Assembly: GCA_965205505.1 (NCBI GenBank)
Contig: CBDBHB010000007.1
Coordinates: 544,001-608,000 of the forward strand
Direction of reading: 5' to 3'
Source: Acidobacteriota bacterium
GTDB taxonomy: Bacteria > Acidobacteriota > UBA890 > WLXD01
DNA length: 64,000 nt
Shown: in pieces, positions 1 to 64,000 of the stretch
How the letters are laid out: the number at the start of each line of letters is the position of its first letter
Numbering within the stretch: position 1 is the stretch's first letter
Position numbers and translations under genes: made by a program
The notes under the pieces: model-generated
Databases searched by the model: none
What the model was told of the DNA's origin: nothing
Seen by the model: the letters and a program-made list of their open reading frames with translations, nothing else

Positions 1-8
1 CCGAGGCC

Positions 9-797
9 ATGAACGAGATGTATTCAGACGTTGCCATACCTGCTCCGCCCCTTTCCGAACCACCATTCTTCGAAGCCCTGCCGGAGTTTCTGAAGGATGC
101 TTCGCTGAACAGAGTCCGCTGGTACTGGCGTTTCGACACGCCCGAGAAGGCGCAGCACATGACACGCGGATACCTGCGGATGATCACCGGTGTCGACGCC
201 GCCATCGGCCGTGTTCTCGATGAGCTCGAGTCCCTCGAGCTCGCATCGAATGCCGTCGTCATCTTGATGGGAGACAACGGGTACTTCCTGGGAGAGCGCG
301 GGTACGCTGGAAAATGGCTGCCGTACGAGCTCTCGATCCATGTGCCGCTCATCGTGTTCGACCCTCGTATCGAGGAAGAATCGCGAGGAGCGCTTCCCGC
401 ACTGCCCGTCTTGAACATCGATATTGCGCCGACCTTGCTCGATCTGGCCGATGTCGAAGTCCCGGGCACGATGCAAGGCACGAGCCTGGTGCCGATCCTC
501 GAAGGCGCGTCACCCGCTCAGTGGAGAAGCGACTTTTGGGTCGAGCATCTCTTCGAGCACCCCCAGATTCCCAAACACGAGGGCGTTCGAGGTGAACGGT
601 ACAAATACGCCAGATACTTCGAGCAAGAGCCCGTATACGAAGAGCTGTACGACCTCCGCGCCGATCCCATGGAAACCAGAAACCTGGCCTCAGACCCTGA
701 TCATCTCGAGATTCTGACGCAGTTGAGAAGACGCACAGACGAGCTGCAGGCTGAATATGGCGGTTCCTACATGCCTATAGAGGAGCGACAGCCTTGA
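9..797 (+). CDS. Sulfatase, C-terminal part (gene begins upstream of window)
   Basis: Motifs 'VILMGDNGYFLGERG..GKW..YE.SI.VPLI', 'NIDIAPTLLDLA', 'ELYDL..DP.E..NL'; frame open at window edge. Confidence 0.9.
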   Translation: MNEMYSDVAIPAPPLSEPPFFEALPEFLKDASLNRVRWYWRFDTPEKAQHMTRGYLRMITGVDAAIGRVLDELESLELASNAVVILMGDNGYFLGERGYAGKWLPYELSIHVPLIVFDPRIEEESRGALPALPVLNIDIAPTLLDLADVEVPGTMQGTSLVPILEGASPAQWRSDFWVEHLFEHPQIPKHEGVRGERYKYARYFEQEPVYEELYDLRADPMETRNLASDPDHLEILTQLRRRTDELQAEYGGSYMPIEERQP

Positions 798-812
798 TGA
801 GGGGCTCCGTGG

Positions 813-3674
813 TCAGCGCGGTGCCACAAAGCGATAACGACCCGAGCCCAGCTCGAAGCGCGCGCCCTGTTCTTGCGTCACCGGCAGCGACCTGACTCCG
901 TCCGCTGCGCCGGCCTGCCTGCCGCTCTCGGTTACGGCCCGGGCATCGCGCGTGGGAAGCCGCACCTCGGCTCGGGTGTTTACCGGGACCTCGATCTCGA
1001 TTAGGAGATCATCGTTCTCGAGGCGCCAGTGGCTGACGATCGTGCCGCGCGCGGACCTGTAGCTGGTCTCGGCCCATCGCAGGTCGCCCACGGGGTTCGG
1101 TTCGATAAAGAACCGATCGAAACCGACCGCCTCGGGGTGCGGCCTGATGCCGCCGATTCCCTTGTAAAACCACTCGCTCACTGAGCCGAACATGGGGTGG
1201 TTGTGCGAGTAGGTGTTGTCGGAGAACTCCCAGTGCTCCCACACCGTGGTGGCGCCGCGCTCGAGCATGTATCCCCAACCCGGGAAGGACCGTTGCTGCA
1301 CCATGTGCAGGGCGATGTCGGCGCGACCGGCGCGGGTGAGCTCCTCGAGCAGGTACTTGGTACCGAAGATGCCGGTGGCGATATGGCCGTCGTGTTCGAC
1401 CAGAACCTGCTCGACCATGCGCTCGATCGCGGCCTCGCGCTCGGCCGCCGGCACGAGATCCATGCTCAGTGCGGTCGCCTGACATGCCTGCGTGCCGATG
1501 TCGAAGACTCCCATGCCCGGCGTCAAGAACCGGTCGACGAACGCCTCATGAATGCGCACCGCGAGCAGCTCGTAGCGGACCCGTTCGTCTTCCCGGCCGA
1601 GGATCTGCGCCAGGCGCGCCACCAGCCGCGCCGCCTGCCGGTAGTGCGCGGTCGCGGTGAGCGCCACGGGTTTAGGGTCGAGGCTCTCGTGGTCGCTGAT
1701 GCAACGGTCGATGATGTGGCCTTCGGCGTGCTCTGCGTACAGATCGACCCACTGGCGGGCAACCTCGTACTGCTCGGACACGATGCGGCGATCGCCGTAG
1801 TACTGGTACAGCTGCGCCAGCAGCAATGGGTGGGCGAGGCCCCAGCCGATCGGGCCCGCATCCTCGACGTAGCCCGCCGCCGAGACGCCCACGAACGGAG
1901 CGGTCTCGGTGATCCACCCGTCGCCGCTGACAGCGTCGGCGTGATCGCGCACCGTTTTGGCGTAGAAGCTCGTGAAGTCGTAGTTGAGCATCGCCATCTC
2001 GCTGGTGGCGACGATGTCACCTCCATACTGGAACTTCTCGCGCGCCGGGCAGTCCGACTGGACGCCGAAGAGATTGCTGAGCAGGGTCCACTGCACCATC
2101 TCCTGCACGCGATTGAGCGTCTCGTCGGAGCAGGCAAAGCTGCCGGCGCTCTCCACATCGGTGTTGAGCCGCAGGCCTTCGATCGCGTCCAAGCCTGGCG
2201 TGCCGGGGAAGCCCGTGACCTCGACGTAGCGGAAGCCGTGGAAGGTAAACCGCGGCGTGTACACCTCGACGCCATCGCCGGCGAGCGTGTAGGTGTCGCA
2301 CTGCTTGGCCACGAGGGGGGCGCCCGGCCCGCCGCGCGGCTCGTCGTCGGCATTCTCTCCCTTAATCTGACCCGCGACCGCGGTCATCGGGTTGAGCGAG
2401 CCATCGTCGTACAGAAGCTCCCCCATGCGCATCTTGACCGTCGTGCCGCGCGGGCCCTCGACGCGCAGTCGGGCCCAGCCGGCGAAGTTCTGCCCCATGT
2501 CGAAGATGAAGACGCCGGATTCGATCTCGGTCACGCTCGTGGGGCGAAGCGTTTCCGTGACCCGTATCGGTGGGATCGGCTGGGCCTCGAGCGGCCCCAG
2601 CTCGACCGACTGTACGGTGGCCGGCCGCCAGCCCGAGTCCTCGAACTCCGGCCGGTCCCAGCCAGGCAACCGCCGGCGGGCGTCGAAGACCTCGCCGAGG
2701 TAGATGCTGTTGCGAATCACCGGGCCGGGGTGCACACGCCATCTGTCATCGGTTACAATCGACTGCGTCGTGCCGTCTTCGTACTCGATGTCGAGCTGCG
2801 CGATCAGGCACGGCTGGCCGACCACCATGTGCTCGCGGATGTTGATCCGGCCCCACATCTGCAGCGGCAACGGGTTGTACCAACCGTTGCCCAGCAAGGC
2901 GCCGACGACGTTGGGCCCGCGCTGCAGCATCCCGGTGACATCATGGGTGGTGTAGAGCACCCTTTTGCCGAAGCTCGTCCAGGCGGGATCGAGCACGTGG
3001 TCGGAGACCTTGGCGCCGTTGACGCGAAGCTCACAGTAGCCCAGGCCGGCAGCGTAGAGACGGGCGCTGGTTACGGGTTTCGACACCTCGAACGCGCGCC
3101 GCAGCAGCGGTGCCGGATGATCGTCGTACTGGGCTGCCCGCGTCACGGGAGCTGGCTCGCCATCACCGATCCAACTGCCTTGCCAGTCCAAAGGCGCAAG
3201 CAGGCCCATCTCCCAGATCGACGGCGCGCTCCAGTCCGATGGTATGCCGTCGCCGTCCCACACGCGGATCTTCCAGAAACACCGCTGGCGACTGGTGAGC
3301 GGCGGCCCCGAATACTCGATATGCAGTTGCTCGCTCGACGCCACCCGGTCGCTGTCCCACAGGTCGGCGGCGTTCGCCTCCAGCAGCTCGATGCGCGTCG
3401 TGACGAGGACCTGGTAGGCGCTCTGGCGCAGGCTGCGCGCTTCGGGGTGCCGCGCAACGAGCCGCCACCCGAGGCGCGGTCGCGGGAGGTCGATGCCGAG
3501 CGGCTCGCGAAAGTACTCGCAGCGCAGGTCGACCGGGACGATGCTCCCGAATGTTTCCTGTGTTGCCGCGCGGCCTGCCGGCGACGATGCAGCCGGGTCG
3601 GGTGCGCGGCGGCTGGAGCCGAGCGCACCGGCCGCCAGCGATCCCTGCAGGAAGTCGCGCCGGCGGATCTTCAC
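813..3674 (-). CDS. Alpha-L-rhamnosidase family (GH78), Tat signal
   Basis: 953 aa; 'RRRDFL' Tat motif; 'DMGQNFAGW', 'FTFHGFRYVEV', 'SDCPARE', 'GATTVWEHW', 'SHNHPMFGSV'. Confidence 0.9.
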   Translation of the reverse strand: MKIRRRDFLQGSLAAGALGSSRRAPDPAASSPAGRAATQETFGSIVPVDLRCEYFREPLGIDLPRPRLGWRLVARHPEARSLRQSAYQVLVTTRIELLEANAADLWDSDRVASSEQLHIEYSGPPLTSRQRCFWKIRVWDGDGIPSDWSAPSIWEMGLLAPLDWQGSWIGDGEPAPVTRAAQYDDHPAPLLRRAFEVSKPVTSARLYAAGLGYCELRVNGAKVSDHVLDPAWTSFGKRVLYTTHDVTGMLQRGPNVVGALLGNGWYNPLPLQMWGRINIREHMVVGQPCLIAQLDIEYEDGTTQSIVTDDRWRVHPGPVIRNSIYLGEVFDARRRLPGWDRPEFEDSGWRPATVQSVELGPLEAQPIPPIRVTETLRPTSVTEIESGVFIFDMGQNFAGWARLRVEGPRGTTVKMRMGELLYDDGSLNPMTAVAGQIKGENADDEPRGGPGAPLVAKQCDTYTLAGDGVEVYTPRFTFHGFRYVEVTGFPGTPGLDAIEGLRLNTDVESAGSFACSDETLNRVQEMVQWTLLSNLFGVQSDCPAREKFQYGGDIVATSEMAMLNYDFTSFYAKTVRDHADAVSGDGWITETAPFVGVSAAGYVEDAGPIGWGLAHPLLLAQLYQYYGDRRIVSEQYEVARQWVDLYAEHAEGHIIDRCISDHESLDPKPVALTATAHYRQAARLVARLAQILGREDERVRYELLAVRIHEAFVDRFLTPGMGVFDIGTQACQATALSMDLVPAAEREAAIERMVEQVLVEHDGHIATGIFGTKYLLEELTRAGRADIALHMVQQRSFPGWGYMLERGATTVWEHWEFSDNTYSHNHPMFGSVSEWFYKGIGGIRPHPEAVGFDRFFIEPNPVGDLRWAETSYRSARGTIVSHWRLENDDLLIEIEVPVNTRAEVRLPTRDARAVTESGRQAGAADGVRSLPVTQEQGARFELGSGRYRFVAPR

Positions 3675-3683
3675 GCGACGCCC

Positions 3684-3738
3684 GGGCGCAGCGGTGCCTC
3701 GGCGGTAGAACGTCTACCAGATCGCCTCTGGCGCGGAA
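3684..3738. repeat. ~55-bp direct repeat, copy 1 (copy 2 at 8188-8241)
   Basis: 42/47 ungapped identity to 8188-8234; central GGTAGA-acg-TCTACC inverted repeat. Confidence 0.8.
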
Positions 3739-3906
3739 GGCGCCTGTTCCACCAATCGATAGACTTTGAAGTTATCAGCGGTCTCATGGTTTCTCCGGCG
3801 CCTATGCCTCGAAGTCTTCCTGATATAGCAGCTCCCCTGTTGCCAATCTGTATACCGGATTCCGATGCGCCAAGGATATCGAGTAGGACCTCCAGGAGTC
3901 TGACCA

Positions 3907-4581
3907 ATGTCGCACAACGTGCGGAGGCATCTGAGACTCGAGATCAGCGCCTATGACGAGGCCATTCGTCGCTTCATCCCCGGCTACGAGATCATGCTCG
4001 GCGTGGCGGCGGGCGCCGTAGCCGCCGCAGAGCCAGATCTCGTGTGCGACCTTGGCGCGGGCACCGGAGCCCTCTCCGAGGCATTGTTGGCGCGTCGGGC
4101 AGTGGGCACCGTCGAGCTCCTCGACGTGGATGCGGACATGATGGATCAGTCGCGCCAGCGCCTGCAGCGCTTCGGCGATCGTGTGCGCTTCACGCTGCGC
4201 TCGTACCACGAGCCCTTTTCTTCGTGCGACGCGTTCGCCGCATCGCTATCCCTTCACCACATCCTCACGATCGAGGCCAAATCAGCGATGTACGCGCGGG
4301 CGTTTGCGGCGCTGCGGCCTGGAGGTGTGTTGGTTAACGCCGATGCCTACCTGCCAGTCGACCCGACCGAGCGCGATCGGCTCTTTCGGTACTGGGCCGA
4401 TCACATGGTGGCCTCGGGCATCGGCGAAGAGCGTGCCTGGCAACATTTCGAGGATTGGGCCGATGAGGATACCTACCTGCCGCTGGATGCCGAACTGGAA
4501 GCGCTGACGCGGATCGGGTTCGACGCGGCCAGCGTGTGGTCAGATGGGCCCATCAGGGTGGTGGTGGCGAAGAAGGCATAG
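3907..4581 (+). CDS. Class I SAM-dependent methyltransferase
   Basis: 'DLGAGTG' motif I, 'LSLHH', 'LRPGGVLV'. Confidence 0.85.
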   Translation: MSHNVRRHLRLEISAYDEAIRRFIPGYEIMLGVAAGAVAAAEPDLVCDLGAGTGALSEALLARRAVGTVELLDVDADMMDQSRQRLQRFGDRVRFTLRSYHEPFSSCDAFAASLSLHHILTIEAKSAMYARAFAALRPGGVLVNADAYLPVDPTERDRLFRYWADHMVASGIGEERAWQHFEDWADEDTYLPLDAELEALTRIGFDAASVWSDGPIRVVVAKKA

Positions 4582-4658
4582 CAGAGCGTGGTGGAAGTGT
4601 GGCGGGCCTGGCGACGGGGTCGGGAGCCAGGCCGGTTGACGCTGGGGCGACCTGCTAG
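4579..4658. mobile_element. Degenerate, internally deleted MITE of family A
   Basis: Starts TAGCAGAGCGTGGTGGAAGTGTGGCGGGCCTGG (matches MITE-A end) on the methyltransferase stop codon; ends CCTGCTAG. Confidence 0.65.
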
Positions 4659-4838
4659 TGTCCTGAGTCAGGAATCCGTTGCATATCGTCCCAGCCCTTC
4701 GGGTGGCGGCGGGACCGGCCGCCTCCGGCGTCGGCCCTCCTCGACGATGCACTCCGCATCGCCCTCGTCGGGCCTCCTTGCATTCGGCTCGGTCGCACTC
4801 GCCACAATATGTAACGGATTCCTGACTCAGGACACTAG
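4655..4838. mobile_element. MITE family B (184 bp including flanking CTAG)
   Basis: Terminal inverted repeats CTAGTGTCCTGAGTCAGGAATCCGTTGCATAT / ATATGTAACGGATTCCTGACTCAGGACACTAG; no transposase. Confidence 0.85.
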
Positions 4839-4881
4839 TGGCCCATGCGGCTGGCGCGGTGTTCCATCACTGCGGCGGAGG

Positions 4882-5871
4882 TCAGCCGCCTACCTGCACC
4901 ACCACCTTACCCATGGCCTGACCGGATTCCAGTCGGGCATGGGCCGCTGCCACATCTTCGAGGGCATAGGGTTCGCCATCCATCAGTGGGCGGATCTGCC
5001 CGGCTTCCGCGAGGGCGGTGATCTCCCGCATGATCTGGCCGTGCGCGGCCGCCCCCGCCCCGTGCAACAACGGGATCAGCATCAGGACGCCGATATGCTG
5101 CAATCCCTTCAGATGCACGGGCGTCAAATCCTGGGTCGAATTGTTCTGGCAGCTGACCACCGTGCCCTTCAGTTTGGCGGCGGCCCAGGATTTCGGGATG
5201 TTCTCACCGCCAACCGTGTCAAAGACGATATCGAAGCCGGCCCCACCCGTATGGGCGGCGACGTAGTCCTCGACGCTGTCTTCTCGATAATTGATGGGAA
5301 TGGCGCCGAACTCGCTGACCACGGACGCCTTTTCCGGGCCGGATACAGTCGCATAGACTTTGGCCCCGCGGGCGATGGCGATCTGTATGGCGACATGGCC
5401 GACGCCGCCGGCGCCCGCGTGAACCAAGACAGTCTGGCCTTAGCCTACATTGGCGCCATCGACAAGGGCTTCCCAGGCGGTCAGACAGACCAGGGGTAGC
5501 GCCGCGGCTTGCGCCATCGACAGGTTGGTCGGTTTCGGCGCCAGAAAGTCAGCATCACAGGCCATGAGTTCAGCCAAAGCCCCGCCCGTACCTTTGACCC
5601 CGCCGGCACAGCCATAGACCTCTGCGCCCACCTCGAAAGCGTTGACCTCGGCGCCGACAGCCTCCACCACGCCGGCCACGTCGCCCTGCAGCACGGCGGG
5701 CAAATCGGGGCCCAGAGGCAGACCGAGCTTGCGGATCTTCCAGTCCACCGGGTTTACCGAAGTCGCCGCGACCCGCACCAGGACCTGGCTGGGGCCGATG
5801 CGTGGCACCGGGACATCCGCCGCTTCGAAGACCGAGGGTTCGCCGCTTTCGCGGATGATCATGGCTTTCAT
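4882..5871 (-). pseudogene. Zinc-type ADH / quinone oxidoreductase family with in-frame TAA at 5440-5442
   Basis: ORFs 5440-5871 and 4882-5427 are in one frame: 'ANVG*GQTVLVHAGAGGVG'; motifs 'SVNPVDWK', 'GKVVV'. Confidence 0.85.
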
Positions 5872-5933
5872 GAAGGCTCTCCTGGTTGCGTGGTGGGCTA
5901 CCCAGCCTTTCTAAGGCTTCAGAATCCACCCGT

Positions 5934-6848
5934 TTAGCCCGCTCCGGTCTCCTTCGCAACCCGCTGCTCGTACAGTTCCGTTAGCCGGCGCGTCAGGCTT
6001 CCGGGTGTGCCGGCGCCGATGGTTCGTCGATCCACCGCAACCACCGGCGTCGGGCCGCCGAACGTACCGGTGACGAACGCCTCGTCGGCGGAGTAGACCT
6101 GCGGCAGGGAGAAGTTCTTCTCGCACGCCGCGATGCCGTTGTCGCGGCATAGCTCGAGCACCACCGCGCGGGTGACGCCGTTGAGGCAATAGTCGCCGGT
6201 CGAAGTCCACACTTCGCCGCCGCGCACGACGAAGAAGTTGGTGGCGTTGCAGGTGGCGACAAAGCCGTGCGGGTCGAGCATCAGCGCCTCGTCGGCGCCC
6301 ACGTTGATGGCGCCGAGCATGGCGACGATGCAGTTGAGCTTGCTGTGCGAGTTGATCTTCGGATCCTGTACGTCGGCGCGGCCGCGGCGGATGTGTGAGG
6401 TGACGAGCTCGATGCCCTGCCGGCTCGGCTCCGGGCTGGCCTCCTTGTACTCGGCGGCGATGACAATCGTTGGCGGCCCGACATTGACGCGCGGGTCCTG
6501 CGAAGGCGTGTGCTGGAGGCCGCGGGTGATCATCAAGCGCACGTGCACACCCGACTCCATGCCGTTCTCGCGCACCGTGAGATACAGCGCCTCCACCAGC
6601 TCGTCACGACTCATGCCGATGTCGATCTGCATCGTCGCGGCGCCCTCGAACAGGCGGTCGAGGTGCTTGTCGAGGAAGGCGTATTTACCGTTGTGCAGCC
6701 GCAGCCCCTCCCACACGCCGTCGCCGAGGGCGAAGCCCGAATCGAACACCGACACCTTGGCCTCGGCGCGCGGCACCAGCTCGCCGTCGAGGTAGACGAG
6801 GACGTCGTCGTTGCGTGCGTCGGGGATGTATTCGTGGGTACCGGGCAT
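5934..6848 (-). CDS. PLP-dependent aminotransferase class IV (BCAT / D-amino acid AT-like)
   Basis: 'VSVFDSGF.LGDGVWEGLR', 'LNGVTR', 'ADEAFVTGT'. Confidence 0.9.
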   Translation of the reverse strand: MPGTHEYIPDARNDDVLVYLDGELVPRAEAKVSVFDSGFALGDGVWEGLRLHNGKYAFLDKHLDRLFEGAATMQIDIGMSRDELVEALYLTVRENGMESGVHVRLMITRGLQHTPSQDPRVNVGPPTIVIAAEYKEASPEPSRQGIELVTSHIRRGRADVQDPKINSHSKLNCIVAMLGAINVGADEALMLDPHGFVATCNATNFFVVRGGEVWTSTGDYCLNGVTRAVVLELCRDNGIAACEKNFSLPQVYSADEAFVTGTFGGPTPVVAVDRRTIGAGTPGSLTRRLTELYEQRVAKETGAG

Positions 6849-6879
6849 GGCGCCGAATTCTACCGCTACACTGCGCCGC

Positions 6880-8158
6880 ATGAGCTGGTATCGGCAAAAC
6901 CCACTGGCAGATCCTCGCGGCGCTCGTCGCCGGGCTGATCTACGGGCTCGTCGCCGGCCTGGCCGGCTGGCACGCGTTCACCGCCGCGTGGATCGCCCCC
7001 TTCGGGCGCCTGTTTCTCAACTTCCTCAAGCTCGTCGCCGTGCCGCTGGTGTTCTCCACGCTGGTCGTCGGCGTCGCCTCCCTCGCCGACGTGCGCAAGC
7101 TGTCCCGCATCGGCATACGGACCCTGGCCGCATTCCTGGCGCTGAGCTTGCTCGCCTCCTTGATCGCCCTGTCAACCACGCTGCTGATCCGCCCAGGTGC
7201 CGACTTACCGGCCGACATGCGCGCCGATCTGGTGGCGGCGTACGGTGCGTCCAACGCGGCCACCGCCGAATCCGCCGCCGGCCTGCGCGGCGCAGGTCCG
7301 CTGCAGGCGCTGGTGGATCTGGTGCCGGACAATCTGGTGGCGGCGGCATCGAACAACGCCAACCTGCTGCAGCTGGTGTTCGTCGCGCTGCTGCTGGGCA
7401 TCGCCCTGCTGCAGGTGCCGGCGGAGAAGGCGGCGCCGGTGCTGCGTCTGCTCGACGGCGTCGCAGCGGTGGTCGTCCAGTTCGTCAAGCTGGGCATGAA
7501 GCTGGCGCCGATCGGTGTCTTCGCCCTCATTGCCGATGCCCTGGTCACCGTCGCCCCCGACGACCCGGCGCAACTCGGCCTGTTGCTGCGGGCCTTGGGC
7601 GGCTACTTCTTGACGCTGACCCTGGCGCTCGCAGTGCAAACGTTCGTCGTTTTTCCCCTGCTGCTGCGCGCCGCCGCACAGGTCAACATCATCGACTTCT
7701 TCCGTGGCCTCTCCCCGGCAATGCTGGTGGCGTTCTCCACCAGCTCCAGCGCCGCCGCCCTCCCCGTGACCATGGAGCAGTGCCGCGACGAGCTTCACTT
7801 CTCCGACGAGGTGACCTCGTTCGTGCTGCCGCTCGGCGCCACCCTGCACATGAACGGCACGGCGATGTTTCTGTCGGTGGCGGCGGTGTTTCTCGCCCAG
7901 GCCTTCGGCCACCCCCTGAGTACGTCCGACCTGCTGAGCATCGTTACCATCTCGCTCATCGGCTCGGTCGGTGCCGTCGCCATTCCGAGCATCGGCGTCG
8001 TGTTTCTCGTGGTCATCCTCGAGACCATCGCCGTGCCGGTGGCTGGGGCCGCCCTGGTGCTCGGTGTCGACCGCCTCCTCGATATGATGCGCACGACCAC
8101 CAACGTCACCGGTGACGCGGTGGTCGCCGCCTGCATGCCGGTGTCACTGGACGATTGA
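6880..8158 (+). pseudogene. Dicarboxylate/amino acid:cation symporter (DAACS), frameshift near 6897-6903
   Basis: 'AFSTSSSAAALP', 'PLGATLHMNGT', 'DMMRTTTNVTGD'; ATG 6880 (MSWYR) is one base out of frame with 'HWQILAAL' across AAAACCC (possible sequencing error). Confidence 0.75.
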
Positions 8159-8187
8159 TCGGCTTCGTGCGCCGGGAAGGTGTGTTG

Positions 8188-8241
8188 GGGCGCGGCGGTG
8201 CCTCGACGGTAGAAGGTCTACGAGATCGACTCTGCGCGGAA
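8188..8241. repeat. ~55-bp direct repeat, copy 2
   Basis: Matches 3684-3738. Confidence 0.8.
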
Positions 8242-8347
8242 ACCACAACGGATCACGCGGCCTCCCGCCTGAGCTCGCGAAGGCTACCAGTTCCGGTTTC
8301 CTGATGGCCGCGCAACGCGGTTCGGCGACTCATACCCTTGGGTAGAG

Positions 8348-9880
8348 TCATGCTGCACCAATATGTTCCGCCAACCTAACCGCAAGCGCCGATACCGTTA
8401 ACGTCGGGTTGGCCGCTCCAATACTGGGGAACACAGCATTCGAACATACATAGAGATTATCCGTGCCGTGAACCTGTAAATCAGGATTGACGACACCGTC
8501 TTCATCGGAGCTGCTCATGCGGCAGGTTGACGCTGCATGGGCTCCATCAGGATCACTAACATCGCTTTCGATACTCTCTTCCTTGCACCCGGCGGTTTTC
8601 AGTATCTCAACAAACGTCTGCATGTGTTCCTGTCGAGTCTTGATGTTGATGTCGTGAACGCCGACCTCGATTTCTGTCGTGGGAAGGCCGTGTCTCGTTG
8701 TACCGCTTCCCAAGCTCACTCGGTTCTCCGGGCTTTCGAATTGCTCCATTTCGCCGCCCAATGAGATTCTCATCTCAGAACTCAAGCTTACATCCATATC
8801 AGGCCGCGACACATTTGAAAGGATTTGCCTTTCCAAAGAGGAGCTCGCGCCGACACCCCCAGAAAACCACATTTTGCCTTTATGCTGATATTCCGGTGAA
8901 TCAAAATGACGGCTGATCAGGGAGGAGAAGCCGAGTTCCCCAGCGAGCTTGTCCGGGTTTCCTGGCCGAACGCCTGAGGCGCCCATCACCGGATGGCCGA
9001 TCAAATGCCGGCCGACATGCCCTGAGTCGTTGCCTAGACCGTCGGTCCAGTCGTTGTTGGCAGAGGACAGCAGAAGTTTCGCGGATTCGATTGTGCCACC
9101 GCAAACGATAACCACATCAGCTTCCAGTGAGTCAGGAGCACCCGTCTCAAGGTTTAGAAAGCCGACTCCCCGGGTACGCTGTTTCCCATCCATCAATATG
9201 TTGATGACTGGCGATTCTGTTTTCAGGGTCAGCTTGTCGTCATATTCATCTTGCAGTTGTGCCAAATCGTAGAGAGCCGTATATCGCGCATTCACAGGGC
9301 AATAATTGCAGGTTCCTGTCGTAATACATCGATTGCCGTCCCTGGCTATCGACATATGCCCGTAGGATATGTCATGGCTCGTGAGAGCCTCGATGATCAG
9401 CGCGTCACCTAGGGTAAAAGCGGTTGGTGGGAATGGGTACTTCGCACCATACCGTGGTGGATCATCATTCTCTGAATCACCCGTAATGCCCAGTAGAATC
9501 TCGGCTTCCGCATAATAGGGCGCCATATCGTCATAGTTGATTGGCCAGTCGGCCCCGTATCCGGTACGGGACTTTAGTTCAAAGTCTTCAGGTTTGAGGC
9601 GCGGCGTCAGGCCGCCCCAGTGATTGGTCGTGCCGCCTTTCACAAAGAGCCTTGAGCCACGTAGTCCGAAGTGTTCGGTCTCCGTTCTCGGATCATCAAC
9701 GAACTCTCTGTAGAGATCGACGTCGGCCATCACTTGATCAAGCCAAATTCGATAATCGCCAGGCTTGAAGTCAGGACCTGCCTCAAAAACAGTGATCTGA
9801 TAGTCGTTCTCGGTTTTGAGGAGCTGCCTCGCCAATGTCGCACCGGCCACGCCGGAGCCAACGATGATGATGGACTTCAT
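8348..9880 (-). CDS. GMC family oxidoreductase flavoprotein
   Basis: 'IIVGSGVAG' FAD motif, 'GGTTNHWGG', 'DWPI.YDD', 'H..STCRM', 'ANPTLT'; ATGA overlap with upstream gene; visibly lower GC. Confidence 0.9.
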   Translation of the reverse strand: MKSIIIVGSGVAGATLARQLLKTENDYQITVFEAGPDFKPGDYRIWLDQVMADVDLYREFVDDPRTETEHFGLRGSRLFVKGGTTNHWGGLTPRLKPEDFELKSRTGYGADWPINYDDMAPYYAEAEILLGITGDSENDDPPRYGAKYPFPPTAFTLGDALIIEALTSHDISYGHMSIARDGNRCITTGTCNYCPVNARYTALYDLAQLQDEYDDKLTLKTESPVINILMDGKQRTRGVGFLNLETGAPDSLEADVVIVCGGTIESAKLLLSSANNDWTDGLGNDSGHVGRHLIGHPVMGASGVRPGNPDKLAGELGFSSLISRHFDSPEYQHKGKMWFSGGVGASSSLERQILSNVSRPDMDVSLSSEMRISLGGEMEQFESPENRVSLGSGTTRHGLPTTEIEVGVHDINIKTRQEHMQTFVEILKTAGCKEESIESDVSDPDGAHAASTCRMSSSDEDGVVNPDLQVHGTDNLYVCSNAVFPSIGAANPTLTVSALAVRLAEHIGAA

Positions 9881-10464
9881 GCTCCTCTCCTGTAGCTCTC
9901 GGGAGCAGTGAACGCACCACCAAAGTATCCGCTGTAGTTCCATAGCCCAAAGCTCTTGAAGGCGCCCGACATGGGAATTTGATGAGTGATCAATTCGGCG
10001 AAGACGAAGCGCCTGGCACGTCCGAGTTTTGTGGATGAGAAATTCTCGACGTCGAATTCTGAAAAGAGAAGGGATGCCCACGCCTGCTCGACACCGGAGG
10101 TGCTGCCTACCACCAGATTGAACAATTCGACAGCATTCTCGTATTCCGTCAAGTAGCTGGGTTCCTCCTCTGTCTTGAATTGGAGGTCCGCCCTTAGCCG
10201 GCCGAAATAGAGGGGCATGTCGGCCCCTAGTTCCCAGGCCTGGTTCACGTACCGGCACAAAGTTGACAGAGCGTCGAACTCATCCTGGCTCAGGACGCCG
10301 GTTCGCGTCTCATCGACGGGCAAGTCGGAGTCGCTTATGAAATGGAGCAACTCGGCGGAGTCATCCTGGGTCAAGGGGATGCAAGCAAAGGGCAGAGAGG
10401 CAAGCACCCCCGAGGAAAGGCCCAGCTTCAGGAGCCGCCTTCGATCAATGTACAGCTTCCTCAT
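9877..10464 (-). CDS. Tat-exported partner of the GMC enzyme (gluconate 2-dehydrogenase subunit 3-like)
   Basis: 'IDRRRLLK' Tat motif; translational coupling to the GMC gene. Confidence 0.6.
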   Translation of the reverse strand: MRKLYIDRRRLLKLGLSSGVLASLPFACIPLTQDDSAELLHFISDSDLPVDETRTGVLSQDEFDALSTLCRYVNQAWELGADMPLYFGRLRADLQFKTEEEPSYLTEYENAVELFNLVVGSTSGVEQAWASLLFSEFDVENFSSTKLGRARRFVFAELITHQIPMSGAFKSFGLWNYSGYFGGAFTAPESYRRGA

Positions 10465-10506
10465 GTCGGTCCCTCCGGCGACTTTCAGGATGGTTGAGTA
10501 AGTGGA

Positions 10507-10785
10507 CTAGCAGGCCGTGGTGGAAGTGTGGTGGGTCTGGTTACGGCGAGTTGGGGCCAGTTGCAAGGCGGCCTGACACAGGCGATGCCCTAGCCATCGT
10601 CCAGGAAGGCCAACGCCGCAAATGGCCCCAAATCGCCGTAACCCTTCGGGCGACAGGGGGTTGCGCGCGTATGCTGCGTCGTTCCTCGTCAACGATGGGG
10701 TTACCATCGCCTCCTCCTCTCTCCTCGCCTCCACTTCGCAAGACCCTGTCGCCAGACCCACCACACTTCCACCACGGCCTGCTAG
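10507..10785. mobile_element. MITE family A, complete copy (279 bp including CTAG)
   Basis: 34-bp perfect inverted ends CTAGCAGGCCGTGGTGGAAGTGTGGTGGGTCTGG; same-length inverted copy at 36570-36848. Confidence 0.9.
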
Positions 10786-10823
10786 GAGCCATCGCCCGAC
10801 GGGCCCGGTCGGGTACCAGCTTG

Positions 10824-10888
10824 CATACGCTACTCAGCGATGTGGTCAGTCGTCTGAAGCCTATCGTCGGAGCGCGCGCGGGTCCACG
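10824..10888 (-). repeat. ~65-bp intergenic motif, copy 1 (others 16363-16428, 39073-39141)
   Basis: Shared core CTGAAG(C/T)CTATCG...GG(A)TCCA(A)CG. Confidence 0.6.
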
Positions 10889-11041
10889 ACGCGCAAAACT
10901 ACGCGCGCTATGGGTACGTGTTGAGAGATGTCGGGCCAGTAGCGTAGGGTCTGGCGGACTCTCGCCACCGAACCAGGTCGGGAAGCGGCTGCGAACGTGG
11001 CCGCGATCCCCTCCGGGTGGCACCCCGACAGGAGATCCACG

Positions 11042-12042
11042 ATGCGCGATTCGCTTGGCCTCACGATCATCGCTGCAGTCGCCGCGATCGTCGCCGCCTG
11101 CGGCGCGCCCACCGATACCGTACCACCCACCGCGCAGATCGGCGATCTGCCGATGACCGGGTCGTTCACCCAAGGGCTCGCGCGCACGCTCACCGACAAC
11201 TCCTTCTCGACTGCCCGGGCGGCCGCATCGCCGCCGTCGGCACCGTCACTGCGCACGACGACACCACATGGATTGTTCCGGCGTCGACCGCGTTCCAGAC
11301 CGGCCCCAGGGCCGCGGACCTGTACAACGAGTGCGGCGGCACGATGCTGGCCAGCAGCGCCGAGATCGATCTCGAGGCGCTCCCGGTCACCGAGATCGAC
11401 CCCCACGGCGATGTGATCACCGTCTACGTCTTTGCCGACAACTATTTCGAGCTCTACGTCGCCGGTACGCTGGTCGCGGTCGACCCTGTCCCCTTCACGC
11501 CATTCAACTCGAACGTCGTGCGCTTTCGCGCCCAACGTCCGTTCGGCGTCGCCGTGCTGCTCGTCGATTGGGAGGAGAACCTCGGCCTGGGCTCCGAGCA
11601 GGGCCTGGGGTCGCCCTACCATCCGGGCGACGGAGGCTTCGTGGCACGCTTCGAGGATGACGCCGGGCACCCCATCGGCAAGACCTCGGCGGACTGGAAG
11701 GCGTTGACCCTGTACATCGCTCCGTTCGCCAACCCCGAATGCCTTGCCGTGCAGGGAATGCAGCGCCTCTCGCGCAACTGCCTCAGTGAAGTCACCGAAG
11801 GAGGAGACAATCTCTACGGTGTGCACTGGAATCTGCCCGAGGGGTGGACCCAGGAGAGCTTCGACGACCACGACTGGCCGGAGGCCAGGACGTTCACCAA
11901 CGAAACGGTCGGCGTCGACAATAAACCCGCCTACACCAACTTCCTCGACATCTGGGACGACCCGGAATTCGACCCGGTATTCATCTGGTCGGATAACCTC
12001 GTGCTGGACAACCTGGTCCTGGTGCGCGGCAGAATCGGCTAG
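11042..12042 (+). pseudogene. Putative lipoprotein of unknown function, frameshift near 11200
   Basis: Lipobox-like 'IVAAC' in one frame; protein-like body 'FADNYFELYV..VDPVPFTPFNS' in another. Confidence 0.6.
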
Positions 12043-12148
12043 TAGGCTGACCGGCGCTCTCCTATCGAACCGAATCCCCGCGAGAAGCCAATCCCCCAAA
12101 GAAGACGTGGCGCCAAGGGGACATGGCAGCAGGTCACACGGGGCGCGA

Positions 12149-12415
12149 ATGGAGGCGGCGCAGTTTCTGGTCGATCAGGAGATCGTCATGGTTGGCTCCG
12201 ATACTTGGGGAACAGAGGTGCTACCAAACCCTGATGCGTCATTGGCCTTTCCCGTGCACCAGTTGCTAATCGCGAAAAACGGTATCTACAACATGGAAAA
12301 CCTGGCGACTGAAGTGCTCGCCGACCGCCACACGAATGAATTCGTATTCGTGTACGCACCCCTTCCCCTGAAAGGGGCGCCAGGGTCACCGGGTAACCCC
12401 GTCGCTATTCGCTAG
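12149..12415 (+). pseudogene. C-terminal fragment of cyclase family (kynurenine formamidase-like) protein
   Basis: 'VGSDTWG.E', 'PVHQ.LI.KNGIY..ENL', 'PL.LKGA.GSP..PVAI'; N-terminal portion absent. Confidence 0.75.
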
Positions 12416-12512
12416 TTGATAGGAACGAAGACATGGACACTGCCATTCTTCTGGCACCCGATCTGAATACGGTGTTCTTCAAAACCGAGAATATCTGGAC
12501 TGGAGGAATCCG

Positions 12513-14738
12513 ATGCTGAGACGAGTACTGACGATGAGCGCGGTGACGTTGATCGTGTGTGCGTTCGCATTAACGACGCAGCTCCTTACCTCGCCGGTCC
12601 AGGCACAAGATGTGCCGGAACCGAAGGCCATGGCCACTGCGGCCAGCATGGTGCCGACGTACGAAGCGGTCTGTGCCGATTGTCATGACAATCAGAGCGA
12701 CGAGATGGCACCCACTCCGGAGGCGCTCAGACAGATGGACCCGGAGCAGGTGCTCATTGCCCTGATGGAAGGGCCCATGGTGGAGTTCACGTCCGAGTTC
12801 ACGGACGGCGAGCTACGGGCGATGGCAGAACTGGTCACCGGCAAGCCTCTCGGTAGCTCCGTCGACCGCACCATCTATCCTGCAAGGATGGTCGGTGCGT
12901 TCGAAAACGGGTGTGCAGTCTGCCACGACAACTCACCTGCCGGTCGCCCCGTTTCGGGCGGCACCGCTCCCGCCAACATGCCCTCACGGTTCGATATTCA
13001 GCAGATGGAACCCGACGAGCTCCTGGCAGTGTTGAACCGACCGATCGCGGCACATGACGAGAGCGATCGCTTCCGGATCTGGGACGACGAGGAGTACACG
13101 CGTGCCGTCATCGAGCTCGTAACCGGCAAGCCGTTCGGCGGCGTTGCCCACCGCGAGGCGTCGGCCATGCCGAACCAGTGTGCCGAGTCCCTGAACCTGG
13201 ACAACTGGGACAACCAGCCCAGTTGGAACGGTTGGGATCCCGAGCTCGGTGTGCATCGGTTCGCGTCGGAGGCGGTCGGCGGGATCACCGCCGAGGACCT
13301 CCCGCGGCTGAAGCTGAAGTGGGTTTTCGCGATCCCGGATGCCTCGGTAGCTAACTGGTCGCAACCCAGCGTGGTGGGCGGTGCGCTGTTCATAACGAGC
13401 GACAACTTCTTCGTGTATGCGCTCGACGCCAAGACCGGCTGCGTTCACTGGTCGTATCGCGCGCAGACGGCGGTCCGGGGAGCGGTCAAGGTCGGCCCGG
13501 TCGATGATGTACCGGGGGTCCGACATGGCGCGTACTTTGGCGACATGAGCGGGGTCGTGTACGGCGTGAACGCCGAGACGGGCGAAGAGATGTGGAGCCT
13601 GCGCGCCGACGACCACCCACAGGCGAAGATCACATCCGCAGTGAGGCTCGATTCCTCAGGCGAGCGCCTGTATGTGCCGGTCGCGTCGTGGGAAGAACAG
13701 CCTGGTTCCTACGTCGAGTACGAGTGCTGCACGTTCCAGGGCAGCGTCGTGGCCGTCGACGTGAAGACCGGGGAGAAGGTCTGGCAAACGTACTCTTTTC
13801 CAGAACGGCCTCGGCCACTCAACAAGACGAACTCGGCCGGCACGCCGCTGTTCGGACCAGCCGGCGCCGGTATCTGGAGCTCGCTCACGATCGACGAGAA
13901 ACGGCGCGCCATCTATGCGCCCACCGGGAACTGCAACATCACCGAGCACTTCGGTGTCGGCAACGTGACCTTCGACGGCGGCGCCTGCGGCTCGATACTG
14001 GCCATCGACATGGATACCGGCCGACGGTTGTGGATGACCAATCTTCGTCCTGCGGCCTCGGATCGAGACGAAGGTGGCTGCGGCCGAGGTCCCGAGCGTC
14101 TGGTCAATTGCCCTGGCTACGTTCAGGGCCCGGGCGACGACGTCAACCAGGCGATCCTGCTCGACCTGCCGAACGGCCGCAGAGTGCTGCTGGGTGTACA
14201 GGAGAGCGGCCGCATCACCGCTTTGGATCCTGACAACGACGGGGCAGTCCTCTGGGTCGCCCAGGCCGGCGACCAGCTTGCGCCTAACGGCGCAGGTTGG
14301 GGCGGGGCTTCCGACGGCGAGCTCTTCTATCGTCCACTGAACTACCGGGACGCGACCGGAGCCGTTGCGGCGTTGCGGGTGACGACGGGCGAGCGCGTCT
14401 GGTACACGGAACTGCCGGGGCTGGAGGACTGCGACCTGCCGGGTTGGAACTCTTGCTCCTCGGGTATGACGGCGGCGGCAACCGCAGTGCCCGGCGCGGT
14501 AATCACCGGCTCGAGCGAAGGGACACTCCGTGCGTATTCGAAGGCGGACGGCGGGATTCTCTGGGAATACACCACGGAGAGAAGCTACGAAGCCGTCAAC
14601 GAAATACCGGCATTCGGGGGCGCGATTGGTGCCACCTCCCCGACGATCGTCGATGGGATGATGTACCTGGGATCCGGGTACGCGCTTTTCGGCAATAGGC
14701 CGGGGAATGTGCTATTGGCCTTCGGGATAGACGACTAG
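12513..14738 (+). CDS. Quinohemoprotein PQQ dehydrogenase (PVA dehydrogenase-like) with two heme-c motifs
   Basis: Signal peptide; CADCH and CAVCH; 'LKLKWVFA', 'YECCTFQGSVVA', 'GAGIWSS', 'GNVLLAF'. Confidence 0.85.
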   Translation: MLRRVLTMSAVTLIVCAFALTTQLLTSPVQAQDVPEPKAMATAASMVPTYEAVCADCHDNQSDEMAPTPEALRQMDPEQVLIALMEGPMVEFTSEFTDGELRAMAELVTGKPLGSSVDRTIYPARMVGAFENGCAVCHDNSPAGRPVSGGTAPANMPSRFDIQQMEPDELLAVLNRPIAAHDESDRFRIWDDEEYTRAVIELVTGKPFGGVAHREASAMPNQCAESLNLDNWDNQPSWNGWDPELGVHRFASEAVGGITAEDLPRLKLKWVFAIPDASVANWSQPSVVGGALFITSDNFFVYALDAKTGCVHWSYRAQTAVRGAVKVGPVDDVPGVRHGAYFGDMSGVVYGVNAETGEEMWSLRADDHPQAKITSAVRLDSSGERLYVPVASWEEQPGSYVEYECCTFQGSVVAVDVKTGEKVWQTYSFPERPRPLNKTNSAGTPLFGPAGAGIWSSLTIDEKRRAIYAPTGNCNITEHFGVGNVTFDGGACGSILAIDMDTGRRLWMTNLRPAASDRDEGGCGRGPERLVNCPGYVQGPGDDVNQAILLDLPNGRRVLLGVQESGRITALDPDNDGAVLWVAQAGDQLAPNGAGWGGASDGELFYRPLNYRDATGAVAALRVTTGERVWYTELPGLEDCDLPGWNSCSSGMTAAATAVPGAVITGSSEGTLRAYSKADGGILWEYTTERSYEAVNEIPAFGGAIGATSPTIVDGMMYLGSGYALFGNRPGNVLLAFGIDD

Positions 14739-14970
14739 TGCGCTCTGAGACTCCTTCTTTTTCTCCTCCCGTCTGTTCTCTTTGTTGAAGTCCACAGGGG
14801 ACGCTCGATTCCCCGCTAGATATGTTTCGGCGCGCATCGCCGATATTGGCCATCGAGCCATTGCCGAGACGTTTCAGCCGAGTATGAGCCACCTGGAACA
14901 CGCCCACCTGCTGTGCGGTGACACCGATCGCGGGTATCCCGACGGTCATGGCGCCCCAGACGGCCTCGCG

Positions 14971-16308
14971 TTAGGAGACGACAATCAGCTCCGGTGCCAT
15001 CGTCGTGAGCGAGCGGCATCGACCCTTCTCGTAGACGTAGGTATCGATCAGCGCTGTGCTGCCGGTCGCGAAACTCTCGTAGTTGGTCACCTGGCGCTCT
15101 TGGAGGACCCAATCCAACCGATCCTCCTCGCCGACGGTAAATTCGAACCAACCGCACCAATCGGGGGGAAAGCTGATCCCCAGCTCATAGCCACCAAGCC
15201 AGCCAGGCATCTTGCCCTGCTGGCGCAGCTGCCAGGCACCGGTCTCCTTGTAGAACTCCCGCAAGGTCCGCGTCAGCTCGTTGAGCGGTAGGCCGGGCTT
15301 GGCGGTATCGTGAACAACGTTCATGGCCCGGCCGTTCATCTCGTAGAGATCCACCAGCTCCTGGGGTGGCTCACCGAGGAACAAGCCCCGGGAGGTATTG
15401 CAGTGGTAGCGATTCTTGACCCCACAGACATCGACGATGACGTGATCCCCCTGCTGGATTACGCGCTCGGATGCAATGCCGTGGATAAACTTGACGCCCC
15501 CTGCCTTGACGCAGCAGAGCAGGCCCGACATCCCTCCGCCGGCACGGGTCATGGCGCGCACCATCTCACCGTAGAGCTCTAGCTCTGTCACACCGGGCTG
15601 AAGGGCCTCTATGACTGCCTGCAGGCCGACGTCGGCAATCCGGCCCGCCTCCTCCACCACCTCGATCTCGGCCGGCGACTTGTGCACCTTGACCTCGACC
15701 ATGACGTCCGAAGCGTCGATGAGCTCGCAACCACGATCGCTGAACACCGCCTCGACCTGCTTCATGTGGAGGGGCCGCGGACGATAGCTGTTGTACTGCA
15801 GCCCGACCGTCCCGTTGAGCCACCCGGCTGCCTCCAGCTCCATGGCGTGACCCTCACAGGGGCGCTCACCACCGGGCCGGGGACGCCGGATATCCATGGC
15901 GGCGGAGGTCGCCGCCATGAGCTCATCGTGGGTGTCGAAGTGGATGAGGTTATCGTGGTCGACGTGTACGGCGGTGATCGAGCTCGGGCTCCAGTTTTTG
16001 GGACAGTTCTGCTGATACCAGCTCAGCTCCAGACCGTGCAGGTAGCACATGTCTTCGGGCATGGTGACGAACAACATGTCGATGTTGTCCTGCGCCATCC
16101 GATCCCGCACGCGGCGTAACCGCTCCTGATATTCAGCCTTGGAGAACGGCGGTGGCGGATGGGCACCGATCGTGGCTCCGGGCACCACCGTGCGGGGCGT
16201 CAAGCCGCCGCTCGGGGCCGCGTTCACCGTGCCAGAGGTGAGCATTCCCGCTGTTGTCGCTGCCGACGTTGCAAGAAAGGCGCGTCGATCGATCTGATGC
16301 TTGGCCAT
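14971..16308 (-). CDS. M24 (Xaa-Pro peptidase / creatinase / ectoine hydrolase-like) protein with Tat signal
   Basis: 'IDRRAFL'; 'EY..RL..VR..M', 'KSPAEI', 'GYELGISFPPDW'. Confidence 0.8.
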   Translation of the reverse strand: MAKHQIDRRAFLATSAATTAGMLTSGTVNAAPSGGLTPRTVVPGATIGAHPPPPFSKAEYQERLRRVRDRMAQDNIDMLFVTMPEDMCYLHGLELSWYQQNCPKNWSPSSITAVHVDHDNLIHFDTHDELMAATSAAMDIRRPRPGGERPCEGHAMELEAAGWLNGTVGLQYNSYRPRPLHMKQVEAVFSDRGCELIDASDVMVEVKVHKSPAEIEVVEEAGRIADVGLQAVIEALQPGVTELELYGEMVRAMTRAGGGMSGLLCCVKAGGVKFIHGIASERVIQQGDHVIVDVCGVKNRYHCNTSRGLFLGEPPQELVDLYEMNGRAMNVVHDTAKPGLPLNELTRTLREFYKETGAWQLRQQGKMPGWLGGYELGISFPPDWCGWFEFTVGEEDRLDWVLQERQVTNYESFATGSTALIDTYVYEKGRCRSLTTMAPELIVVS

Positions 16309-16362
16309 CTCGCCTCCGTGGGGTGGGGTGCATTGATCGTAGGGGCCTAGTGTGGTGCCGGG

Positions 16363-16428
16363 CCCATGGTGTTACCCAAGCAGGGTGAGCGCCTGAAGCC
16401 TATCGCCGATGCGCGCGGGGATCCAACG
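16363..16428 (-). repeat. ~65-bp intergenic motif, copy 2
   Basis: Aligns with 39073-39141 and 10824-10888. Confidence 0.6.
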
Positions 16429-16437
16429 GAGAAGGAC

Positions 16438-16730
16438 CACCGCGCTGCGCTGGCGTCAGGATGTCCTGGCCCGTTCGAGCGTGGGGGCCATCGTCACCGA
16501 CGTCGAGAGGCATGACGGTACCCGCAACACGGTTGTCGGCGCTGACGCCAGCTGCACGTTCATCGACCATCTCAACATCTCGGCCCTCGGTGCTCGTGCC
16601 ACCGACGATGAGTTGGAGGAGGGCAAGTTCGCCGGCCAGCTCCGCGTCGGGTGGGAAACCGAGGAGTTCAGAGCGATCTTCGATGTCTTGCGCATCGACA
16701 GCTTCACCAGCAACGTGCTCAACGCGCGCG
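16438..16730 (+). pseudogene. Internally deleted remnant of a DUF5916-like gene
   Basis: 'TALRWRQDVLARSSVGA...LRID' joined to 'SFTSNVLNAR'; both match separate parts of the protein at 58480-60348. Confidence 0.85.
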
Positions 16731-16755
16731 CCATTGTCTTCGGGCCCATCGCGCG

Positions 16756-17154
16756 TCAGACTTGCCAGTTCTCTGCCCGCAGGCCGATGATTCGCGAGAA
16801 CTCGCGGACGTTGGCGGTCACCAGCACGCATTCGTGCGCGAGGGCGATGGACGCGATGAGCAGATCGTTGGCGCCGATCGGCTCTCCGCGGGCGGCGAGA
16901 TCGTGTCGGATCGTGCCGTAATCGGACGCGGCGTCGTCGTCGAACGGCAGCGAGCGGAAGGTCGCGAAGAATTCGTCGAGCAGGCGGAGGTTCTCGTTGA
17001 CTCGGCTGCTGCGCCGCGCCCCGAAGAGGAGCTCGGCCTTGACCACCGAGCACAGACAGATCTCCGACGGATGGTGGCGCCGCAGCGCATCGATCAGCGC
17101 CGGCGAGGTGCCGTTGAGAACCGCGATGCACGCGTTGGTGTCAAGCAGGTGCAT
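16756..17154 (-). CDS. vapC: PIN-domain toxin
   Basis: 'LLDTN', 'G.PIGANDLLIASIA', 'LVTAN.REF'. Confidence 0.92.
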   Translation of the reverse strand: MHLLDTNACIAVLNGTSPALIDALRRHHPSEICLCSVVKAELLFGARRSSRVNENLRLLDEFFATFRSLPFDDDAASDYGTIRHDLAARGEPIGANDLLIASIALAHECVLVTANVREFSRIIGLRAENWQV

Positions 17155-17382
17155 CTACTCGAGGGACTCGCGGGATTCGAGCTCGGGCTGCGCCGCGCGC
17201 GCCAGCGGCTCGCCGTACCATGCCCCCGTAACCCGCGAGAAGAACTCCCCGGGCCAGTCATCCGCGACCTCGCGTTTGACCAGCTCGGCGAGGTAGGCCG
17301 AGACCGTCTTGCCCCTCGCCTCGGCGCGACGCTTGACCTCGCGGGCTACTTCTCGTGGCACGTACAGGTGCATCTGCGGCAT
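17155..17382 (-). CDS. vapB: Antitoxin (ribbon-helix-helix-like)
   Basis: 75 aa directly upstream of the PIN gene; 'MPQMHLYVP...A...GKTVSAYL'. Confidence 0.8.
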   Translation of the reverse strand: MPQMHLYVPREVAREVKRRAEARGKTVSAYLAELVKREVADDWPGEFFSRVTGAWYGEPLARAAQPELESRESLE

Positions 17383-17642
17383 CGACCTTCCCCCTCTCCG
17401 AGATGGCCACGCCGGACCGTTCTTCACGGTTCAGCTTCGGATTCGGTCATTTTGTACAAATCTATTCTACCACATACACTCCGCGAGAGCCCCTTTGACC
17501 GGCTCCCCGAAAACTGAGCCGGTGCGAGTGTGAGTTTCACAAGCTGCTGTCCGCTTTCGCCGTGGCGCTGTGTGTCGTCCACCGCTATGGTCCTACGGTG
17601 AAGGTGAGAAGTCCGCAACTCTTCGGGACGATGAGGTGGACC

Positions 17643-19778
17643 ATGTCGTCAGCGAGATCAACGGTTGACCCGCAACCTCGTAGTGACGCCCCCGGGGCAG
17701 CTCCGATCCACGGCACCATCCGCCGCTGCTTCAGCGGGCTGACGCTAGCCGCGTGCCTGCTGGTCAGCTCGGCCACGGTCGTGCCATCGGCAGCAGGGTC
17801 GAGAGGTCCGTACGGCTTGCGCACCGAGAAGGTGTGGATTCCGATGCCGGACGGCGTGCGGCTTTCCGCCACGCTGTACATGCCCGACGGGGGAGCGCCC
17901 GGGGAGAAGTTCTCGGCCGTGCTGAACTACCACCCCTATCGCAAGGACGACGGCAGCGGCAGGTCGAGCACCGACGCCTACTTTGCATCGCACGGCTTGG
18001 TGGGAGCGGTCGTCGACATTCGTGGCACCGGCAGCAGCGAGGGCAAGGCCATCGAGCACGAGTACTCGGACATCGAGCAGCGCGACGGCCTGGAGATCAT
18101 CGACTGGCTGTCCAAGCAACCTTGGTCGACGGGCAACGTCGGCATGCGGGGGCTATCGTGGAGCGGCTTCAACTCTATCCACATGGCGATGCGCAAGCCG
18201 CCGGCGCTTAAGGCCATCGTGCCGAACATGGCCAGCGACGACCTCTTCTACGACGACGTGCACTACTGGGACGGCATGGTGCACCACTCCACATGGGAGC
18301 AGGGCTTCGACGTCAGCATCGCGAGAAGCCGTACGCCCGATTTTCCGACCGACGAGGAGACGTTGGCGCAGCGCTTTGACTCGCCGCCGCCGACGCTCTT
18401 CTACATCGACAAGCAACGTGACAACCCCTACTGGGACGGCCGCTCGCTGAACACCGACTACAGCGCCGTCGACATCCCGACGATGATGATCGGCGGCTGG
18501 TACGACGGCTACCGGGACAGCCTGTTCCGCATGCTCGAGCACATGGACGTGCCGGTCAAAGCGATCGTCGGCCCCTGGACTCACACCTCGCCACAATCGG
18601 CTAGCCCCGGCCCGAGGATCGAGGGGCGCCACGAGATGGTGCGCTTCTTCGATCACTGGCTCAACGGCAAGGACACCGGGCTCATGGACGAGCCGCCCCT
18701 GTCGGTGTACGTACGCAACTGGTATGCGCCGCCGGGAACCGACCTGGAGGAGGTCCCCGGACAGTGGCGGATGGAAGAGTGGCCTCTGCCGCGCGCCGAG
18801 CCGCGACCGCTGTATCTGACCGACTCCGGCGAGCTGGCCGACGTGGCGCCGAGCCCAGGGCACCACGAGCTCGAGTACCGTCCGTCGATGGGCGCGGAGT
18901 TCGGGTCCCGCTGGTGGGGCAACTTCACGCCCGATCAGCGCGCGGTCGATGCGGCGGGAAGCCTCGTCTACGAGTCGGCCCCGCTCACCGAGGACCTCGA
19001 GATCCTCGGGTTTCCCATGGCGATGCTGCACGCCTCCGCATCGGCACCGCTGGCCAACTGGTTCGGACGACTGACCGACGTGGCGCCGGACGGCAGCGTG
19101 ACGCTGGTCACCGGCGGTGGCCTGAGCGGCGCGCGACGCGATCCGTCTACGGAACCGACGGCGCTGGAGCCCGGCAAGGTGTACCCACTGGAGCTGGAGC
19201 TACACGTGACCTCCTGGGTGTTCCCCAAGGGCCACAAGATCCGGCTGGCGATCTCCAACGCGTTCTTCCCGCTCAACTGGCCGACGCCGTATCCGATGAC
19301 CACGTCGCTGTATTTTGGCGGCGATCGGATTTCCAAGCTCGTGCTTCCCACGGTGCCCTACGAGGCCCGCCCGAAGCCCGAGTTTCTCCCGGTGCAACCG
19401 AATCCACCGTCCGAGAACGTGAGGTACTTGCCGGGCTCGTCTTCACGGAAGGTCGACCGCGACGAGGAGAGTGGACGGACACGTATCTCGGTGCGCAGCA
19501 CCAGCGCCGGCGACTACCCGTGGGGAAGGCGAGCTTCGGACCAGAACCTGATCTACGACATCGACGACGATCGGCCCGAGGCGGCGGAGCTACACAGCGA
19601 CAACAGCATCACGTTGATCCTGGAAGGTGGATCACGCGTGCTCGTGTATCGCGGCTGGATGGACTTCGAGGGCGACCACGACAACTTCTACTATCGCTAC
19701 CGCCGCACGCTGCTCGAGAACGGCATTCAGATCCGCGAGAAGCAGTGGGAGAAGACCGTCCCCCGGGACCACCACTAG
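17643..19778 (+). CDS. CocE/NonD family hydrolase, exported
   Basis: 'IPMPDGVRLSA', 'PYRK', 'RGTGSSEG', 'GLSWSG', 'GGWYD', 'GPWTH'; start approximate. Confidence 0.9.
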   Translation: MSSARSTVDPQPRSDAPGAAPIHGTIRRCFSGLTLAACLLVSSATVVPSAAGSRGPYGLRTEKVWIPMPDGVRLSATLYMPDGGAPGEKFSAVLNYHPYRKDDGSGRSSTDAYFASHGLVGAVVDIRGTGSSEGKAIEHEYSDIEQRDGLEIIDWLSKQPWSTGNVGMRGLSWSGFNSIHMAMRKPPALKAIVPNMASDDLFYDDVHYWDGMVHHSTWEQGFDVSIARSRTPDFPTDEETLAQRFDSPPPTLFYIDKQRDNPYWDGRSLNTDYSAVDIPTMMIGGWYDGYRDSLFRMLEHMDVPVKAIVGPWTHTSPQSASPGPRIEGRHEMVRFFDHWLNGKDTGLMDEPPLSVYVRNWYAPPGTDLEEVPGQWRMEEWPLPRAEPRPLYLTDSGELADVAPSPGHHELEYRPSMGAEFGSRWWGNFTPDQRAVDAAGSLVYESAPLTEDLEILGFPMAMLHASASAPLANWFGRLTDVAPDGSVTLVTGGGLSGARRDPSTEPTALEPGKVYPLELELHVTSWVFPKGHKIRLAISNAFFPLNWPTPYPMTTSLYFGGDRISKLVLPTVPYEARPKPEFLPVQPNPPSENVRYLPGSSSRKVDRDEESGRTRISVRSTSAGDYPWGRRASDQNLIYDIDDDRPEAAELHSDNSITLILEGGSRVLVYRGWMDFEGDHDNFYYRYRRTLLENGIQIREKQWEKTVPRDHH

Positions 19779-19810
19779 CAGGCCGTAGTGAAAGTGTAGT
19801 GGGTCTGGTT
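19775..19810. mobile_element. Solo end of MITE family A
   Basis: CTAGCAGGCCGTAGTGAAAGTGTAGTGGGTCTGG; its TAG is the CocE stop codon. Confidence 0.8.
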
Positions 19811-19811
19811 G

Positions 19812-21626
19812 TCAGGACGCGTCGATATGGTCGGCGGCCGGCGGGTAGAATCGGTCGACGCTGTTGCTCATGAGAAAGTGGTAGGCGACCGTGTTGGGCG
19901 GCTCCAGCGGACGATCGGCCGGGGCTTGTTGCCAGGGCATCACCTGGCGGAATGCTTCCCAGGACGCCGTCGGCGCTTCCCCGAAACGGCGCGAAGGGTC
20001 CTGGATTTTCCGGATATCCATCCAATAGGCGGCCGTCATCAGGTCCTGTGCGAGCAGCCGCATGGTGGACCGAACGACGGCGCGTGCGCGCGTCACCTTT
20101 AGAAAGGTCTGCGCTTGGAGTTCTTCCACCGCGTCGCTTACCGGAACGCCCTCGGGGGTCAGCGGATGCGAGAGGATCTGGATCTCTTGCCAGATCGCCG
20201 TGGGATCGTAGCCGATCCCCCAGGGGGCGGCGTTCGCGCGCTGCTCGGGCGTCAGCACGTCCTCGGGCGAGACCACTGTGAAGAAGGGATTGCCGAACCG
20301 GTAGATGCGTTGGACGACGGCGACATCCATGTTGGCGAGCGCGTTGGTGAAGGCCTCGATTTCGTTGGCCATGGGAATAGGGATCCCAGTTCGCGTTCGA
20401 AAAAATGAAGCCGCTCTGACCGTTGCTGTGCTCGCCGCCGCGCACGTAGTATTTCATCGCCTGCGGCGTGTTCAGCTCCCAGCTGTCTTCGGGCGAGACT
20501 CCCACGAGCACGGCGGGATTCTGGTCGGATGAGTTGATCTGCAGGAGCACCGTGTCTCGCAGCATCGCCCAGGCCTTCCAGGCCGAGCCCTGCCGCGCAT
20601 AGGAGGCGCGCATGCTCACCGGGTCCTGGATGATCCGTTGCGGATCATCGTCGAACAGATAGCTGCCGCGGAGCATGTCAAGCACCCGCGCGGCGTCGAG
20701 ATTGAGCCATTTGAAAGGCCGGTTCGCCTGCACCGGCGAGGTGAGCGGCATCACGCTGCTGTTGAGCGCGGCCAGATCCATCGCATAGATGAGGTCGGCC
20801 CAGTCGATCGCCGCGCGCCCCTCGGCGACCAGCAGCGCCGCCTGGCCGACGGCGTAGGCGTTGGTGCTGAAGAAGGCGGAGGTGTAGACTGCTCGAGCGG
20901 CTCGAGCGGCTCGAGCGGCTCGAGCGGCGACAGCCCCGCCGCCTCGAGCGCCTGTGCGGCAGTCATGCGCTCGCCCTGGTAGTAGGCGAAGCCTTCCCCG
21001 CCCATCACCGCCAGCACATTGCCCATCTGCGACAGGTCCGCCTCGCCGAGCGAGCCGCGCGAATATACGGCCGGCGTCACCCGCGAGTTGAGCATGTCGA
21101 CGAGAATCTGGCTCAGCCCCGGGCTCGCCGCCTCATAGACCATCGTGTTGGCCCGCACCGCCATCAGCGCGCGCACGATCTCCTCGTCGGAGACTTCCGG
21201 GCCGATACCGCGCTGGGCGCCGGCGCGAAACGCCCGCTTGCGGCGGTTGTAGATATAGTCGCGGTTTTCGGGCGCCAGCGGATCGCCGGTGAACAGCGAG
21301 ACCTCGCGCCCCGATCCCGCGCCGCGATTGAAGCCATAGATCGCAACGCCCTCGGTCGACGCTTGGCGAATCAGGCCGAACGCCTCGTTCTGGCGTTGCC
21401 TGGCCTCGGGGCTCAGCTCCACCTTGGCACCGTACCTGGCGATGTCGACGACCTGCTCGATAGTCATGTCCTCGCCGGTCAGCACGATGCTGCGGTCGAC
21501 CATCGTCGCCGTAATCGAATGATAGGAGGGCGGCGCCTCGGTCATTTGCGCTTGGGCGATGCCGCAGCTAAGCAACGCCGCCGCCACTGCGATCGGCGCT
21601 CCCCGTGACCGTGCCTTATTCATCAT
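19812..21626 (-). pseudogene. Aromatic amino acid ammonia-lyase (HAL/PAL)-like gene with two frameshifts (~20890, ~20377)
   Basis: 'IYGFNRGAG', 'VRALMAVRAN', 'IQDP.S.R', 'INSSDQNP', 'SNANWDPY' spread over three frames. Confidence 0.8.
20892..20927. repeat. Tandem repeat (CTCGAGCGG)x4
   Basis: Four perfect 9-bp units encoding PLE repeats, adjacent to a frameshift. Confidence 0.95.
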
Positions 21627-21878
21627 CACGACATCCCCGTCCAAGAGTCACCGTCCGCTGTCTTCATTCCTGGTAGGCGCGCGGCATGGCGCGCGAAACA
21701 CAGGATTGGCCTCGCTTCGGCTACTCTACGTCTGCCCAGTGGGGTCTTTCGAGGACTAATCTACGAGTTTTCTTCGCCCTGAGTGGACGGGCCGCTGGTG
21801 CGCGGGTCCGCCTATCGCCTCTTTGAAATCGAATACCGGTCCTGTACTCACGGCACTTGCCTACTGGAGGCTCCCGGA

Positions 21879-23624
21879 ATGGGGTTGCGCGGCATAGTTG
21901 CTTTGCTCGCCTTGGCCCAGGCGTCCATTGGATCAGATGGCTCGCTCGCGGACATGGTTTTCGTGAATGGCGCCGTTTACACGGTTGATGCCGCGCGAAG
22001 CTGGGCGTCCGCGGTGGTCGTGACCGGTGATCGAATCACTTATGTCGGGGACGATGCCACTGCGCGCGATTTCGCCGGCCCGGCGACACGTGTCGTCGAC
22101 CTCGGGCGGCGCATGCTGCTACCAGGCTTCCAGGACTCCCATGTGCACCCTGGGATGGTTCCCAATCCGGCCGACTACGTAAGGCTCGACGGCCTGATTC
22201 GTCGCCAGGAGGTACTCGAGAGGCTTCGACAGTATGCCCAGGCGCGTCCCGAAAAACCCTGGATAGAGGGCGGCGGCTGGGACGAGACGGCGTTTCTTCC
22301 CAGCGGCCTACCCACCCGGGAGATGCTCGATAGCGTGGTCCCGGACCGACCCGCCTATCTGGTTAACAACTCCGGCCACGGCGGCTGGGCCAATTCGCTG
22401 GCGCTGGCCGCCGCGGGCATCAGCGCCGATACCGCCGACCCGCCCAACGGACGAATCGAGCGCGACGCGGACGGTCAGCCCACGGGCGCACTGCACGAGG
22501 AGTCGGCAATGGCGCTGGTCGACGCCGTCATTCCGCCGCTGACGGCCGAGGCGCGCGTGCTGAATCTGTCGGCGGCGCTGGACGAAATGAGTCGACTGGG
22601 CATTACGGCGCTCGAAGACGCCATGGCCACTCCCGAGATCGCGCGCGCCTACAAGACGCTGGACGAGCGCGGCGAACTGAAACAGCGCACCAACCTGTGT
22701 CTGCCCCACAGCCCCGCCGAAGACGACGACGCTCAGATCCAATCGTTCCTGACCCAACGCGCCGAGCTTGCCGGTCGTCGGCTACGGGCTAGCTGCGTGA
22801 AGCTCTTTCTCGACGGCGCCTACGGGTCTCACACGGTGGTCTTACTCGAGCCGTATAGCGACGATCCGAAGAGGTACGGTAAGGGTGAGCTTTTTATCGA
22901 ACAGAGCCGACTCGATCGTCTTGTCACCCGCCTGGACGCCGAGGGTTTTCAGGTGCACGCACACGCTCAAGGCGACGGCGCCGTGCGTGCCGCCCTCGAT
23001 GCCTTTGCCGAGGCTCGTCGGCACAACGGCTTTCGCGATAACCGGCACACAATCGCCCACCTGTGTCTGATCGACGCCGCCGACATCCCACGATTCAGAA
23101 CCCTCGGTGTGATCGCCAACATGACCCCCTTGTGGAGCCTTGGTGACGCCTGGGAAACGGTGTTTGCGCCACGCCTATTCGGGCCGGAGCGCAGCCAGCG
23201 TATCTTCCAGACTCGAACTCTCCTGGGCTCGGGCGTGATGATCGCCTGGGGCTCGGACTGGGACGTCACCGGAGTTTCACCCCTCGACGGCCTCGAGACC
23301 GCTACCACCCACCGCTATCCCGGCGGCATAGATCTCGCCGGCAATGAGGACAGCGCCTGGATTCCTGAGGAGAGGATCAGCCTGGAGCAAGCGATCGTCG
23401 CCTACACCAGCGCTGGGGCCTATCTCATGCACGCCGACAGCACGAGAGGATCGCTCTCGGCAGGAAACCTGGCTGACTTCGTCGTTCTGGACAGCAATCT
23501 CTTTGAAAGGAATCCCCTGGAGATCCACACCGTGCAGGTCGACATGACGGTCGTCGGTGGACAGTTGGTGTACACGGCGCCTGTCCCGGCTTCACCGAGC
23601 GATGCTGCCCCTTCCCGCAGTTAG
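21879..23624 (+). CDS. Amidohydrolase 3 family (YtcJ-like), exported
   Basis: 'PGFQDSHVH', 'KLFLDG', 'HAQGD', 'RHTIAH', 'GSDW', 'G.LADFVVLD'. Confidence 0.9.
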   Translation: MGLRGIVALLALAQASIGSDGSLADMVFVNGAVYTVDAARSWASAVVVTGDRITYVGDDATARDFAGPATRVVDLGRRMLLPGFQDSHVHPGMVPNPADYVRLDGLIRRQEVLERLRQYAQARPEKPWIEGGGWDETAFLPSGLPTREMLDSVVPDRPAYLVNNSGHGGWANSLALAAAGISADTADPPNGRIERDADGQPTGALHEESAMALVDAVIPPLTAEARVLNLSAALDEMSRLGITALEDAMATPEIARAYKTLDERGELKQRTNLCLPHSPAEDDDAQIQSFLTQRAELAGRRLRASCVKLFLDGAYGSHTVVLLEPYSDDPKRYGKGELFIEQSRLDRLVTRLDAEGFQVHAHAQGDGAVRAALDAFAEARRHNGFRDNRHTIAHLCLIDAADIPRFRTLGVIANMTPLWSLGDAWETVFAPRLFGPERSQRIFQTRTLLGSGVMIAWGSDWDVTGVSPLDGLETATTHRYPGGIDLAGNEDSAWIPEERISLEQAIVAYTSAGAYLMHADSTRGSLSAGNLADFVVLDSNLFERNPLEIHTVQVDMTVVGGQLVYTAPVPASPSDAAPSRS

Positions 23625-23635
23625 AGCGAGCGACG

Positions 23636-25102
23636 CTAGTCCCCGGCCTTGACGACCTCCTTCATGTACCAGTTGACGAAGCCGTTGGGGCCGCCCTCGA
23701 AGGTGGAGTAGCGACTGGCAGCGTAGGCGCCGGACTCGATGCCCACGTGGTTGTTGTCGGTGATCCAGATGTCTTCCAGGAGCGTGATGTACCACAGCGC
23801 CTTGACGTTGTCCGGATCATAGTCGCGACCCTCGACGGCGTCGGGATGCACCAGCCAGACAGTCTCGCAATCGGTGAGCTTCTCCGTCCGCGGCGTGAAC
23901 CGTGCTACCACAACGTGATCGTCGTAGGCTTGCCAGAAGCCGGTGGTCTGGCCTGACCCGGCTTGGTCAGTCTCGTGGTTCCACCCTGTGATGTTGGGAA
24001 GGAGGATTGAGACCGGCTTGCCGTCGACCGACCCGGTGATGAAGCCGGGATTGAGCAACCCACCCATGCTCCCGGTGAGCTGCCCCGGTCGGGACTCCTC
24101 CGGAACCCACGCCGCGACCTCAGCAGCCCTTTCGTTTCTCTGCTCGCGCGTGAGCTCCAGATTCCAGTTGTGCGTCGCCACCAGATTCGTGTGCGACGGG
24201 CCGCAGTGATAGCACTCCCTGAAGTTCTCGATGAACAGCTTCCAGTTGGCGTTGATCGGGACGTATTCGCGTGCCGCGACCTTCAGATCCTCGAGGCTCC
24301 ACTTCTCGCCGATGTCCCTCACCGAGCTCACAGCCGACTCGAAGTCCGGCGGCGTGTCCGACTTGGACAGGTTGACGAAGACCTGGCCTTCGGCGACCCG
24401 CGTGTGGCAGGGAAGCAAACCGTTGTCGGCCGGGTCGAAGTCGTCCTGCATGCCGTAGGCGTAGATCAGGTTGCCTTCGGTGTCGTACGTCCAGGCGTGG
24501 TATGGGCAGCGGAACACCGGTGAGTTACCGGACTGGCCGAGCTGCTTGACCGACAGGCGCGGGTCGCTCGGGGGCGCGTCGGCATCGTGGCGGCACAGGC
24601 GCGAGCCGCGGTGGCGGCAGACGTTGTAGAAGCCTCGGATCTCGTTATCCGTACCACGGACGATCAGGATGGACTCGGAGCGACCGAACTCGAATACGTA
24701 GAAGTCACCCGGGTTCGGAATGCGGCTCGCCTGGTCGGTGTACTGCCAGATGTTCTCGGCCAAGAACGCTTCATCGGCGTCGAAGTGCTTTGGGTCGAGG
24801 TAGTACTCGGCGGGAAGGGTCAGGCCGTCCTTCCAGACGTCCGCGCTGGCTCTCTGGGGGACCGGCGTGGTCAAGGGAGCCGCATCCCCGCCACCGTAGC
24901 CACCGGGCTCGTCTGGCATCTCGACACGAGCCGCACGACCATAGGTCGTCTTCGTCGCGGCGCTCTTGACCGGGGTCGAGCCGAGCAACGTGTTCGGCAG
25001 GGCGACAGCCGCGGTGCCGGCGGCGACCGAGGTCTTTGCGAAGGTCCGGCGGCTGAGCTTGGTATCCGCGCCGTTCGTCTCGCCTGTATCTCGCTTGCTC
25101 AT
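23636..25102 (-). CDS. Rieske non-heme iron oxygenase alpha subunit with Tat-like N-terminus
   Basis: 'NVCRHRG', 'CPYHAWTY', 'ANWKL..ENF.ECYHC...H'; 'LSRRTF'. Confidence 0.9.
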   Translation of the reverse strand: MSKRDTGETNGADTKLSRRTFAKTSVAAGTAAVALPNTLLGSTPVKSAATKTTYGRAARVEMPDEPGGYGGGDAAPLTTPVPQRASADVWKDGLTLPAEYYLDPKHFDADEAFLAENIWQYTDQASRIPNPGDFYVFEFGRSESILIVRGTDNEIRGFYNVCRHRGSRLCRHDADAPPSDPRLSVKQLGQSGNSPVFRCPYHAWTYDTEGNLIYAYGMQDDFDPADNGLLPCHTRVAEGQVFVNLSKSDTPPDFESAVSSVRDIGEKWSLEDLKVAAREYVPINANWKLFIENFRECYHCGPSHTNLVATHNWNLELTREQRNERAAEVAAWVPEESRPGQLTGSMGGLLNPGFITGSVDGKPVSILLPNITGWNHETDQAGSGQTTGFWQAYDDHVVVARFTPRTEKLTDCETVWLVHPDAVEGRDYDPDNVKALWYITLLEDIWITDNNHVGIESGAYAASRYSTFEGGPNGFVNWYMKEVVKAGD

Positions 25103-25243
25103 GCCGCCCTCCATCCGTCGAGTCCGAAACTGCAGTGCCCCTTCCGCTTGCCACGACGAGCGGTACCAGGAACCCGGTGATATTACAACCGTAGCGCCGT
25201 CACCTGGCGGTCGAGGCGAGGGTGCACCCTCGCCTCGCGTCGA

Positions 25244-27637
25244 TCACGGCGAGTCATCGGTTCCCTGCAGCCGGAGCAAGAACAGGCCCTCGCGCTGGCT
25301 GCTGACGGCGACAACCCCGCTCTTGAAATAGGGGTAGTTGCTCCACGCGCCGACGGACGTCACGCCGGCCACACCGAAGCCGCCGTCATCGCCCCACGGA
25401 ACGGTGTCGAGGAAGCCGATCGGGCGCATGCGCTCGCGATCGCTGATGTCGTACACGCGCAGGCCGCTGCGGAGGACGGATTGGTACATCACGTCGCCGA
25501 GGATATAGAGGTTGTGGTCGGTACCCGTGGTCTCGGAGACGTACTCGCCGACGAGGATCGGGTCGTCGAGCTCGGAGATGTCGAAGATCATCGTGCGCGC
25601 GCCGGGGGTGAGCCCGTTGATCTCGTCCAGCTCGTCGTTCAGGTAGAAGTACCGGTGGTCGTCGGAGACCCCGCCCTGGTGCGTGTAGCCGACGTTCGGG
25701 TAGGTGGCGATCGACACCGCCACCGGGTTCCGCTTGTCGGTGACGTCGGCGATGCTGACCGCCGTTGCGTTCGACCCGATGCAGATCTCGTGGCCCGCGT
25801 AACGCTCGTCGGGGCCGCTGTAGATGATGCACTGGGCGTCGTGTGTGTAACCGGTGCCTCGGCCGGTGTTGGTGTCGGCGAAGCAGCCCTCGAAGATCGG
25901 CTGCCGCGGGTCCTCGACGTTGATCATGTGGAGCCCGCCACCACAGGTCTCGCCGCCGCCGCTGGCGCCGACGACGTAGGCGTAGGGGGTGCCCTCGTCG
26001 ATGACGATGTTGTGGGCGCTGTGGATGCGGTCGTAGTGCGCGTCCTCCGAAAAGGCGAGCGGCTCACCCTCGAACTCGCGCAGGTGTGCCAGATCGAAGA
26101 TCTGCACGCCGTGCTCGCCGGCGCCGTCGGCGACGATGAACACGTGGTCGCCGTAGATCTTGAGGTCGCGCCACAGACTCGGCGTCGCGCCCTCAGTCTT
26201 CTCGATGCTGCCGACCCACACGGGAGCGTACGGGTCGGTGACGTCGACGAAGGAGGTACGGTCGCTCATCCCGACGATGGCGTATTCGCGGCCGGTCTCG
26301 GGATCGGCCCACCCCCACATGTCGTTGACCCCGACGCCACGGCTGCCGCCGAGCTCGTGGATCGGCATGAAGGCCACCAGGTCGACGTTGTCGCAGGGGA
26401 AGATGGCGGCCATGCCGTCGACGCACTCGATGGTCTCGCCGATGAGTGGCTCGAGCCGCGCCTCCTCGCTGAGCACACGGGCGCGGTCCCAGCCGCCGAG
26501 GCCGCGGCTCATGATCACGGCGGTGCCGGCGCTGTAATCGTCCCCGGGAATGCCGGCCGCGACGACATCGCCCCAAGCCGCCAGGGAGGCTCCCATCTGG
26601 GTGCGGCCCAGGAGGCCCATCGCGCCGATCTTGCTCGCGGTGGTCCAGTTGCCCGTGCCGTCCCGCCGGAAGTGGTAGACGTCTCCTGTCCCACCGTTGG
26701 CGCCGGGGGCGCCTACGAAGGCTTCGTCATTGTCGAAGACCACCGCCGTGCCGAAGCGGCTGCCGGCCGGAGCGTCGTACGGCACCAGCGTGCCATGCTG
26801 GACCCACTCGCCGGCAGGCTCGTCGAATCGGTAGGCGTAGACCGCCCCGGCGCCGTCGTCGACACCCGGCGAGCCGATCATCACCTCACCGTCGCCGGAG
26901 CCCATAGTGGAGCCGAAGGCGTCTCCCGCGGCGGACTCGAGGCCCGCCAGGCTGCCGGCAGGTTGCCAGCCGTTGCCCTGGCGCCGAAACATGTGCACGC
27001 GCCCCGGATTCGTTCCCCCTCCCGGCGCCCCGACGAAGAGCCAGTCCCCCCAGACGGTTACGCTGCTGCCGAAGTTGGACGGCGCGACTCCCTCGTCCTC
27101 TGCCTCGTCCGCGGCGTCCTCGGGACGCAACTTGGAGAGGAGCTCCCAGCCCGCACCCCCGCGGCGGTAGAGGTAGACGGCGCCGATCCCGTCGTCGCGC
27201 TGTGGCGCCCCCACCGCCATGATGCCGCGCGCTGCTGCCATCGAGCCGCCGAACTGGTCCCCGGCGGTACCGTCGTCCGGCGCCACCCGTCCTACCTCGA
27301 CCCAGCTCCTGCCTCGGCGCTCGAAGACGTAGGCGGCCCCCGCGCCCGCCTGCGTCGCGCCGACGAGCACCCGCTCCCCGGCTACCGCCAGCGACGCGCC
27401 GAACCCGTCTCCGACGGAGGAATCGGAGCGCGTGAGGCGCTGGAACTCCACCCAGCCCCCGGAGCCCGGCCGGTACACGTAGACGATGCCGGGGCCGGCC
27501 TGGTTGGCCGGCTCGCCAATGAGGATCTCGCCCTCGACGGCGGCGACCGCACGGCCGAAGCCGAGCTGCGCTTCGGCGGGGCTCGCCAGCGCGAGCGCGA
27601 GAAGGGTGAGACAGATCACGGGGACGTGCTTGCTCAT
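25244..27637 (-). CDS. Exported FG-GAP repeat / choice-of-anchor B family protein
   Basis: Repeated 'FG.S/A...VGAP...GAVY'; 'NDMWGWADP..GREYA', 'WRDLK', 'SAHNI', 'YTHQG', 'GAWSNYPYF.SG'. Confidence 0.8.
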   Translation of the reverse strand: MSKHVPVICLTLLALALASPAEAQLGFGRAVAAVEGEILIGEPANQAGPGIVYVYRPGSGGWVEFQRLTRSDSSVGDGFGASLAVAGERVLVGATQAGAGAAYVFERRGRSWVEVGRVAPDDGTAGDQFGGSMAAARGIMAVGAPQRDDGIGAVYLYRRGGAGWELLSKLRPEDAADEAEDEGVAPSNFGSSVTVWGDWLFVGAPGGGTNPGRVHMFRRQGNGWQPAGSLAGLESAAGDAFGSTMGSGDGEVMIGSPGVDDGAGAVYAYRFDEPAGEWVQHGTLVPYDAPAGSRFGTAVVFDNDEAFVGAPGANGGTGDVYHFRRDGTGNWTTASKIGAMGLLGRTQMGASLAAWGDVVAAGIPGDDYSAGTAVIMSRGLGGWDRARVLSEEARLEPLIGETIECVDGMAAIFPCDNVDLVAFMPIHELGGSRGVGVNDMWGWADPETGREYAIVGMSDRTSFVDVTDPYAPVWVGSIEKTEGATPSLWRDLKIYGDHVFIVADGAGEHGVQIFDLAHLREFEGEPLAFSEDAHYDRIHSAHNIVIDEGTPYAYVVGASGGGETCGGGLHMINVEDPRQPIFEGCFADTNTGRGTGYTHDAQCIIYSGPDERYAGHEICIGSNATAVSIADVTDKRNPVAVSIATYPNVGYTHQGGVSDDHRYFYLNDELDEINGLTPGARTMIFDISELDDPILVGEYVSETTGTDHNLYILGDVMYQSVLRSGLRVYDISDRERMRPIGFLDTVPWGDDGGFGVAGVTSVGAWSNYPYFKSGVVAVSSQREGLFLLRLQGTDDSP

Positions 27638-27750
27638 CGTTCACCTCGTCTTGGCGGCGGATACGGGCACAGCGATGACGGTGGGGCCGTCGAGCCTGGC
27701 GTTGCCGGTGCCACTCCGTCCGCCCGGCGTCGACTCACCACGCGTCGACT

Positions 27751-27785
27751 CTAGCAGGCCGTGGTGAAAGTGTGGCGGGCCTGGC
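27751..27785. mobile_element. Solo end of MITE family A
   Basis: CTAGCAGGCCGTGGTGAAAGTGTGGCGGGCCTGGC. Confidence 0.8.
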
Positions 27786-27963
27786 AATCGACTAGCGGTG
27801 AATCGTTAGGCCCAATGTTTAGGTGGGGACACCGCTTACCGGGCGTCGGGTGGCCTTGTCTTGTTGAGTGCTCATCCCGACAGCCGTGGGCCGGAGACGC
27901 GATTCTGCGAGTGCGAACTGACGACGGCCACGCCCTTGTCGGTATTCCTAGAGGCAGGCCAGT

Positions 27964-28108
27964 TTCTTGCTAAACTGCGGGCACAGTTTGGGCACAATCG
28001 GCCTCACAAGATCCACCGTGCGGCTCGTAAGTGCCCATGAATAAGGGGGCTCGTAGCTCAGCTGGATAGAGGAGCGGACTGCTAGTCCAAACGGGCGCAG
28101 TTGGTTTC
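27964..28108 (+). repeat. att-like junction A: conserved left arm plus degenerate tRNA-Arg 5' half (28047-28085)
   Basis: TTCTTGCTAAACT, GGGCACA-gttt-GGGCACA, CGTAAGTGCCCATGAATAA, then GGGCTCGTAGCTCAGCTGGATAGAGGAGCGGACTGCTAG. Confidence 0.88.
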
Positions 28109-28214
28109 AGAGGCTGGGCAACGCTATCTGGGAAATCCCGGATACTGTGCCGTCAGGGGACGCAGCGTGGCCGCGGAGCATGCACCAACACCAGGACGAG
28201 AACCGAATTAACTG

Positions 28215-28985
28215 ATGGTCGACGCGGTGCTCACTGACGTCGAGGACGGGATCCGGACGATTAGTTTGAACCGGCCGGACTGCCTCAACGCGATGAACCG
28301 TTCCCTGATCGAGGGTGTTCGCGCCAGCTTCGCGCACGCCAACCGCGATCCGGAGACGAAGGTCATCATCTTCACCGGAGCCGGCAAGGCCTTCTGCGCC
28401 GGCGACGACCTGGACGAGAACCCGCCCCGTGGCGACGAGCCGGCCGTGCGCCCCATGGTGGAAGAGCTGCAGCAGTGCACCCGCGAGATCGTCTTCGGGC
28501 CAAAGATTGTCGTCGGCGCCATCAACGGCTGGGCCGCGGGCGGAGGCTTGGAGTGGGCCATCAACTGCGACCTGACCCTGTGGGCCGAGAGCGCCCGGCC
28601 GTTCTTTCCTGAGATCAAGCTGGGAGTATCGGTGACCGGAGGGGTCACTGCCCTGTTGCCACGGATTGTCGGGTTGGTGAAGGCGCGCGAGATGATGCTG
28701 TTCGGTGCCAAGCTCGGTGCAGCCGAGCTCGCCGGGATGGGGCTGGCCTGGCGGGTCGTGCCCGACGCAGAGCTCATGGACGAGGCCCGCACGGTTGCCG
28801 CCGAGATCGCCGCCCTGCCACAGCGACCCGTGACTGAGATGAAGCGGATGCTCGCGCGGGTCACGATGGCCGAGCTCGAGACAGCGTTGCAGGTGGAGAC
28901 CGAGACGGCGATCCGCGGCGCCCTGAGCCCGGAGGTTGCCGACGGGCTACGGGCTTGGCAGGAGCGGAAACGTGGCGCCTCGTGA
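28215..28985 (+). CDS. Enoyl-CoA hydratase/isomerase family protein
   Basis: 'LNRP..LNA', 'AFCAGDDL', 'AINGWAAGGGLE', 'PE..LG'. Confidence 0.92.
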   Translation: MVDAVLTDVEDGIRTISLNRPDCLNAMNRSLIEGVRASFAHANRDPETKVIIFTGAGKAFCAGDDLDENPPRGDEPAVRPMVEELQQCTREIVFGPKIVVGAINGWAAGGGLEWAINCDLTLWAESARPFFPEIKLGVSVTGGVTALLPRIVGLVKAREMMLFGAKLGAAELAGMGLAWRVVPDAELMDEARTVAAEIAALPQRPVTEMKRMLARVTMAELETALQVETETAIRGALSPEVADGLRAWQERKRGAS

Positions 28986-28989
28986 GGAG

Positions 28990-29048
28990 TCAACGGATGC
29001 TGAGGAACTCGTAGGCCGCCGTGATTTCCTTGAACCTCTTTTCCGTCG
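28990..29048 (-). pseudogene. Tiny J-domain (DnaJ-like) C-terminal fragment
   Basis: Reads 'TEKRFKEITAAYEFLSIR*'. Confidence 0.45.
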
Positions 29049-29164
29049 GCTTGACGAGTTCGGATTAAACGCGAATGTACCATTACCGATTCCGTAGGTT
29101 GCGGGTGCCGCTGCCTACCCCGGCGGCAAGAATGCAGCCCGATCAAAGAGGAGGAGGGGAGACG

Positions 29165-30904
29165 ATGCCGTTAGACAGGCTCCGCGGGAGGCTGCTCCGG
29201 ATTGCTTGGGCCGCAACCGCTGTCCTGGCCGCTGTCTCTGCCGTCGGCTGTAGCACCGGACGCTCGGCAGTGCAGGCCGACCTGCTGCTCTCCCACGGGA
29301 TAATCTACACGGTCGATGCGGAACGTTCCCGGGCCGAGGCCGTCGCCATCGCCGACGGCGCAATCGTCTACGTGGGCGACGCGGACGGCGCGGTGGCGCA
29401 TCAAGGTCGAGACACGCGGGTGATCGACCTCGGAGGGCGCCTGGTGCTCCCGGCGTTCCAGGATTGCCATATCCATCCCATCTCTGGCGGGATTGAGGCA
29501 CTCACGGTCAACCTGAACGGGTTGGGCACCGTTGAAGCGTACGCGCAGGCAATCGCGGCCTACGCGGAAGCTCATCCGGACGAGCCGTGGATTACCGGCG
29601 GCGGCTGGTCCGTATCCGTCTTCGGTCCAGGGGCGGTGGCTGGCAAGGAGATCATCGACGCCGTGGTGCCGGACCGTCCTGTGTACCTGTCATCTTCCGA
29701 CGGTCACACGGGCTGGGCCAACACCAAGGCGCTGGAGGCGGCGGGTATCACCGCCGACACTCCGGACCCGGTCAGTGGTCGCATCGATCGCGATCCAACC
29801 ACGGGCGAGGCGATCGGTAGCCTGCAAGAAGCCGCGATGGCTCTGGTCAGGGCCCACGTTCCGCCGACAGACCTCGACAGTCGCCTGGCGGGCCTGCGAT
29901 TCGCCGTCGACATGCTCAACGGATACGGCATCACATCAATCCAGGTTGCCTCAGCCCGGCGACCGAATCTGGAGGCATATCGAGAGCTCGATGAGCGCGG
30001 TGAGCTCACATTGCGCGTGGTCGCGTCCCTGCGGTGGGACCGCCAGCGGGGCGAAGAGCAGATCGAGGACATGCTGGAGTTGCGCGAGGAGTTCACGCGC
30101 GGGCGCGTCCGAGCGACGACCGTCAAGATCATGCAGGACGGCGTCATTGAGAACTTCACCGCCGCCTTGCTGGAACCGTACCTCCAGCAGGACGGCAACG
30201 GCAATCGCGGTTTTCCCATGGTGGACCCCGAGGCGCTCAAGAGCGCTGTCACCAACCTGGATCGAGAGGGGTTCCAAGTTCACTTCCATGCCATCGGTGA
30301 CGCCGCTACACGTCAATCGCTCGACGCGGTCGAGGCCGCACAGATGCAAAACGGGGATCTCGGGCATCGCCACCACATCTCGCACCTGGAACTGATTCAC
30401 CCCGACGACGTGCCTCGGTTTCAGCAGCTTCAGGTGATTGCCAACTTCCAGCCCCTATGGGCGGCTTCCAGCCCGCATATCACCGAGTTGACCATCCCGT
30501 ACCTGGGTCCCGAGCGAAGCCAGTGGCTTTATCCACTCGGCAGCGTGCTGGATACCGGAGCGATGCTGGCATTCGGAAGCGATTGGTCGGTGTCGACGGC
30601 CAACCCCTTCCCACAGATCGAAACGGCGCTAACGCGCCAGGGCGGCCAGGCCGAGGAACCGTTCCTGCCGGAGCAGCGCATCGACCTGGCTAGCGCCGTC
30701 GAGGCATTCACCATCAACGCCGCGTTCGTCAACGGCATCGAGGAGCAGACCGGATCGATTGAGGTCGGCAAGCTTGCCGACTTGATCGTCGTCGATCGCG
30801 ACGTCTTCGCGATCGATCCGCGTGACATCTCGGATACCCAGGTACTCCTCACCCTCATGGAAGGTGTGCCGGTTCACGGCGACCTCGAGGACCTGGAGCA
30901 GTGA
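29165..30904 (+). CDS. Amidohydrolase 3 family (YtcJ-like) lipoprotein
   Basis: 'AVGC' lipobox; 'FQDCHIH', 'KIMQDG', 'HAIGD', 'GSDW', 'GSIEVGKLAD'; paralog of 21879-23624. Confidence 0.9.
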   Translation: MPLDRLRGRLLRIAWAATAVLAAVSAVGCSTGRSAVQADLLLSHGIIYTVDAERSRAEAVAIADGAIVYVGDADGAVAHQGRDTRVIDLGGRLVLPAFQDCHIHPISGGIEALTVNLNGLGTVEAYAQAIAAYAEAHPDEPWITGGGWSVSVFGPGAVAGKEIIDAVVPDRPVYLSSSDGHTGWANTKALEAAGITADTPDPVSGRIDRDPTTGEAIGSLQEAAMALVRAHVPPTDLDSRLAGLRFAVDMLNGYGITSIQVASARRPNLEAYRELDERGELTLRVVASLRWDRQRGEEQIEDMLELREEFTRGRVRATTVKIMQDGVIENFTAALLEPYLQQDGNGNRGFPMVDPEALKSAVTNLDREGFQVHFHAIGDAATRQSLDAVEAAQMQNGDLGHRHHISHLELIHPDDVPRFQQLQVIANFQPLWAASSPHITELTIPYLGPERSQWLYPLGSVLDTGAMLAFGSDWSVSTANPFPQIETALTRQGGQAEEPFLPEQRIDLASAVEAFTINAAFVNGIEEQTGSIEVGKLADLIVVDRDVFAIDPRDISDTQVLLTLMEGVPVHGDLEDLEQ

Positions 30905-31054
30905 GAAGCGCTACGCGGCGGGCAGCAGCGGTCGACAGAATCGCGAATCCATGTTAGATAGCGCGCCTTTGCCGTTGGCCAGAGCTTATCGCGTGACCGA
31001 ACACCGGTTATCTGGGAAATTCCCGGGTCAAGACGCCAACCTGATAGGTGAGAA

Positions 31055-32539
31055 ATGAAGACCAGACCGGTGCGAGCGTTCATCTTCATGTGCCTGGCCT
31101 TGCTCACGGCTGTGATGGCGGTGTGGACGTCTCCGGCAGCCGCGCAGTGGGCACAAGCGCCGCCGCGCGAGGTCGTGATCACCGGCGGCTGGCTGTTCGA
31201 CGGCGTTGGCGACGCGCGCGTCCGCAACACTGGGATCGTCATCCGTGACGGCAAGTTCGTCGAGGTCGGCGCCGACCTCAGCGGCCGCTATTTTCCGGCC
31301 GCCCGGATGATCGAGCTCGATGACGGCGCCACGATCTTGCCCGGGATGATCGATTTGCACGGCCACCTCAACATGAACATGGTGGGCGTCGGGCGGGCCG
31401 AGGAGGTCACATACAACTCGATCATCTTCCTGGCCAACGGTGTCACCGCCACCTGGTCGGCGGGAGAGTTCTTTCCCGAGCGCGTCATCGAGGCGCGCGA
31501 CCGTATCGACCGCGGTGAGGCTATCGGTACCCGCCTCTTCGCTTCGGGGCCGTACTTCGGTGCCTTCCGGTGCGAATACCAGATCAAGACGGCGGAGGAC
31601 GACTGCATCGCGTGGCCAAACGACATTACCGAACAAGAGATTCGCGCCGAAGTGGACTACTGGGCGCAGCGCGGCGTACGCAGCATCAAGATCAAGCAGG
31701 CGACGCCCGAGGAGATGCGCATTCTCATCGACCAGGCGCATCGCCGGGGCATGACCACGACCAGTCACCTTGGTAACTACGCGGGGTCCTACGACGTCGA
31801 GCCCGATGAAGCCATCGCCATGGGACTGGACCGGATCGAGCACAGGATCACGAGCGGGAGGGGTGACGATCCGGCTGAGCTGGAGCGCATGATCAACCTC
31901 TTTCTCGAGGAGGGCGTGTATCTCGACTCCAACCTGCAGATGTACTCCCGCTATGACGGGGACCCCACCGGCCACCCGTCGCTCGACCTGGTGTGGGCGG
32001 ACGAATACGAGTTCTTCACGCCGTACGCGCAGCAGCGGATTCGTGCCCGAAAGGCGGCGTCCGGGGCCGAGCCGGGGAGCGAGCACGTCGTGTCGAGGAG
32101 TTCCCGCCGGCACATCGCCGAGCTCGGCGCCCTGTTCGAGTCGGGTGGCGGCGACCTCATCATCGTCGGCACCGACGAGCCGACCTCCGGTCCGTGGCTG
32201 CCAGGCTTCGCCTACCACCGTGAGCTCATGATCATGGTCTCTGCCGGGTTGCCCCCGGCGGCGGTGCTCAAGGCCGCAACCATCAACGGAGCGCGGGCGC
32301 TCGGGGTAGTCGACCGGCTCGGGTCGATCGAACCCGGCAAGCTCGCCGATCTGTACGTCGCTGAGGGCAACCCACTGGAGGATATCTCCACCGCGCGCAA
32401 CGTGCGCCTGGTGGTGAAGGCGGGGGTGGTCTACGACCCGGCGGAGCTGCTTGAGATGGCCAAGGGCAAGATCGGCCCCTCCGGACCGGATGACCACACT
32501 GCCTGGGAGCTCGTGGTCAAGCCGTTGCGACGCCGCTAG
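31055..32539 (+). CDS. Amidohydrolase family protein, exported
   Basis: Signal peptide; 'LPGMIDLHGH', 'GTD', 'AATINGA..LG...LGSIEPGKLADL'. Confidence 0.88.
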   Translation: MKTRPVRAFIFMCLALLTAVMAVWTSPAAAQWAQAPPREVVITGGWLFDGVGDARVRNTGIVIRDGKFVEVGADLSGRYFPAARMIELDDGATILPGMIDLHGHLNMNMVGVGRAEEVTYNSIIFLANGVTATWSAGEFFPERVIEARDRIDRGEAIGTRLFASGPYFGAFRCEYQIKTAEDDCIAWPNDITEQEIRAEVDYWAQRGVRSIKIKQATPEEMRILIDQAHRRGMTTTSHLGNYAGSYDVEPDEAIAMGLDRIEHRITSGRGDDPAELERMINLFLEEGVYLDSNLQMYSRYDGDPTGHPSLDLVWADEYEFFTPYAQQRIRARKAASGAEPGSEHVVSRSSRRHIAELGALFESGGGDLIIVGTDEPTSGPWLPGFAYHRELMIMVSAGLPPAAVLKAATINGARALGVVDRLGSIEPGKLADLYVAEGNPLEDISTARNVRLVVKAGVVYDPAELLEMAKGKIGPSGPDDHTAWELVVKPLRRR

Positions 32540-32569
32540 CTGGTCGTCGTTCGCATAGCCTTCCTCACC

Positions 32570-33961
32570 ATGAAACTCCGAACCTGGCGAAGTCCCCGCG
32601 GAGCACGGCGCATGATTCCTGTCTGTGCTCTCCTCCTTCTCATGATCGCGGGTAGTGCTGCAGTCCCCAGCACGACCCACAATCAAGCTGGCGTCACCCC
32701 CCTCACGGAAGGAAGCGATTGGCCGCGCTTCCTCGGACCGACCGACGACGGCAAGTCCCCGGAAACCGGGATTCTCACGGACTGGGGTGAGTCAGGTCCG
32801 CCGCTGGTTTGGGAGCACGTCGCTGGGGAGGGCTACGCCGGCGCGGTGGTGGCCGAGGGGCGGCTGTTCTTTTTCGATCACCACGATGGCCAGGCTCGGC
32901 TGGTTTGCCTGGATCCCGAGACCGGTGCCGAGGTGTGGAGGAGCGAGCACCCCTCCGTATACCAGGACTTCTACGGCTACAGTCGCGGCCCACGCACCGC
33001 GCCGGTGGTGGACGGCGAGCGAGTATTCACCTTTGGCGTCGAGGGCACGCTCCGCGCCCACCACGTGACCGACGGCCGCGTGCTCTGGGAGGTCGCTACC
33101 GCCGAGCGTTTCGGCGTCGTGCAGAACTTCTTCGGTGCGGGCAGCTCGCCGGTCGTCGAGGGCGATCTTCTGATCGCGATGGTGGGCGGTAGCCCGCCAG
33201 GCAGCGGCGGGATCCACTCGGGCCAGGTTGCGGGCAACGGCACGGGGATCGTTGCGTTCGACAAGGCGACCGGTGAAGTCCGCTATGCGCTCAGCGATGA
33301 GCTCGCCGGCTACGCCAGCCCCGTGATCACGACGATTGCCGACAGGCGCTGGGGCTTCGTGTTCGCCCGCGGAGGCCTCGTCGGCTTCGACCCGACCAAC
33401 GGGGCCATCGACTTCCACTTCCCGTGGCGGGCGCGCCCGCTGCAGAGCGTCAATGCCTCCAACCCGGTGGTCGTCGACGACACGGTGTTCATCACCGAAT
33501 CCTACGGCCGCGGCAGTGCGCTGCTGCGGGTCAAGCCCGGTGGCTACGAAGTCATCCGGCAGGACGGGCGGCGGAACCAGAGCCTGGCGACCCACTTCGG
33601 CAATGTCGTATCCCAGGATGGGATCCTGTACGGATCGCACGGCCGCCACTCCGGCGCGGCGGAGTTGCGCGCCGTCGACCACGCCACCGGCGAGATCAGG
33701 TGGAGCGAGCCCGACCTTCTATGGACGACTCTGCTCCACGTGGACGGACATCTCATAGTCCTGAGCGAGGACGGCCGCTTGCACCTGGTAGAGGTCACAC
33801 CGGAGGCCTACCGTGCCAAAGCGTCCGTCAAGCCGGCCCGGGCCGACGGGACCGCACTCCTGAGAATGCCCTCCTGGAGCCCGCCGGTACTGTCGCGCGG
33901 CCTCCTCTACCTGAGGGGAAGGGACAGGCTGATCGCGTTGGAGTTGATCCCCGGACGTTAG
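32570..33961 (+). CDS. PQQ-like (BamB-type) beta-propeller repeat protein
   Basis: 'DWPRFLGP..DG.S.E', 'GPR..P.VDG', repeated 'D..TG...W', 'P.L..G.LYLR'. Confidence 0.8.
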   Translation: MKLRTWRSPRGARRMIPVCALLLLMIAGSAAVPSTTHNQAGVTPLTEGSDWPRFLGPTDDGKSPETGILTDWGESGPPLVWEHVAGEGYAGAVVAEGRLFFFDHHDGQARLVCLDPETGAEVWRSEHPSVYQDFYGYSRGPRTAPVVDGERVFTFGVEGTLRAHHVTDGRVLWEVATAERFGVVQNFFGAGSSPVVEGDLLIAMVGGSPPGSGGIHSGQVAGNGTGIVAFDKATGEVRYALSDELAGYASPVITTIADRRWGFVFARGGLVGFDPTNGAIDFHFPWRARPLQSVNASNPVVVDDTVFITESYGRGSALLRVKPGGYEVIRQDGRRNQSLATHFGNVVSQDGILYGSHGRHSGAAELRAVDHATGEIRWSEPDLLWTTLLHVDGHLIVLSEDGRLHLVEVTPEAYRAKASVKPARADGTALLRMPSWSPPVLSRGLLYLRGRDRLIALELIPGR

Positions 33962-34044
33962 TCGTAGGCCATTCGATTCGTCCGCCGCTACGCTACGGTC
34001 GCACGCGGGTGCGGCGATGGAGATCCGTCTCGCGCAGTGATGCC

Positions 34045-34431
34045 TCAGGGTCCGGGCGGCTCGTAGAGCTCGAGTCCGGGCAAGTCGCTGAAGTCGGCGC
34101 GGTTCAAGGTCCACAGCGCTGCAGCCTGCACGAGAGCACATGCGGCAATGGCGAGATCGATCTCTCGGCCGCGAGGACGCGCTACCTCCGCGTAGAGCTC
34201 GGCCGCGAGCCCGGCCTCGCGTTCACCGAAGGCCGCTGCCTGTCGTCGCGGGAACAGCGCCTCTTGCGCCTCGAGCTCGGGGATCGTCCGTGGCCCCCGC
34301 AGCCACTCGAAAAGCACGAGCGAGGGGATCATGATCCGCTCGCCGGCCGCGATCGACCGTCGCAAAGCGCCAGCCGAGCGTCGCGGCCCGGTGAGCGCGT
34401 CGACGAGGACGGAGGTGTCCAGCGCGATCAA
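34045..34431 (-). CDS. vapC: PIN-domain toxin
   Basis: 'IALDTSVLVD', 'DLAIAACA', 'LWTLN..DF'. Confidence 0.9.
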   Translation of the reverse strand: MIALDTSVLVDALTGPRRSAGALRRSIAAGERIMIPSLVLFEWLRGPRTIPELEAQEALFPRRQAAAFGEREAGLAAELYAEVARPRGREIDLAIAACALVQAAALWTLNRADFSDLPGLELYEPPGP

Positions 34432-34724
34432 TGCTTGCTTCCACCACCGGAGCGCCGCCCGCCGACGCGACGCGATTCACGGATCGCGACGAGCTCGTCA
34501 TCCACCTCGCGGACCGGTCGCTCGGGGATCTTGCCGACCAGCTCGTCGAAGGTCTTCAGCATGCGCAATCGCTCGCCCTCGCTCAGCCGCCCGATGCGCT
34601 CGGCATAGTCGTTGATCGCCTCGCGAACCACCTGGCTCTTCGGCTTTCCCAGTCGCTCAGCCGCTTCTTCGAGGCGAGCAACCGTCGCCGCGTCAATGGT
34701 GTAGGTGACCTTACGTGTGCCCAT
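34428..34724 (-). CDS. vapB: Ribbon-helix-helix antitoxin
   Basis: 'KVTYTID....LE..A...G.PKS.VVREAI'; 4-bp overlap with the PIN gene. Confidence 0.85.
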   Translation of the reverse strand: MGTRKVTYTIDAATVARLEEAAERLGKPKSQVVREAINDYAERIGRLSEGERLRMLKTFDELVGKIPERPVREVDDELVAIRESRRVGGRRSGGGSKH

Positions 34725-34841
34725 ACTGATGCCATATTACCATAGTCCAGCACAACCAGACCGCCAGCATCCGTCAGAAAGGGGCCGAGCTGCGCCGCGG
34801 GGCGCAGTCCACAGCCTGCAATTAGCAGTTCTGCATACGGG

Positions 34842-34973
34842 TGATGCCGGCCGCCGGCCGGCGATTGCGTAGAGGATCCCTGGAGAAGACAGCGCACCTG
34901 TGATTGCATCCAGGCATCTTCACCTCACCGACGCGACTAGCTGAGTCGGCGGTGTCTATCTGGGACATTCCCG
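34842..34973 (+). repeat. ~130-bp degenerate upstream module (second copy 44356-44485)
   Basis: Shared AGGATCCCTGGA, TGTGATTG.ATC and TCGG.GGTG.CTATCT blocks in the same order. Confidence 0.6.
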
Positions 34974-34998
34974 CTGACGCATTGCGGAGGAACTGAAC

Positions 34999-36573
34999 AT
35001 GAGCGATCAGATATCAGCGCCGAGTCGTCGTTTCGGCACTCGTCGGACGCCATTCTTGTTTGTCTCTTTTCTCTTCCTCTCTCTTCCAATGTTCGCCGAA
35101 GCCCAAGGCAAGCCGAATATCCTCTACATAGTGGTCGACAACCAACCCGCCTCGATCCTCGGCGTTTATGGAAACCCGGATGTCAGGACGCCCAATATTG
35201 ATCGGCTAGCCAACGAAGGAATGCGTCTTACCCGTGCCTTTGCCGTACACGGTATGTGTTCTCCAACACGCGCAACACTGCTGACCGGGCTCCTACCTTC
35301 TCAACATGGCGTTCACGACTGGCTAGATGACGGAAAGATGGAGAATTGGCCCGAAGATTGGAATGCGATCAGAGAGTACAGAACATTGCCGTACACGTTG
35401 AGAACTCGAGGATATCAGACATCATTGATCGGCAAATGGCACCTAGGTCAGCCACGTCCGCCGGACGACTGGTTCGATTATTGGGTGACGTTCAATCTGG
35501 GCCATACCGTCGATTTCTGGTCCAATGAGATCAATGACAACACCAGAACGTACAGATTAGAGGATAAGCACAGCGTCGAGTTCTTTGCCGACAAAGCAGT
35601 CGCATACTTGGAGGACTATGATCACCAGAGGCCCTTCTTCCTGCTGGTTACCTTCAACGGTCCTTATCTGAACCCACCAACAAACCTCGGTCCCGCCAAG
35701 AACCCTCATTATGCGTACTACAAGGACGAAGAGTTTCCTTCGTTTCCTAGAAACAGGATCAACGACAGGATACTCGAGCGGTTAAGGCCACCGTACTCCG
35801 GGTGGTACGCCAGCTTGGCACGCATGCACAACGACCAAGCAACAATGGCTAATGTCGCGTCGCAAAACACGATGGTGGACGAAGGTGTCGGCCGTCTATT
35901 GGCAGCACTGAAGGAGAATCAACTCGAAGACGACACGTTAGTGATTTACACGAGTGATCAGGGGAATTTCTACGGACAACATGGCCTCTGGGGTCATACT
36001 GACTACGCTTTTCCGGCAGGTTTGTACGATACGCCAATGAACATACCGTTCATTGCTCGCTATCCAAGAACCATCAAGAAAGGGCAAGTGAGTGATCTGC
36101 TCGTTGGGCAATACGACCTCATGCCCACAATTCTTGATCTGGCTGGGTTTGCGGATGTGGAAATAGCTGACTCTCCTGGAAGGAGTTTCGCTGCCCACCT
36201 ACGAGGTAGGAAGCTCGAGGCGTGGGCCGACGCCGTGTATATGGATCAAGAGGCGACGCGTGCAATCAGAACCGATCGTTATTCATATTGGAAACGGCTG
36301 AAAGGTACGGGTGAGCACGAGCTCTACGATCTACAAGACGATCCTGAGCAGATGCACGATCTATACGGGAGTCCTGACCACGCCGAAGTAGTTGCGGAAC
36401 TGGATCGAAGACTCACGACATTCTTCAACGCCCATTCCGATGTTGAGTACGATCTTTGGCGAGGCGGAACCGTAAAGGGATCCACGGACTTCGCGCAGGC
36501 TTTCAAGTCGCTTTACGGTGACCAGTGGGAGGAACAGGCAGAAGTAAAACCCGCCTTTAGAGAGAAGGACTAG
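34999..36573 (+). CDS. Sulfatase (Cys-type), exported
   Basis: 'KPNIL', 'CSPTRA' (CxPxR), 'GKWHLG', 'TSDQG'; lower GC than flanks. Confidence 0.92.
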   Translation: MSDQISAPSRRFGTRRTPFLFVSFLFLSLPMFAEAQGKPNILYIVVDNQPASILGVYGNPDVRTPNIDRLANEGMRLTRAFAVHGMCSPTRATLLTGLLPSQHGVHDWLDDGKMENWPEDWNAIREYRTLPYTLRTRGYQTSLIGKWHLGQPRPPDDWFDYWVTFNLGHTVDFWSNEINDNTRTYRLEDKHSVEFFADKAVAYLEDYDHQRPFFLLVTFNGPYLNPPTNLGPAKNPHYAYYKDEEFPSFPRNRINDRILERLRPPYSGWYASLARMHNDQATMANVASQNTMVDEGVGRLLAALKENQLEDDTLVIYTSDQGNFYGQHGLWGHTDYAFPAGLYDTPMNIPFIARYPRTIKKGQVSDLLVGQYDLMPTILDLAGFADVEIADSPGRSFAAHLRGRKLEAWADAVYMDQEATRAIRTDRYSYWKRLKGTGEHELYDLQDDPEQMHDLYGSPDHAEVVAELDRRLTTFFNAHSDVEYDLWRGGTVKGSTDFAQAFKSLYGDQWEEQAEVKPAFREKD

Positions 36574-36848
36574 CAGGCCGTGGTGAAAGTGTGGTGGGTC
36601 TGGCGACAGGGTCTTGCGAGGCGCAGGCAAGGAGAGAGGAGGAGGCGATGGTTACCCCATCGTTGACGACGAACGACGTAGCATACGCGCGCAACCCCCT
36701 GTCGCCCGAATGGTTACGGCGACTTGGGGCCATCTGCGGCGTTGGCCTTCCTCGACGATCGCGGGAGCATCGCCAGCGTCAGGCCGCCTTGCATCTCGCC
36801 CCAACTCGTCGTAACCAGACCCACCACACTTTCACCACGGCCTGCTAG
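36570..36848. mobile_element. MITE family A, complete copy (inverted relative to 10507-10785)
   Basis: 34-bp inverted ends with CTAG; sits on the sulfatase stop codon. Confidence 0.9.
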
Positions 36849-37046
36849 CGTCGTCCCATCAAGACCATCAGCCACCTTCAACCCCCATGCGCTGGAGGTG
36901 ACGCTCGCCGATGAACATGGTGGTGCCCAATCGGGGCTCGTTGGTTCCTCGCGGGGACAATCCTACGCATATTTCGGGACCAACATCGCCGGCACCGGAT
37001 CAGCGCCCGGTCTAGCGGTTGGCTCTCCCCGGCCCGCCTGAGCGTT

Positions 37047-38963
37047 TCAACCCAATTCCCTCACTGCTCTCCATGCCTGATCCATTGCAACGTTCACATA
37101 AGAACTAGGCGCAGAGTCAATGTTGGCAATGGTGATTCGGCCAAAGGGTTGCCGCCCCATTCGTGCCATTTCTGGCATTTCCGGGTCATAGAGTGCATAG
37201 CCATTGTGGGCGTAGCCATGCGCCCAACGATTTACCGAAATACTCTCAACATCTCTGTCGAACTCAAATAGGTTCCTTGGGAGCATGCCACTCAGGTGTT
37301 CCCTGACTTCGGTTTCGTAATCGTCGAACTCCAACGCCAGCATTCTGTGTCTTGCTTCGCGGAACTGATCGACGGGAGGTGCGCCAACGGTTTCTCCAAC
37401 TGGAACACTCGTCATGAAGATGGTACAGGGGTCGTCCGGCGTGCTGGTGAAGTCATAGCCACCCATGCTAATCGGATAGTCCATTCCCACCACTTGATGC
37501 ATGTTTCCGGGTGACATGGCCATTCCGATCCCCATCTCTTTCATTGCTCTCCAGTTCCTCAACCCGACAGTCGTGATCTGTATGGGGAGCTTCACGAGAC
37601 GCTTCAAGGCGGCTGCCTGATCGGCTGGAAGATCGGGGACCAGATAGGGAATCATCATGTTGTAACAGGCCATTACGACAGCTCTGCCTGTTACTTGATA
37701 GGACTTGTTGTCATTGATGTAGGTGACGGTTACTTCACTCGAGCTGTCGGGATCGCCGCGATGGACCGCGTTGACGACCGTACTGTTCAATCTGATTCGT
37801 ACGGCGTTGCTGGCTTTGTCTAGCTCGTCATACTGGAATCTCGACAGCACGATGTCGTCAGCGTTGTTCCCTGGTCCGACGCCGGGAATCATCTTCCGTA
37901 CCAGCAGGCGTGCAATGGATGCATTCCCGTCGGGAAAGTGATGTATGTACGGGGCGCCCTCGTCATATAGGTACCCATCGCTCTCTATGTAGTTTCCATA
38001 TTCCTCTTCCTCCATTACATCTTCGAGCGACGACGGATCCAGACCCATGGCCCCAGATTCCAGCGCTTCCGATATGGTCATGACGTCCCCACCCGCCCCG
38101 TCGACATCGACAACGGAATGTCTGGCCATCCGTAGGACCCCGGGATCGTCGACACCCAGGGTGGTCTGGAGATAATCGAAGTAGGAATGGGTGGAGATGT
38201 AGTCCTGCAATTCCTCTTGGGGCACCGGCAATACGTGTAGGCCACCCTTGAGGACGGTGAGCAATTGTTCCTTGCCTTTCTCGCTCAAAGGAGCTTGTTG
38301 TACAGCCTCTTCATGGGCCAGTTCTGGCAGCTTGAGCCCTGCGACAAACGATGGGTAGCCACAATAGGGATGCTTTACGACCTTGTCTTCGCCAAAGGTC
38401 TTCTTGTTGAAATAGCTAACGGGCCCCAAGTCGTGTCGCTTGAAGAAGTCGAAGTCATAGGCGGTGTTGAATCGATCCAGGTCTACGCGTAGGTCGTCTA
38501 GCAGTCCTTTCGCAACGTCACTGTATGCATGTGGACTCTCTAAGCTCTCCGATCCACCGCGGATGAGTCTCGTGTCACCCCCAACTGTGTGTTCATTTCT
38601 TCTGGCGTGGCCACCGAAATCATCGTGATTGTCGAGTACAAGTACCTTCTTGTTTCGTCCGTGAACTTGTTGATAGAAATAGGCAGCCGACAGCCCGCTG
38701 ATGCCGCCGCCTACGACAACCAGGTCGTACTCTTCTTTCAAGTTGGTGGTTGGGCCCCAATCGGATTTACCGTCGAATGCTCTGGCATGAGCGTGGGTGT
38801 TCGATCCGGGTTGACTACCCCTCAAGCCTGTTAGCGCTGGTGGGTAATACGATGGCTGGAGGGCGGCCAGAACAGAGTCCTCCTTGCCTCCGAACGGGAA
38901 CATCGATGCTCCTGCCACCACTAGAGCTCCGTTGATGAAATCCCTTCTCAGAATCTTGCTCAT
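37047..38963 (-). CDS. Spermidine dehydrogenase-like FAD oxidoreductase, Tat signal
   Basis: 'RRDFING', 'YYPPALTGLRGS', 'VVGGGISGL', 'LDNHDDFGGHARRNE', 'HFPDGNASIARL', 'VNRWAHGYA'. Confidence 0.82.
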   Translation of the reverse strand: MSKILRRDFINGALVVAGASMFPFGGKEDSVLAALQPSYYPPALTGLRGSQPGSNTHAHARAFDGKSDWGPTTNLKEEYDLVVVGGGISGLSAAYFYQQVHGRNKKVLVLDNHDDFGGHARRNEHTVGGDTRLIRGGSESLESPHAYSDVAKGLLDDLRVDLDRFNTAYDFDFFKRHDLGPVSYFNKKTFGEDKVVKHPYCGYPSFVAGLKLPELAHEEAVQQAPLSEKGKEQLLTVLKGGLHVLPVPQEELQDYISTHSYFDYLQTTLGVDDPGVLRMARHSVVDVDGAGGDVMTISEALESGAMGLDPSSLEDVMEEEEYGNYIESDGYLYDEGAPYIHHFPDGNASIARLLVRKMIPGVGPGNNADDIVLSRFQYDELDKASNAVRIRLNSTVVNAVHRGDPDSSSEVTVTYINDNKSYQVTGRAVVMACYNMMIPYLVPDLPADQAAALKRLVKLPIQITTVGLRNWRAMKEMGIGMAMSPGNMHQVVGMDYPISMGGYDFTSTPDDPCTIFMTSVPVGETVGAPPVDQFREARHRMLALEFDDYETEVREHLSGMLPRNLFEFDRDVESISVNRWAHGYAHNGYALYDPEMPEMARMGRQPFGRITIANIDSAPSSYVNVAMDQAWRAVRELG

Positions 38964-39072
38964 CGGTGTTGTTCCTTTCCTGGAAACCTGACGGGACTAC
39001 GATCGTCGTCTGGAAGAATCACGTGTCGGGTTAGTTTCGCGCCAGCCGCCCGGCGTCTCTGGCGAGCTGGGT

Positions 39073-39141
39073 CCCATGGCGCTACCACAGAGGAGTGGAT
39101 GGGCGCCTGAAGTCTATCGCCGCGACGGCCGGGGATCCACG
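39073..39141 (-). repeat. ~65-bp intergenic motif, copy 3
   Basis: Aligns with 16363-16428. Confidence 0.6.
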
Positions 39142-39190
39142 CTGGCGGAACGACCAGCTAGGTCAGCTCCTGCGCCGGAGCTACCCCGAC

Positions 39191-39453
39191 TTCTTGCTAA
39201 ACTGCGGACACAGTTTGGGCACAATCGGCACGGCAAAATCCACCGTGCGGCTCGTAAGTACCCATGAATAAAGGGAGCGCCCGTAGCTCAGCTGGATAGA
39301 GCAGCGGACTTCTAAGTCACTTCACTCGACCGGGCGCGTCTTGTTTCTATTTGTATCCAGTTGCATCCATTCGACTTGTGCCCGATGGAAAGTGACTGCG
39401 AGTTGTTTCTATTTGTATCTGGTTGGACATAGATTGGCAGGAATTTGGCAAGG
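39191..39453 (+). repeat. att-like junction B: left arm, tRNA-Arg 5' half (39277-39315), right arm
   Basis: 38/39 identity to tRNA 55173-55211; right arm has TTGTTTCTATTTGTATC twice (39341, 39403), TTGTGCCCG and TTGGCA repeated at 11-bp period. Confidence 0.92.
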
Positions 39454-39499
39454 TCGGAGCTGATGGCGTGGCGCGTCGACCGAGACTTGGCCCAGGACG

Positions 39500-39578
39500 C
39501 TACGGCTCCGTCGGCACGAGCCGCTTCAGCTCGTCGAACCAGTTGAGGATCACAACCTTATCGGGGGTCTTCTGGTCG
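39500..39578 (-). pseudogene. C-terminal tail of an acidobacterial-type Ser/Thr kinase/beta-propeller protein
   Basis: Reads 'VVILNWFDELKRLVPTEP*'. Confidence 0.55.
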
Positions 39579-39941
39579 GTCCGCCGGCTTCAACAACCTG
39601 TTGACTGCACCGATTCAACGAGTTACGAAGTGGCCCCAACAGCTGGGTCAGGTCAATACGGTTGGCCGATCGGAAGGAGGCTCATCATGACGCTGGGCAC
39701 TTCAGTACGCGGCCCGCTGCTGCCGCTTCTGGTGGTCTCGTTGGCCTTCTTCAGCTCTAACAGCACGACCACCCTACAGGGGAAACGACCAGCTGATCGT
39801 CTGGTGGATTCTGGGAGAGGACAGATAGGACACGTGGCCTCGGGCGCCGGAGCCTTCATTGGTCGTGGAGCATGACCCCATGCTCACGCGAGCGCGGTGG
39901 CGGGAGGCTGGTCGCGGTCGCCGGCCCGCCCAAGACGTCCA

Positions 39942-41222
39942 TCACTTGGCGACGCCGTACTCGATCGGATTGTACCCAGGGTCCGGGAACAGACCCCTGT
40001 AGTCGGTGTTTCCGAGCCGCTTTCCGATGATCTCGGTGATGATGTCCCGATAGTCGATCGTTACCTGCAGATCCTGCTCCTCGAACATATTCTTGCGCTC
40101 GAGGCCGGGCCATTCGGTGAGCACACGACCTCCCTTGATCGCGCTCCCCATCGCCATCATGAGGCCGCCGGCACCGTGGTCGGTTCCGGCGCTGCCGTTC
40201 TCGTGCGTATTGCGTCTGAACTCCGACATCACCATCGTGGTGACTGGTTGCCCCTTGCCCGCCGCCAGGTCTTCGTGGAACGCGGCAAGCCCCTCGGACA
40301 GCTGAGTCATCAAGTCGGCCATCCATCCCTCGAAGGGACCCTGCTTTTCATGCGTGTCCCAGCCGTCCAGATCGATCGAAATCGCCTCGACTCCGATCTC
40401 GGCCTTGATCAAGGCCGCCGTCGACTTCAGCGACTCGCCGAAAAAGTCGCTCGGATAGGCGGCGCCAGAGGCCGGCTGGTAGCTCTCGAAGTCGATCGTA
40501 TCGAGCAGCTCGATGGTCCGCACGGTGTTCTTGGCCTGGGTCCGTAGCGCGTCGCCGGCCGCCTCGTACATCGGCAGGTAGTAGTCATTGAGCGGATCAT
40601 CCCAGCCGAAGCCGTAACTGGCGAGGTCCCAGATGGGAAGGACCTTCGAGCCTCCCAGCAGCGTAACCGGGACGCCGCCGCCGATACCGACCGCTCGCAA
40701 AACGGCGTTGGCGGTCGTCGGCCCCGTTTGGGCCAGATGACGGCCCAGCCAGCCGCTGAACTCGCTGGCCCGCGGATCCTCCCGGCCGACCTCCATGAAT
40801 TTCATCGCGTCGAAGTGGGAGCGGTTGCCGTGCTTCATGCCGCAGGCGTGAACGATCAGCAGGTCCTTGCTCTCGAACACGTCGGTCAGCGGCCGCATCG
40901 CCGGCGGGAAACCGAACTGGTTATCGAGAGCCGTTGCCTTGTTCTTCTTGCCGCTGTCGGGCGGCGGAACGCTAAGCGTTGGCCGTAGCTTGTAGTAGTT
41001 GTCCTCCAGGAACGGAACGCAGATCGTCAGCGCGTCGACGCCGCCGCGAAGGAAGATCGACACCAGGACATCGCGCCCGCCTACGTAGCTGTCCGCCAGC
41101 GCGACGCGCGGTAGCCACTGAGGGATCACCGCGCTCGCCGCCACCCCGGTGGCGAGGCCGACGAACCGGCGGCGAGAAAGCTCGGAGTACTCGCTACATC
41201 CCTTGCACTCGTGTTGACTCAT
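39942..41222 (-). CDS. DUF1501 domain protein, Tat signal
   Basis: 'SRRRF'; 'IFLRGG.D.L', 'RSHFDA', 'GWLGR', 'GWDTH', 'SEF.R', 'GTDHG'. Confidence 0.88.
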   Translation of the reverse strand: MSQHECKGCSEYSELSRRRFVGLATGVAASAVIPQWLPRVALADSYVGGRDVLVSIFLRGGVDALTICVPFLEDNYYKLRPTLSVPPPDSGKKNKATALDNQFGFPPAMRPLTDVFESKDLLIVHACGMKHGNRSHFDAMKFMEVGREDPRASEFSGWLGRHLAQTGPTTANAVLRAVGIGGGVPVTLLGGSKVLPIWDLASYGFGWDDPLNDYYLPMYEAAGDALRTQAKNTVRTIELLDTIDFESYQPASGAAYPSDFFGESLKSTAALIKAEIGVEAISIDLDGWDTHEKQGPFEGWMADLMTQLSEGLAAFHEDLAAGKGQPVTTMVMSEFRRNTHENGSAGTDHGAGGLMMAMGSAIKGGRVLTEWPGLERKNMFEEQDLQVTIDYRDIITEIIGKRLGNTDYRGLFPDPGYNPIEYGVAK

Positions 41223-41304
41223 CGGCTCCTCCACGGGCGTCTCGCGCCGCCGAACGCACGACGGCCCGCCGTTGACTCCACGACGCGCTCCTCTATAGCC
41301 GAGC

Positions 41305-42711
41305 TCAGTACCACTGGAACTCCGGTGAGCTGATAACCAGGTTCATAACCTGCCTGACCCGCCAGTCGCCCGTGTGCGGGTTTGCCGACATGTAGTCCAG
41401 GATCACGTTCCTGGTCTCGGGTGACATGCCGCCGGCCAGGAACTGCTGGTCGATCTGGTCGACCAGCTCCGCGTCCGACGCGGGCGGATTCGCGAGAAAC
41501 GGAAGGTCTGGGTCGATGCCGTTGTTCCAGTCGCCGATCACTCCCTGCGCGAAGTTCCACCGATTCAGGAGCGACCCCGACCAGTATTCGAAAGTGTCCG
41601 GATAGCCGTCGGGTGTGTCCCAGTCAAAGAGCCCGTGGCGAAGCTCCCCCGGCACCCACATCAGCCATTTACCCGGATCGACGTCCGCCTCCATGGCCCG
41701 GACCGTCGAGACGATCAGGTGGTACGGACGCTTGAGCTTCGGCGTCGCCTTTCGCATCAGATTCTTCGACAGAACGACCCGGAGCATGGCGCGGATGTCG
41801 CCGCCGGTCTGAAGGTAGGCCCGCTTCACCTTTCTGACCATCGAACGGCCGGGCTCGTAACCCCAGAAGTAACGCAACAGCTTGCGGGCGATGAACTCCG
41901 CCGTGTTGGGGTGCTCGGCGAGCCTCGTAAGAACTGCCTCGCCGTCGCTGATCCCTCCGCCGGCCGGGATTCTTCTGCCGAGCACCACCTTGGCGTCGTA
42001 GTCGTGGGCGCCCGCCTCGAACACGAAGTCCCCCCGGCGGTTCTTCGGGTTTCCGTACAAGTCGAAGAGCGTCCATCCCGTCAGGCACCCGGCGACCTCC
42101 ACGATGTCGTTTTGCGTGTAGCCGTTGTCGACACCGAGGGTGTGGAGCTCGAGAATCTCGCGGGCGTAGTTCTCCTGCGGGAACTCCTTGGTGTTGGAGT
42201 AGTTGTCGAGGTAGAAGAGCATCGCTGGGCTGTAGGCGCTGGCGCGCAGCAGCTCCGGGAACGTGCCCATGGCATGGCGCCGGATGACGTCGCGGTCGTC
42301 GCTCGGCTTCATCAGCAGGGTGTCGTCGCCGATGTCGATATTGAAATGGTCCGACCAGAAGATGACCATGCGCTCGAAGAGCTACCGGGGGCTGGAGATC
42401 GAACGCAGCATCGTGGCGATCACGAGATGGTCGTGCGCTTTGCTGTAAGGGTCCCTCCTGTATCGCTGCAGCAGCTCCGCCGTCGTCAACGATGTGGCGG
42501 GATAGTCTCTGGCCACCCGGCGCTCGAGCACGCTGTCGTCGAGCGACTCGAAGTCGAGCTGCTCCTCCAGGTACGCGTCGTAGCCAATGGCGTTGACCCG
42601 AGCCAGCTCGCCGGGCGTTGCGCCCATCGTGATGCGCTGCACGAGGCGCTGGTTCACTGGAATGGCTGCTGCGGCAGCGATCCGACGACGCTGCATGCCC
42701 ACCTCCGCCAT
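41305..42711 (-). pseudogene. DUF1800 domain protein with in-frame TAG at 42382-42384
   Basis: 'SPR*LFERMVIFWSDHF' (expected R-Q-L), 'PAMLFYLDN', 'ENYAREILELHTLGV', 'SPEFQ'; start approximate. Confidence 0.85.
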
Positions 42712-42865
42712 ACCGAGCCCTAGCCGGCGCGCTCGGTAGATAACCGCACCACCGATGCGACCGCCGCCATGGCGTCGGTTCGTGTGCGTCAGACCGGGCA
42801 CTCCAACGTCTGCATAAAGCTAGCACAAGGAGAAACGCATTCCCTAGCCTGAACTTCCGCCCCCG

Positions 42866-43280
42866 TCATCGTCGCTTCGCCCCCTCCAGGACCCACCGAT
42901 CGAACAGGGCGAGAACACCGTCGCTCAGTGGCGGGGCGCCCTGGGGCATACGGGCTCCGGTGATCCCTTCCCCTTTGAGCTTGCGGATCAGATAGCTGTT
43001 GGCCGGGTCCCTTGGCTCGATGCGGTTGAGCTGCACCATCTGAGTGCTGCGGACTCGAACGATGTTCGCGTAGGCCGAGCCGGCGCTGAGGTTGAGAAGG
43101 GCCTCAGGCGCCACACTGCTATGGCATCCGGCCCGATCGCAGGAGGTACTGAAGACGGGTTTGATGTGGTTCTCGAAGCTGATCACCTCGGGGTTCACCA
43201 GCCTCAACGCGCGCCCCCCGGTCGCGATGCTGGCCGTCGGGGGCGACGATGCGCAGGGATACCGACCGTGGCTCACCCTC
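42866..43280 (-). pseudogene. 3' fragment of a cytochrome c-like (CxxxxCH) domain gene
   Basis: 'SF..HI.PVF..SC..AGCH', 'P.DP.NSYL..KL', 'RMP.G.PPL', 'WV.EGA'; no proper start. Confidence 0.55.
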
Positions 43281-43913
43281 GTCCTGGATGCTGTGCGCGA
43301 ATGGCGGCAGCAGACTGCACTCCAGTAGCAACGCGCGTATCTCCGGATGATGCGCAACGAGCCCACTCGCGACAGACACGACCTCTGACTCCATGCGAGC
43401 GACATTCAGGTCGTGCTGATCGCGGAAGACAACCTCTTCGAAGTGAGGACATCCCTCTAGCCCCGCTACAACGACGCTATCGGGATCAACTCCAGCACTT
43501 TGAAGGTGCCTCGACGTGAGATGTCGCGCGTCAGCCGTCATGATGCCGACCCGGTGACCGGACTTCAGCATACGGGCGATAAGAGGCACGAGTAGGAGGC
43601 TCGAAGCGAAGACTGGAACATCAACCGCCTCGGCCAGCTGGTCCTGGAACACAGCCGTGAATCCACAGCTGGTGGTAATCGCGCGGACTCCAGCTTCCTC
43701 GAGGCTCCGCGCTCCATCGATCCAGGGACCGATGACGTCGTTTGTCTCGCGGACGACACGCTCGCCGGTCGCACCAGGCACAACGTAGTGCAAGACCGGG
43801 AATGGGAAGGTTGTTGCGTTTCCGAGCGCTCCCGGCAAACGAGGAAAATGGCCCTCGATGACGAGAATACCAATCGTATGACCGTACAGGCTCGTCGTAC
43901 CGTGTACCTTCAT
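43281..43913 (-). pseudogene. Aspartate/glutamate racemase family protein, C-terminally truncated
   Basis: 'IGIL...FPR.PG..GNA.TFPFPV', 'AITTSCGF', 'LLECS.LPPFA..IQ' then unrelated sequence. Confidence 0.75.
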
Positions 43914-44506
43914 CTGGTACCTCGTCCGTCGCGAGAATCTTGGCCTGCGGCGAGCCACGCGACGTTGTTGTTCCTCGACGCCGAGGCATTCTCCTACGCC
44001 ATTTGTCTCCCGGCCAACGCCATGTTAGCCCGCAACAGGCCAACATCTCCGGTCGCTCCTGACTTTCACTCAGTGGAACCAGGCGCGGAGAGCCGGTTCC
44101 GCGCCTGTGAGCTGACGACGGTAAGTCGGCGAGTCTCTAGGAATGCTCGTGGCAATAACAGCGTAAGGATCGCGGCGACTCGAATCAGCGAAGGTATTGG
44201 TGCGCCTTGCATACGCCGCAGCCTAACTTCAGGCGCCCGGATCGGACAACTCCGCGACTTGAGTCGGCAAGCGATCAACACGCTCCTCCGCGCAAGTTGG
44301 CTCCATCAAGCGCCGGGAAACCGACATGGAATGCACCCATGCCGACTACCTCGCCTGATACCTACCGCCGACCGCTGATTCGAGATAAGGATCCCTGGAA
44401 AATACAATGCGCGTGTGATTGGATCACACCGTCTCCGCCTCGCTGAGGGAAGTATCGACTCGGAGGTGGCTATCTCGTCACATGGGCAGTCCGCAGAGGC
44501 GAGCCT

Positions 44507-45247
44507 ATGCACCCCGAACGGCTGGGCGACTTCAAGGTCCTGACATTCGACTGTTACGGGACGCTCATTGACTGGGAGACGGGAATCCTCAATGAGCTGA
44601 AGCCGTGGGCTGCTCGACACGGTCTGACTCTGGACGACGACACGCTGTTGGAGGCCTTCGCCGAGGAGGAGGCGGCGTGCGAGAGGACCACGCCAGAGAA
44701 GCTCTATCCTCAGATCCTCGCGGCGGTGCTCGGGCGGCTCGCGAAACGGTGGTCCGTAGCGCTCGACGAGGGGGAGGCCCCGGAGTTCGGAGGGTCCGTG
44801 GGCGCGTGGCCGGCGTTCGCCGACAGTCCGAAGGCTCTCGTGTACCTCCAGAAGCACTACAGCCTGGTCATCCTCTCCAACGTCGACCGCCGTTCCTTTG
44901 CGCTGAGCGAGTCGCGGCTGGGGATCAATTTCAAGCGAGTGATCACTGCAGAGCACGTCGGTTCCTACAAACCTGACGTGCGGAACTTCGAGTACATGCT
45001 GAAGGATCTGGAGCGGACGCTGGGGGCTGGACCTGAGGTGATCCTGCATACGGCACAGAGCCTCTTCCACGACATCGTCCCCGCGAAGGCCATGGGATTG
45101 ACGACGATGTGGATCAATCGCCGTAAGGCATCCGACAGATGGGGTGCCACACCGCCGCCGCCGGTCGAAGGTACGGGCGCAGCGCCGGATCTCGAGGTAG
45201 CGGGCATGGCGGAGTTCGTCTCGCTTCACCAGGCAGTCGTCGGGTGA
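44507..45247 (+). CDS. HAD-superfamily hydrolase (haloacid dehalogenase type II-like)
   Basis: 'LTFDCYGTLIDWE', 'LSNVD', 'GSYKPD', 'HTAQSLFHD'. Confidence 0.9.
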   Translation: MHPERLGDFKVLTFDCYGTLIDWETGILNELKPWAARHGLTLDDDTLLEAFAEEEAACERTTPEKLYPQILAAVLGRLAKRWSVALDEGEAPEFGGSVGAWPAFADSPKALVYLQKHYSLVILSNVDRRSFALSESRLGINFKRVITAEHVGSYKPDVRNFEYMLKDLERTLGAGPEVILHTAQSLFHDIVPAKAMGLTTMWINRRKASDRWGATPPPPVEGTGAAPDLEVAGMAEFVSLHQAVVG

Positions 45248-45353
45248 TCGTGGGGCCCGCGCCGGCCTTCGGACCGGCCCCTGGGCACAGGGACCATTGG
45301 CGGCCCGGTGAAAGCTCCCGGTTTCTGCCACACCCGTGCACTAGGAAACACAG

Positions 45354-47330
45354 ATGAACGACAGCGATCGCGCGTTGGGAATGCACCGACCCATCAAGCG
45401 TCGAGACTTCGTCGCCGGGGTCAGCGCGGTGATCGGTGGAACCATGGCCATCCCGGGAATCACCCGGCCCGCGGCTCCGATGTCGCTTCAAGTCAGATCA
45501 GTCAACGCCCAGAGCTACCCGCCTCTCCGTACAGGGATGCGCGGTGCCCACCCGGGGTCCTTCGAGGCGGCGCACAGGACACGCGACGGGGCCAACTGGG
45601 AAGGATCGGAACCCGTTGACGAAAGTTACGACGCCATCGTCGTCGGAGGTGGTCTCAGCGGTCTGGCTGCGGCGTACTTCTATCGTCAGATGGCAGGCCC
45701 GGAAGCTCGGATCCTGATCCTCGACAATCACGATGACTTCGGTGGCCACGCCAGGCGAAACGAGTTCGAGACGGATGCCGGGACGCTGATCTCGAACGGG
45801 GGGTCGTCCTACATGGTTCGGCCCGTGACCTACTCGGCGCCTGTCATGGCCATGCTCCGCGATATTGGTGTCGAGCTCGACGAGCCAACGAACGTAGCGG
45901 ATTCAAGCGCGTTCCGCAGCCGGGGGATGGTGCGAGGGACGTTCTTCGACCGCGAGACCTTTGGAGAGGACCGGCTGGTCACAGGAGGCAGACTTTCGCA
46001 GCCGACGCGGGAGTTCCTCGACCGGACGCCCTTGTCGGAGCACGTCCGGACGGACATTCGTCGACTTCATGCCGGGGCGGACTACCTCGCCGGCATGTCG
46101 GTGGTGGAGAAGGAAGCCTATCTGCAGCGGATCAGCTATCGAGATTATCTGCTTGACGTCGCGAAGGTCCATCCCGACGTGCTTCCCCTGGTCGGGAGCG
46201 TCTGGGCGCTTTCGCAGGACACGGCGAGCGCCTGGTTCGCCTTCTATCGCGGTGGCATGGGCTTCGAGGGCCTCGACCTGACGCGCCCGCCCTTCTCTCC
46301 GGAGCGGTCCGAGGAGGGGCACGAATCAGTGAGCTTCCCCGCCGGCAACTCCGACATCGCGCGGCTCATCGTTCGCTCTCTGATTCCGGCCGCCCTTCCG
46401 GCGGGGCGAATGGCGGACGTCATCCTGGATCGCGTTGACTATACGAAGCTCGACGACCCGCGCTCACCGGTGCGGATCCGGCTGAACAGCACCGCTGTTC
46501 AGGTCAAGCATCTGGGCGAGACCCCCGTCGGCCGCCTGCGCACGGACGATCGGGAGACCGAGGTTACCTACGTTCGGGAGGACAGGCTGTATCGGGTTGG
46601 CTCGAAGGGGGCGATTCTCGCCTGCGACAACTCGGTGATCCCGTACATCTGTCCGGAGTTACCCGAGGATCAGCGGGAAGCACTCCTCCTCGCGGACCGG
46701 GCGGTAAACATGATGACAACGGTCTTGGTTCGGACCTGGACGTCGTTCGAACGGCTAGGCATCAGCGGAGTGGACAGCCCGGGGATGTTTTACAACACCT
46801 TCAATCTCCGTACGCCGAGACACTTCGGCACATACCGGCCGGAACTCGACCCTGTGGACCCCGCCCTGGTCGGATTGCAGAGCCCGTCCGGCGTTCTGCA
46901 CCACCGAACCATGGTTCGGGAGCTGTTCGACGGCAATCCACCCGCACCCGGCACTCCGCTCCGGGAGCAACTTGCGGCGCTTCGGACCCGCGTGTTGAGA
47001 ACCCCGTTCGAGGACTTCGAGCGTCGGATCCGGGCGCAGCTTGCGCGAGTCCTTTCGCCCGGTGGCTTTGATCCCGCACGCGACATCGAGAGCATCACGA
47101 TCAACCGCTGGCCGCACGGGTTCGCGATGGGAACCAACGCTCTGTTCGATCCCGCCGAGTGGACGGGCGAGAACCACCCCACGGTCGCGGGTCACAAGCC
47201 CTTCGGGAGGATCACCATCGCGAACTCTGATGCAGCTGGCCTAAGCCTCGCGCAGGCGGCAATGGGCGAGGGTTATCGTGCTGCGACCGAATTGGTACCT
47301 CGGAACTACGGGTACTTCAGCGAAATCTGA
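45354..47330 (+). CDS. Spermidine dehydrogenase-like FAD oxidoreductase, Tat signal
   Basis: 'LGMHRPIKRRDF', 'YPP.RTGMRG.HPGSFE.AH', 'LDNHDDFGGHARRNEF', 'INRWPHG'; paralog of 37047-38963. Confidence 0.82.
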   Translation: MNDSDRALGMHRPIKRRDFVAGVSAVIGGTMAIPGITRPAAPMSLQVRSVNAQSYPPLRTGMRGAHPGSFEAAHRTRDGANWEGSEPVDESYDAIVVGGGLSGLAAAYFYRQMAGPEARILILDNHDDFGGHARRNEFETDAGTLISNGGSSYMVRPVTYSAPVMAMLRDIGVELDEPTNVADSSAFRSRGMVRGTFFDRETFGEDRLVTGGRLSQPTREFLDRTPLSEHVRTDIRRLHAGADYLAGMSVVEKEAYLQRISYRDYLLDVAKVHPDVLPLVGSVWALSQDTASAWFAFYRGGMGFEGLDLTRPPFSPERSEEGHESVSFPAGNSDIARLIVRSLIPAALPAGRMADVILDRVDYTKLDDPRSPVRIRLNSTAVQVKHLGETPVGRLRTDDRETEVTYVREDRLYRVGSKGAILACDNSVIPYICPELPEDQREALLLADRAVNMMTTVLVRTWTSFERLGISGVDSPGMFYNTFNLRTPRHFGTYRPELDPVDPALVGLQSPSGVLHHRTMVRELFDGNPPAPGTPLREQLAALRTRVLRTPFEDFERRIRAQLARVLSPGGFDPARDIESITINRWPHGFAMGTNALFDPAEWTGENHPTVAGHKPFGRITIANSDAAGLSLAQAAMGEGYRAATELVPRNYGYFSEI

Positions 47331-47511
47331 CTGATTGGCTCCGCATGTACCCTTGTCCGGTCATCGATCACGCCACCGCTTTAGGGTTCCTCCGATATCG
47401 GACAGACCGCGGATTCGTGCTTACGTGGGCTCGTTGCGACTGGCCGAAGCGAATCGCGAGTGATCACCTCGTGCGGATGGAGCCCGCTACCTACCCCAGA
47501 CGTGGGCGGAC

Positions 47512-47773
47512 TTCTTGCTAAACTCCGGGCACAATCCGGGCACAGTCCGAAACCGCCCGTTCGTAAGTGCCCATGAATAAAGGGAGCGCCCGTAGCTCAG
47601 CTGGATAGAGCAGCGGACTTCTAAGTTTCCGCCCCGTTTTTGGACAGAGCTGTATCGGGCTGGATTCCTTTGGAATCAACGGCGGTTACGCAGATTCCTT
47701 TCCAGCTAGATATATCTAGGGATATACAGAATCCGGCGCTGTTTGGAAGAGAATCTGCAAGGATTGTGCAAGC
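47512..47773 (+). repeat. att-like junction C: left arm, tRNA-Arg 5' half (47586-47624), right arm
   Basis: Half identical to junction B half; GGGCACA-atcc-GGGCACA on the left; TGCAAG at 11-bp period at the right end. Confidence 0.92.
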
Positions 47774-47879
47774 AGGCCGAGACCACGATCGGAGTTCGGG
47801 TTCGCGAATCTCGGGATCCGGATCCAGAGCGCTCGGCCGGTCGGGCCAGTCGGTCCGTGATATAGAACTCGAGCAGAAG

Positions 47880-48536
47880 CTAGGTTGCCGCAGGGCTGCT
47901 GAGCACGTAGTAGATAACCAGAGCGACGATCCCAACAAAGCCGGCCCAAAGCGATTTTCGCAAGGCCGCGTACTTCCTCTGGCACACGCCGGCGAGCTCG
48001 TGGACGTGACGGAGTGTTTCACCCACGAGCTCCGCTTCGGCGAGCCCTACTACATGGTCTGAGTACTCGGCTGCTGAACCATACTCTGAGACCGCATCGA
48101 AAAAGAGGGCCCCTCGCTTTGATCCTTGCTGTCGCGGAACCACAACCCAAAGTGATAGCAAGACGGAAACGCTGATGCAGACGCTAGCTACGACACTCCA
48201 ACCGTCGGCAAAAGCCCATGTGCGCGGGTCCCGCATGGACCCGCTGATGGGAGAGAGTGTGTGCAGATACGACAGGAGCGCGATTCCAATAGCGAAAATA
48301 AAGCCTGCCTTGCGATCAGCAAGGCGGATGAAGTCACGAACGTACGCGTGAGCATGCCAAGCGAACCGCGCGGTGTCGTCCCGAATCACCCCAGCAGTGC
48401 CGGCGAACGCCCCCACATCGCTTTCCCGAGGTACAGCTGGTTCGGTCAGTGGGAGCGCTTTGTCATGAAGCTCGGTGGGTGTCTCGATCGCCGTCGGTTC
48501 GTTCTTTCTTCTCTGATGGTCGTTTCGATCAGACAT
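47880..48536 (-). CDS. pycTM: Pycsar-type transmembrane effector (PycTM / DUF5706-like)
   Basis: 'IR.AD.KA', TM segments, 'V.PR....G.LFF..V', 'LA.VC.RKY..L'; 2 bp downstream of a class III cyclase. Confidence 0.75.
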   Translation of the reverse strand: MSDRNDHQRRKNEPTAIETPTELHDKALPLTEPAVPRESDVGAFAGTAGVIRDDTARFAWHAHAYVRDFIRLADRKAGFIFAIGIALLSYLHTLSPISGSMRDPRTWAFADGWSVVASVCISVSVLLSLWVVVPRQQGSKRGALFFDAVSEYGSAAEYSDHVVGLAEAELVGETLRHVHELAGVCQRKYAALRKSLWAGFVGIVALVIYYVLSSPAAT

Positions 48537-48538
48537 CT

Positions 48539-48945
48539 CTAGATGAGCCTAGCCCAGCGCCCGTCATAGCGGTACAGGGGATAGCTGAGCCCAGAAAGCC
48601 GGTAAGTCCAGCCGGTCTCCAGGGGTAAACGAGTCGCGAATGCCCGGCTCCAGTCTTGTGGAAGCTCGAGCGTTGCTTTCTCACCGAGCACGATGTCACC
48701 CGGCTTAGCGTGCTTGAGCATCTTGGAAGCGAAGTTGGCGGCGTCCCCCACAGCGACGACCGCGTTGAAGCGCCTTGCGGCACCCAAGCGGGCGAGAGTT
48801 ACGAAGCCGTGATCAATGGAAATCCTGAACCGTATTTCTGGGACAGCGGCTCTCCGAAGTACGGGGTTAACCAGATGTTCTGTCGCGGCCATCATCGTCA
48901 ACGCCGCGGCCAGGGAGCGATGCGACCCACCTGCGGGCGGGCTGC
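48539..48945 (-). pseudogene. pycC: Class III nucleotide cyclase (PycC-like), 5' part removed at IS3 end
   Basis: 'FRISIDHG', 'VGDAANFASKM', 'YPLYRYDGRW'; abuts the IS inverted repeat at 48946. Confidence 0.72.
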
Positions 48946-50205
48946 TGACCTGACCCCCCAAAACGGATCCAGAGGTAATCTCACGATCTGGGTCGAAAAG
49001 GGGAGGTCAGAATGCCGACGAAGAGGCACAGCGCCGAGCAGATCGTACGCAAGCTCCGGGAGGCTGAAGTGGAGCTGGCGCAAGGCGGGACGGTCAAGGA
49101 TGCCTGCCGCAAGCTAGCGATCACCGAGCACACCTACTATCGGTGGCGGCGGGAGTACGGGGGGCTGAAGGTCAACCAGGCCAGAAGGCTCAAGCAGCTG
49201 GAGAAAGAAAACGCCCGGCTCAAGAAACTGGTGGCGGAGAAAGAGCTCGACCTGTCGATCCTGAAGGAAGTCGCGGAGGGAAACTTCTGAGCCCAGCTCG
49301 ACGGCGCGAGGCGGTGGCGCATGTACAGGGGCGGCTGGGCGTCTCCGAGAGGCGGGCGTGCCGGGTACTGAAACAACCACGCACGACACACAGGTACATG
49401 CCAAGAGAACCGGGCGATGAGCAGATGTTGACGGAGCGGATCGTGGATCTAGCCCGACAATACGGGCGCTACGGGTATCGGCGAGTGACGGCGTTGTTGC
49501 GTATGGAGGGCTGGTGGGTGAACCACAAACGAGTGCAGCGTATCTGGAGGCGTGAGGGGCTGAAAGTACCGACAAAGCAGCCCAAACGAGCCCGGCTGTG
49601 GCTCAGCGATGGCTCGTGCATCCGGCTGCGACCACAGCGCAAAGATCACGTCTGGGCGTATGACTTCGTCCATCACCGGACGCACGAGGGTCGGGCTATG
49701 AGGCTGCTGACGATCGTCGATGAGTACACACGAGAAAGCCTGGCGATCGACGTGGCACGGAAGCTCAACTGTGAGGACGTGCTCGAGCGGCTCGGGTGGT
49801 TGTTCGTGCACCGGGGCATACCTGAGCACATCCGGTCCGATAACGGACCGGAGTTCACCGCCGAGGCGGTTCGCGACTGGCTCGGTAGGCTCGGTGTGGG
49901 CACGCTGTTCATCGAGCCGGGCTCGCCGTGGGAGAACGGCTACGTGGAGAGCTTCAACGGCAAGCTCCGAGACGAGCTGCTCAACGGCGAGATCTTCTAC
50001 ACGCTCAAGGAGGCAAAGGTTCTGATCGAGAGATGGAGGCAGCAGTACAACCGCATGCGACCGCACAGCTCGTTGGGCTACCGACCACCGGCCCCGGAGG
50101 CGCTGTTGTTGAAGCCGGCTACGCTCCGCTTCGCCGGCCTCAACAACCCCTTGTCAGCACCGAGTTACTGAGATAAGACGTGGTACTAACCGTGGGGTCA
50201 GGTCA
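48946..50205 (+). mobile_element. IS3 family insertion sequence (1260 bp)
   Basis: Ends TGACCTGACCCC / GGGGTCAGGTCA; orfA/orfB; no target duplication. Confidence 0.93.
49012..50171 (+). CDS. IS3 transposase OrfAB (-1 frameshift at GGGAAAC near 49278-49284)
   Basis: OrfA HTH 49012-49290; OrfB 'WAYDF', 'RSDNGPEF', '[12 protein letters not shown]'. Confidence 0.92.
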
Positions 50206-50264
50206 CTCCGGCACCGGCGCATCCGTGGTCGGCGCGCACCCGGTGACGACTACGAGAAGGGCGA

Positions 50265-50792
50265 TCAGAACGTGGCGCAAACGCGGGCCTCCTCCCACAA
50301 GACGGCTCGGTGGTTGAAACGCACCTTGATCGCCTCGATCACCGCTTCCACCGCTGCGACGAACGAGTCGCGGTCCGAGAGTGGATGCAGGATCACGATC
50401 ATCCGTCCGGCGCTCGTACCGGCACGGCCGTCGCGACGCTGCCACCAACCCGTCGTTTCGATCACGCTGCCCCCGTCCGGGAAGTGCGGAATGAGAACTT
50501 CGTTGACCAGCGAGTCCCAGCGCTCGTCGGGTGCGCCGTCGGTGTTGCGGCCGCTCATGTAGAGAGCCGCCCGGAGGTAGGGCTGCAGTGGTGCCGGACA
50601 CACCGACGCCAGCGTCTCCGCAGGCGTGCCGCGCGGCGCATTCGCGGTAGACGCGCAGCCGGCGATTGCCACGGCGGTCGATAGCGAGCCGACCAGCAAC
50701 ACCGGCGTCCATACCGATTTCGGTGCGGCACGACCGTGCGGCCCGCTACGGCGCGCCTCGGTGCTTCGCGCCCGGAGCTGCCATCGGTGCAT
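50265..50792 (-). CDS. DUF3574-like lipoprotein
   Basis: 'IAGC' lipobox; 'W..LV.EV..P.FPDG..V....G.W', 'RF...AVL'; TGATG overlap with the upstream fragment. Confidence 0.7.
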   Translation of the reverse strand: MHRWQLRARSTEARRSGPHGRAAPKSVWTPVLLVGSLSTAVAIAGCASTANAPRGTPAETLASVCPAPLQPYLRAALYMSGRNTDGAPDERWDSLVNEVLIPHFPDGGSVIETTGWWQRRDGRAGTSAGRMIVILHPLSDRDSFVAAVEAVIEAIKVRFNHRAVLWEEARVCATF

Positions 50793-50971
50793 CAGGCCTG
50801 CCACCGAGTCCGACCGCCGACCACCGTGCGCACCACGCCGATCTCCTTGATGCCATCGGGGTCGACATCGTGCGGGTCCGCCTTGAGCAGCACGAAATCG
50901 GCCAGCTTGCCGGCAGTGATCGAGCCCTTGATGTCTTCCTCGAACGAGGCGTAGGCACCGTGCATGGTGCA
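50792..50971 (-). pseudogene. C-terminal fragment of an amidohydrolase 3 gene
   Basis: 'GAYASFEEDIKGSITAGKLADFVLL.ADPH...IKEI.VVRTVVGG'. Confidence 0.8.
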
Positions 50972-51559
50972 GAATAGTTTACAGGAACTTCTAGTAGACT
51001 ATCACCTCACTATTCCCACCATTAAATCGGGGAATAAAGCGAACTTCTCCGGACCTCTGGGGAGCCCTGAACACACCGAGCGCCAGGGCCGCAATCGCAC
51101 CCGGCGAGAGCCGACAAGATACAGCACATTGGGATTAAGATAGAGAACGCTAAGCTTAAGAAAGAGAACCCTAAGCTTGAGCTAGAGGACAAGCCTAAGT
51201 GGACGCCCTGTGAAATCCTCTGGATTCATAAGATTCACTCGTTCTGGTTCAACGCCACAGCAAGTTTGTTCGGCTCCGCAGCGCTCCCGATACTTGGTCA
51301 CGTAGCATGTAGACTGGATAGCGTCAATAAGATGACCATCGGAACAGCAGCACTACTGGCTTTCTTGGCTCTTCTTGCCTTCGGTGGAATAAGGGCATCC
51401 TGCCTGAAATGACCTACCGAGAGGGCTTGTTCAGTTTCTTCCGGAAGAGTAGACCCGAGTCCTCTTGACTCTAGTCGGTCTATTCAGCGACTCTGTCGGC
51501 TAGGCGGAGCTTGAAAGACGAAGAATAAGAACGACGGAAGAGAACAGAGGAAGTGTTAA

Positions 51560-52327
51560 GTGGAATCCAGTCCGACCGATAGCAAGACATGGCACTACGA
51601 CCGGCACGGGGTTCCGCTTCTGACTGCTAAGCAGGTCGAAGAGATCGCCCAGGATTTTCTGCAAACTTACTGCCCGACGCATCTGTCCAATCCAGGCACG
51701 CTGCCAGTCTCTACAATTCTCCAAAAAGTTCAAGCCCGGGATGGGCTGCGTGTATCGTTTCCTGACTTGGGACAAACTGATGGCAAAAGAATCCGTGGTC
51801 GGATCACGTTCTCGCAGCAACGAATTGACCTTGATTCTGGACTGCTGTCGGACGACCGATCTAAGTGGTTCGCCTTCACAGCGATGCACGAGTTAGGGCA
51901 TTGGGTTCTTCACCGGTACAGACCCATTCGTTGGGCAAAGGCTGGCGTTCTCACCGACGGTCGCCCGAGGAGACTAAGAAACCGACTAGAGATCGGTGCG
52001 CCCGATTGGATAGAGTGGCAAGCAAACAAGTTTGCAGCGTTCGCGCTCATGCCTCGTCGTCCGTTTCTCCGGGCGCTCGAACAAGTTCAGAGCGAGCAAG
52101 GATTGTCGCGCCGCGGCGAAGTGTGGGTAAACAACAGCAATGTCGCTGACTACAAAAAGACGTACGCAGGCCTGGCAAGAAAATTCGGCGTATCTATGAC
52201 TGCTGTCCGGTATCAGCTTAACGATTTACAGCTTCATAGGGGAAATGAGGAGCGCTACGAGGCCAACACATGGAAAAGGGTCACCGCTGCGCATGAGACA
52301 ATGGTGACCCTAGGAGTGGACTGCTGA
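51560..52327 (+). CDS. ImmA/IrrE family metallo-endopeptidase
   Basis: 'FT..HELGHW', 'EWQAN.FAA..LMP', 'LA.KFGVS..A...L'. Confidence 0.88.
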   Translation: MESSPTDSKTWHYDRHGVPLLTAKQVEEIAQDFLQTYCPTHLSNPGTLPVSTILQKVQARDGLRVSFPDLGQTDGKRIRGRITFSQQRIDLDSGLLSDDRSKWFAFTAMHELGHWVLHRYRPIRWAKAGVLTDGRPRRLRNRLEIGAPDWIEWQANKFAAFALMPRRPFLRALEQVQSEQGLSRRGEVWVNNSNVADYKKTYAGLARKFGVSMTAVRYQLNDLQLHRGNEERYEANTWKRVTAAHETMVTLGVDC

Positions 52328-52805
52328 GATAAGGACACACCCTGGTGTACCCTACGTGCCGGATGAGCGCGCTCACACTGCCGCCAGCGGTATCAAGCTC
52401 CGCGTTCAACTTGTCGTCCAACTCCTCCCCGCGGCTCGCCTTCGGCTCGAGCCGGCCAGCCTGAACAGATCGCCAGACCTGCCCAGGGAAATTCGTGAGA
52501 GAAAAGGACAGTGCCTGAACGTCGTCTTGTGCTTTGTGGATCAGTGGGAGGACTTCCCGGAAGATACTGATTCGGAGCTGGTCTCGAAGCATGCTCCGCT
52601 GTGCCGTGAATGCACTCTCGGTGCTTCGTCGGAATTCAAGCGCGCCTAACCGGACCAGCAGGAGCCAGCCAATCACGGTCAGCACGTGCAGGCGACGGCG
52701 CTTCACGTGTGGATCATCAGGCTGGCGAGAAAGACACCAAGCACCTGCGAGCTTAACGGCTATACACGGATCAGCGCTCAGCTCGTGATCTCGATGCGAG
52801 AGGAA

Positions 52806-53888
52806 CTAGTGTAGCGTCTCTAAAATGGCTTTACAGCGATTAACTTTGTCGATGATCTGCTGGGCGGAAGCACTCCAAACATAGGGCTTGGGATCGTCGT
52901 TGTAGTTGGCAATGAAGTTCTCGATGTTTTGGATGAGTGCTTGGACGGAAGGAAACGCAGCTCGTCGGACGCTTTTTGTTGTCAGCTCAGCGAACCAGCG
53001 CTCCACCAGGTTCAGCCACGAGGAGCTTGTTGGAATGAAGTGCAGGTAAAAGCGACGATGCCGAGACAACCACTTCTTCACATTGGGGTGCGTGTGGGTG
53101 CCGTAGTTGTCAACGATCAGATGCAGATCTAGTTCCTGGGGGAACTCGCGGTCGAGCTTGCGTAGGAACTTCAAGAACTCTTGATGCCGATGACGCGGCA
53201 GACACTGACCGATGACGGTTCCGTCCAGCATGTTCAGGGCGGCGAAAAGGCTCGTCGTACCGTGGCGCTTGTAGTCGTGGGTCATGGTTCCGGCACGGCC
53301 CTTCTTGAGCGGCAACGACGGCTGCGTGCGGTCCAAAGCCTGAATCTGAGACTTCTCATCCACGCACAGCACTACAGCCCGATCTGGCGGATTCATGTAC
53401 AGGCCGACCACGTCGGTGAGCTTGTCCACGAAGTGGGGATCCTTGGAGAGCTTGAACGTCTTGACCAAGTGAGGCTTGAGTCCGTGAGCGTCCCAGATCC
53501 GCTGGACCGTGGCGGCACTGACCCCTTGCGCCTTGGCCATCGTTCGGCACGACCAATGAGTGGCGTTGGGTGGCTTGGTGTGCAACGTTGCTTCGACGAT
53601 CTGTTTGATCTTGTCCCGGGAGATGGACCGGGGTCGTCCACGTCCCGGCCTGGTCTGCCCCAGCGCCACGGGACCTGCTTTCTCGAACCGCCTTCTCCAC
53701 ATGATCACAGTCGGCCGGCTGATGCCGAGCTGATCAGCAATCCCGCTATTGGACTCGCCATCTGCCGCCAGCAGGATGATCCCGGCACGAGTCGCTACTG
53801 ACTGTGGTGTGCTGGGGGCTCGGAGCCAGGCTTCCAGAACGTCTCGATCCTTGTCCGCGAGCGCTATCGGTTCTGCTTTTGTGGCCAT
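52806..53888 (-). CDS. IS630 transposase
   Basis: 'THWS.R.MA', 'CVDEKSQIQALDRTQP', 'HDYKRHGT', 'VDNY.TH', 'SSWLNLVERWF'. Confidence 0.95.
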   Translation of the reverse strand: MATKAEPIALADKDRDVLEAWLRAPSTPQSVATRAGIILLAADGESNSGIADQLGISRPTVIMWRRRFEKAGPVALGQTRPGRGRPRSISRDKIKQIVEATLHTKPPNATHWSCRTMAKAQGVSAATVQRIWDAHGLKPHLVKTFKLSKDPHFVDKLTDVVGLYMNPPDRAVVLCVDEKSQIQALDRTQPSLPLKKGRAGTMTHDYKRHGTTSLFAALNMLDGTVIGQCLPRHRHQEFLKFLRKLDREFPQELDLHLIVDNYGTHTHPNVKKWLSRHRRFYLHFIPTSSSWLNLVERWFAELTTKSVRRAAFPSVQALIQNIENFIANYNDDPKPYVWSASAQQIIDKVNRCKAILETLH

Positions 53889-53948
53889 GCGAAGCACAAT
53901 ACAATGGTCTTCATCTAATGTAAAGCTATTTACGATACACTATACTAG
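52806..53948 (-). mobile_element. IS630 family insertion sequence
   Basis: Imperfect inverted ends CTAGTGTAGCGTCTCTAAAATGGCTTTACA / TGTAAAGCTATTTACGATACACTATACTAG. Confidence 0.92.
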
Positions 53949-54050
53949 GCTTGGTAGAGGAGGGAGAGAGTGAGGGAATGCTAACTGCGCTCCTGGCTTT
54001 GTCCTCAGACGAAGAGGGCGACACGGCGCGAAACGACGAGGCCCCGAACG

Positions 54051-55142
54051 GTGGGTGAGATACGCAAACGCGGCAACGTCTGGTGGATCCGGTACTACCG
54101 AAACGGCCGACGCCACGAGGAAAGCTCCGGCAGCAAGCGGAAAGGCGATGCGGAGAGGCTGCTGAGAATCCGAGAAGGCGACATCGCCAAGGGCTTGCCT
54201 GTTACCGCGCGGGTCGGGCAGCTTCGCTTCGATGAGGCCGCGGCCGACGTGGTCACCGACTACCGGGTCAACGGCAAGCGAACGCTGCGGGACGTCGAGC
54301 ACCGCGTCCGGCTACACCTCGAACCGTTCTTCGGCGGTCGCCGGATGGCAACGATCACGACGGCCGACGTTCGCGCGTACACTTCGCACCGCCAAGGCGA
54401 GGGCGCGGCCAACGCCACAGTCAATCGTGAGCTCGCGATCGTGAAGCGCGCGTTCCGGCTGGCGGTCCAGGCGCGCAAGCTGCTCCACATGCCGCACATT
54501 CCCATGCTGCGCGAGGCCACCGCCCGAACTGGTTTCTTCGAGCGAGACGAGTTTGAAGACGTTCGCGATGCCCTGCCCGAGCCACTTCGCGGCATAGTGA
54601 CGTTCGCCTACCTCACCGGATGGCGGGTGCCGTCGGAGGTCCTGCCGTTGCGCTGGGCACAGGTCGATCGTAACGCGTGCACCGTCCGCCTCGAACCCGG
54701 CACGACGAAGAACTCCGAGGGCCGCACCCTACCCTACGATTCACTGCCCGAGCTCGGCGCCGTCGTTGCGCGGCAGTGGCAGGAGCATGAGCGCCTAGCG
54801 GCTGCGGACGTCCTGTGCCCATTCGTGTTTCATCGTCGCGGGAAGCCGATCAAGGGATTTCGCAAGGCGTGGGCGACGGCTTGCGAAGCTGCCGGTTGTC
54901 CGGGCAGGCTGCCCCATGACTTTCGACGGACGGCGGTCAGAAACCTGGTTCGCGCCAGCGTGCCAGAGAAGGCGGCAATGGCAATCACCGGCCATAAGAC
55001 TCGCAGCATCTTCGATCGATACAACATCATCAACGAGGCTGATCTCAGGAGCGCACTCGGGAAGCTCCCCGCTCCGACGGGGACAGAAACGGGACAATCA
55101 GACCGTACAGGCCGTTTGGTGAACTTCTCTGATTCCTCCTAA
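54051..55142 (+). CDS. int: Tyrosine recombinase / phage-type integrase
   Basis: Catalytic R (TGWR), K (TKN), HxxR (HDFRR), H (TGH), Y (RYN); basic N-terminal arm-binding-like segment; ends 30 bp before the tRNA. Confidence 0.95.
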   Translation: MGEIRKRGNVWWIRYYRNGRRHEESSGSKRKGDAERLLRIREGDIAKGLPVTARVGQLRFDEAAADVVTDYRVNGKRTLRDVEHRVRLHLEPFFGGRRMATITTADVRAYTSHRQGEGAANATVNRELAIVKRAFRLAVQARKLLHMPHIPMLREATARTGFFERDEFEDVRDALPEPLRGIVTFAYLTGWRVPSEVLPLRWAQVDRNACTVRLEPGTTKNSEGRTLPYDSLPELGAVVARQWQEHERLAAADVLCPFVFHRRGKPIKGFRKAWATACEAAGCPGRLPHDFRRTAVRNLVRASVPEKAAMAITGHKTRSIFDRYNIINEADLRSALGKLPAPTGTETGQSDRTGRLVNFSDSS

Positions 55143-55172
55143 ACTTCTGATATATAGATATTTTTATCCTAC

Positions 55173-55246
55173 GCGCCCGTAGCTCAGATGGATAGAGCAG
55201 CGGACTTCTAATCCGCAGGTCGGAGGTTCGAATCCTCCCGGGCGCG
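55173..55246 (+). tRNA. tRNA-Arg (anticodon TCT)
   Basis: Acceptor GCGCCCG/CGGGCGC, D arm GCTC/GAGC, anticodon GCGGA-CTTCTAA-TCCGC, T arm GGAGG-TTCGAAT-CCTCC; CCA not fully encoded. Confidence 0.97.
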
Positions 55247-55253
55247 CCTTTGT

Positions 55254-55266
55254 TATCAACAACTTA
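55254..55266 (+). promoter_or_regulatory. IHF-consensus site just 3' of the tRNA
   Basis: TATCAACAACTTA matches WATCAANNNNTTR. Confidence 0.5.
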
Positions 55267-55668
55267 CGCCGATTGGCCGAGTCGCCGTAGCGGTAGACCT
55301 TGCCTATTCCGAGCCATTTCGCACGTCGCCTCAGACTGGTTCGGAGTCATCGAAAGACAGCGCCACATAGCTAAGGTCAACGTGCAGCAGGTCGCCGGGA
55401 GAAGGACGGTGTCCGGGCAATCCGCAGGTCTCTGGATCGATGACGCGTCGGCCCGAAGGCGATCTGCGCCGTTCGCGCGCCCTAACGCGTGGGGAAGGTA
55501 CGTTACGCGCAAGGTGGCCCTCTAACGACGCTGCGAATCAGTTCCAGCGATCCGGATACGGCAATTGACGGGTTTGAGGCCACCAGTGGCCAACCGCCCG
55601 AAGTCTTGGCCGCCTCCCCGGGAGCCGACCCCGAGCGACCGGCGCCGTCACGACACACTTCGGACGCC

Positions 55669-57177
55669 TTAATCCCCAGCCGTGACGATCTCCTTCATGT
55701 ACCGACTGATGAAACCGGTGGGGCCGCCCTCGTGGGATGAGTAGCGGCCGGCCGTGTAGGCACCCGACTCGATGCCGGCGTGGTTGTTGTCGGTGATCCA
55801 GATATCCTCCTGGATCGTGACGTGCCAGAGCGCCTTGACGTTGTCGGGATCGAAGTCGATGCCCTCGCGAGCATCCGGGTGCACGAGCCAGACAATCTCG
55901 CAGTCGGTGAACTTCTCCGTCCGCGGCGTGAACCGCGCCACGGCAACGTGGTCGTCGTAGCACTGCCAGTAGCCGGTCGACTCGGCCGTCGTGACCACGT
56001 TGGTCTCGTGGTTCCAGCCATCGATGTTGGGCAACAGGATCGACGTTGCCTTGCCGTCGATCGAGCCGGTCACGAAGCCGGGATTGAGCATCCCGCCGAA
56101 GCTGTATTCCGGCTCATCGTCTCCCATGCCCTGGCTGCCCATGCCCGCGGCGGGACGTCGGTCGCGCCATGCCTTCTCCGGAACCCACGCCGCGACCGCC
56201 GCGGCACGCTCCTTGCGTTGCTCTGCGGTGACCTCGTTGCTCCAGTTGTGGGTGGTCACCAGCGGCGTGTGGGCCGGCCCGCAGTGGTAGCACTCCTTGA
56301 AGTTCTCCAGCGCCAGCTTCCAGTTGGCGTTGATCGGGTAGTACTCGCGTGCCCCGACCTTCAGATCGGCGAGGCTGTACTTATCGGCGATACCGCGCAG
56401 GCGACTCACGGCGGCGTCGAAATCCGGCGGCGTATCGGATTTCGACAGGTTTACGAACACCTGCCCGGCCGCCACCCGCGTGTGGCACGGAAGCAGGCCG
56501 TTGTCGGCCGGGTCGAAATCATCCTGCATGCCATAGGCATAGATGAGGCTGCCCTCGGTGTCATAGGTCCACGCGTGGTACGGACACCGGAACACCGGAG
56601 AGTTGCCCGTCTGGCCAAGCTGCTTGACCGACAGACGCGGGTCCGAGGGAATCGAATCCGCATCGTGGCGACACAGACGCGAGCCGCGGTGGCGACAAAC
56701 GTTGTAGTAGCCGCGGATCTCGTTGTCCTGGCCGCGCACGATCAGGATCGACTCGGCGCGGCCGAACTCAAAAACGTAGAAGTCGCCGGGGTTGGGAATC
56801 CGGCTCGCCTGGTCGGTGTATTGCCAGAAGTTCTCCGCCACGAACGCCTCGTCGGCGTCGAAGTGCTTCGCCTCCACGTAGTACTCGGCGGGTATCGTCG
56901 TGCCTTCCTTCCAGCCGTTGACGCTCTCCCGCGTCGGCAGCGGACCCTTCAAGAGGGGCGCGCCAGTGCCACCGTAGCCGAGGCCATCGTTGGGCAGCTC
57001 GACGCGCTTCGCACGACCGTACGTTGCGTTCGTCGCCGCGGCCTCCGAAGGGGAGCCGAGCAAGGTCTTCGGCAACGTTACGGCAGCTGTACCCGCGGCG
57101 ACCGAGGTCTTGGCGAAGGTGCGCCGGCTTAGCTTGGTCTCCGCACGATCCGCTCCACCTTTGTCTTGGTTGCTCAT
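55669..57177 (-). CDS. Rieske oxygenase alpha subunit with Tat-like N-terminus (paralog of 23636-25102)
   Basis: 'LSRRTFAK', 'NVCRHRG', 'CPYHAWTY', 'ENFKECYHC'. Confidence 0.9.
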   Translation of the reverse strand: MSNQDKGGADRAETKLSRRTFAKTSVAAGTAAVTLPKTLLGSPSEAAATNATYGRAKRVELPNDGLGYGGTGAPLLKGPLPTRESVNGWKEGTTIPAEYYVEAKHFDADEAFVAENFWQYTDQASRIPNPGDFYVFEFGRAESILIVRGQDNEIRGYYNVCRHRGSRLCRHDADSIPSDPRLSVKQLGQTGNSPVFRCPYHAWTYDTEGSLIYAYGMQDDFDPADNGLLPCHTRVAAGQVFVNLSKSDTPPDFDAAVSRLRGIADKYSLADLKVGAREYYPINANWKLALENFKECYHCGPAHTPLVTTHNWSNEVTAEQRKERAAAVAAWVPEKAWRDRRPAAGMGSQGMGDDEPEYSFGGMLNPGFVTGSIDGKATSILLPNIDGWNHETNVVTTAESTGYWQCYDDHVAVARFTPRTEKFTDCEIVWLVHPDAREGIDFDPDNVKALWHVTIQEDIWITDNNHAGIESGAYTAGRYSSHEGGPTGFISRYMKEIVTAGD

Positions 57178-57500
57178 GCCGCCCTCCATCCGTCGAGCCT
57201 GGGACTGGTGTTCCTTCCACTAGACAGCATGGGCATATCACAACCCCGGCGGGGGTTACAACGGAGAGGGAATGGGAAGATTGTAAAGATTTGTCGAGAA
57301 ACCTCTTGGGGCTATTTTCCCTACGGATAGCGGGTCTAGTTTGCCTAAGATAGGGCGAGCCTAACGAGCGCCCCTTGCTCCACCCCAGGCCTCCGTGAGT
57401 GCGGAGGCCGGTTTAGTCCTCGGTAACGGCAGCTACCACTCGAGCGGAACCGCCTCAGACGTCTACGCGGCGACTGACAGCACCCCTGGAACACCTGGTC

Positions 57501-60348
57501 GTGCATAAGCCCAAGTCTGTTCTAATCCTCTGCGTCGCGTTGGTGGTGGGTGCGGGTCCCCGGCAGCAAACCTCGAGCCCGTCCGACGATGGCTCCGCAC
57601 AACGCAAGCGTCAGGCCGAATCCGCCCAGGGAGAATCTGCCGCAAGGGAATCCGAGCGGGCAGAGTCTGTCAGGCCAAGACTCGCCAAGCTCGAGTCGGG
57701 CACGAGGGACTCCGCCAAGACCGAGGGCCGGCAGGTACAGCAGCCGGTCGGGCCGCGCACGATTCTGGTACGCATGGTCACTCCGAGCAGGCGAATCAGC
57801 CTGCCCGGCGCACCGTTGGCAGGGAGCGGAAGTCCGACGTCGTTGTCGGCGCTCACCGTGCCCACGCAGACACCGAGAAGGTATATCCCGGTGCGGATGG
57901 TGACACCGGGCGAGTTGAACGCGCCCGTTCGTGTCACCGGCGCTCCGCTAATCGATCCCGGTGGCGTGCCGTCACCGGCACCCGTCGACCTCAGCGTGCC
58001 AGCACCGTTGGTTGCGGGCAATGCCACGACCGTGCGACCGAGCGCCCCCGGCAACGTCTTGGTACAGCCGATCAATCCGGGCGAGGCTGTCGTACAGCCG
58101 ATCAGACCGAGGGGTCCGGCCGCTGTCGCCCCCGCGCCGCCGATCGGTGCGGGAGGCAACGCCTTCGGCCCGACGCCTGCCGCCCCCGAGCCAGCGTTCG
58201 GGGCCACGCGACCACGATCGGCGCGCGCACCCGGTGTGACTCCAGGCATGGCAGTCACACGCGTCGTCGAGACTCCGGTGATGGACGGCATCGTCGATGA
58301 TGCCAGCTGGGCCCTGGCAGATGTAGCCACCGACTTCCTTCAGCGCGAGCCACAGGAAGGACAGCCGGCCTCGGAGCGGACGGAGGTGCGTGTTCTGTAC
58401 GACGACGAGAACCTGTATGTCGGCGTGATCGCCTACGACAGCAACCCGAGCGCCATCCTCGCCACGGAGTTACGACGCGATGCGCTGGGCGGCAGAGGAT
58501 GGTGGTGGTGGTGGCTCGGACGATACCTTCAGCCTCCTGCTCGATACCTTCCACGATGGTCGCAGCGCGTTCCTGTTCACGGTGAACGCGCTGGGCGCCC
58601 GCTACGACGCCACCATCCGCAACGAGCGCCAGATCAACTCCGACTGGGACGAGGCCTGGGAGGCGGCGGCGCAGATCACCGCGCGCGGCTGGGAGGCCGA
58701 GATGGTCATCCCGCTGGCGATCCTGCGCTTCTCCTCCGGCGCAGCCAACTGGGGCGTCGACTTCGAGCGCCAGATCCGCCATAAGAACGAGCAAGTGGCG
58801 TGGAGCAACTACCGACGCGATTTTCGATTCATCAGCGTGTCGCAGGCGGGTGACCTGCGTGGCTTCGAGAACCTCTCGGTGACCCAGCGGTTCCGGCTCA
58901 GGCCGTACTTTCTGGGCGGCGCTACCTCGCTGTTCGAGGATCCAGGACGCACGAACGACGTCACCAACCAGTTCGGCATCGACGATCTCAAGATCCAGCT
59001 GACGTCAAACCTCACCGCCGATCTGACCTACAATACCGACTTCGCCCACGTCGAGTTCGATCAACAACGGGTGAACCTGACGCGCTTCTCGCTCTTTTTC
59101 CCCGAGAAGCGCGACTTCTTCCTCGAGGGGGCCAACAACTTCAGCTTCGGCCCTCAAGGCGGTGGCGGCGGCGGTTTCGGAGCGCCCGTGTTGCGCCTCT
59201 TCCACTCGCGCAACATCGGCTTGTCGGAGCTTGGTGAGCCGACACCGATCAACTTTGGCGCCAAGATGACGGGCAAGCTCGGCAGCGGCAACATCGGCTT
59301 TCTCAACCTCCAGACGGGCGACTCGGAGTTCGGCGGAGGGCGCAACTATACGGCGTTGCGCTGGCGTCAGGATGTGCTGGCCCGATCGAGCGTCGGCGCG
59401 CTGATCACCAACGTCGAAGGGCCCGACGGCGCTACCAACACGGTTGTCGGAGCCGACGCCAACTTCACCTTCTTCGACAACCTCAACATCTCGGCGTTCG
59501 GGGCGCGAGCTACCGACGATGACCTCGAGGAAGGCAAGTTTGCAGGCCAGTTTCGCGCCGGGTGGCAAAGCGACCTGTGGAGCGCAAGCTTCGACATCCT
59601 GCGCATCGACCCGGGCTTCCAGAGCGACCTGGGCTTCGTCCTTCGGGAGGACATCGTTCGTCGAGCATACCGGGCGTCATGGAACCCGCGACCCAGCGTT
59701 CCATGGATGCGGTCGGTGAACTTCGACGTCAACTTCACGACCTTCCACGACACCACCGGAGTGCTCGTCAGCCGCCAGTCGTGGGTCGGCCCATCCCTGA
59801 ACTTCGAGTCGGGAGACTCGATCGCCGCCTACTACACGAACGAGTTCGAGCGGCTGGACTTCCCCTTCCAGATCCACCCGGACGTCGCGATCCCGCCCGG
59901 CGACTACAGCTTCGACAGCCTGTACATGTGGCTGTCCACTTTCGGCGGTCGCCGGGTCAGCATTGGCGGCCAGGCCAGCATCGGGGAATTCTACGACGGC
60001 ACGATCGTATCGCTGTCACCGCGGCTGACGTTCCGGCTCAGCGAGAAGCTTCTCGTTTCCCCAGCCTTCAGCTACAACAAGATCGACCTGCCCGGGGGTA
60101 GCTTCACGACCAACGTGCTCAACGCACGCGTCAACTACAGCTTCTCGGATCGATGGCTCACCGACGCGCTGGTGCAGCACAACAGCCTGTCGGACGGGCT
60201 CTCCGTGTTTGCACGTCTGCGCTACATCTACCGCATCGGCGACGACATCTATCTTGTCTACCGTCAGACGGGCGAATACGACGGCTTCCGCTTCGGCCGC
60301 CACGACCGCTCTCTCACCTTGAAGGTCACACGCTCGTTCAACTGGTAG
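57501..60348 (+). pseudogene. DUF5916 / CBM9-like outer-membrane protein with Pro-rich N-terminus, frameshift near 58500
   Basis: 'DG.VDD..W', 'F.QREP.EG.PASE.TEV..LYD' in one frame; 'LDTFHD', 'NTDFA.VE.D...VNLTRFSLFFPEKR.FFLEG' in the next; shift at a (TGG)5 run. Confidence 0.78.
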
Positions 60349-60565
60349 GCCGGCACTATCAAGTTACGAACGCAGCGCTCAGATCAGGGCCAGCTGTGGC
60401 TGGAGCCGAGTTGCCTCAGCTGGTGACTACCTCGGCTTCCGGAAGAGCCGCTTGGCAGCATTGGCATTACAACGTCGCTGGACCAAGTTGTCGATCACGT
60501 CGCCGTCTTGAGAAGGTTCACCCGGCACGTTCTGCCATTGATCACACCGGGAACTTGAAGGCGCG

Positions 60566-60922
60566 TCACTCGATCCAGAGATCACGGTCGATGTCTTTCC
60601 ACACCTCCACACGCATGTCGGAGTGGTCGAAAACCTCTTGGTAGTAGGGGTCGTTCTCCTTGTACTCGGCGTACGGCCCCTGGTAGTCGCCGCGGCGAGC
60701 CTTGTATGCCTCGAACGCAGCGAGGCTTTCGTACTCCCACACCACGAAGTGACGGCCGGAAGACTCACCGGCTATCTCCTTGACGAAGTAGCGCACGCTC
60801 TTCCACTCTCTGAACAGCTCACGGTGCTCGTTGACCCAACGCAGCCACCGCCGCATGGCATCGTCGTGCTCCTCTTGCTTGCCTTCCGCCACCTTCCAGC
60901 TCTCGACCTCGAACACGGCCAT
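60566..60922 (-). CDS. Small dimeric alpha/beta-barrel (NIPSNAP/ABM-like) protein
   Basis: 118 aa, RBS GGAGG, 'VVWEYESLAAFE'. Confidence 0.55.
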   Translation of the reverse strand: MAVFEVESWKVAEGKQEEHDDAMRRWLRWVNEHRELFREWKSVRYFVKEIAGESSGRHFVVWEYESLAAFEAYKARRGDYQGPYAEYKENDPYYQEVFDHSDMRVEVWKDIDRDLWIE

Positions 60923-61397
60923 CGCCTCTAGCCTCCGTCGCCGAGCTCGGGGCCGTGACGGTCCAGGATTGCGAGCAGGCGTCGACGGCGATCCTCCGCA
61001 AGCGGTTCGACGGCTGGCAAGCTGCCGGCAGTTACGATGTCCCGATTACTGCTGAGGATCGGCAGTACGATGGCCATGGCCCCGGCTCCAGACGTGAGTA
61101 GCCGTCGGCGTGACCAACCTCTGCCGTGAGCCGAGCGATCCGATGCATGGCACCGCGAATCGCCGTCCACGCTGTTGCCATGCGAGCGTACTCCCGCTAT
61201 CGACGCTGTGCCGCGCCTTCCGTTAGCTCCATCCCTCATACGTCGCCCTCGCTCTCCGTCAGCGTGAAGAGGAAGCCTTCAACTATCGGCCGCGAGCTCC
61301 GGTGCTGACGGTCAAACGTCGTCCTCGCCGTCTGGCGCTGGAGTTCCTCGGCACCGGTCGGACTGTGCCAGGCTACCGGTCAACTTGACAGTATCGG

Positions 61398-63811
61398 CTA
61401 CTGGCGCCTTAGAGTCGTCACGGGATCGACACGGGAGGCGCGGCGAGCCGGCGCTCCCGCGGCCACCAGACCCACGCCGATCAGCGTCGCTGCGACTACG
61501 AGGATTGTTGCCGGGTCGGTCGGGCTGACGCCGTAGATGAGTCCCGCTACCAGTCGCCCGGCACCTAGCGCGCCCAGAACTCCCACACCGATCCCGATCA
61601 TCACGAATGCCATCGACTGCACCACCACCAACCTCGCGGTTGAGGCGGCATCGGCACCCAGCGCCATGCGGATTCCAATCTCCGCCCGGCGCTGAACGAC
61701 AGAGTAGGAGATCACGCCGTAGATACCGACGGCTGCCAGGATCAATGCGCAGGTGGCCAGCGCTCCCAGCAACAGCATGTTGAAGCGCGGCTGTGCCAGA
61801 GACTCCCCCACCAGGTCCCTGAGCGCAGCAGCGCGGCGGATCGGCAGGCGCGGATCCAGCTCGCGAACCTGCTGCCCAACTGCGGCGATCACCTGCGCGG
61901 CTGCGCCGGAGCTCCGTACCACGAGGTACATGTCCCGGCGCGCGAATTGCTGGTAGGACGCAAACATCTCTGGCCGCGGCTCCGAGCCGAGGCCGCGGTG
62001 GCGAACATCGCCTACAACCCCGACGATCTCGATGCTACCCGCCATTGGCACTCCGAGGAACTGGCCGATCGGGTCGATCCCGGGAAAGTGGGTCCGAGCC
62101 ATCGTCTCGTTGAACACCATGACCGGGCGAGACTCTTCCCGATCGACCGCATCGATGAGCCTGCCGCGCTTGAGCGGGATTCCCAGAGCCTCGAAGTAGC
62201 CAGGAATCACGGCGCGGTACTCGGACCGTGGCCGGTCCGTCTGTGGCAAGACCGGCGCTCCTTCTATCTGAAAGGGAAGATCGAAGTCCATGCCCACGGT
62301 GCTCATTGGCAGCGCCGACACTGCACCGGCCGCTTGCACGCCGGGCAACCCCGCCACCCGGTCCACCAGCTCATGGTAGAGCTGCACTTGGCTTCCCCGG
62401 TCTCGATACAGGAGTTCCGGCAGTGACAGCCCCACCGAGACAACGTTGTCGATTCGGAACCCCGGGTCAACGTCGTTGAGGTTGCGGTAGCTGCGAATCA
62501 GCAGTCCTGCCGCGACCAACAGCACAAGCGCCAGTGCGACCTCTGCGCTCACCATCAGGTTCAGCAGGCGCCGTGCGCCGCGCCCTCCGGAGTGCCCTCG
62601 CCCTCCCTCCTGCAGCACATCGACCAACGCCGGACGCATGGCCCGCACGCCAGGTATCAGCCCTACGAGCAGCCCTGAGCCGATGGAGGCAAGCGCACTG
62701 AACACCAGCACGTTGAGGTCGATCCCCACCTCCCGCAGCCGCGGCAGCTCGGCTGGCATCGAGGCCCGCAAGGAATCCATACTCCAGGCCACCAGCACCA
62801 ATCCCGCAACGCCACCGACGAGCGCGAGCACCAGGCCGTCGGCCAGCGAGCGGCGCAACAGCGCTCCCTTCCCGGCGCCCAGCGCCGCACGAATAGCGAG
62901 CTCGCGTCGCTGATCGATCGAGCGGGCCAGCATCAGGCTGGCGACATTCACACAGGCGATCATCAGCACGAGCGCGGCCGCGCCGCCTAGCACCGTCAGC
63001 GTGGACGTCATGTTGCCCACCAGCTGCTCTTGTGCCGATACGCTGCGCGCGCCCCAGCCGCGGTTCGTGTCGGGAAAGCGAGAGGCGATTTCCGCGGCGA
63101 TCGCGTCGAGATCCTGTGTCGCCTGCTCGGGCGTGACGCCCGCCGCCAGCCGACCGACGACATTATAAACTCGCATGCCACGTACGTTGATCAATCGTGG
63201 CGGTATCGTCAGGGGCGTCCACGCTTCGACTTCTTCCTCATCCGGCGGGAACTCGAACCCTCGGGGCATCACGCCCACGACGGAATAACCCTCGCCATCG
63301 AGACGTATGGTCTGCTCGACGATTCTCGGATCCGAGCTGAAGTGGCGAGCCCAAAGACGATGACTCAGGAGGATCCTCCGCTCGCTTCCCTCCTGCTCGT
63401 CGTCAACGCCGAATAGGCGCCCGGCCACCGGTGTTGCACCGAGCACCGCGAACAACTCAGGCGTCACCTGAAGCGTTGTGATGTGCTCCGGCTCTTCCAG
63501 CTCGGTAAGCACGTGACCGCCGTAGCGATAGGCAGCCATCGTCTGGAAGCTGCGAGAACCCTGTCGCCAATCGACGAAGGTCCCTGCCGAGGCCTGGTCC
63601 TGATCGATGCCAATTTCCGGGTTGCTCTCCCAGACCGTCCTCACGCGATCGGGCTCGGGATACGGAAGTGGCCGCAGCAGTACCGCGTTCAGCACGCTGA
63701 ACAGCGCCGTGTTGACCCCGATTCCCAACGCCAGGGTCGCGACAACGATCAGACTCGGCCCCGGTCACTGCTGGCGAGCGATCTCAGGGCAACCTGTATG
63801 TCACGGAGCAT
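61398..63811 (-). pseudogene. Duplicated ABC/MacB-type permease (ADOP-like), frameshift near 63765
   Basis: '[23 protein letters not shown]', '[13 protein letters not shown]', '[10 protein letters not shown]', 'PARRA.RVDP'; start 'MLRDIQVALRSL' is out of frame. Confidence 0.82.
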
Positions 63812-64000
63812 TATTAGGTTCCTCCGAGCGTCAAACTCGCGTGTAACGCGAGCATGCGGCGTGGCAATGCGAATCCTAAGGTGCTCGACACTTACACTCT
63901 AGAGTACCCGGCGGTAGGCATGGTTGGGCACAACTTCGCTGTCGCGAGACTCGGACCGTCTCTCAGCTGGTTACTACCTCGCCTCAGGTCCGACAGGCGC

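Follow-up and report, generated by a model that had tools for sequence, protein, structure and literature searches.

A probable accretion array of largely integrase-less modules on the 5' side of tRNA-Arg(TCT) in an Acidobacteriota genome

The window, a 64,000-nt stretch of contig CBDBHB010000007.1 of an Acidobacteriota bacterium (GCA_965205505.1), carries a single tRNA gene, an intact tRNA-Arg(TCT) at 55173–55248 on the forward strand, which was recognized by both ARAGORN and Rfam and is the sole copy in the genome. The Rfam scan of the window returned no match besides this tRNA. Upstream of the gene lie three displaced copies of its first 39 nt, designated copy A (28047–28085), copy B (39277–39315), and copy C (47586–47624). 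All three are on the forward strand, and their last base is the end of the anticodon loop CTTCTAA; the distances from A to B, from B to C, and from C to the intact tRNA are 11230, 8309, and 7587 nt. Copies B and C have the same sequence and show a single mismatch to the intact gene (C in place of A at position 16 of the tRNA), whereas copy A, which was detected at a looser threshold than the other two, is degenerate, with 5 of its 39 positions changed when read ungapped. For the recurrence of the first 39 nt at B and C, 0 of 100 shuffles yielded any match. A search of the whole 5.98-Mb genome for the 39-mer at up to 3 mismatches found three matches, all within the window. The preliminary description of this DNA had noted three direct 39-nt copies ending in CTTCTAA, had regarded the most distal one as the most decayed, and had proposed the genome-wide search; on these points it is confirmed.

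The halves delimit three modules. Module E1 (28086–39276, 11.2 kb) is a composite of three blocks, namely an enoyl-CoA hydratase with two amidohydrolases, a PQQ-propeller gene with a VapBC-like PIN/RHH pair, and a sulfatase with an FAD oxidoreductase; it also contains a MITE at 36567–36848. Module E2 (39316–47585, 8.3 kb) encodes a HAD hydrolase and an FAD/NAD-binding protein in addition to DUF1501 and DUF1800, the latter split between two ORFs. A remnant of the P-arm extension (described below), 43 nt long, lies inside E2 at 44081–44123, suggesting that E2 consists of two older modules fused. Halves with arms of the element type border both E1 and E2, and neither module contains a recombinase: we found in them no PF00589 match, no six-frame match to the integrase, and no integrase remnant, and genes for transfer or integration have left no visible remnants there. 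Module E3 (47625–55172, 7.5 kb) has a lower G+C content and is the sole module of the window with an integrase. It carries the Pycsar effector PycTM, a PycC fragment adjoining an IS3 copy, and DUF3574, together with a CapP-like M78 peptidase, an IS630 transposase, and the tyrosine integrase. The adenine at position 16 is private to the 5' half of the intact gene, and the displaced halves here and in the genus have cytosine throughout; this contrast fits a donation of the intact 5' half by E3. The earlier picture of an island array needs correction in that the tRNA-proximal module alone has an integrase; the other two are integrase-less composites rather than ordinary islands.

The integrase gene (54051–55142, forward strand, 363 aa, PF00589 and PF02899) runs in the same direction as the tRNA, and its stop lies 30 nt before the tRNA 5' end, in agreement with the earlier remark that an intact integrase abuts the gene. 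In the integrase-bearing elements of the clade, the integrase genes end 7–30 nt from the tRNA. Arg192, His289-x-x-Arg292, His315, and Tyr333, matched by reading, constitute what we take to be the tyrosine-recombinase signature, and the enzyme appears to be catalytically complete as judged by these residues. A PDB sequence search with the integrase as the query gave no match at 1e-3. The motif GGGACAG-N4-GGGACAAT is located in the 3' end of the gene (55080–55098).

Each displaced half is joined to two arms. The left (P) arms of junctions A (27865–28046), B (39182–39276), and C (47490–47585), all on the forward strand, are mutually related through a core of ~95 nt with 74–91% identity and show no relationship to the sequence that precedes the intact tRNA. 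At junction A, the core begins at 27964 and contains the direct repeat pair GGGCACAG-N3-GGGCACAAT, and the upstream extension of this arm is common to modules of the related genome G003. No homology was detectable between the P arm and the integrase-bearing arm except for the short repeat/motif pair. The right arms, which form the left ends of the modules, are of the R1 type in E1 (28086–28205, forward strand, GTTGG-type short repeats) and of the R2 type in E2 (39316–39445, forward strand, repeated TTGTATC-like motifs). R1 occurs once in this genome, at 28086–28205, and R2 is common to two G003 modules. The arms are mixed and matched at the half: P is combined with R1, R2, or R3, I with R1, J with R2, and a J-like arm with R1, and both P and I are also joined to the tRNA. 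The left and right arms assort independently at this point. Profile searches of the whole genome with P, R1, and R2 found nothing beyond the window junctions, and a metagenome pattern scan for a P arm with a half found one contig, both sites of which (locus L095) are letter-identical to loci of G001. When the arms were scanned for promoter and terminator consensus sequences, no promoter-like site was detected in any of them, and the native 5' half with a host promoter that the preliminary description had proposed to look for was not identified.

The intact tRNA is flanked by two matches to the E. coli IHF consensus WATCARNNNNTTR. The upstream match (55140–55152, reverse strand) overlaps the integrase stop codon and lies 62 nt upstream of the loop centre, and it is mirrored by a forward-strand match (55254–55266) 52 nt downstream of the loop centre. 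Across the sites, such matches are located 51–62 nt upstream on the reverse strand and 52–72 nt downstream on the forward strand. With this consensus, 9 matches were found at 8 of 25 sites, where 0.005 are expected per scan window; none of the nine P arms scanned contains a perfect one. The functions of the arm sites and IHF sites are putative assignments made from the sequence.

The mirrored geometry, with 5' halves upstream of the tRNA, recurs in four related genomes, with up to eight displaced halves. G003 has eight upstream of its intact gene, and G004 has two 5' halves upstream and one 3' half (positions 33–76) downstream. The order in G005 is an integrase and a half, then 32 kb, then an integrase and the tRNA. 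The 5' fragments (positions 1–39) and the 3' fragment (33–76) overlap exactly on the loop CTTCTAA. Homology between the window and the intact-tRNA locus of G004 extends to 39315, which is the last loop base, and 39316–55211 is therefore a presence/absence difference bounded by the loop. The orthologous P arm of G004 leads directly into an intact tRNA, indicating that E2 and E3 are absent there and that the site is empty. The overlap of the fragments and the end of the G004 homology place the crossover within the 7-nt anticodon loop, as judged from the blocks of identity.

Counted over the arrays of G000, G003, G004, and G005, only 2 of the 14 fully bounded modules have PF00589, and the other 12 are cargo units of 2.5–11 kb with conserved ends. 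In G003, the modules have left ends of ~150 nt and right ends of 85–395 nt with 77–95% identity around unrelated cargo. This genome, which is 96% complete and has the longest of the arrays, contains no homologue of the present integrase (E ≤ 1e-8) and no PF00589 match in its array, and the distal integrase of G004 is truncated to residues 184–363, suggesting that the arrays may be largely fossil. Cargo blocks are also shuffled where no att site exists, often beside MITE ends, and therefore not all of the variation is site-specific.

Junction A has an element-type left arm, as stated in the preliminary description, but the continuation of the array into 1–27963 that it considered probable could not be demonstrated. 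Neither another half nor an additional P or R arm was found there or elsewhere in the genome, although gene blocks from positions 8–28 kb of the window sit within the arrays of relatives. The block at 8346 has no adjoining half, whereas its G003 counterpart has a degenerate half beside it. The P-extension-like matches at 10851 and 16390 are members of a ~75-nt repeat present in more than 20 copies genome-wide, and a Rieske oxygenase pair (23636–25114 and 55669–57189), considered as a flank duplication, consists of members of a large paralogous family. The flanks 1–8340 and 57200–64000 have no orthologous region in G002–G004. Logan contigs from four runs of three studies match parts of E2 and E3 with high identity. 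All of these contigs stop inside the 39-mer (at 39290, 47595–47599, and 55202), and none bridges a junction; neither circular forms nor excision joints nor reads spanning a junction were obtained. The joints listed at halves lead to other tRNA genes or to unknown intervening letters. In one run, a contig joint from 48640 to 54061 hints weakly at an E3 variant with other cargo. Among viral contigs, four matches were obtained, all of which are complete, unrelated tRNA genes.

The same genome holds a paralogous integrase (C7:19594–20640) that is 78% identical and abuts the 5' end of tRNA-Lys(CTT). A displaced 5' half of this tRNA lies 40 nt past tRNA-Arg(CCG), 6.5 kb upstream of tRNA-Lys(CTT). 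In G002, G003, and G005, tRNA-Arg(CCG), tRNA-Lys, and tRNA-Leu are contiguous, with tRNA-His before them in G002 and G003, and the uninterrupted tRNA-Lys(CTT) locus of these three relatives represents an empty site. tRNA-Lys(CTT) has been split in the same mirrored way by the paralogous integrase. Integrases of this family use one side of the anticodon loop or the other, and the IHF-like sites are mirrored accordingly.

We conclude that the region is probably an accretion array at the sole tRNA-Arg(TCT) gene, built by tyrosine-integrase recombination in the 7-nt anticodon loop in a mirror-image geometry. The four relatives, the empty-site boundaries, and the tRNA-Lys(CTT) paralogue point to serial site-specific integration with element-borne 5' halves. 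The earlier proposal that repeated insertion displaced older modules upstream is upheld by the geometry in the relatives, the G004 boundary, the adenine at position 16, and the tRNA-Lys(CTT) empty site. In the proposed mechanism, an incoming circle would carry an upstream arm and tRNA positions 1–39. After crossover, the element would lie upstream of the gene and supply a new 5' half and, necessarily, a new upstream control region, and the previous 5' half would stay behind, further upstream. E3 would be the most recent, self-sufficient element. E1 and E2 would be non-autonomous, CIME-like units that have kept ends of the element type, with R1 or R2 at the left and a P arm at the right, and their entry or exit may have been aided, in cis or in trans, by an integrase of this clade. 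They may later have been fused and trimmed by deletion at internal junctions and MITE-associated rearrangement. Both the integrase that moved the integrase-less modules and the order of events are what we infer in this scheme; because the P arm has no detectable homology to the integrase-bearing arm beyond the repeat pair, mobilization by this particular integrase is a tentative proposal.

It is very improbable that the repeats reflect misassembly, or unequal crossing-over of a promoter-plus-half unit, rather than insertions. The short-read contigs break at the 39-mer, showing that the repeat can confuse assemblers, and the last two junctions of G003 have identical left arms. However, the cargo enclosed by the repeats bears no relation from one module to the next, the arms vary from copy to copy to the extent given above, the interiors of the G003 modules M7 and M8 are just 68–77% alike, and the geometry is found in five separately assembled genomes, two of which are in 2–5 contigs. 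If the P arm, half, and R arm instead formed a tRNA-derived, MITE- or SINE-like mobile repeat scattered between resident genes that never moved, an account to which we give hardly any weight, it would be difficult to accommodate that P and R1 occur nowhere else in the genome, that all copies have a single orientation and lie solely upstream of the cognate gene, and that the arms recombine independently at the half, with the P arm also found on a complete tRNA. This holds even though the genome abounds in MITEs, with 223 terminal-repeat matches counted for another family, and gene blocks are rearranged beside MITE ends.

Within the accretion array, the integrase-less modules can be explained in more than one way. 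Each module may once have been an autonomous island, with the integrases of E1, E2, and G003 lost singly by decay, a history that we regard as possible but doubtful. Decay is visible in the degenerate copy A, in the truncated G004 integrase, and in half-less remnants of the P-arm extension inside modules (the E2 remnant and one G004 stretch, read by eye), and the published CIME model describes exactly such decay (PMC5704250). Nevertheless, the place of the integrase end next to the tRNA is taken in the integrase-less modules by the distinct, conserved ~95-nt P arm, which has no similarity to the integrase gene beyond the motif pair. None of the 12 integrase-less modules retains an integrase remnant, and four consecutive G003 modules of 2.8–5 kb all have the same clean R1-cargo-P layout. 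We tentatively suggest, as a joint proposal, that the integrase-less units could be a dedicated gene-cassette family rather than wreckage, moved in trans by the anticodon-loop integrase clade. The recombination site would then comprise the conserved ~150-nt left end, a ~95–330-nt right end, and the tRNA 5' half; each unit would carry 1–4 metabolic or signalling genes; and the units would line up much like integron cassettes at tRNA-Arg(TCT) and, as mirror images, at further tRNA genes in the genus. The tRNA gene and the flanking IHF-like sites would be nearly symmetric about the loop, which would allow the clade to work from either side.

If the modules do move as units, the genus would possess a cassette-exchange system built on tRNA halves. 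Such a system would explain the trade of single metabolic genes among large soil-bacterial genomes and would have been missed by catalogues that assume one integrase per island. The integrase clade shows 3'-side and 5'-side geometries, sometimes at the same tRNA species, and thus the rule of orientation can be studied. In an accretion array of this type, an essential single-copy tRNA would receive its upstream control region from mobile DNA, and the loss of junctions would turn the array into an ordinary-looking variable region.

The locus resembles the Prochlorococcus tycheposons in that an island grows at a tRNA and newcomers push older elements outward (10.1101/2020.12.28.424599). In that account, the Prochlorococcus islands contain partial tRNAs with scattered degenerate remnants, tRNA-Arg(TCT) is among the targets, and tycheposons are recognized by the pairing of a tRNA-specific tyrosine recombinase with a replication (helicase, primase) or PICI-like module. 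The Pfam matches of the ORFs at 26–58 kb include no helicase, primase, replication, or PICI-like domain. The phylum and the integrase clade are also different.

Integron cassette arrays likewise have an integrase by the insertion point and a row of short integrase-less units, each terminated by a copy of the recombination site and the newest nearest. Integrons are defined by attC-type sites, IntI on a fixed platform, attI, and a cassette promoter, and their sites are folded attC hairpins. In contrast, the sites here are double-stranded tRNA-gene halves with arms, the cargo lies on both strands, and the array of G003 is without any such integrase. The integrase of the window is part of the newest mobile unit rather than of a fixed platform; its Pfam matches are to general phage-integrase families only, and its distinction from integron integrases is judged on these.

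The CIMEs of the Streptococcus ICESt1 family and relatives keep attL and attR without integration genes, occupy a target gene in tandem with an element that bears an integrase, and can in principle move with it (PMC5704250). E1 and E2 similarly have att-like sites at both ends and no integration or transfer genes. Described CIMEs arose by decay of ICEs or IMEs and sit 3' of their target, at its end, whereas the units found here are small cargo modules on the 5' side, in which transfer functions are absent throughout and the P arm at the right end is not visibly derived from the integrase-bearing element.

The Islander description reports a 5' fragment in 159 of 3919 islands and an anticodon-centred site in 2083 (PMC4383910), and a later paper terms 5'-distal recombination 'considerably less frequent' (PMC6563490). 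The geometry that the preliminary description called reversed is thus real here, and it is rare but documented. Like the 5'-fragment islands of Islander, the present locus has a tyrosine integrase, a putative anticodon-loop crossover, a gene restored by the 5' part of the element, and a displaced 5' fragment upstream in direct orientation. An intact tDNA with a same-orientation 5' fragment upstream is present at tRNA-Arg(TCT), together with a loop crossover, inferred from identity blocks, and an empty site in relatives. Islander, as described, demands an integrase of its own from each tandem member and found four arrays of at least three; in the window, E3 alone has a tyrosine integrase, and E1 and E2 lack one. 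Here, by comparison, 12 of the 14 bounded modules are without an integrase, and one relative has eight displaced halves. The 5'-fragment geometry and tandem accretion are therefore already known, and what goes beyond the catalogue is an integrase family that works on both sides of the loop and the integrase-less modules, with their ends mixed and matched at the half.

Of the 55 tRNA genes in this genome, only tRNA-Arg(TCT) (55173-55248, + strand) has a TCT anticodon; it is also the window's sole tRNA gene. Three displaced copies of its 5′ half lie upstream in direct orientation (+ strand), each ending on the final base of the anticodon loop CTTCTAA. Copy A (28047-28085) is decayed, with 5 of 39 positions changed, whereas the 39-nt copies B (39277-39315) and C (47586-47624) are identical to each other and have one mismatch to the gene. 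The spacings of successive halves up to the intact gene are 11230, 8309, and 7587 nt. No match was obtained in 100 shuffled-sequence controls for the 39-nt half. A tyrosine recombinase of 363 aa (54051-55142, + strand; PF00589 and PF02899) ends with its stop codon 30 nt 5′ of the tRNA; its catalytic residues are all present, judged against the tyrosine-recombinase signature. The preliminary description of the halves, their orientation, loop ends and spacing, and the adjoining integrase was confirmed as written. The 39-mer is confined to this locus at three or fewer mismatches, with copies B and C and the intact gene as its three places in the 5.98-Mb assembly. A six-frame search with the integrase and a PF00589 search revealed no second integrase in the window.

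This geometry recurs in related genomes from the genus and the family. In G003 (two contigs), eight displaced halves lie upstream of the intact gene over 85 kb, and the seven proximal modules (2.5-6.4 kb each) carry one to four cargo genes and no recombinase. Their left ends (~150 nt) and right ends (85-395 nt) are alike at 77-95% identity, and their cargo is unrelated. The last two modules are 68-77% alike inside, which indicates diverged paralogues rather than a fresh duplication. G004 has two 5′ halves upstream and one downstream fragment (positions 33-76) in the classical geometry; its 5′ and 3′ fragments overlap by exactly the anticodon loop. In G005, the order is integrase and half, 32 kb, then integrase and tRNA. 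Among the 14 modules bounded on both sides in the arrays of the present genome (G000), G003, G004, and G005, two have a PF00589 match. A tRNA-like sequence in G004 (C5:65609-65685, locus L021) joins an Arg(TCT) 5′ half with one mismatch to a different 3′ half, leaves the anticodon stem unpaired, and is possibly a hybrid junction.

Comparison with G004, the closest relative, revealed an empty site. There, the orthologue (94% identity) of the sulfatase/oxidoreductase block with its P arm, the left-arm type of the displaced halves, runs directly into a complete tRNA. The stretch homologous to the window stops at 39315, the last loop base; 39316-55211, comprising modules E2 and E3 and the new half, is therefore a single loop-bounded block that one genome has and the other lacks. 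Position 16 is A in the 5′ half of the intact gene versus C in all displaced halves, both here and in the genus, as expected if E3, the module nearest the gene, supplied that half. This genome also offers an independent control, another mirror-geometry island (6.5 kb; G000:C7:14036-20805, L096), which splits tRNA-Lys(CTT) in a tRNA-His/Arg(CCG)/Lys/Leu(TAG) cluster. Its integrase (C7:19594-20640), 78% identical to that of the window, stops about 90 nt before tRNA-Lys(CTT), and the displaced Lys 5′ half (positions 1-43) is located 6.5 kb upstream, 40 nt 3′ of tRNA-Arg(CCG). The tRNA-Arg(CCG), tRNA-Lys and tRNA-Leu genes are contiguous in G002, G003, and G005, which represents the empty site; tRNA-His precedes them in G002 and G003.

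Every displaced half has a P arm on its left, with a core of ~95 nt (74-91% identity) that holds the direct pair GGGCACAG-N3-GGGCACAAT. The left arm of the intact gene is not a P arm but the 3′ end of the integrase gene, and carries GGGACAG-N4-GGGACAAT. The right arms fall into three types: R1 (3′ of copy A) with GTTGG-type short repeats, R2 (3′ of copy B) with TTGTATC-type repeats and a first ~130 nt unique to the locus, and R3 (3′ of copy C). A profile search with P, R1, and the first part of R2 gave no other match in the genome. Across the relatives, left arms (P, the integrase-bearing I, J, and others) and right arms (R1, R2, R3, others, or the tRNA 3′ half) are joined at the half in many combinations, exactly the outcome expected of recombination inside the half. 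A 59-nt repeat (73% identity; 34873-34931 and 44388-44446) is located directly upstream of the sulfatase and HAD genes, respectively; each copy follows shortly after a suspected fused junction and may represent the left terminus of an additional type of module. Another repeat of ~75 nt (CGCCTGAAG.CTATCGCC...GGGGATCCA), present in the window at 10851-10886, 16390-16425, and 39104-39139, has over 20 genomic copies and is not att-arm-specific.

Relatives of the integrase in public genomes come mostly from Acidobacteriota MAGs. We scanned 24 of 26 loci, leaving out two short ones. Seven have a co-directional tRNA 3′ of the integrase stop, which corresponds to the 5′-side geometry (targets SeC, Arg-TCT, and Leu-TAA), ten a convergent tRNA in the classical geometry, and seven no tRNA nearby. 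A tree of 15 rows, limited to those of 240 aa or more that have a neighbouring tRNA (10 other rows were dropped), requires about three geometry switches, and in the supported clade containing the window's integrase 8 of 9 rows are co-directional. The E. coli IHF consensus occurs 87 times in the genome. It gave nine matches at 8 of 25 sites examined, 51-62 nt upstream (− strand) or 52-72 nt downstream (+ strand) of the loop centre, and the intact gene of the window has both candidate sites (55140-55152 and 55254-55266). None of nine P arms holds a perfect consensus. A tRNA gene has 32 nt on one flank of its anticodon loop and 37 nt on the other, which makes it nearly symmetric about the loop. 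An attachment site could thus be turned round while the spacing from arm site to core hardly changes, which, we suggest, would explain the use of both loop sides by the clade. The P-arm modules may have been moved by an integrase of this clade. Contigs from four public sequencing runs all stop within the 39-mer and yielded no sign of excision. The arrays may be mostly fossil, because G003 has no homologue of the window's integrase (E ≤ 1e-8) and the G004 copy is truncated.

Module E1 (28086-39276) encodes, by Pfam, an enoyl-CoA hydratase, two amidohydrolases, a PQQ-propeller protein, a PIN/RHH pair, a sulfatase, and an FAD oxidoreductase. E2 (39316-47585) encodes DUF1501, a split DUF1800, a HAD hydrolase, and an FAD/NAD-binding protein; E3 (47625-55172) encodes a Pycsar effector, a cyclase fragment, an IS3 copy, DUF3574, a CapP-like peptidase, an IS630 transposase, and the integrase. 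The DUF1800 gene (41305-42801, − strand) is broken into ORFs of 139 and 354 aa, a frameshift or stop being the probable cause. In the Pycsar anti-phage pair of E3 (47880-50205), the PycTM effector is intact (47880-48536, − strand), and a 140-aa ORF (48539-48961) matches PycC cyclase profiles only at about positions 108-190. The block that the window has in common with the IS3 copies of G003 starts at 48946; thus, the insertion may have truncated the cyclase.

Both E1 and E2 are composite (decay and REARRANGEMENT). In G004, the FG-GAP block is directly joined to the PQQ/VapBC block, and 27771-32548 (P arm, copy A, R1, and three genes) is therefore an indel. At the position of the window's joint 34766/34769, G004 carries 7.3 kb of sequence with a half in it. 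P-arm-extension remnants that lack a half occur at 44081-44123 and, as judged by eye, immediately 5′ of the sulfatase block in G004. A MITE of ~280 bp with 34-nt terminal inverted repeats (223 terminal-repeat matches genome-wide) has complete copies at 10504-10785 and 36567-36848 and solo ends at 4575, 19772, and 27748. Many block ends adjoin solo MITE ends, and such ends are located at several interspecies breakpoints of gene-block rearrangement. The same cargo can occupy different arrays: the HAD/oxidoreductase block of E2 is located in the downstream island of G004. The preliminary description had the array probably continuing left of copy A; no surviving half or arm was found there in the window, although the blocks at 8-28 kb lie within the G003 and G004 arrays.

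About 45 tRNA fragments lie outside tRNA genes in this genome, mostly 3′ parts starting near positions 28-35. A classical 3′-side array at tRNA-Leu(CAA) (G000:C8:552064-572640) has two displaced 3′ fragments and arms with paired repeats (e.g., GGACACC and GGCACAG, twice each). The 5.1-kb distal module between these fragments has no integrase match and carries a PQQ-dehydrogenase/AMP-ligase/hydratase block that is also the cargo of one Arg 5′-side module in G003. Two tRNA-Lys(TTT) 5′ halves (C9:1745436 and 1747438) are distant from their gene and oppositely oriented to it. A tRNA-Arg(TCT) 3′ half (positions 33-76, 95% identity; G000:C7:451765-451808, − strand) lies inverted, 147 kb from the gene. 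A Rieske oxygenase gene 4.3 kb beyond it is 93% identical to the one directly downstream of tRNA-Arg(TCT), and the two may together be what is left of an inversion, or of a classical island that was relocated.

Tandem islands at the tmRNA gene of Dehalococcoides are reportedly the subject of one paper. For the present locus, the geometry in relatives, the loop-bounded empty sites and the A16 half support the core of the mechanism proposed in the preliminary description, serial integration upstream of the tRNA with 5′ halves left behind. The arrangement is less unusual than was claimed there, as a 5′ fragment is present in 159 of 3919 Islander islands (PMC4383910). The same catalogue gives 125 tandems of two or more islands and four of three or more, and requires one integrase per tandem member. 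Recombination at the 5′-distal side is called "considerably less frequent", with citation of Zhao and Williams 2002, in a later paper (PMC6563490). The process has already been described by the CIME and accretion model (PMC5704250) and by the tycheposon model, with island growth and scattered partial tRNAs (10.1101/2020.12.28.424599); the locus is therefore not categorically new. Three features go further than the catalogue: arrays of this length made of small, integrase-less modules whose ends are conserved, mirror-image equivalents at other tRNAs in the genus, and a single integrase clade working from either side of the loop.

Follow-up and report, generated by a model that had tools for sequence, protein, structure and literature searches.

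The stretch of DNA analysed here, called the window, comprises 64,000 nt of contig CBDBHB010000007.1 (positions 544,001–608,000 of the forward strand, assembly GCA_965205505.1) from an Acidobacteriota bacterium (GTDB Acidobacteriota; UBA890; WLXD01) with a genome of 5.98 Mb in a 96%-complete assembly. ARAGORN detected one tRNA gene in the window, tRNA-Arg(TCT), which is the sole Arg(TCT) gene among the 55 tRNAs called in the assembly. Three displaced 5′ halves of this gene (A, B and C), all on the + strand, lie to the left of the intact gene, and three islands, E1, E2 and E3, are arranged head to tail upstream of it (Table 1). Each displaced half is cut in the anticodon loop and is directly preceded by an approximately 90–105-bp arm with a phased pair of the word GGGCACA. 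The basic observation of an earlier note on this DNA, that junctions A, B and C have a common left arm, was confirmed by sequence search and direct reading. In the span that it assigned to the system, 28086 is the first base of E1 and 47624 the last base of half C; the arms are located just left of the halves.

Table 1 Features of the tRNA-Arg(TCT) locus, in window positions
Feature	Position	Strand	Description
Arm A	27955-28046	+	TTCTTGCTAAACT, GGGCACA-N4-GGGCACAATC, CGTAAGTGCCCATGAATAA; interpreted as the P arm of a lost GGGCACA-type element, with what is left of its int tail
GGGCACA pairs, 11-bp period	27979/27990; 39206 (GGACACA)/39217; 47527/47538	+	
Displaced 5′ half A	28047-28085	+	Decayed, 5 changes in 39 nt
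E1, integrase-less, composite	28086-39315	+	Enoyl-CoA hydratase, two amidohydrolases, PQQ-like propeller, sulfatase, FAD oxidoreductase
Alpha-type P′ arm remnant at junction A	28086-28109	+	First 24 nt (TCCAAACGGGCGCAGTTGGTTTCA), remainder lost
Arm B	39182-39276	+	First word mutated to GGACACA
Displaced 5′ half B	39277-39315	+	39/39 identical to consensus half
E2, integrase-less	39316-47624	+	DUF1501, DUF1800, Asp/Glu racemase-like, HAD hydrolase, FAD oxidoreductase
Beta-type P′ arm at junction B	39316-39455	+	Inverted TTGTGCCCG 39376-39384; TTGGCA pair 39434-39439, 39445-39450
Weak, non-significant likeness to integrase C-terminal box (LSGHRSRHRF...)	47347-47460	+	Expected strand, immediately before arm C; BLAST E 0.67 (whole window searched); profile E 0.49 versus 0.6 for best reverse-strand control
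Arm C	47503-47585	+	GGGCACAATCCGGGCACAG; spacer before CGTAAGT shorter
Displaced 5′ half C	47586-47624	+	39/39 identical to consensus half
E3, terminal element	47625-55211	+	PycTM effector, PycC fragment cut by IS3, DUF3574, CapP-like M78 peptidase, IS630, integrase
Gamma left arm of E3	47625-47772	+	TGCAAG pair 47756-47761, 47767-47772
Tyrosine integrase (Int)	54051-55142	+	Full length versus relatives; 79% to L062 over residues 2-362
GGGACA-gaaac-GGGACA pair	55080-55096 (55080/55091)	+	Inside int 3′ end, read G T E T G Q
Intact tRNA-Arg(TCT)	55173-55248	+	ARAGORN; crossover after 55211

On direct reading, each half begins with the first tRNA base and stops at CTTCTAA, within the anticodon loop. 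The repeat finder placed four in-register copies of the 5′ part of the tRNA at 28022, 39252, 47561 and 55148 (families D4, D7 and D8). Identity stops after CTTCTAA in B, in C and in 12 fragments from relatives. The locus thus displays the marks by which an Islander-type search recognises a tRNA island: an intact tDNA, fragments in the same orientation on the proper side, and a sublocation in the anticodon loop. Of the two polarities, the locus shows the less common one, with the tRNA 5′ half provided by the incoming element. The present 5′ half and the region upstream of the tRNA are supplied by E3, and this half differs from B and C in one D-loop base (A instead of C), as is expected if E3 brought it. 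Among displaced halves from five genomes, 14 of 15 are identical to the consensus at 39 of 39 positions, whereas the adjoining arms are 58–90% alike (mean 78%), which suggests that the tRNA half is under constraint.

Pfam was run on 44 ORFs, 21 of them inside E1 and E2, and identified metabolic genes in both module A–B and module B–C. The cassette genes lie on both strands, one to six per unit. Module A–B is integrase-less and is a fusion of at least two former units, its part from 34769 on being equal to the terminal cassette of a related genome, G004. The left site of E1 is decayed, and E2 has a junction with a full half at either end (B and C). With a TTGGCA-type left arm and a GGGCACA-type right arm, E2 is a hybrid.

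The arm sequence TTCTTGCTAAACT occurs exactly at 27964, 39191 and 47512 (+), and a fourth site with two mismatches is located at 55133, at the int stop, against a chance expectation of 0.22. Arms A and B are 91% alike over 85 nt in the repeat-finder output. GGGCACA pairs with a spacer of 3–5 nt and at most one mismatch occur three times in the 5.98-Mb genome, and all three are arms A, B and C; the 26 genomes of the order that were searched hold 15 exact pairs, versus one match to the pattern read backwards. Arm-type repeats flank the core on both sides, GGGCACA on the arm and the alpha end, and TTGGCA on the y arm and beta. The 11-bp-period repeats claimed for the right arms of B and C, the inverted arm word in B and the GGGACA pair in the integrase 3′ end were all recovered. 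The earlier claim that the arms are well preserved does not hold for arm B. It is alike to its G004 orthologue at 78 of 95 positions, with the words themselves changed, versus 206 of 221 and 1771 of 1893 positions in adjacent DNA, and is therefore decaying. Junction A is decayed, with a right arm of only 24 nt, and this genome is without any intact alpha arm. In the frame of integrase-bearing relatives, the arm reads as the last ~25 codons of the int gene, and this frame is broken in three of nine arms. The arm itself thus looks like a remnant of an autonomous ancestor.

E1 and E2 contain no integrase gene. A six-frame search of the window with PF00589 (E ≤ 1) matched only 54570–55031, in E3, and the Pfam matches of the 21 ORFs inside E1 and E2 include no recombinase family. 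The best tBLASTn hit of 13 integrases of the resident Int family inside 27600–47700 had an E of 0.32, and neither BLAST nor profile searches found an int remnant above noise within 700 nt upstream of any arm. These results uphold the earlier claim that the two modules are devoid of a recombinase gene or significant remnant. Among the 26 genomes of the order, an integrase stands beside none of the 15 exact GGGCACA pairs, and no integrase with GGGCACA arms was found. The outcomes that the earlier note would have taken as refuting its view, an integrase always beside this arm in relatives among them, thus did not appear in the order. The arm word of the resident Int is GGGACA, not GGGCACA, and this enzyme is only 42–47% identical to the GGGCACA-type integrases found, which makes it an unlikely partner of the arms.

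Relatives of the resident Int are encoded at 26 loci; at 17 of these, a tRNA gene follows int within 200 nt, with a phased word pair (11-bp period) and a GTAAGT box before it. Intact relatives have the order int 3′ end, phased word pair, GTAAGT box and tRNA half, and the arm word varies with Int clade (GGGACA, GGGAAAG, GGGCACA and others). The GGGCACA pair comes after an int gene at 22 of 57 assessable metagenomic sites and reads GH(N)LGT in the int frame. Judged by this layout, the shared arm is a lambda-type attachment arm, as proposed earlier, and not just a tRNA promoter. The covariation of word and Int clade suggests that the phased words are integrase-binding sites.

The alpha P′ arm, in its complete form, is a 150-nt array of ten phased TTGG words with a second GGGCACA pair at its end. 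Seven copies are 77–93% alike, and one in another family is 87% alike; alpha is present in 11 of the 26 genomes of the order and in none of 375 other genomes sampled from the phylum. Integrase-less units with variable cargo, which the earlier note had anticipated, recur in the sister genome G003 as seven cassettes of 2.5–6.4 kb with one to four genes each. No integrase was detected within ~270 kb of this array, nor a homologue of the resident Int in G003; hence, the array cannot move now by a resident enzyme. In G004, an arm and the intact tRNA stand at the place taken in the window by junction B and, after it, E2 and E3. A copy of G003 cassette e4 in genome G002 is 92.5% alike and has another left partner, the similarity beginning with the first base of the tRNA half. 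Both comparisons suggest recombination at the core after divergence. The contigs examined contained no circular form or excision joint.

Based on these structures, a mechanism for the build-up of the locus can be proposed. The tandem array probably arose as elements recombined site-specifically into the anticodon loop of the only tRNA-Arg(TCT) gene. Each newcomer would bring a tRNA 5′ half and upstream region and push the old 5′ half leftward, so that junctions A, B and C would be hybrid sites, in which the P arm and tRNA half of one element meet the P′ arm of its successor. The left arm common to all three may be the P arm of an element family whose integrase recognised GGGCACA, consisting of the ~25 leftover int codons and the GTAAGT box, beside the core. 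E3 would be the youngest element, still with its integrase (word GGGACA), and E1 and E2 members or fusions, now integrase-less, of a family in which int was apparently lost a single time. After this loss, the units presumably persisted as att-bounded units with changing cargo, and E1 and E2 could move only with an outside integrase, acting either in trans or in cis, the latter after accretion with a neighbour that carries int, such as E3. Because E1 and E2 keep well-built arms and are without an integrase of their own, they look like hitch-hiking cassettes rather than a true integron. We see about an even chance that units of the E1/E2 type are putatively mobile, integrase-less elements mobilised in cis or in trans, resembling cis-mobilisable elements (CIMEs). 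The difference between the window and G004, where E2 and E3 follow arm B in the window, is compatible with movement together with an accreted int-bearing element.

The junctions may instead be inert scars of autonomous islands that each arrived with an integrase and later lost it, nothing having moved since. We consider this unlikely but far from negligible. It agrees with the arm being the tail of an int gene, with the decay of arm B and junction A, with mosaic cargo and lost junctions, and with the absence of a cognate integrase from the 26 genomes. The half-deleted int beside a junction of G004 (residues 184–363 retained) looks like an intermediate of plain decay, and the fusion in E1 and the non-matching arms of E2 are as in passive scrambling; these points count against mobility. 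In G003, the arm of cassette e1 is lost, and an amidohydrolase gene runs straight into the tRNA half. However, in nine arms the likeness starts at the same point, though five unrelated sequences lie upstream, and it is improbable that many separate deletions would all have stopped within the same few bases. The lack of an int remnant upstream of the arms and of an integrase at any of the 15 arm sites also speaks against separate decay. The common left boundary suggests that the integrase-less arm has one origin.

Growth in place, in which one ancient integrase-less cassette was amplified by unequal homologous exchange between the repeated halves and arms and its cargo exchanged bit by bit, site-specific recombination being confined to the first event, appears improbable. 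In its favour, six cassette left ends have the same gene end (...NWFDELKRLVPTDP*), two of them as remnants only, and a ~200-nt non-coding block upstream is common to four arms. The amidohydrolase genes of G003 cassettes e1 and e4 are 90% alike, and e6 and e7 are 69–79% alike with right arms 95% alike. Nevertheless, the halves are perfect while adjoining arms differ by 10–42%; tandem copies evolving neutrally would be expected to decay to the same extent, and conversion tracts would not respect the limits of a 39-nt half, so the perfect halves count against this explanation. Furthermore, left and right arm kinds occur in several combinations across genomes, and neighbouring cassettes carry mostly unrelated cargo.

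There is similarly little probability in a dedicated integron-like platform, in which the tRNA would serve as attI and promoterless cassettes would be captured and shuffled by a resident integrase, for example Int. The arrays do resemble those of integrons in having short cassettes (up to seven, with one to four genes) with constant recombination ends at one site next to an integrase; in the window, Int lies directly beside the insertion point, and its word GGGACA is close to GGGCACA and has the same AATC tail. Yet Int scores 15.6 bits on the integron-integrase model TIGR02249, versus a cut-off of 265, is part of the terminal element, and is absent in G003 and truncated in G004, and the arm word changes with Int clade. 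Unlike in integrons, there is no IntI-type enzyme, no common gene orientation and no Pc promoter logic. Read from the sequence, the junctions are direct phased repeats plus a tRNA half, i.e. ~300-bp double-stranded lambda-type sites with arm words on both sides, in contrast to attC hairpins. The integron-like system of the earlier note is not borne out. That the arm is the native upstream region or promoter of tRNA-Arg(TCT), with its copies as by-products, is very improbable: arm-like sequence precedes the intact tRNA in G004, G011 and G012, the D-loop type of the halves follows host family, and whatever lies upstream of a tRNA that is single-copy in the assembly must drive it, but after precise core recombination the native upstream DNA would remain at the far left alone, and each array has 3–4 arms, the arm matches the int-tail layout of intact elements, no sigma-70-like promoter is predicted in it (a weak point), and in three genomes of a sister family (G012, G024 and G013) the same arm adjoins the reverse complement of the tRNA-Arg(CCT) 3′ half and thus cannot be the promoter of that tRNA.

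The attP sites of lambda-type integrases contain arm-type sites and IHF bends. The junctions are similar in having phased direct repeats on both arms, ~100–140 nt from the core, and the GTAAGTnnTTGATT box between arm words and core resembles the reverse of the IHF consensus. They differ from lambda attP in that the arm words are inside the int coding tail and the P′ arm has ten additional phased TTGG words. Units that lack a recombinase and are bounded by recombination sites, as here, also include IMEX elements and pdif modules, which borrow XerCD encoded elsewhere. Their sites are dif-like and 28 bp long, whereas the junctions, inspected by eye, hold only a tRNA half and long arms.

CIMEs and tandem accretion were reportedly described for Streptococcus ICESt1/ICESt3 by Pavlovic in 2004 and Bellanger in 2011, and Zhao and Williams are said to have presented a tRNA element of reversed orientation in 2002. 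CIMEs are flanked by attL and attR, have no integration genes, adjoin an int-bearing element in a tandem at a tRNA gene, and are believed to be mobilised once the integrase of that neighbour recombines the outer sites (PMC5704250). The units of the array are likewise att-bounded, integrase-less and in tandem with the int-bearing E3 at a tRNA gene. Unlike these CIMEs, they are small (one to four metabolic or secreted-protein genes), stand up to seven in a row, share one int truncation point and supply the tRNA 5′ half; no conjugation genes are involved here, and no cognate integrase was found. An origin by deletion, as for CIMEs, would fit the int-tail layout of the arm, but no int remnant scores above noise. 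In Dehalococcoides, many catabolic islands are stacked at one small-RNA gene, ssrA, 16 of 31 have an integration module, and cargo and module have separate histories (PMC3146451). That stack, in which likewise only some members have integration genes, uses the 3′ end of the tmRNA gene and a multi-gene module, whereas the array uses the tRNA anticodon loop in reversed polarity and a ~300-bp bipartite site. The array shares with Islander tRNA islands the tyrosine integrase, the anticodon-loop crossover, the displaced fragments at the ends and the tandem arrangement. Among the 3919 islands counted by Islander, 159 have a 5′ fragment, and only four arrays contain three or more islands (PMC4383910). 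As described there, Islander requires an integrase in every island, which only E3 has here; therefore, arrays like these are missed by design. Standard island finders, which require an integrase in each island and chiefly look for 3′ fragments, are blind to them.

It is rather doubtful that the arrays represent a family of integrase-less cassettes, held by this acidobacterial order, with a conserved ~300-bp bipartite site (GGGCACA on both arms, ten TTGG words and a tRNA half) that stack up to seven at tRNA-Arg genes and, long after the loss of their int gene, are still recombination-competent through integrases elsewhere in the cell or community, by lambda-type rather than attC chemistry. If the units move, they provide, in addition to integrons, a second route by which small sets of catabolic and surface-protein genes can be assembled and reshuffled at a single site of the chromosome, in a poorly studied and mostly uncultured phylum of soil and marine bacteria. 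If they do not, the locus still documents clearly how islands pile up and erode at tRNA hot spots. Also defined by the comparison is a broad family of integrases with their own arm sites inside the coding tail. In the 17 loci with a tRNA after int, the 5′ end of the tRNA is adjacent in eight and the 3′ end in nine, so that the family uses tRNA genes in either polarity and, when replacing the 5′ half, must supply the promoter for an essential single-copy tRNA.

The genome contains a single tRNA-Arg(TCT) gene among its 55 tRNAs, as predicted by ARAGORN in an assembly that is 96% complete, and this gene is the sole tRNA of the window. It is preceded on the same strand by three partial copies of its 5' part, A, B and C, with spacings of 11230, 8309 and 7587 bp, which separate three head-to-tail elements, E1, E2 and E3 (see the table). 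The tyrosine integrase Int, which is full length, lies at the end of E3, and its stop codon is 30 nt short of the tRNA. Since the displaced pieces are 5' halves located to the left of the intact gene, the elements carry the tRNA 5' half together with its upstream region, and each integration would shift the previous 5' half leftwards. The 5' half of the intact gene differs from those of B and C in one D-loop base, as expected if the present 5' half came with E3. No displaced 3' half of the tRNA was found in the window. In the Islander study, a 5' fragment is recorded for just 159 of 3919 mapped islands, and arrays of three or more islands number just four (PMC4383910). Recombination involving the 5'-distal part is termed "considerably less frequent" in a review of archaeal elements, which cites Zhao and Williams 2002 (PMC6563490).

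Features of the tRNA-Arg(TCT) array in the window, and cassettes e1-e7 of the array in G003, another genome of the genus
Feature	Position or size	Strand	Description
Rieske oxygenase alpha-subunit gene	23636-25114	-	3 kb left of A
Copy A, tRNA 5' half	28047-28085	+	Same piece as B and C, 5 of 39 nt changed
Copy B, tRNA 5' half	39277-39315	+	First tRNA base to CTTCTAA in the anticodon loop, then divergent
Copy C, tRNA 5' half	47586-47624	+	As copy B
tRNA-Arg(TCT)	55173-55248	+	Intact gene
E1	28086-39315		Enoyl-CoA hydratase, two amidohydrolases, PQQ-like propeller, sulfatase, FAD oxidoreductase
E2	39316-47624		DUF1501, DUF1800, racemase-like protein, HAD hydrolase, FAD oxidoreductase
E3	47625-55211		Pycsar effector, cyclase fragment cut by IS3, CapP-like M78 peptidase, IS630, integrase
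PycTM effector	47880-48536	-	Pycsar defence pair of E3
PycC cyclase fragment	48539-48961		140 aa
IS3-family element	about 48946-50205		Transposase 49143-50171
IS630-family element	52805-53943		Transposase 52806-53897
Int	54051-55142		Tyrosine integrase of E3
Rieske oxygenase alpha-subunit gene	55669-57189	-	420 bp right of tRNA
G003 e1	6.4 kb		PQQ dehydrogenase, CoA ligase, enoyl-CoA hydratase, broken amidohydrolase
G003 e2	3.8 kb		Ion channel and PQQ/cytochrome c protein
G003 e3	3.3 kb		Ser/Thr kinase with PD40 repeats
G003 e4	2.8 kb		Amidohydrolase
G003 e5	5.1 kb		PQQ dehydrogenase and ankyrin-PQQ protein
G003 e6	3.2 kb		Calx-beta protein
G003 e7	2.5 kb		Second Calx-beta protein

Each of the displaced copies is preceded by an arm. 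The sequence TTCTTGCTAAACT is present without mismatch at all three arms (chance expectation 0.22) and is followed by a GGGCACA pair at 11-bp period and then by CGTAAGT.CCCATGAATAA, in the order described in the earlier note; the words TTGGCA, TGCAAG, GGGACA and TTGTGCCCG reported there are also in place. The GGGCACA-type pair occurs three times in the 5.98-Mb genome, each time at one of these arms. We fetched 26 loci encoding relatives of Int for comparison of their layout. In 17 of them, int is followed within 200 nt by a tRNA gene, whose 5' end is adjacent in eight and whose 3' end is adjacent in nine; the targets are tRNAs for SeC, Lys, Leu, Arg, Pro and Ser. The interval between int and tRNA contains two identical words at 11-bp period, followed by a (C)GTAAGT box, frequently in the form GTAAGTnnTTGATT, a sequence that resembles the IHF consensus read in reverse. 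The word depends on the clade: it is GGGACA in the closest relatives of Int (65-80% identical), GGGAAAG or GGGAAGG elsewhere, GGGCACA in loci L079 and L083, and others further out.

A metagenome scan for GGGCACA-N4-GGGCACA...GTAAGT returned at least 121 stretches, of which 80 sites were analysed. Among the matches listed, an integrase of the Int family ends at the pair in 22 of the 80 sites, 35 have no integrase although their upstream sequence extends to 1200 nt or more (an intact tRNA adjoins 13 of these), and the upstream sequence of 23 is too short. At the integrase-bearing sites listed, the pair reads GH(N)LGT and GTAAGT reads VS, near the stop codon; the window arms read ...FLLNC GHSLGT IGLTRSTVRLVSAHE* in the same frame, which is lost in three of the nine arms of the genus. 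Judged by this shared reading, the arm is best read as the putative last ~25 codons of an int gene plus the P arm of its attP. In G012, G024 and G013 of the sister family and in G002 of the genus, the arm abuts the reverse complement of the 3' half of tRNA-Arg(CCT), and no integrase was found near these arms. Beside an inverted 3' half, the arm cannot be the promoter of that tRNA. The layout of the relatives and the occurrence of the same arm beside a different tRNA show, at the level of sequence organisation, that it is an attachment arm. Arm-like sequence also lies ahead of the intact tRNA-Arg(TCT) in G004, G011 and G012, which requires the arm to be capable of driving the tRNA as well; one role does not preclude the other. 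A promoter scan of arm B and of the spacer between E3 and the tRNA, which is uninformative for this phylum, gave no sigma-70-like site. Viral contigs gave no match to the arm next to a tRNA-Arg 5' end, and the best integrases of named phages are 29% identical, which provides no useful namesake for Int.

The sequence right of the crossover sorts into families of P' arms. The alpha arm, of ~150 nt, consists of ACCAAACGG, six TTGG words at 10-11-bp period, AATCAGCC, four TTGG words, CCCCGC and a second GGGCACA pair. Seven copies of alpha are 77-93% alike, and a copy from another family (G020) is 87% alike; within the order, 11 of 26 genomes have alpha, against none of 375 other sampled genomes of the phylum. 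The window's own genome has no intact alpha, and 24 nt of it are left at junction A. The 80 metagenomic arm sites listed contain no TTGG array and two second GGGCACA pairs, which are uninformative. The beta arm adjoins B in the window and ends in a TTGGCA pair that matches the second upstream arm kind, y (TTGGCA pair and CCGTAAGT), seen in G001-G004 and G020. These matches of words point to two or more cognate arm sets, one with GGGCACA (arm and alpha) and one with TTGGCA (y and beta). E2 joins beta at its left end to GGGCACA in its right arm and is thus a hybrid; E3 has a TGCAAG pair rather than GGGACA in its left arm and could likewise be a fusion.

The four other genomes of the genus all contain a locus of this type. 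The array of G003 comprises seven displaced halves and an intact tRNA at the right end, all within 27 kb; PF00589 had no match within ~270 kb of it, and no homologue of Int was found anywhere in the G003 genome at E<=1e-5. The locus of G004 has at its left a truncated int (residues 184-363) and then a junction; 37 kb lie between this and a second junction, and another 5.4 kb separate the latter from the arm with the intact tRNA. Its terminal unit corresponds to window 34769-39315 at 94-97% identity; therefore, the window has junction B, E2 and E3 where G004 has the intact tRNA. The earlier note had treated the stretch from A to B as one module, which does not hold, since 27770-32549 is missing from G004 and a junction lies within the G004 counterpart of 34766/34769. 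Six cassette left ends (L029 of G003, L038, L033 and the window) share one gene end on the minus strand, ...NWFDELKRLVPTDP*, at 200-280 nt past the crossover, reduced to a remnant in the window (39530-39580) and in G003 e4. Genes for Ser/Thr kinases with PD40 repeats flank arms in two families (G003 e3; G012, G013 and G024). Locus L044 of another genus (G007:C2) contains two tRNA-Arg(TCT) copies 6.6 kb apart, the second with an aberrant 5' acceptor strand (TGGCGC) and a full 3' part, and looks like a different element with its crossover near the D arm and the usual polarity.

We propose, at about even confidence, that the array arose by serial site-specific integration and that E1 and E2 are members of a family without integrase that is moved, if ever, by the integrase of another element. 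The mover would be a neighbour's integrase acting in cis by accretion, as described for CIMEs (PMC5704250), or another element's integrase acting in trans. The earlier claim that the modules lack an integrase is borne out: a six-frame PF00589 search of the window (E<=1) matches Int of E3 alone, and TBLASTN of 13 family integrases gave a best E of 0.32 in E1 or E2. A 38-residue likeness to the integrase GH..R..F box at 47347-47460, just upstream of arm C and on the expected strand, is not significant and was rejected as an integrase remnant: its BLAST E of 0.002 in a 400-bp space became 0.67 over the window, and its E of 0.49 with a profile built on 31 integrase C-termini was no better than the best reverse-strand control, 0.6. 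The nine arms of the genus share one starting point of similarity, 8-10 nt ahead of TTCTTGCTAAACT, with five unrelated sequences upstream, and no int remnant scored above noise within 700 nt of them. One truncation followed by spread is therefore more economical than nine deletions ending alike, which argues for life after int loss. So does the lack of an adjoining integrase at every one of the 15 exact GGGCACA pairs counted across the order (26 genomes). Furthermore, 14 of 15 displaced halves from five genomes are identical to the consensus over 39 of 39 positions, whereas the adjoining arms are 58-90% alike (mean 78%). The halves were thus under selection during the divergence of the arms without int, which fits a need for every unit to restore a functional tRNA. 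A copy of G003 e4 in G002 (92.5% alike) has another left neighbour, and similarity sets in at base 1 of the tRNA half, which also favours life after int loss.

Plain independent decay of the units is the next reading, although clearly a less probable one. Several observations speak against life after int loss. The cognate integrase was not found in the order, G003 is without any member of the Int family, and Int itself has a different word and shares 42-47% identity with the GGGCACA-type enzymes among the matches listed. Arm B is alike to its G004 orthologue at 78 of 95 positions, with the words themselves changed, whereas the DNA just upstream is alike at 206 of 221 and the gene at 1771 of 1893. 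Junction A is decayed, int is half-deleted in G004, and units are fused or have lost arms. No excision product was present among Logan contigs, which break at repeats; apparent joints from 47611 to 55217 and from 47532 to 55173 had 21-letter sides or extra letters and come from other tRNA genes or arm repeats. Amplification in place with replacement of cargo is improbable: the shared gene-end remnants and the duplicated amidohydrolase and Calx-beta units favour it, but the tRNA halves are perfect. A dedicated integron-like platform operated by the resident Int is equally improbable. Int scores 15.6 bits on the integron-integrase model (cut-off 265), the junctions are long lambda-type direct-repeat sites and genes lie on both strands; the locus is not an integron. 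That the arm is a native tRNA promoter and nothing else is very improbable, demoted by the tRNA-Arg(CCT)-flanking arms and the int-tail layout of the relatives.

The locus works like CIME or accretion arrays and like the stacked ssrA islands of Dehalococcoides, an integration module being present in 16 of 31 of the latter (PMC3146451). It differs from the described cases in its reversed polarity, the small size of its units and their number, the single shared int truncation and the elaborate conserved P' arm. In the portions of the literature covered by our search, no description of such arrays in Acidobacteriota was found.

The PycC fragment of E3 matches profile positions ~108-189 only and ends where the IS3-family element starts; therefore, the cyclase looks interrupted by the insertion sequence. 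Three public runs (X15, X18 and X19) have contigs that lack the IS630-family element and join 52804 cleanly to 53944; the element is thus polymorphic among close strains. The Rieske ring-hydroxylating oxygenase genes flanking the array are 76-82% alike in DNA. A ~50-nt repeat, GGACTAGCAGGCCGTGGTGGAAGTGTGGTGGGTCTGG..., is direct (+) at 4575, 10504, 19772, 27748 and 36567 and inverted at 10752 and 36815; its inverted pairs ~250 bp apart (10504/10752 and 36567/36815) are MITE- or REP-like, and one copy lies between an FG-GAP gene and arm A. Four arms, those of G003 J3-J5 (L028/L029) and arm A of the window, are preceded by a non-coding block of ~200 nt (...GTCAGTCCACACATCG...CTGTGAACTGACGACGG...) that includes a GGCGCGGAG/TCCGCGCC inverted repeat. 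The block is at 27700-27955 in the window and is also present in G004 (L030 region), where no arm is near it.

Directly 3' of the tRNA (55249-55275) stands CTTTGTTATCAACAACTTACG, an inverted CGTAAGTTGTTGATAA box. On this side, the window's genome, G003 and G004 are alike for just ~30 nt and then differ. The right side is therefore variable too, so that the comparison with G004 is clean on the left only, and elements of the usual polarity may occupy the tRNA 3' side as well. A paralogue of Int, 78% identical to it, is encoded in the same genome outside the window at C7:19594-20640, and both a GGGACA pair and a GTAAGT box follow it. The nearby tRNA-Arg(CCG) (C7:14036-14110) is itself followed by another GGGACA pair at 14309, and C7:14036-20750 is probably a second element of the Int family.
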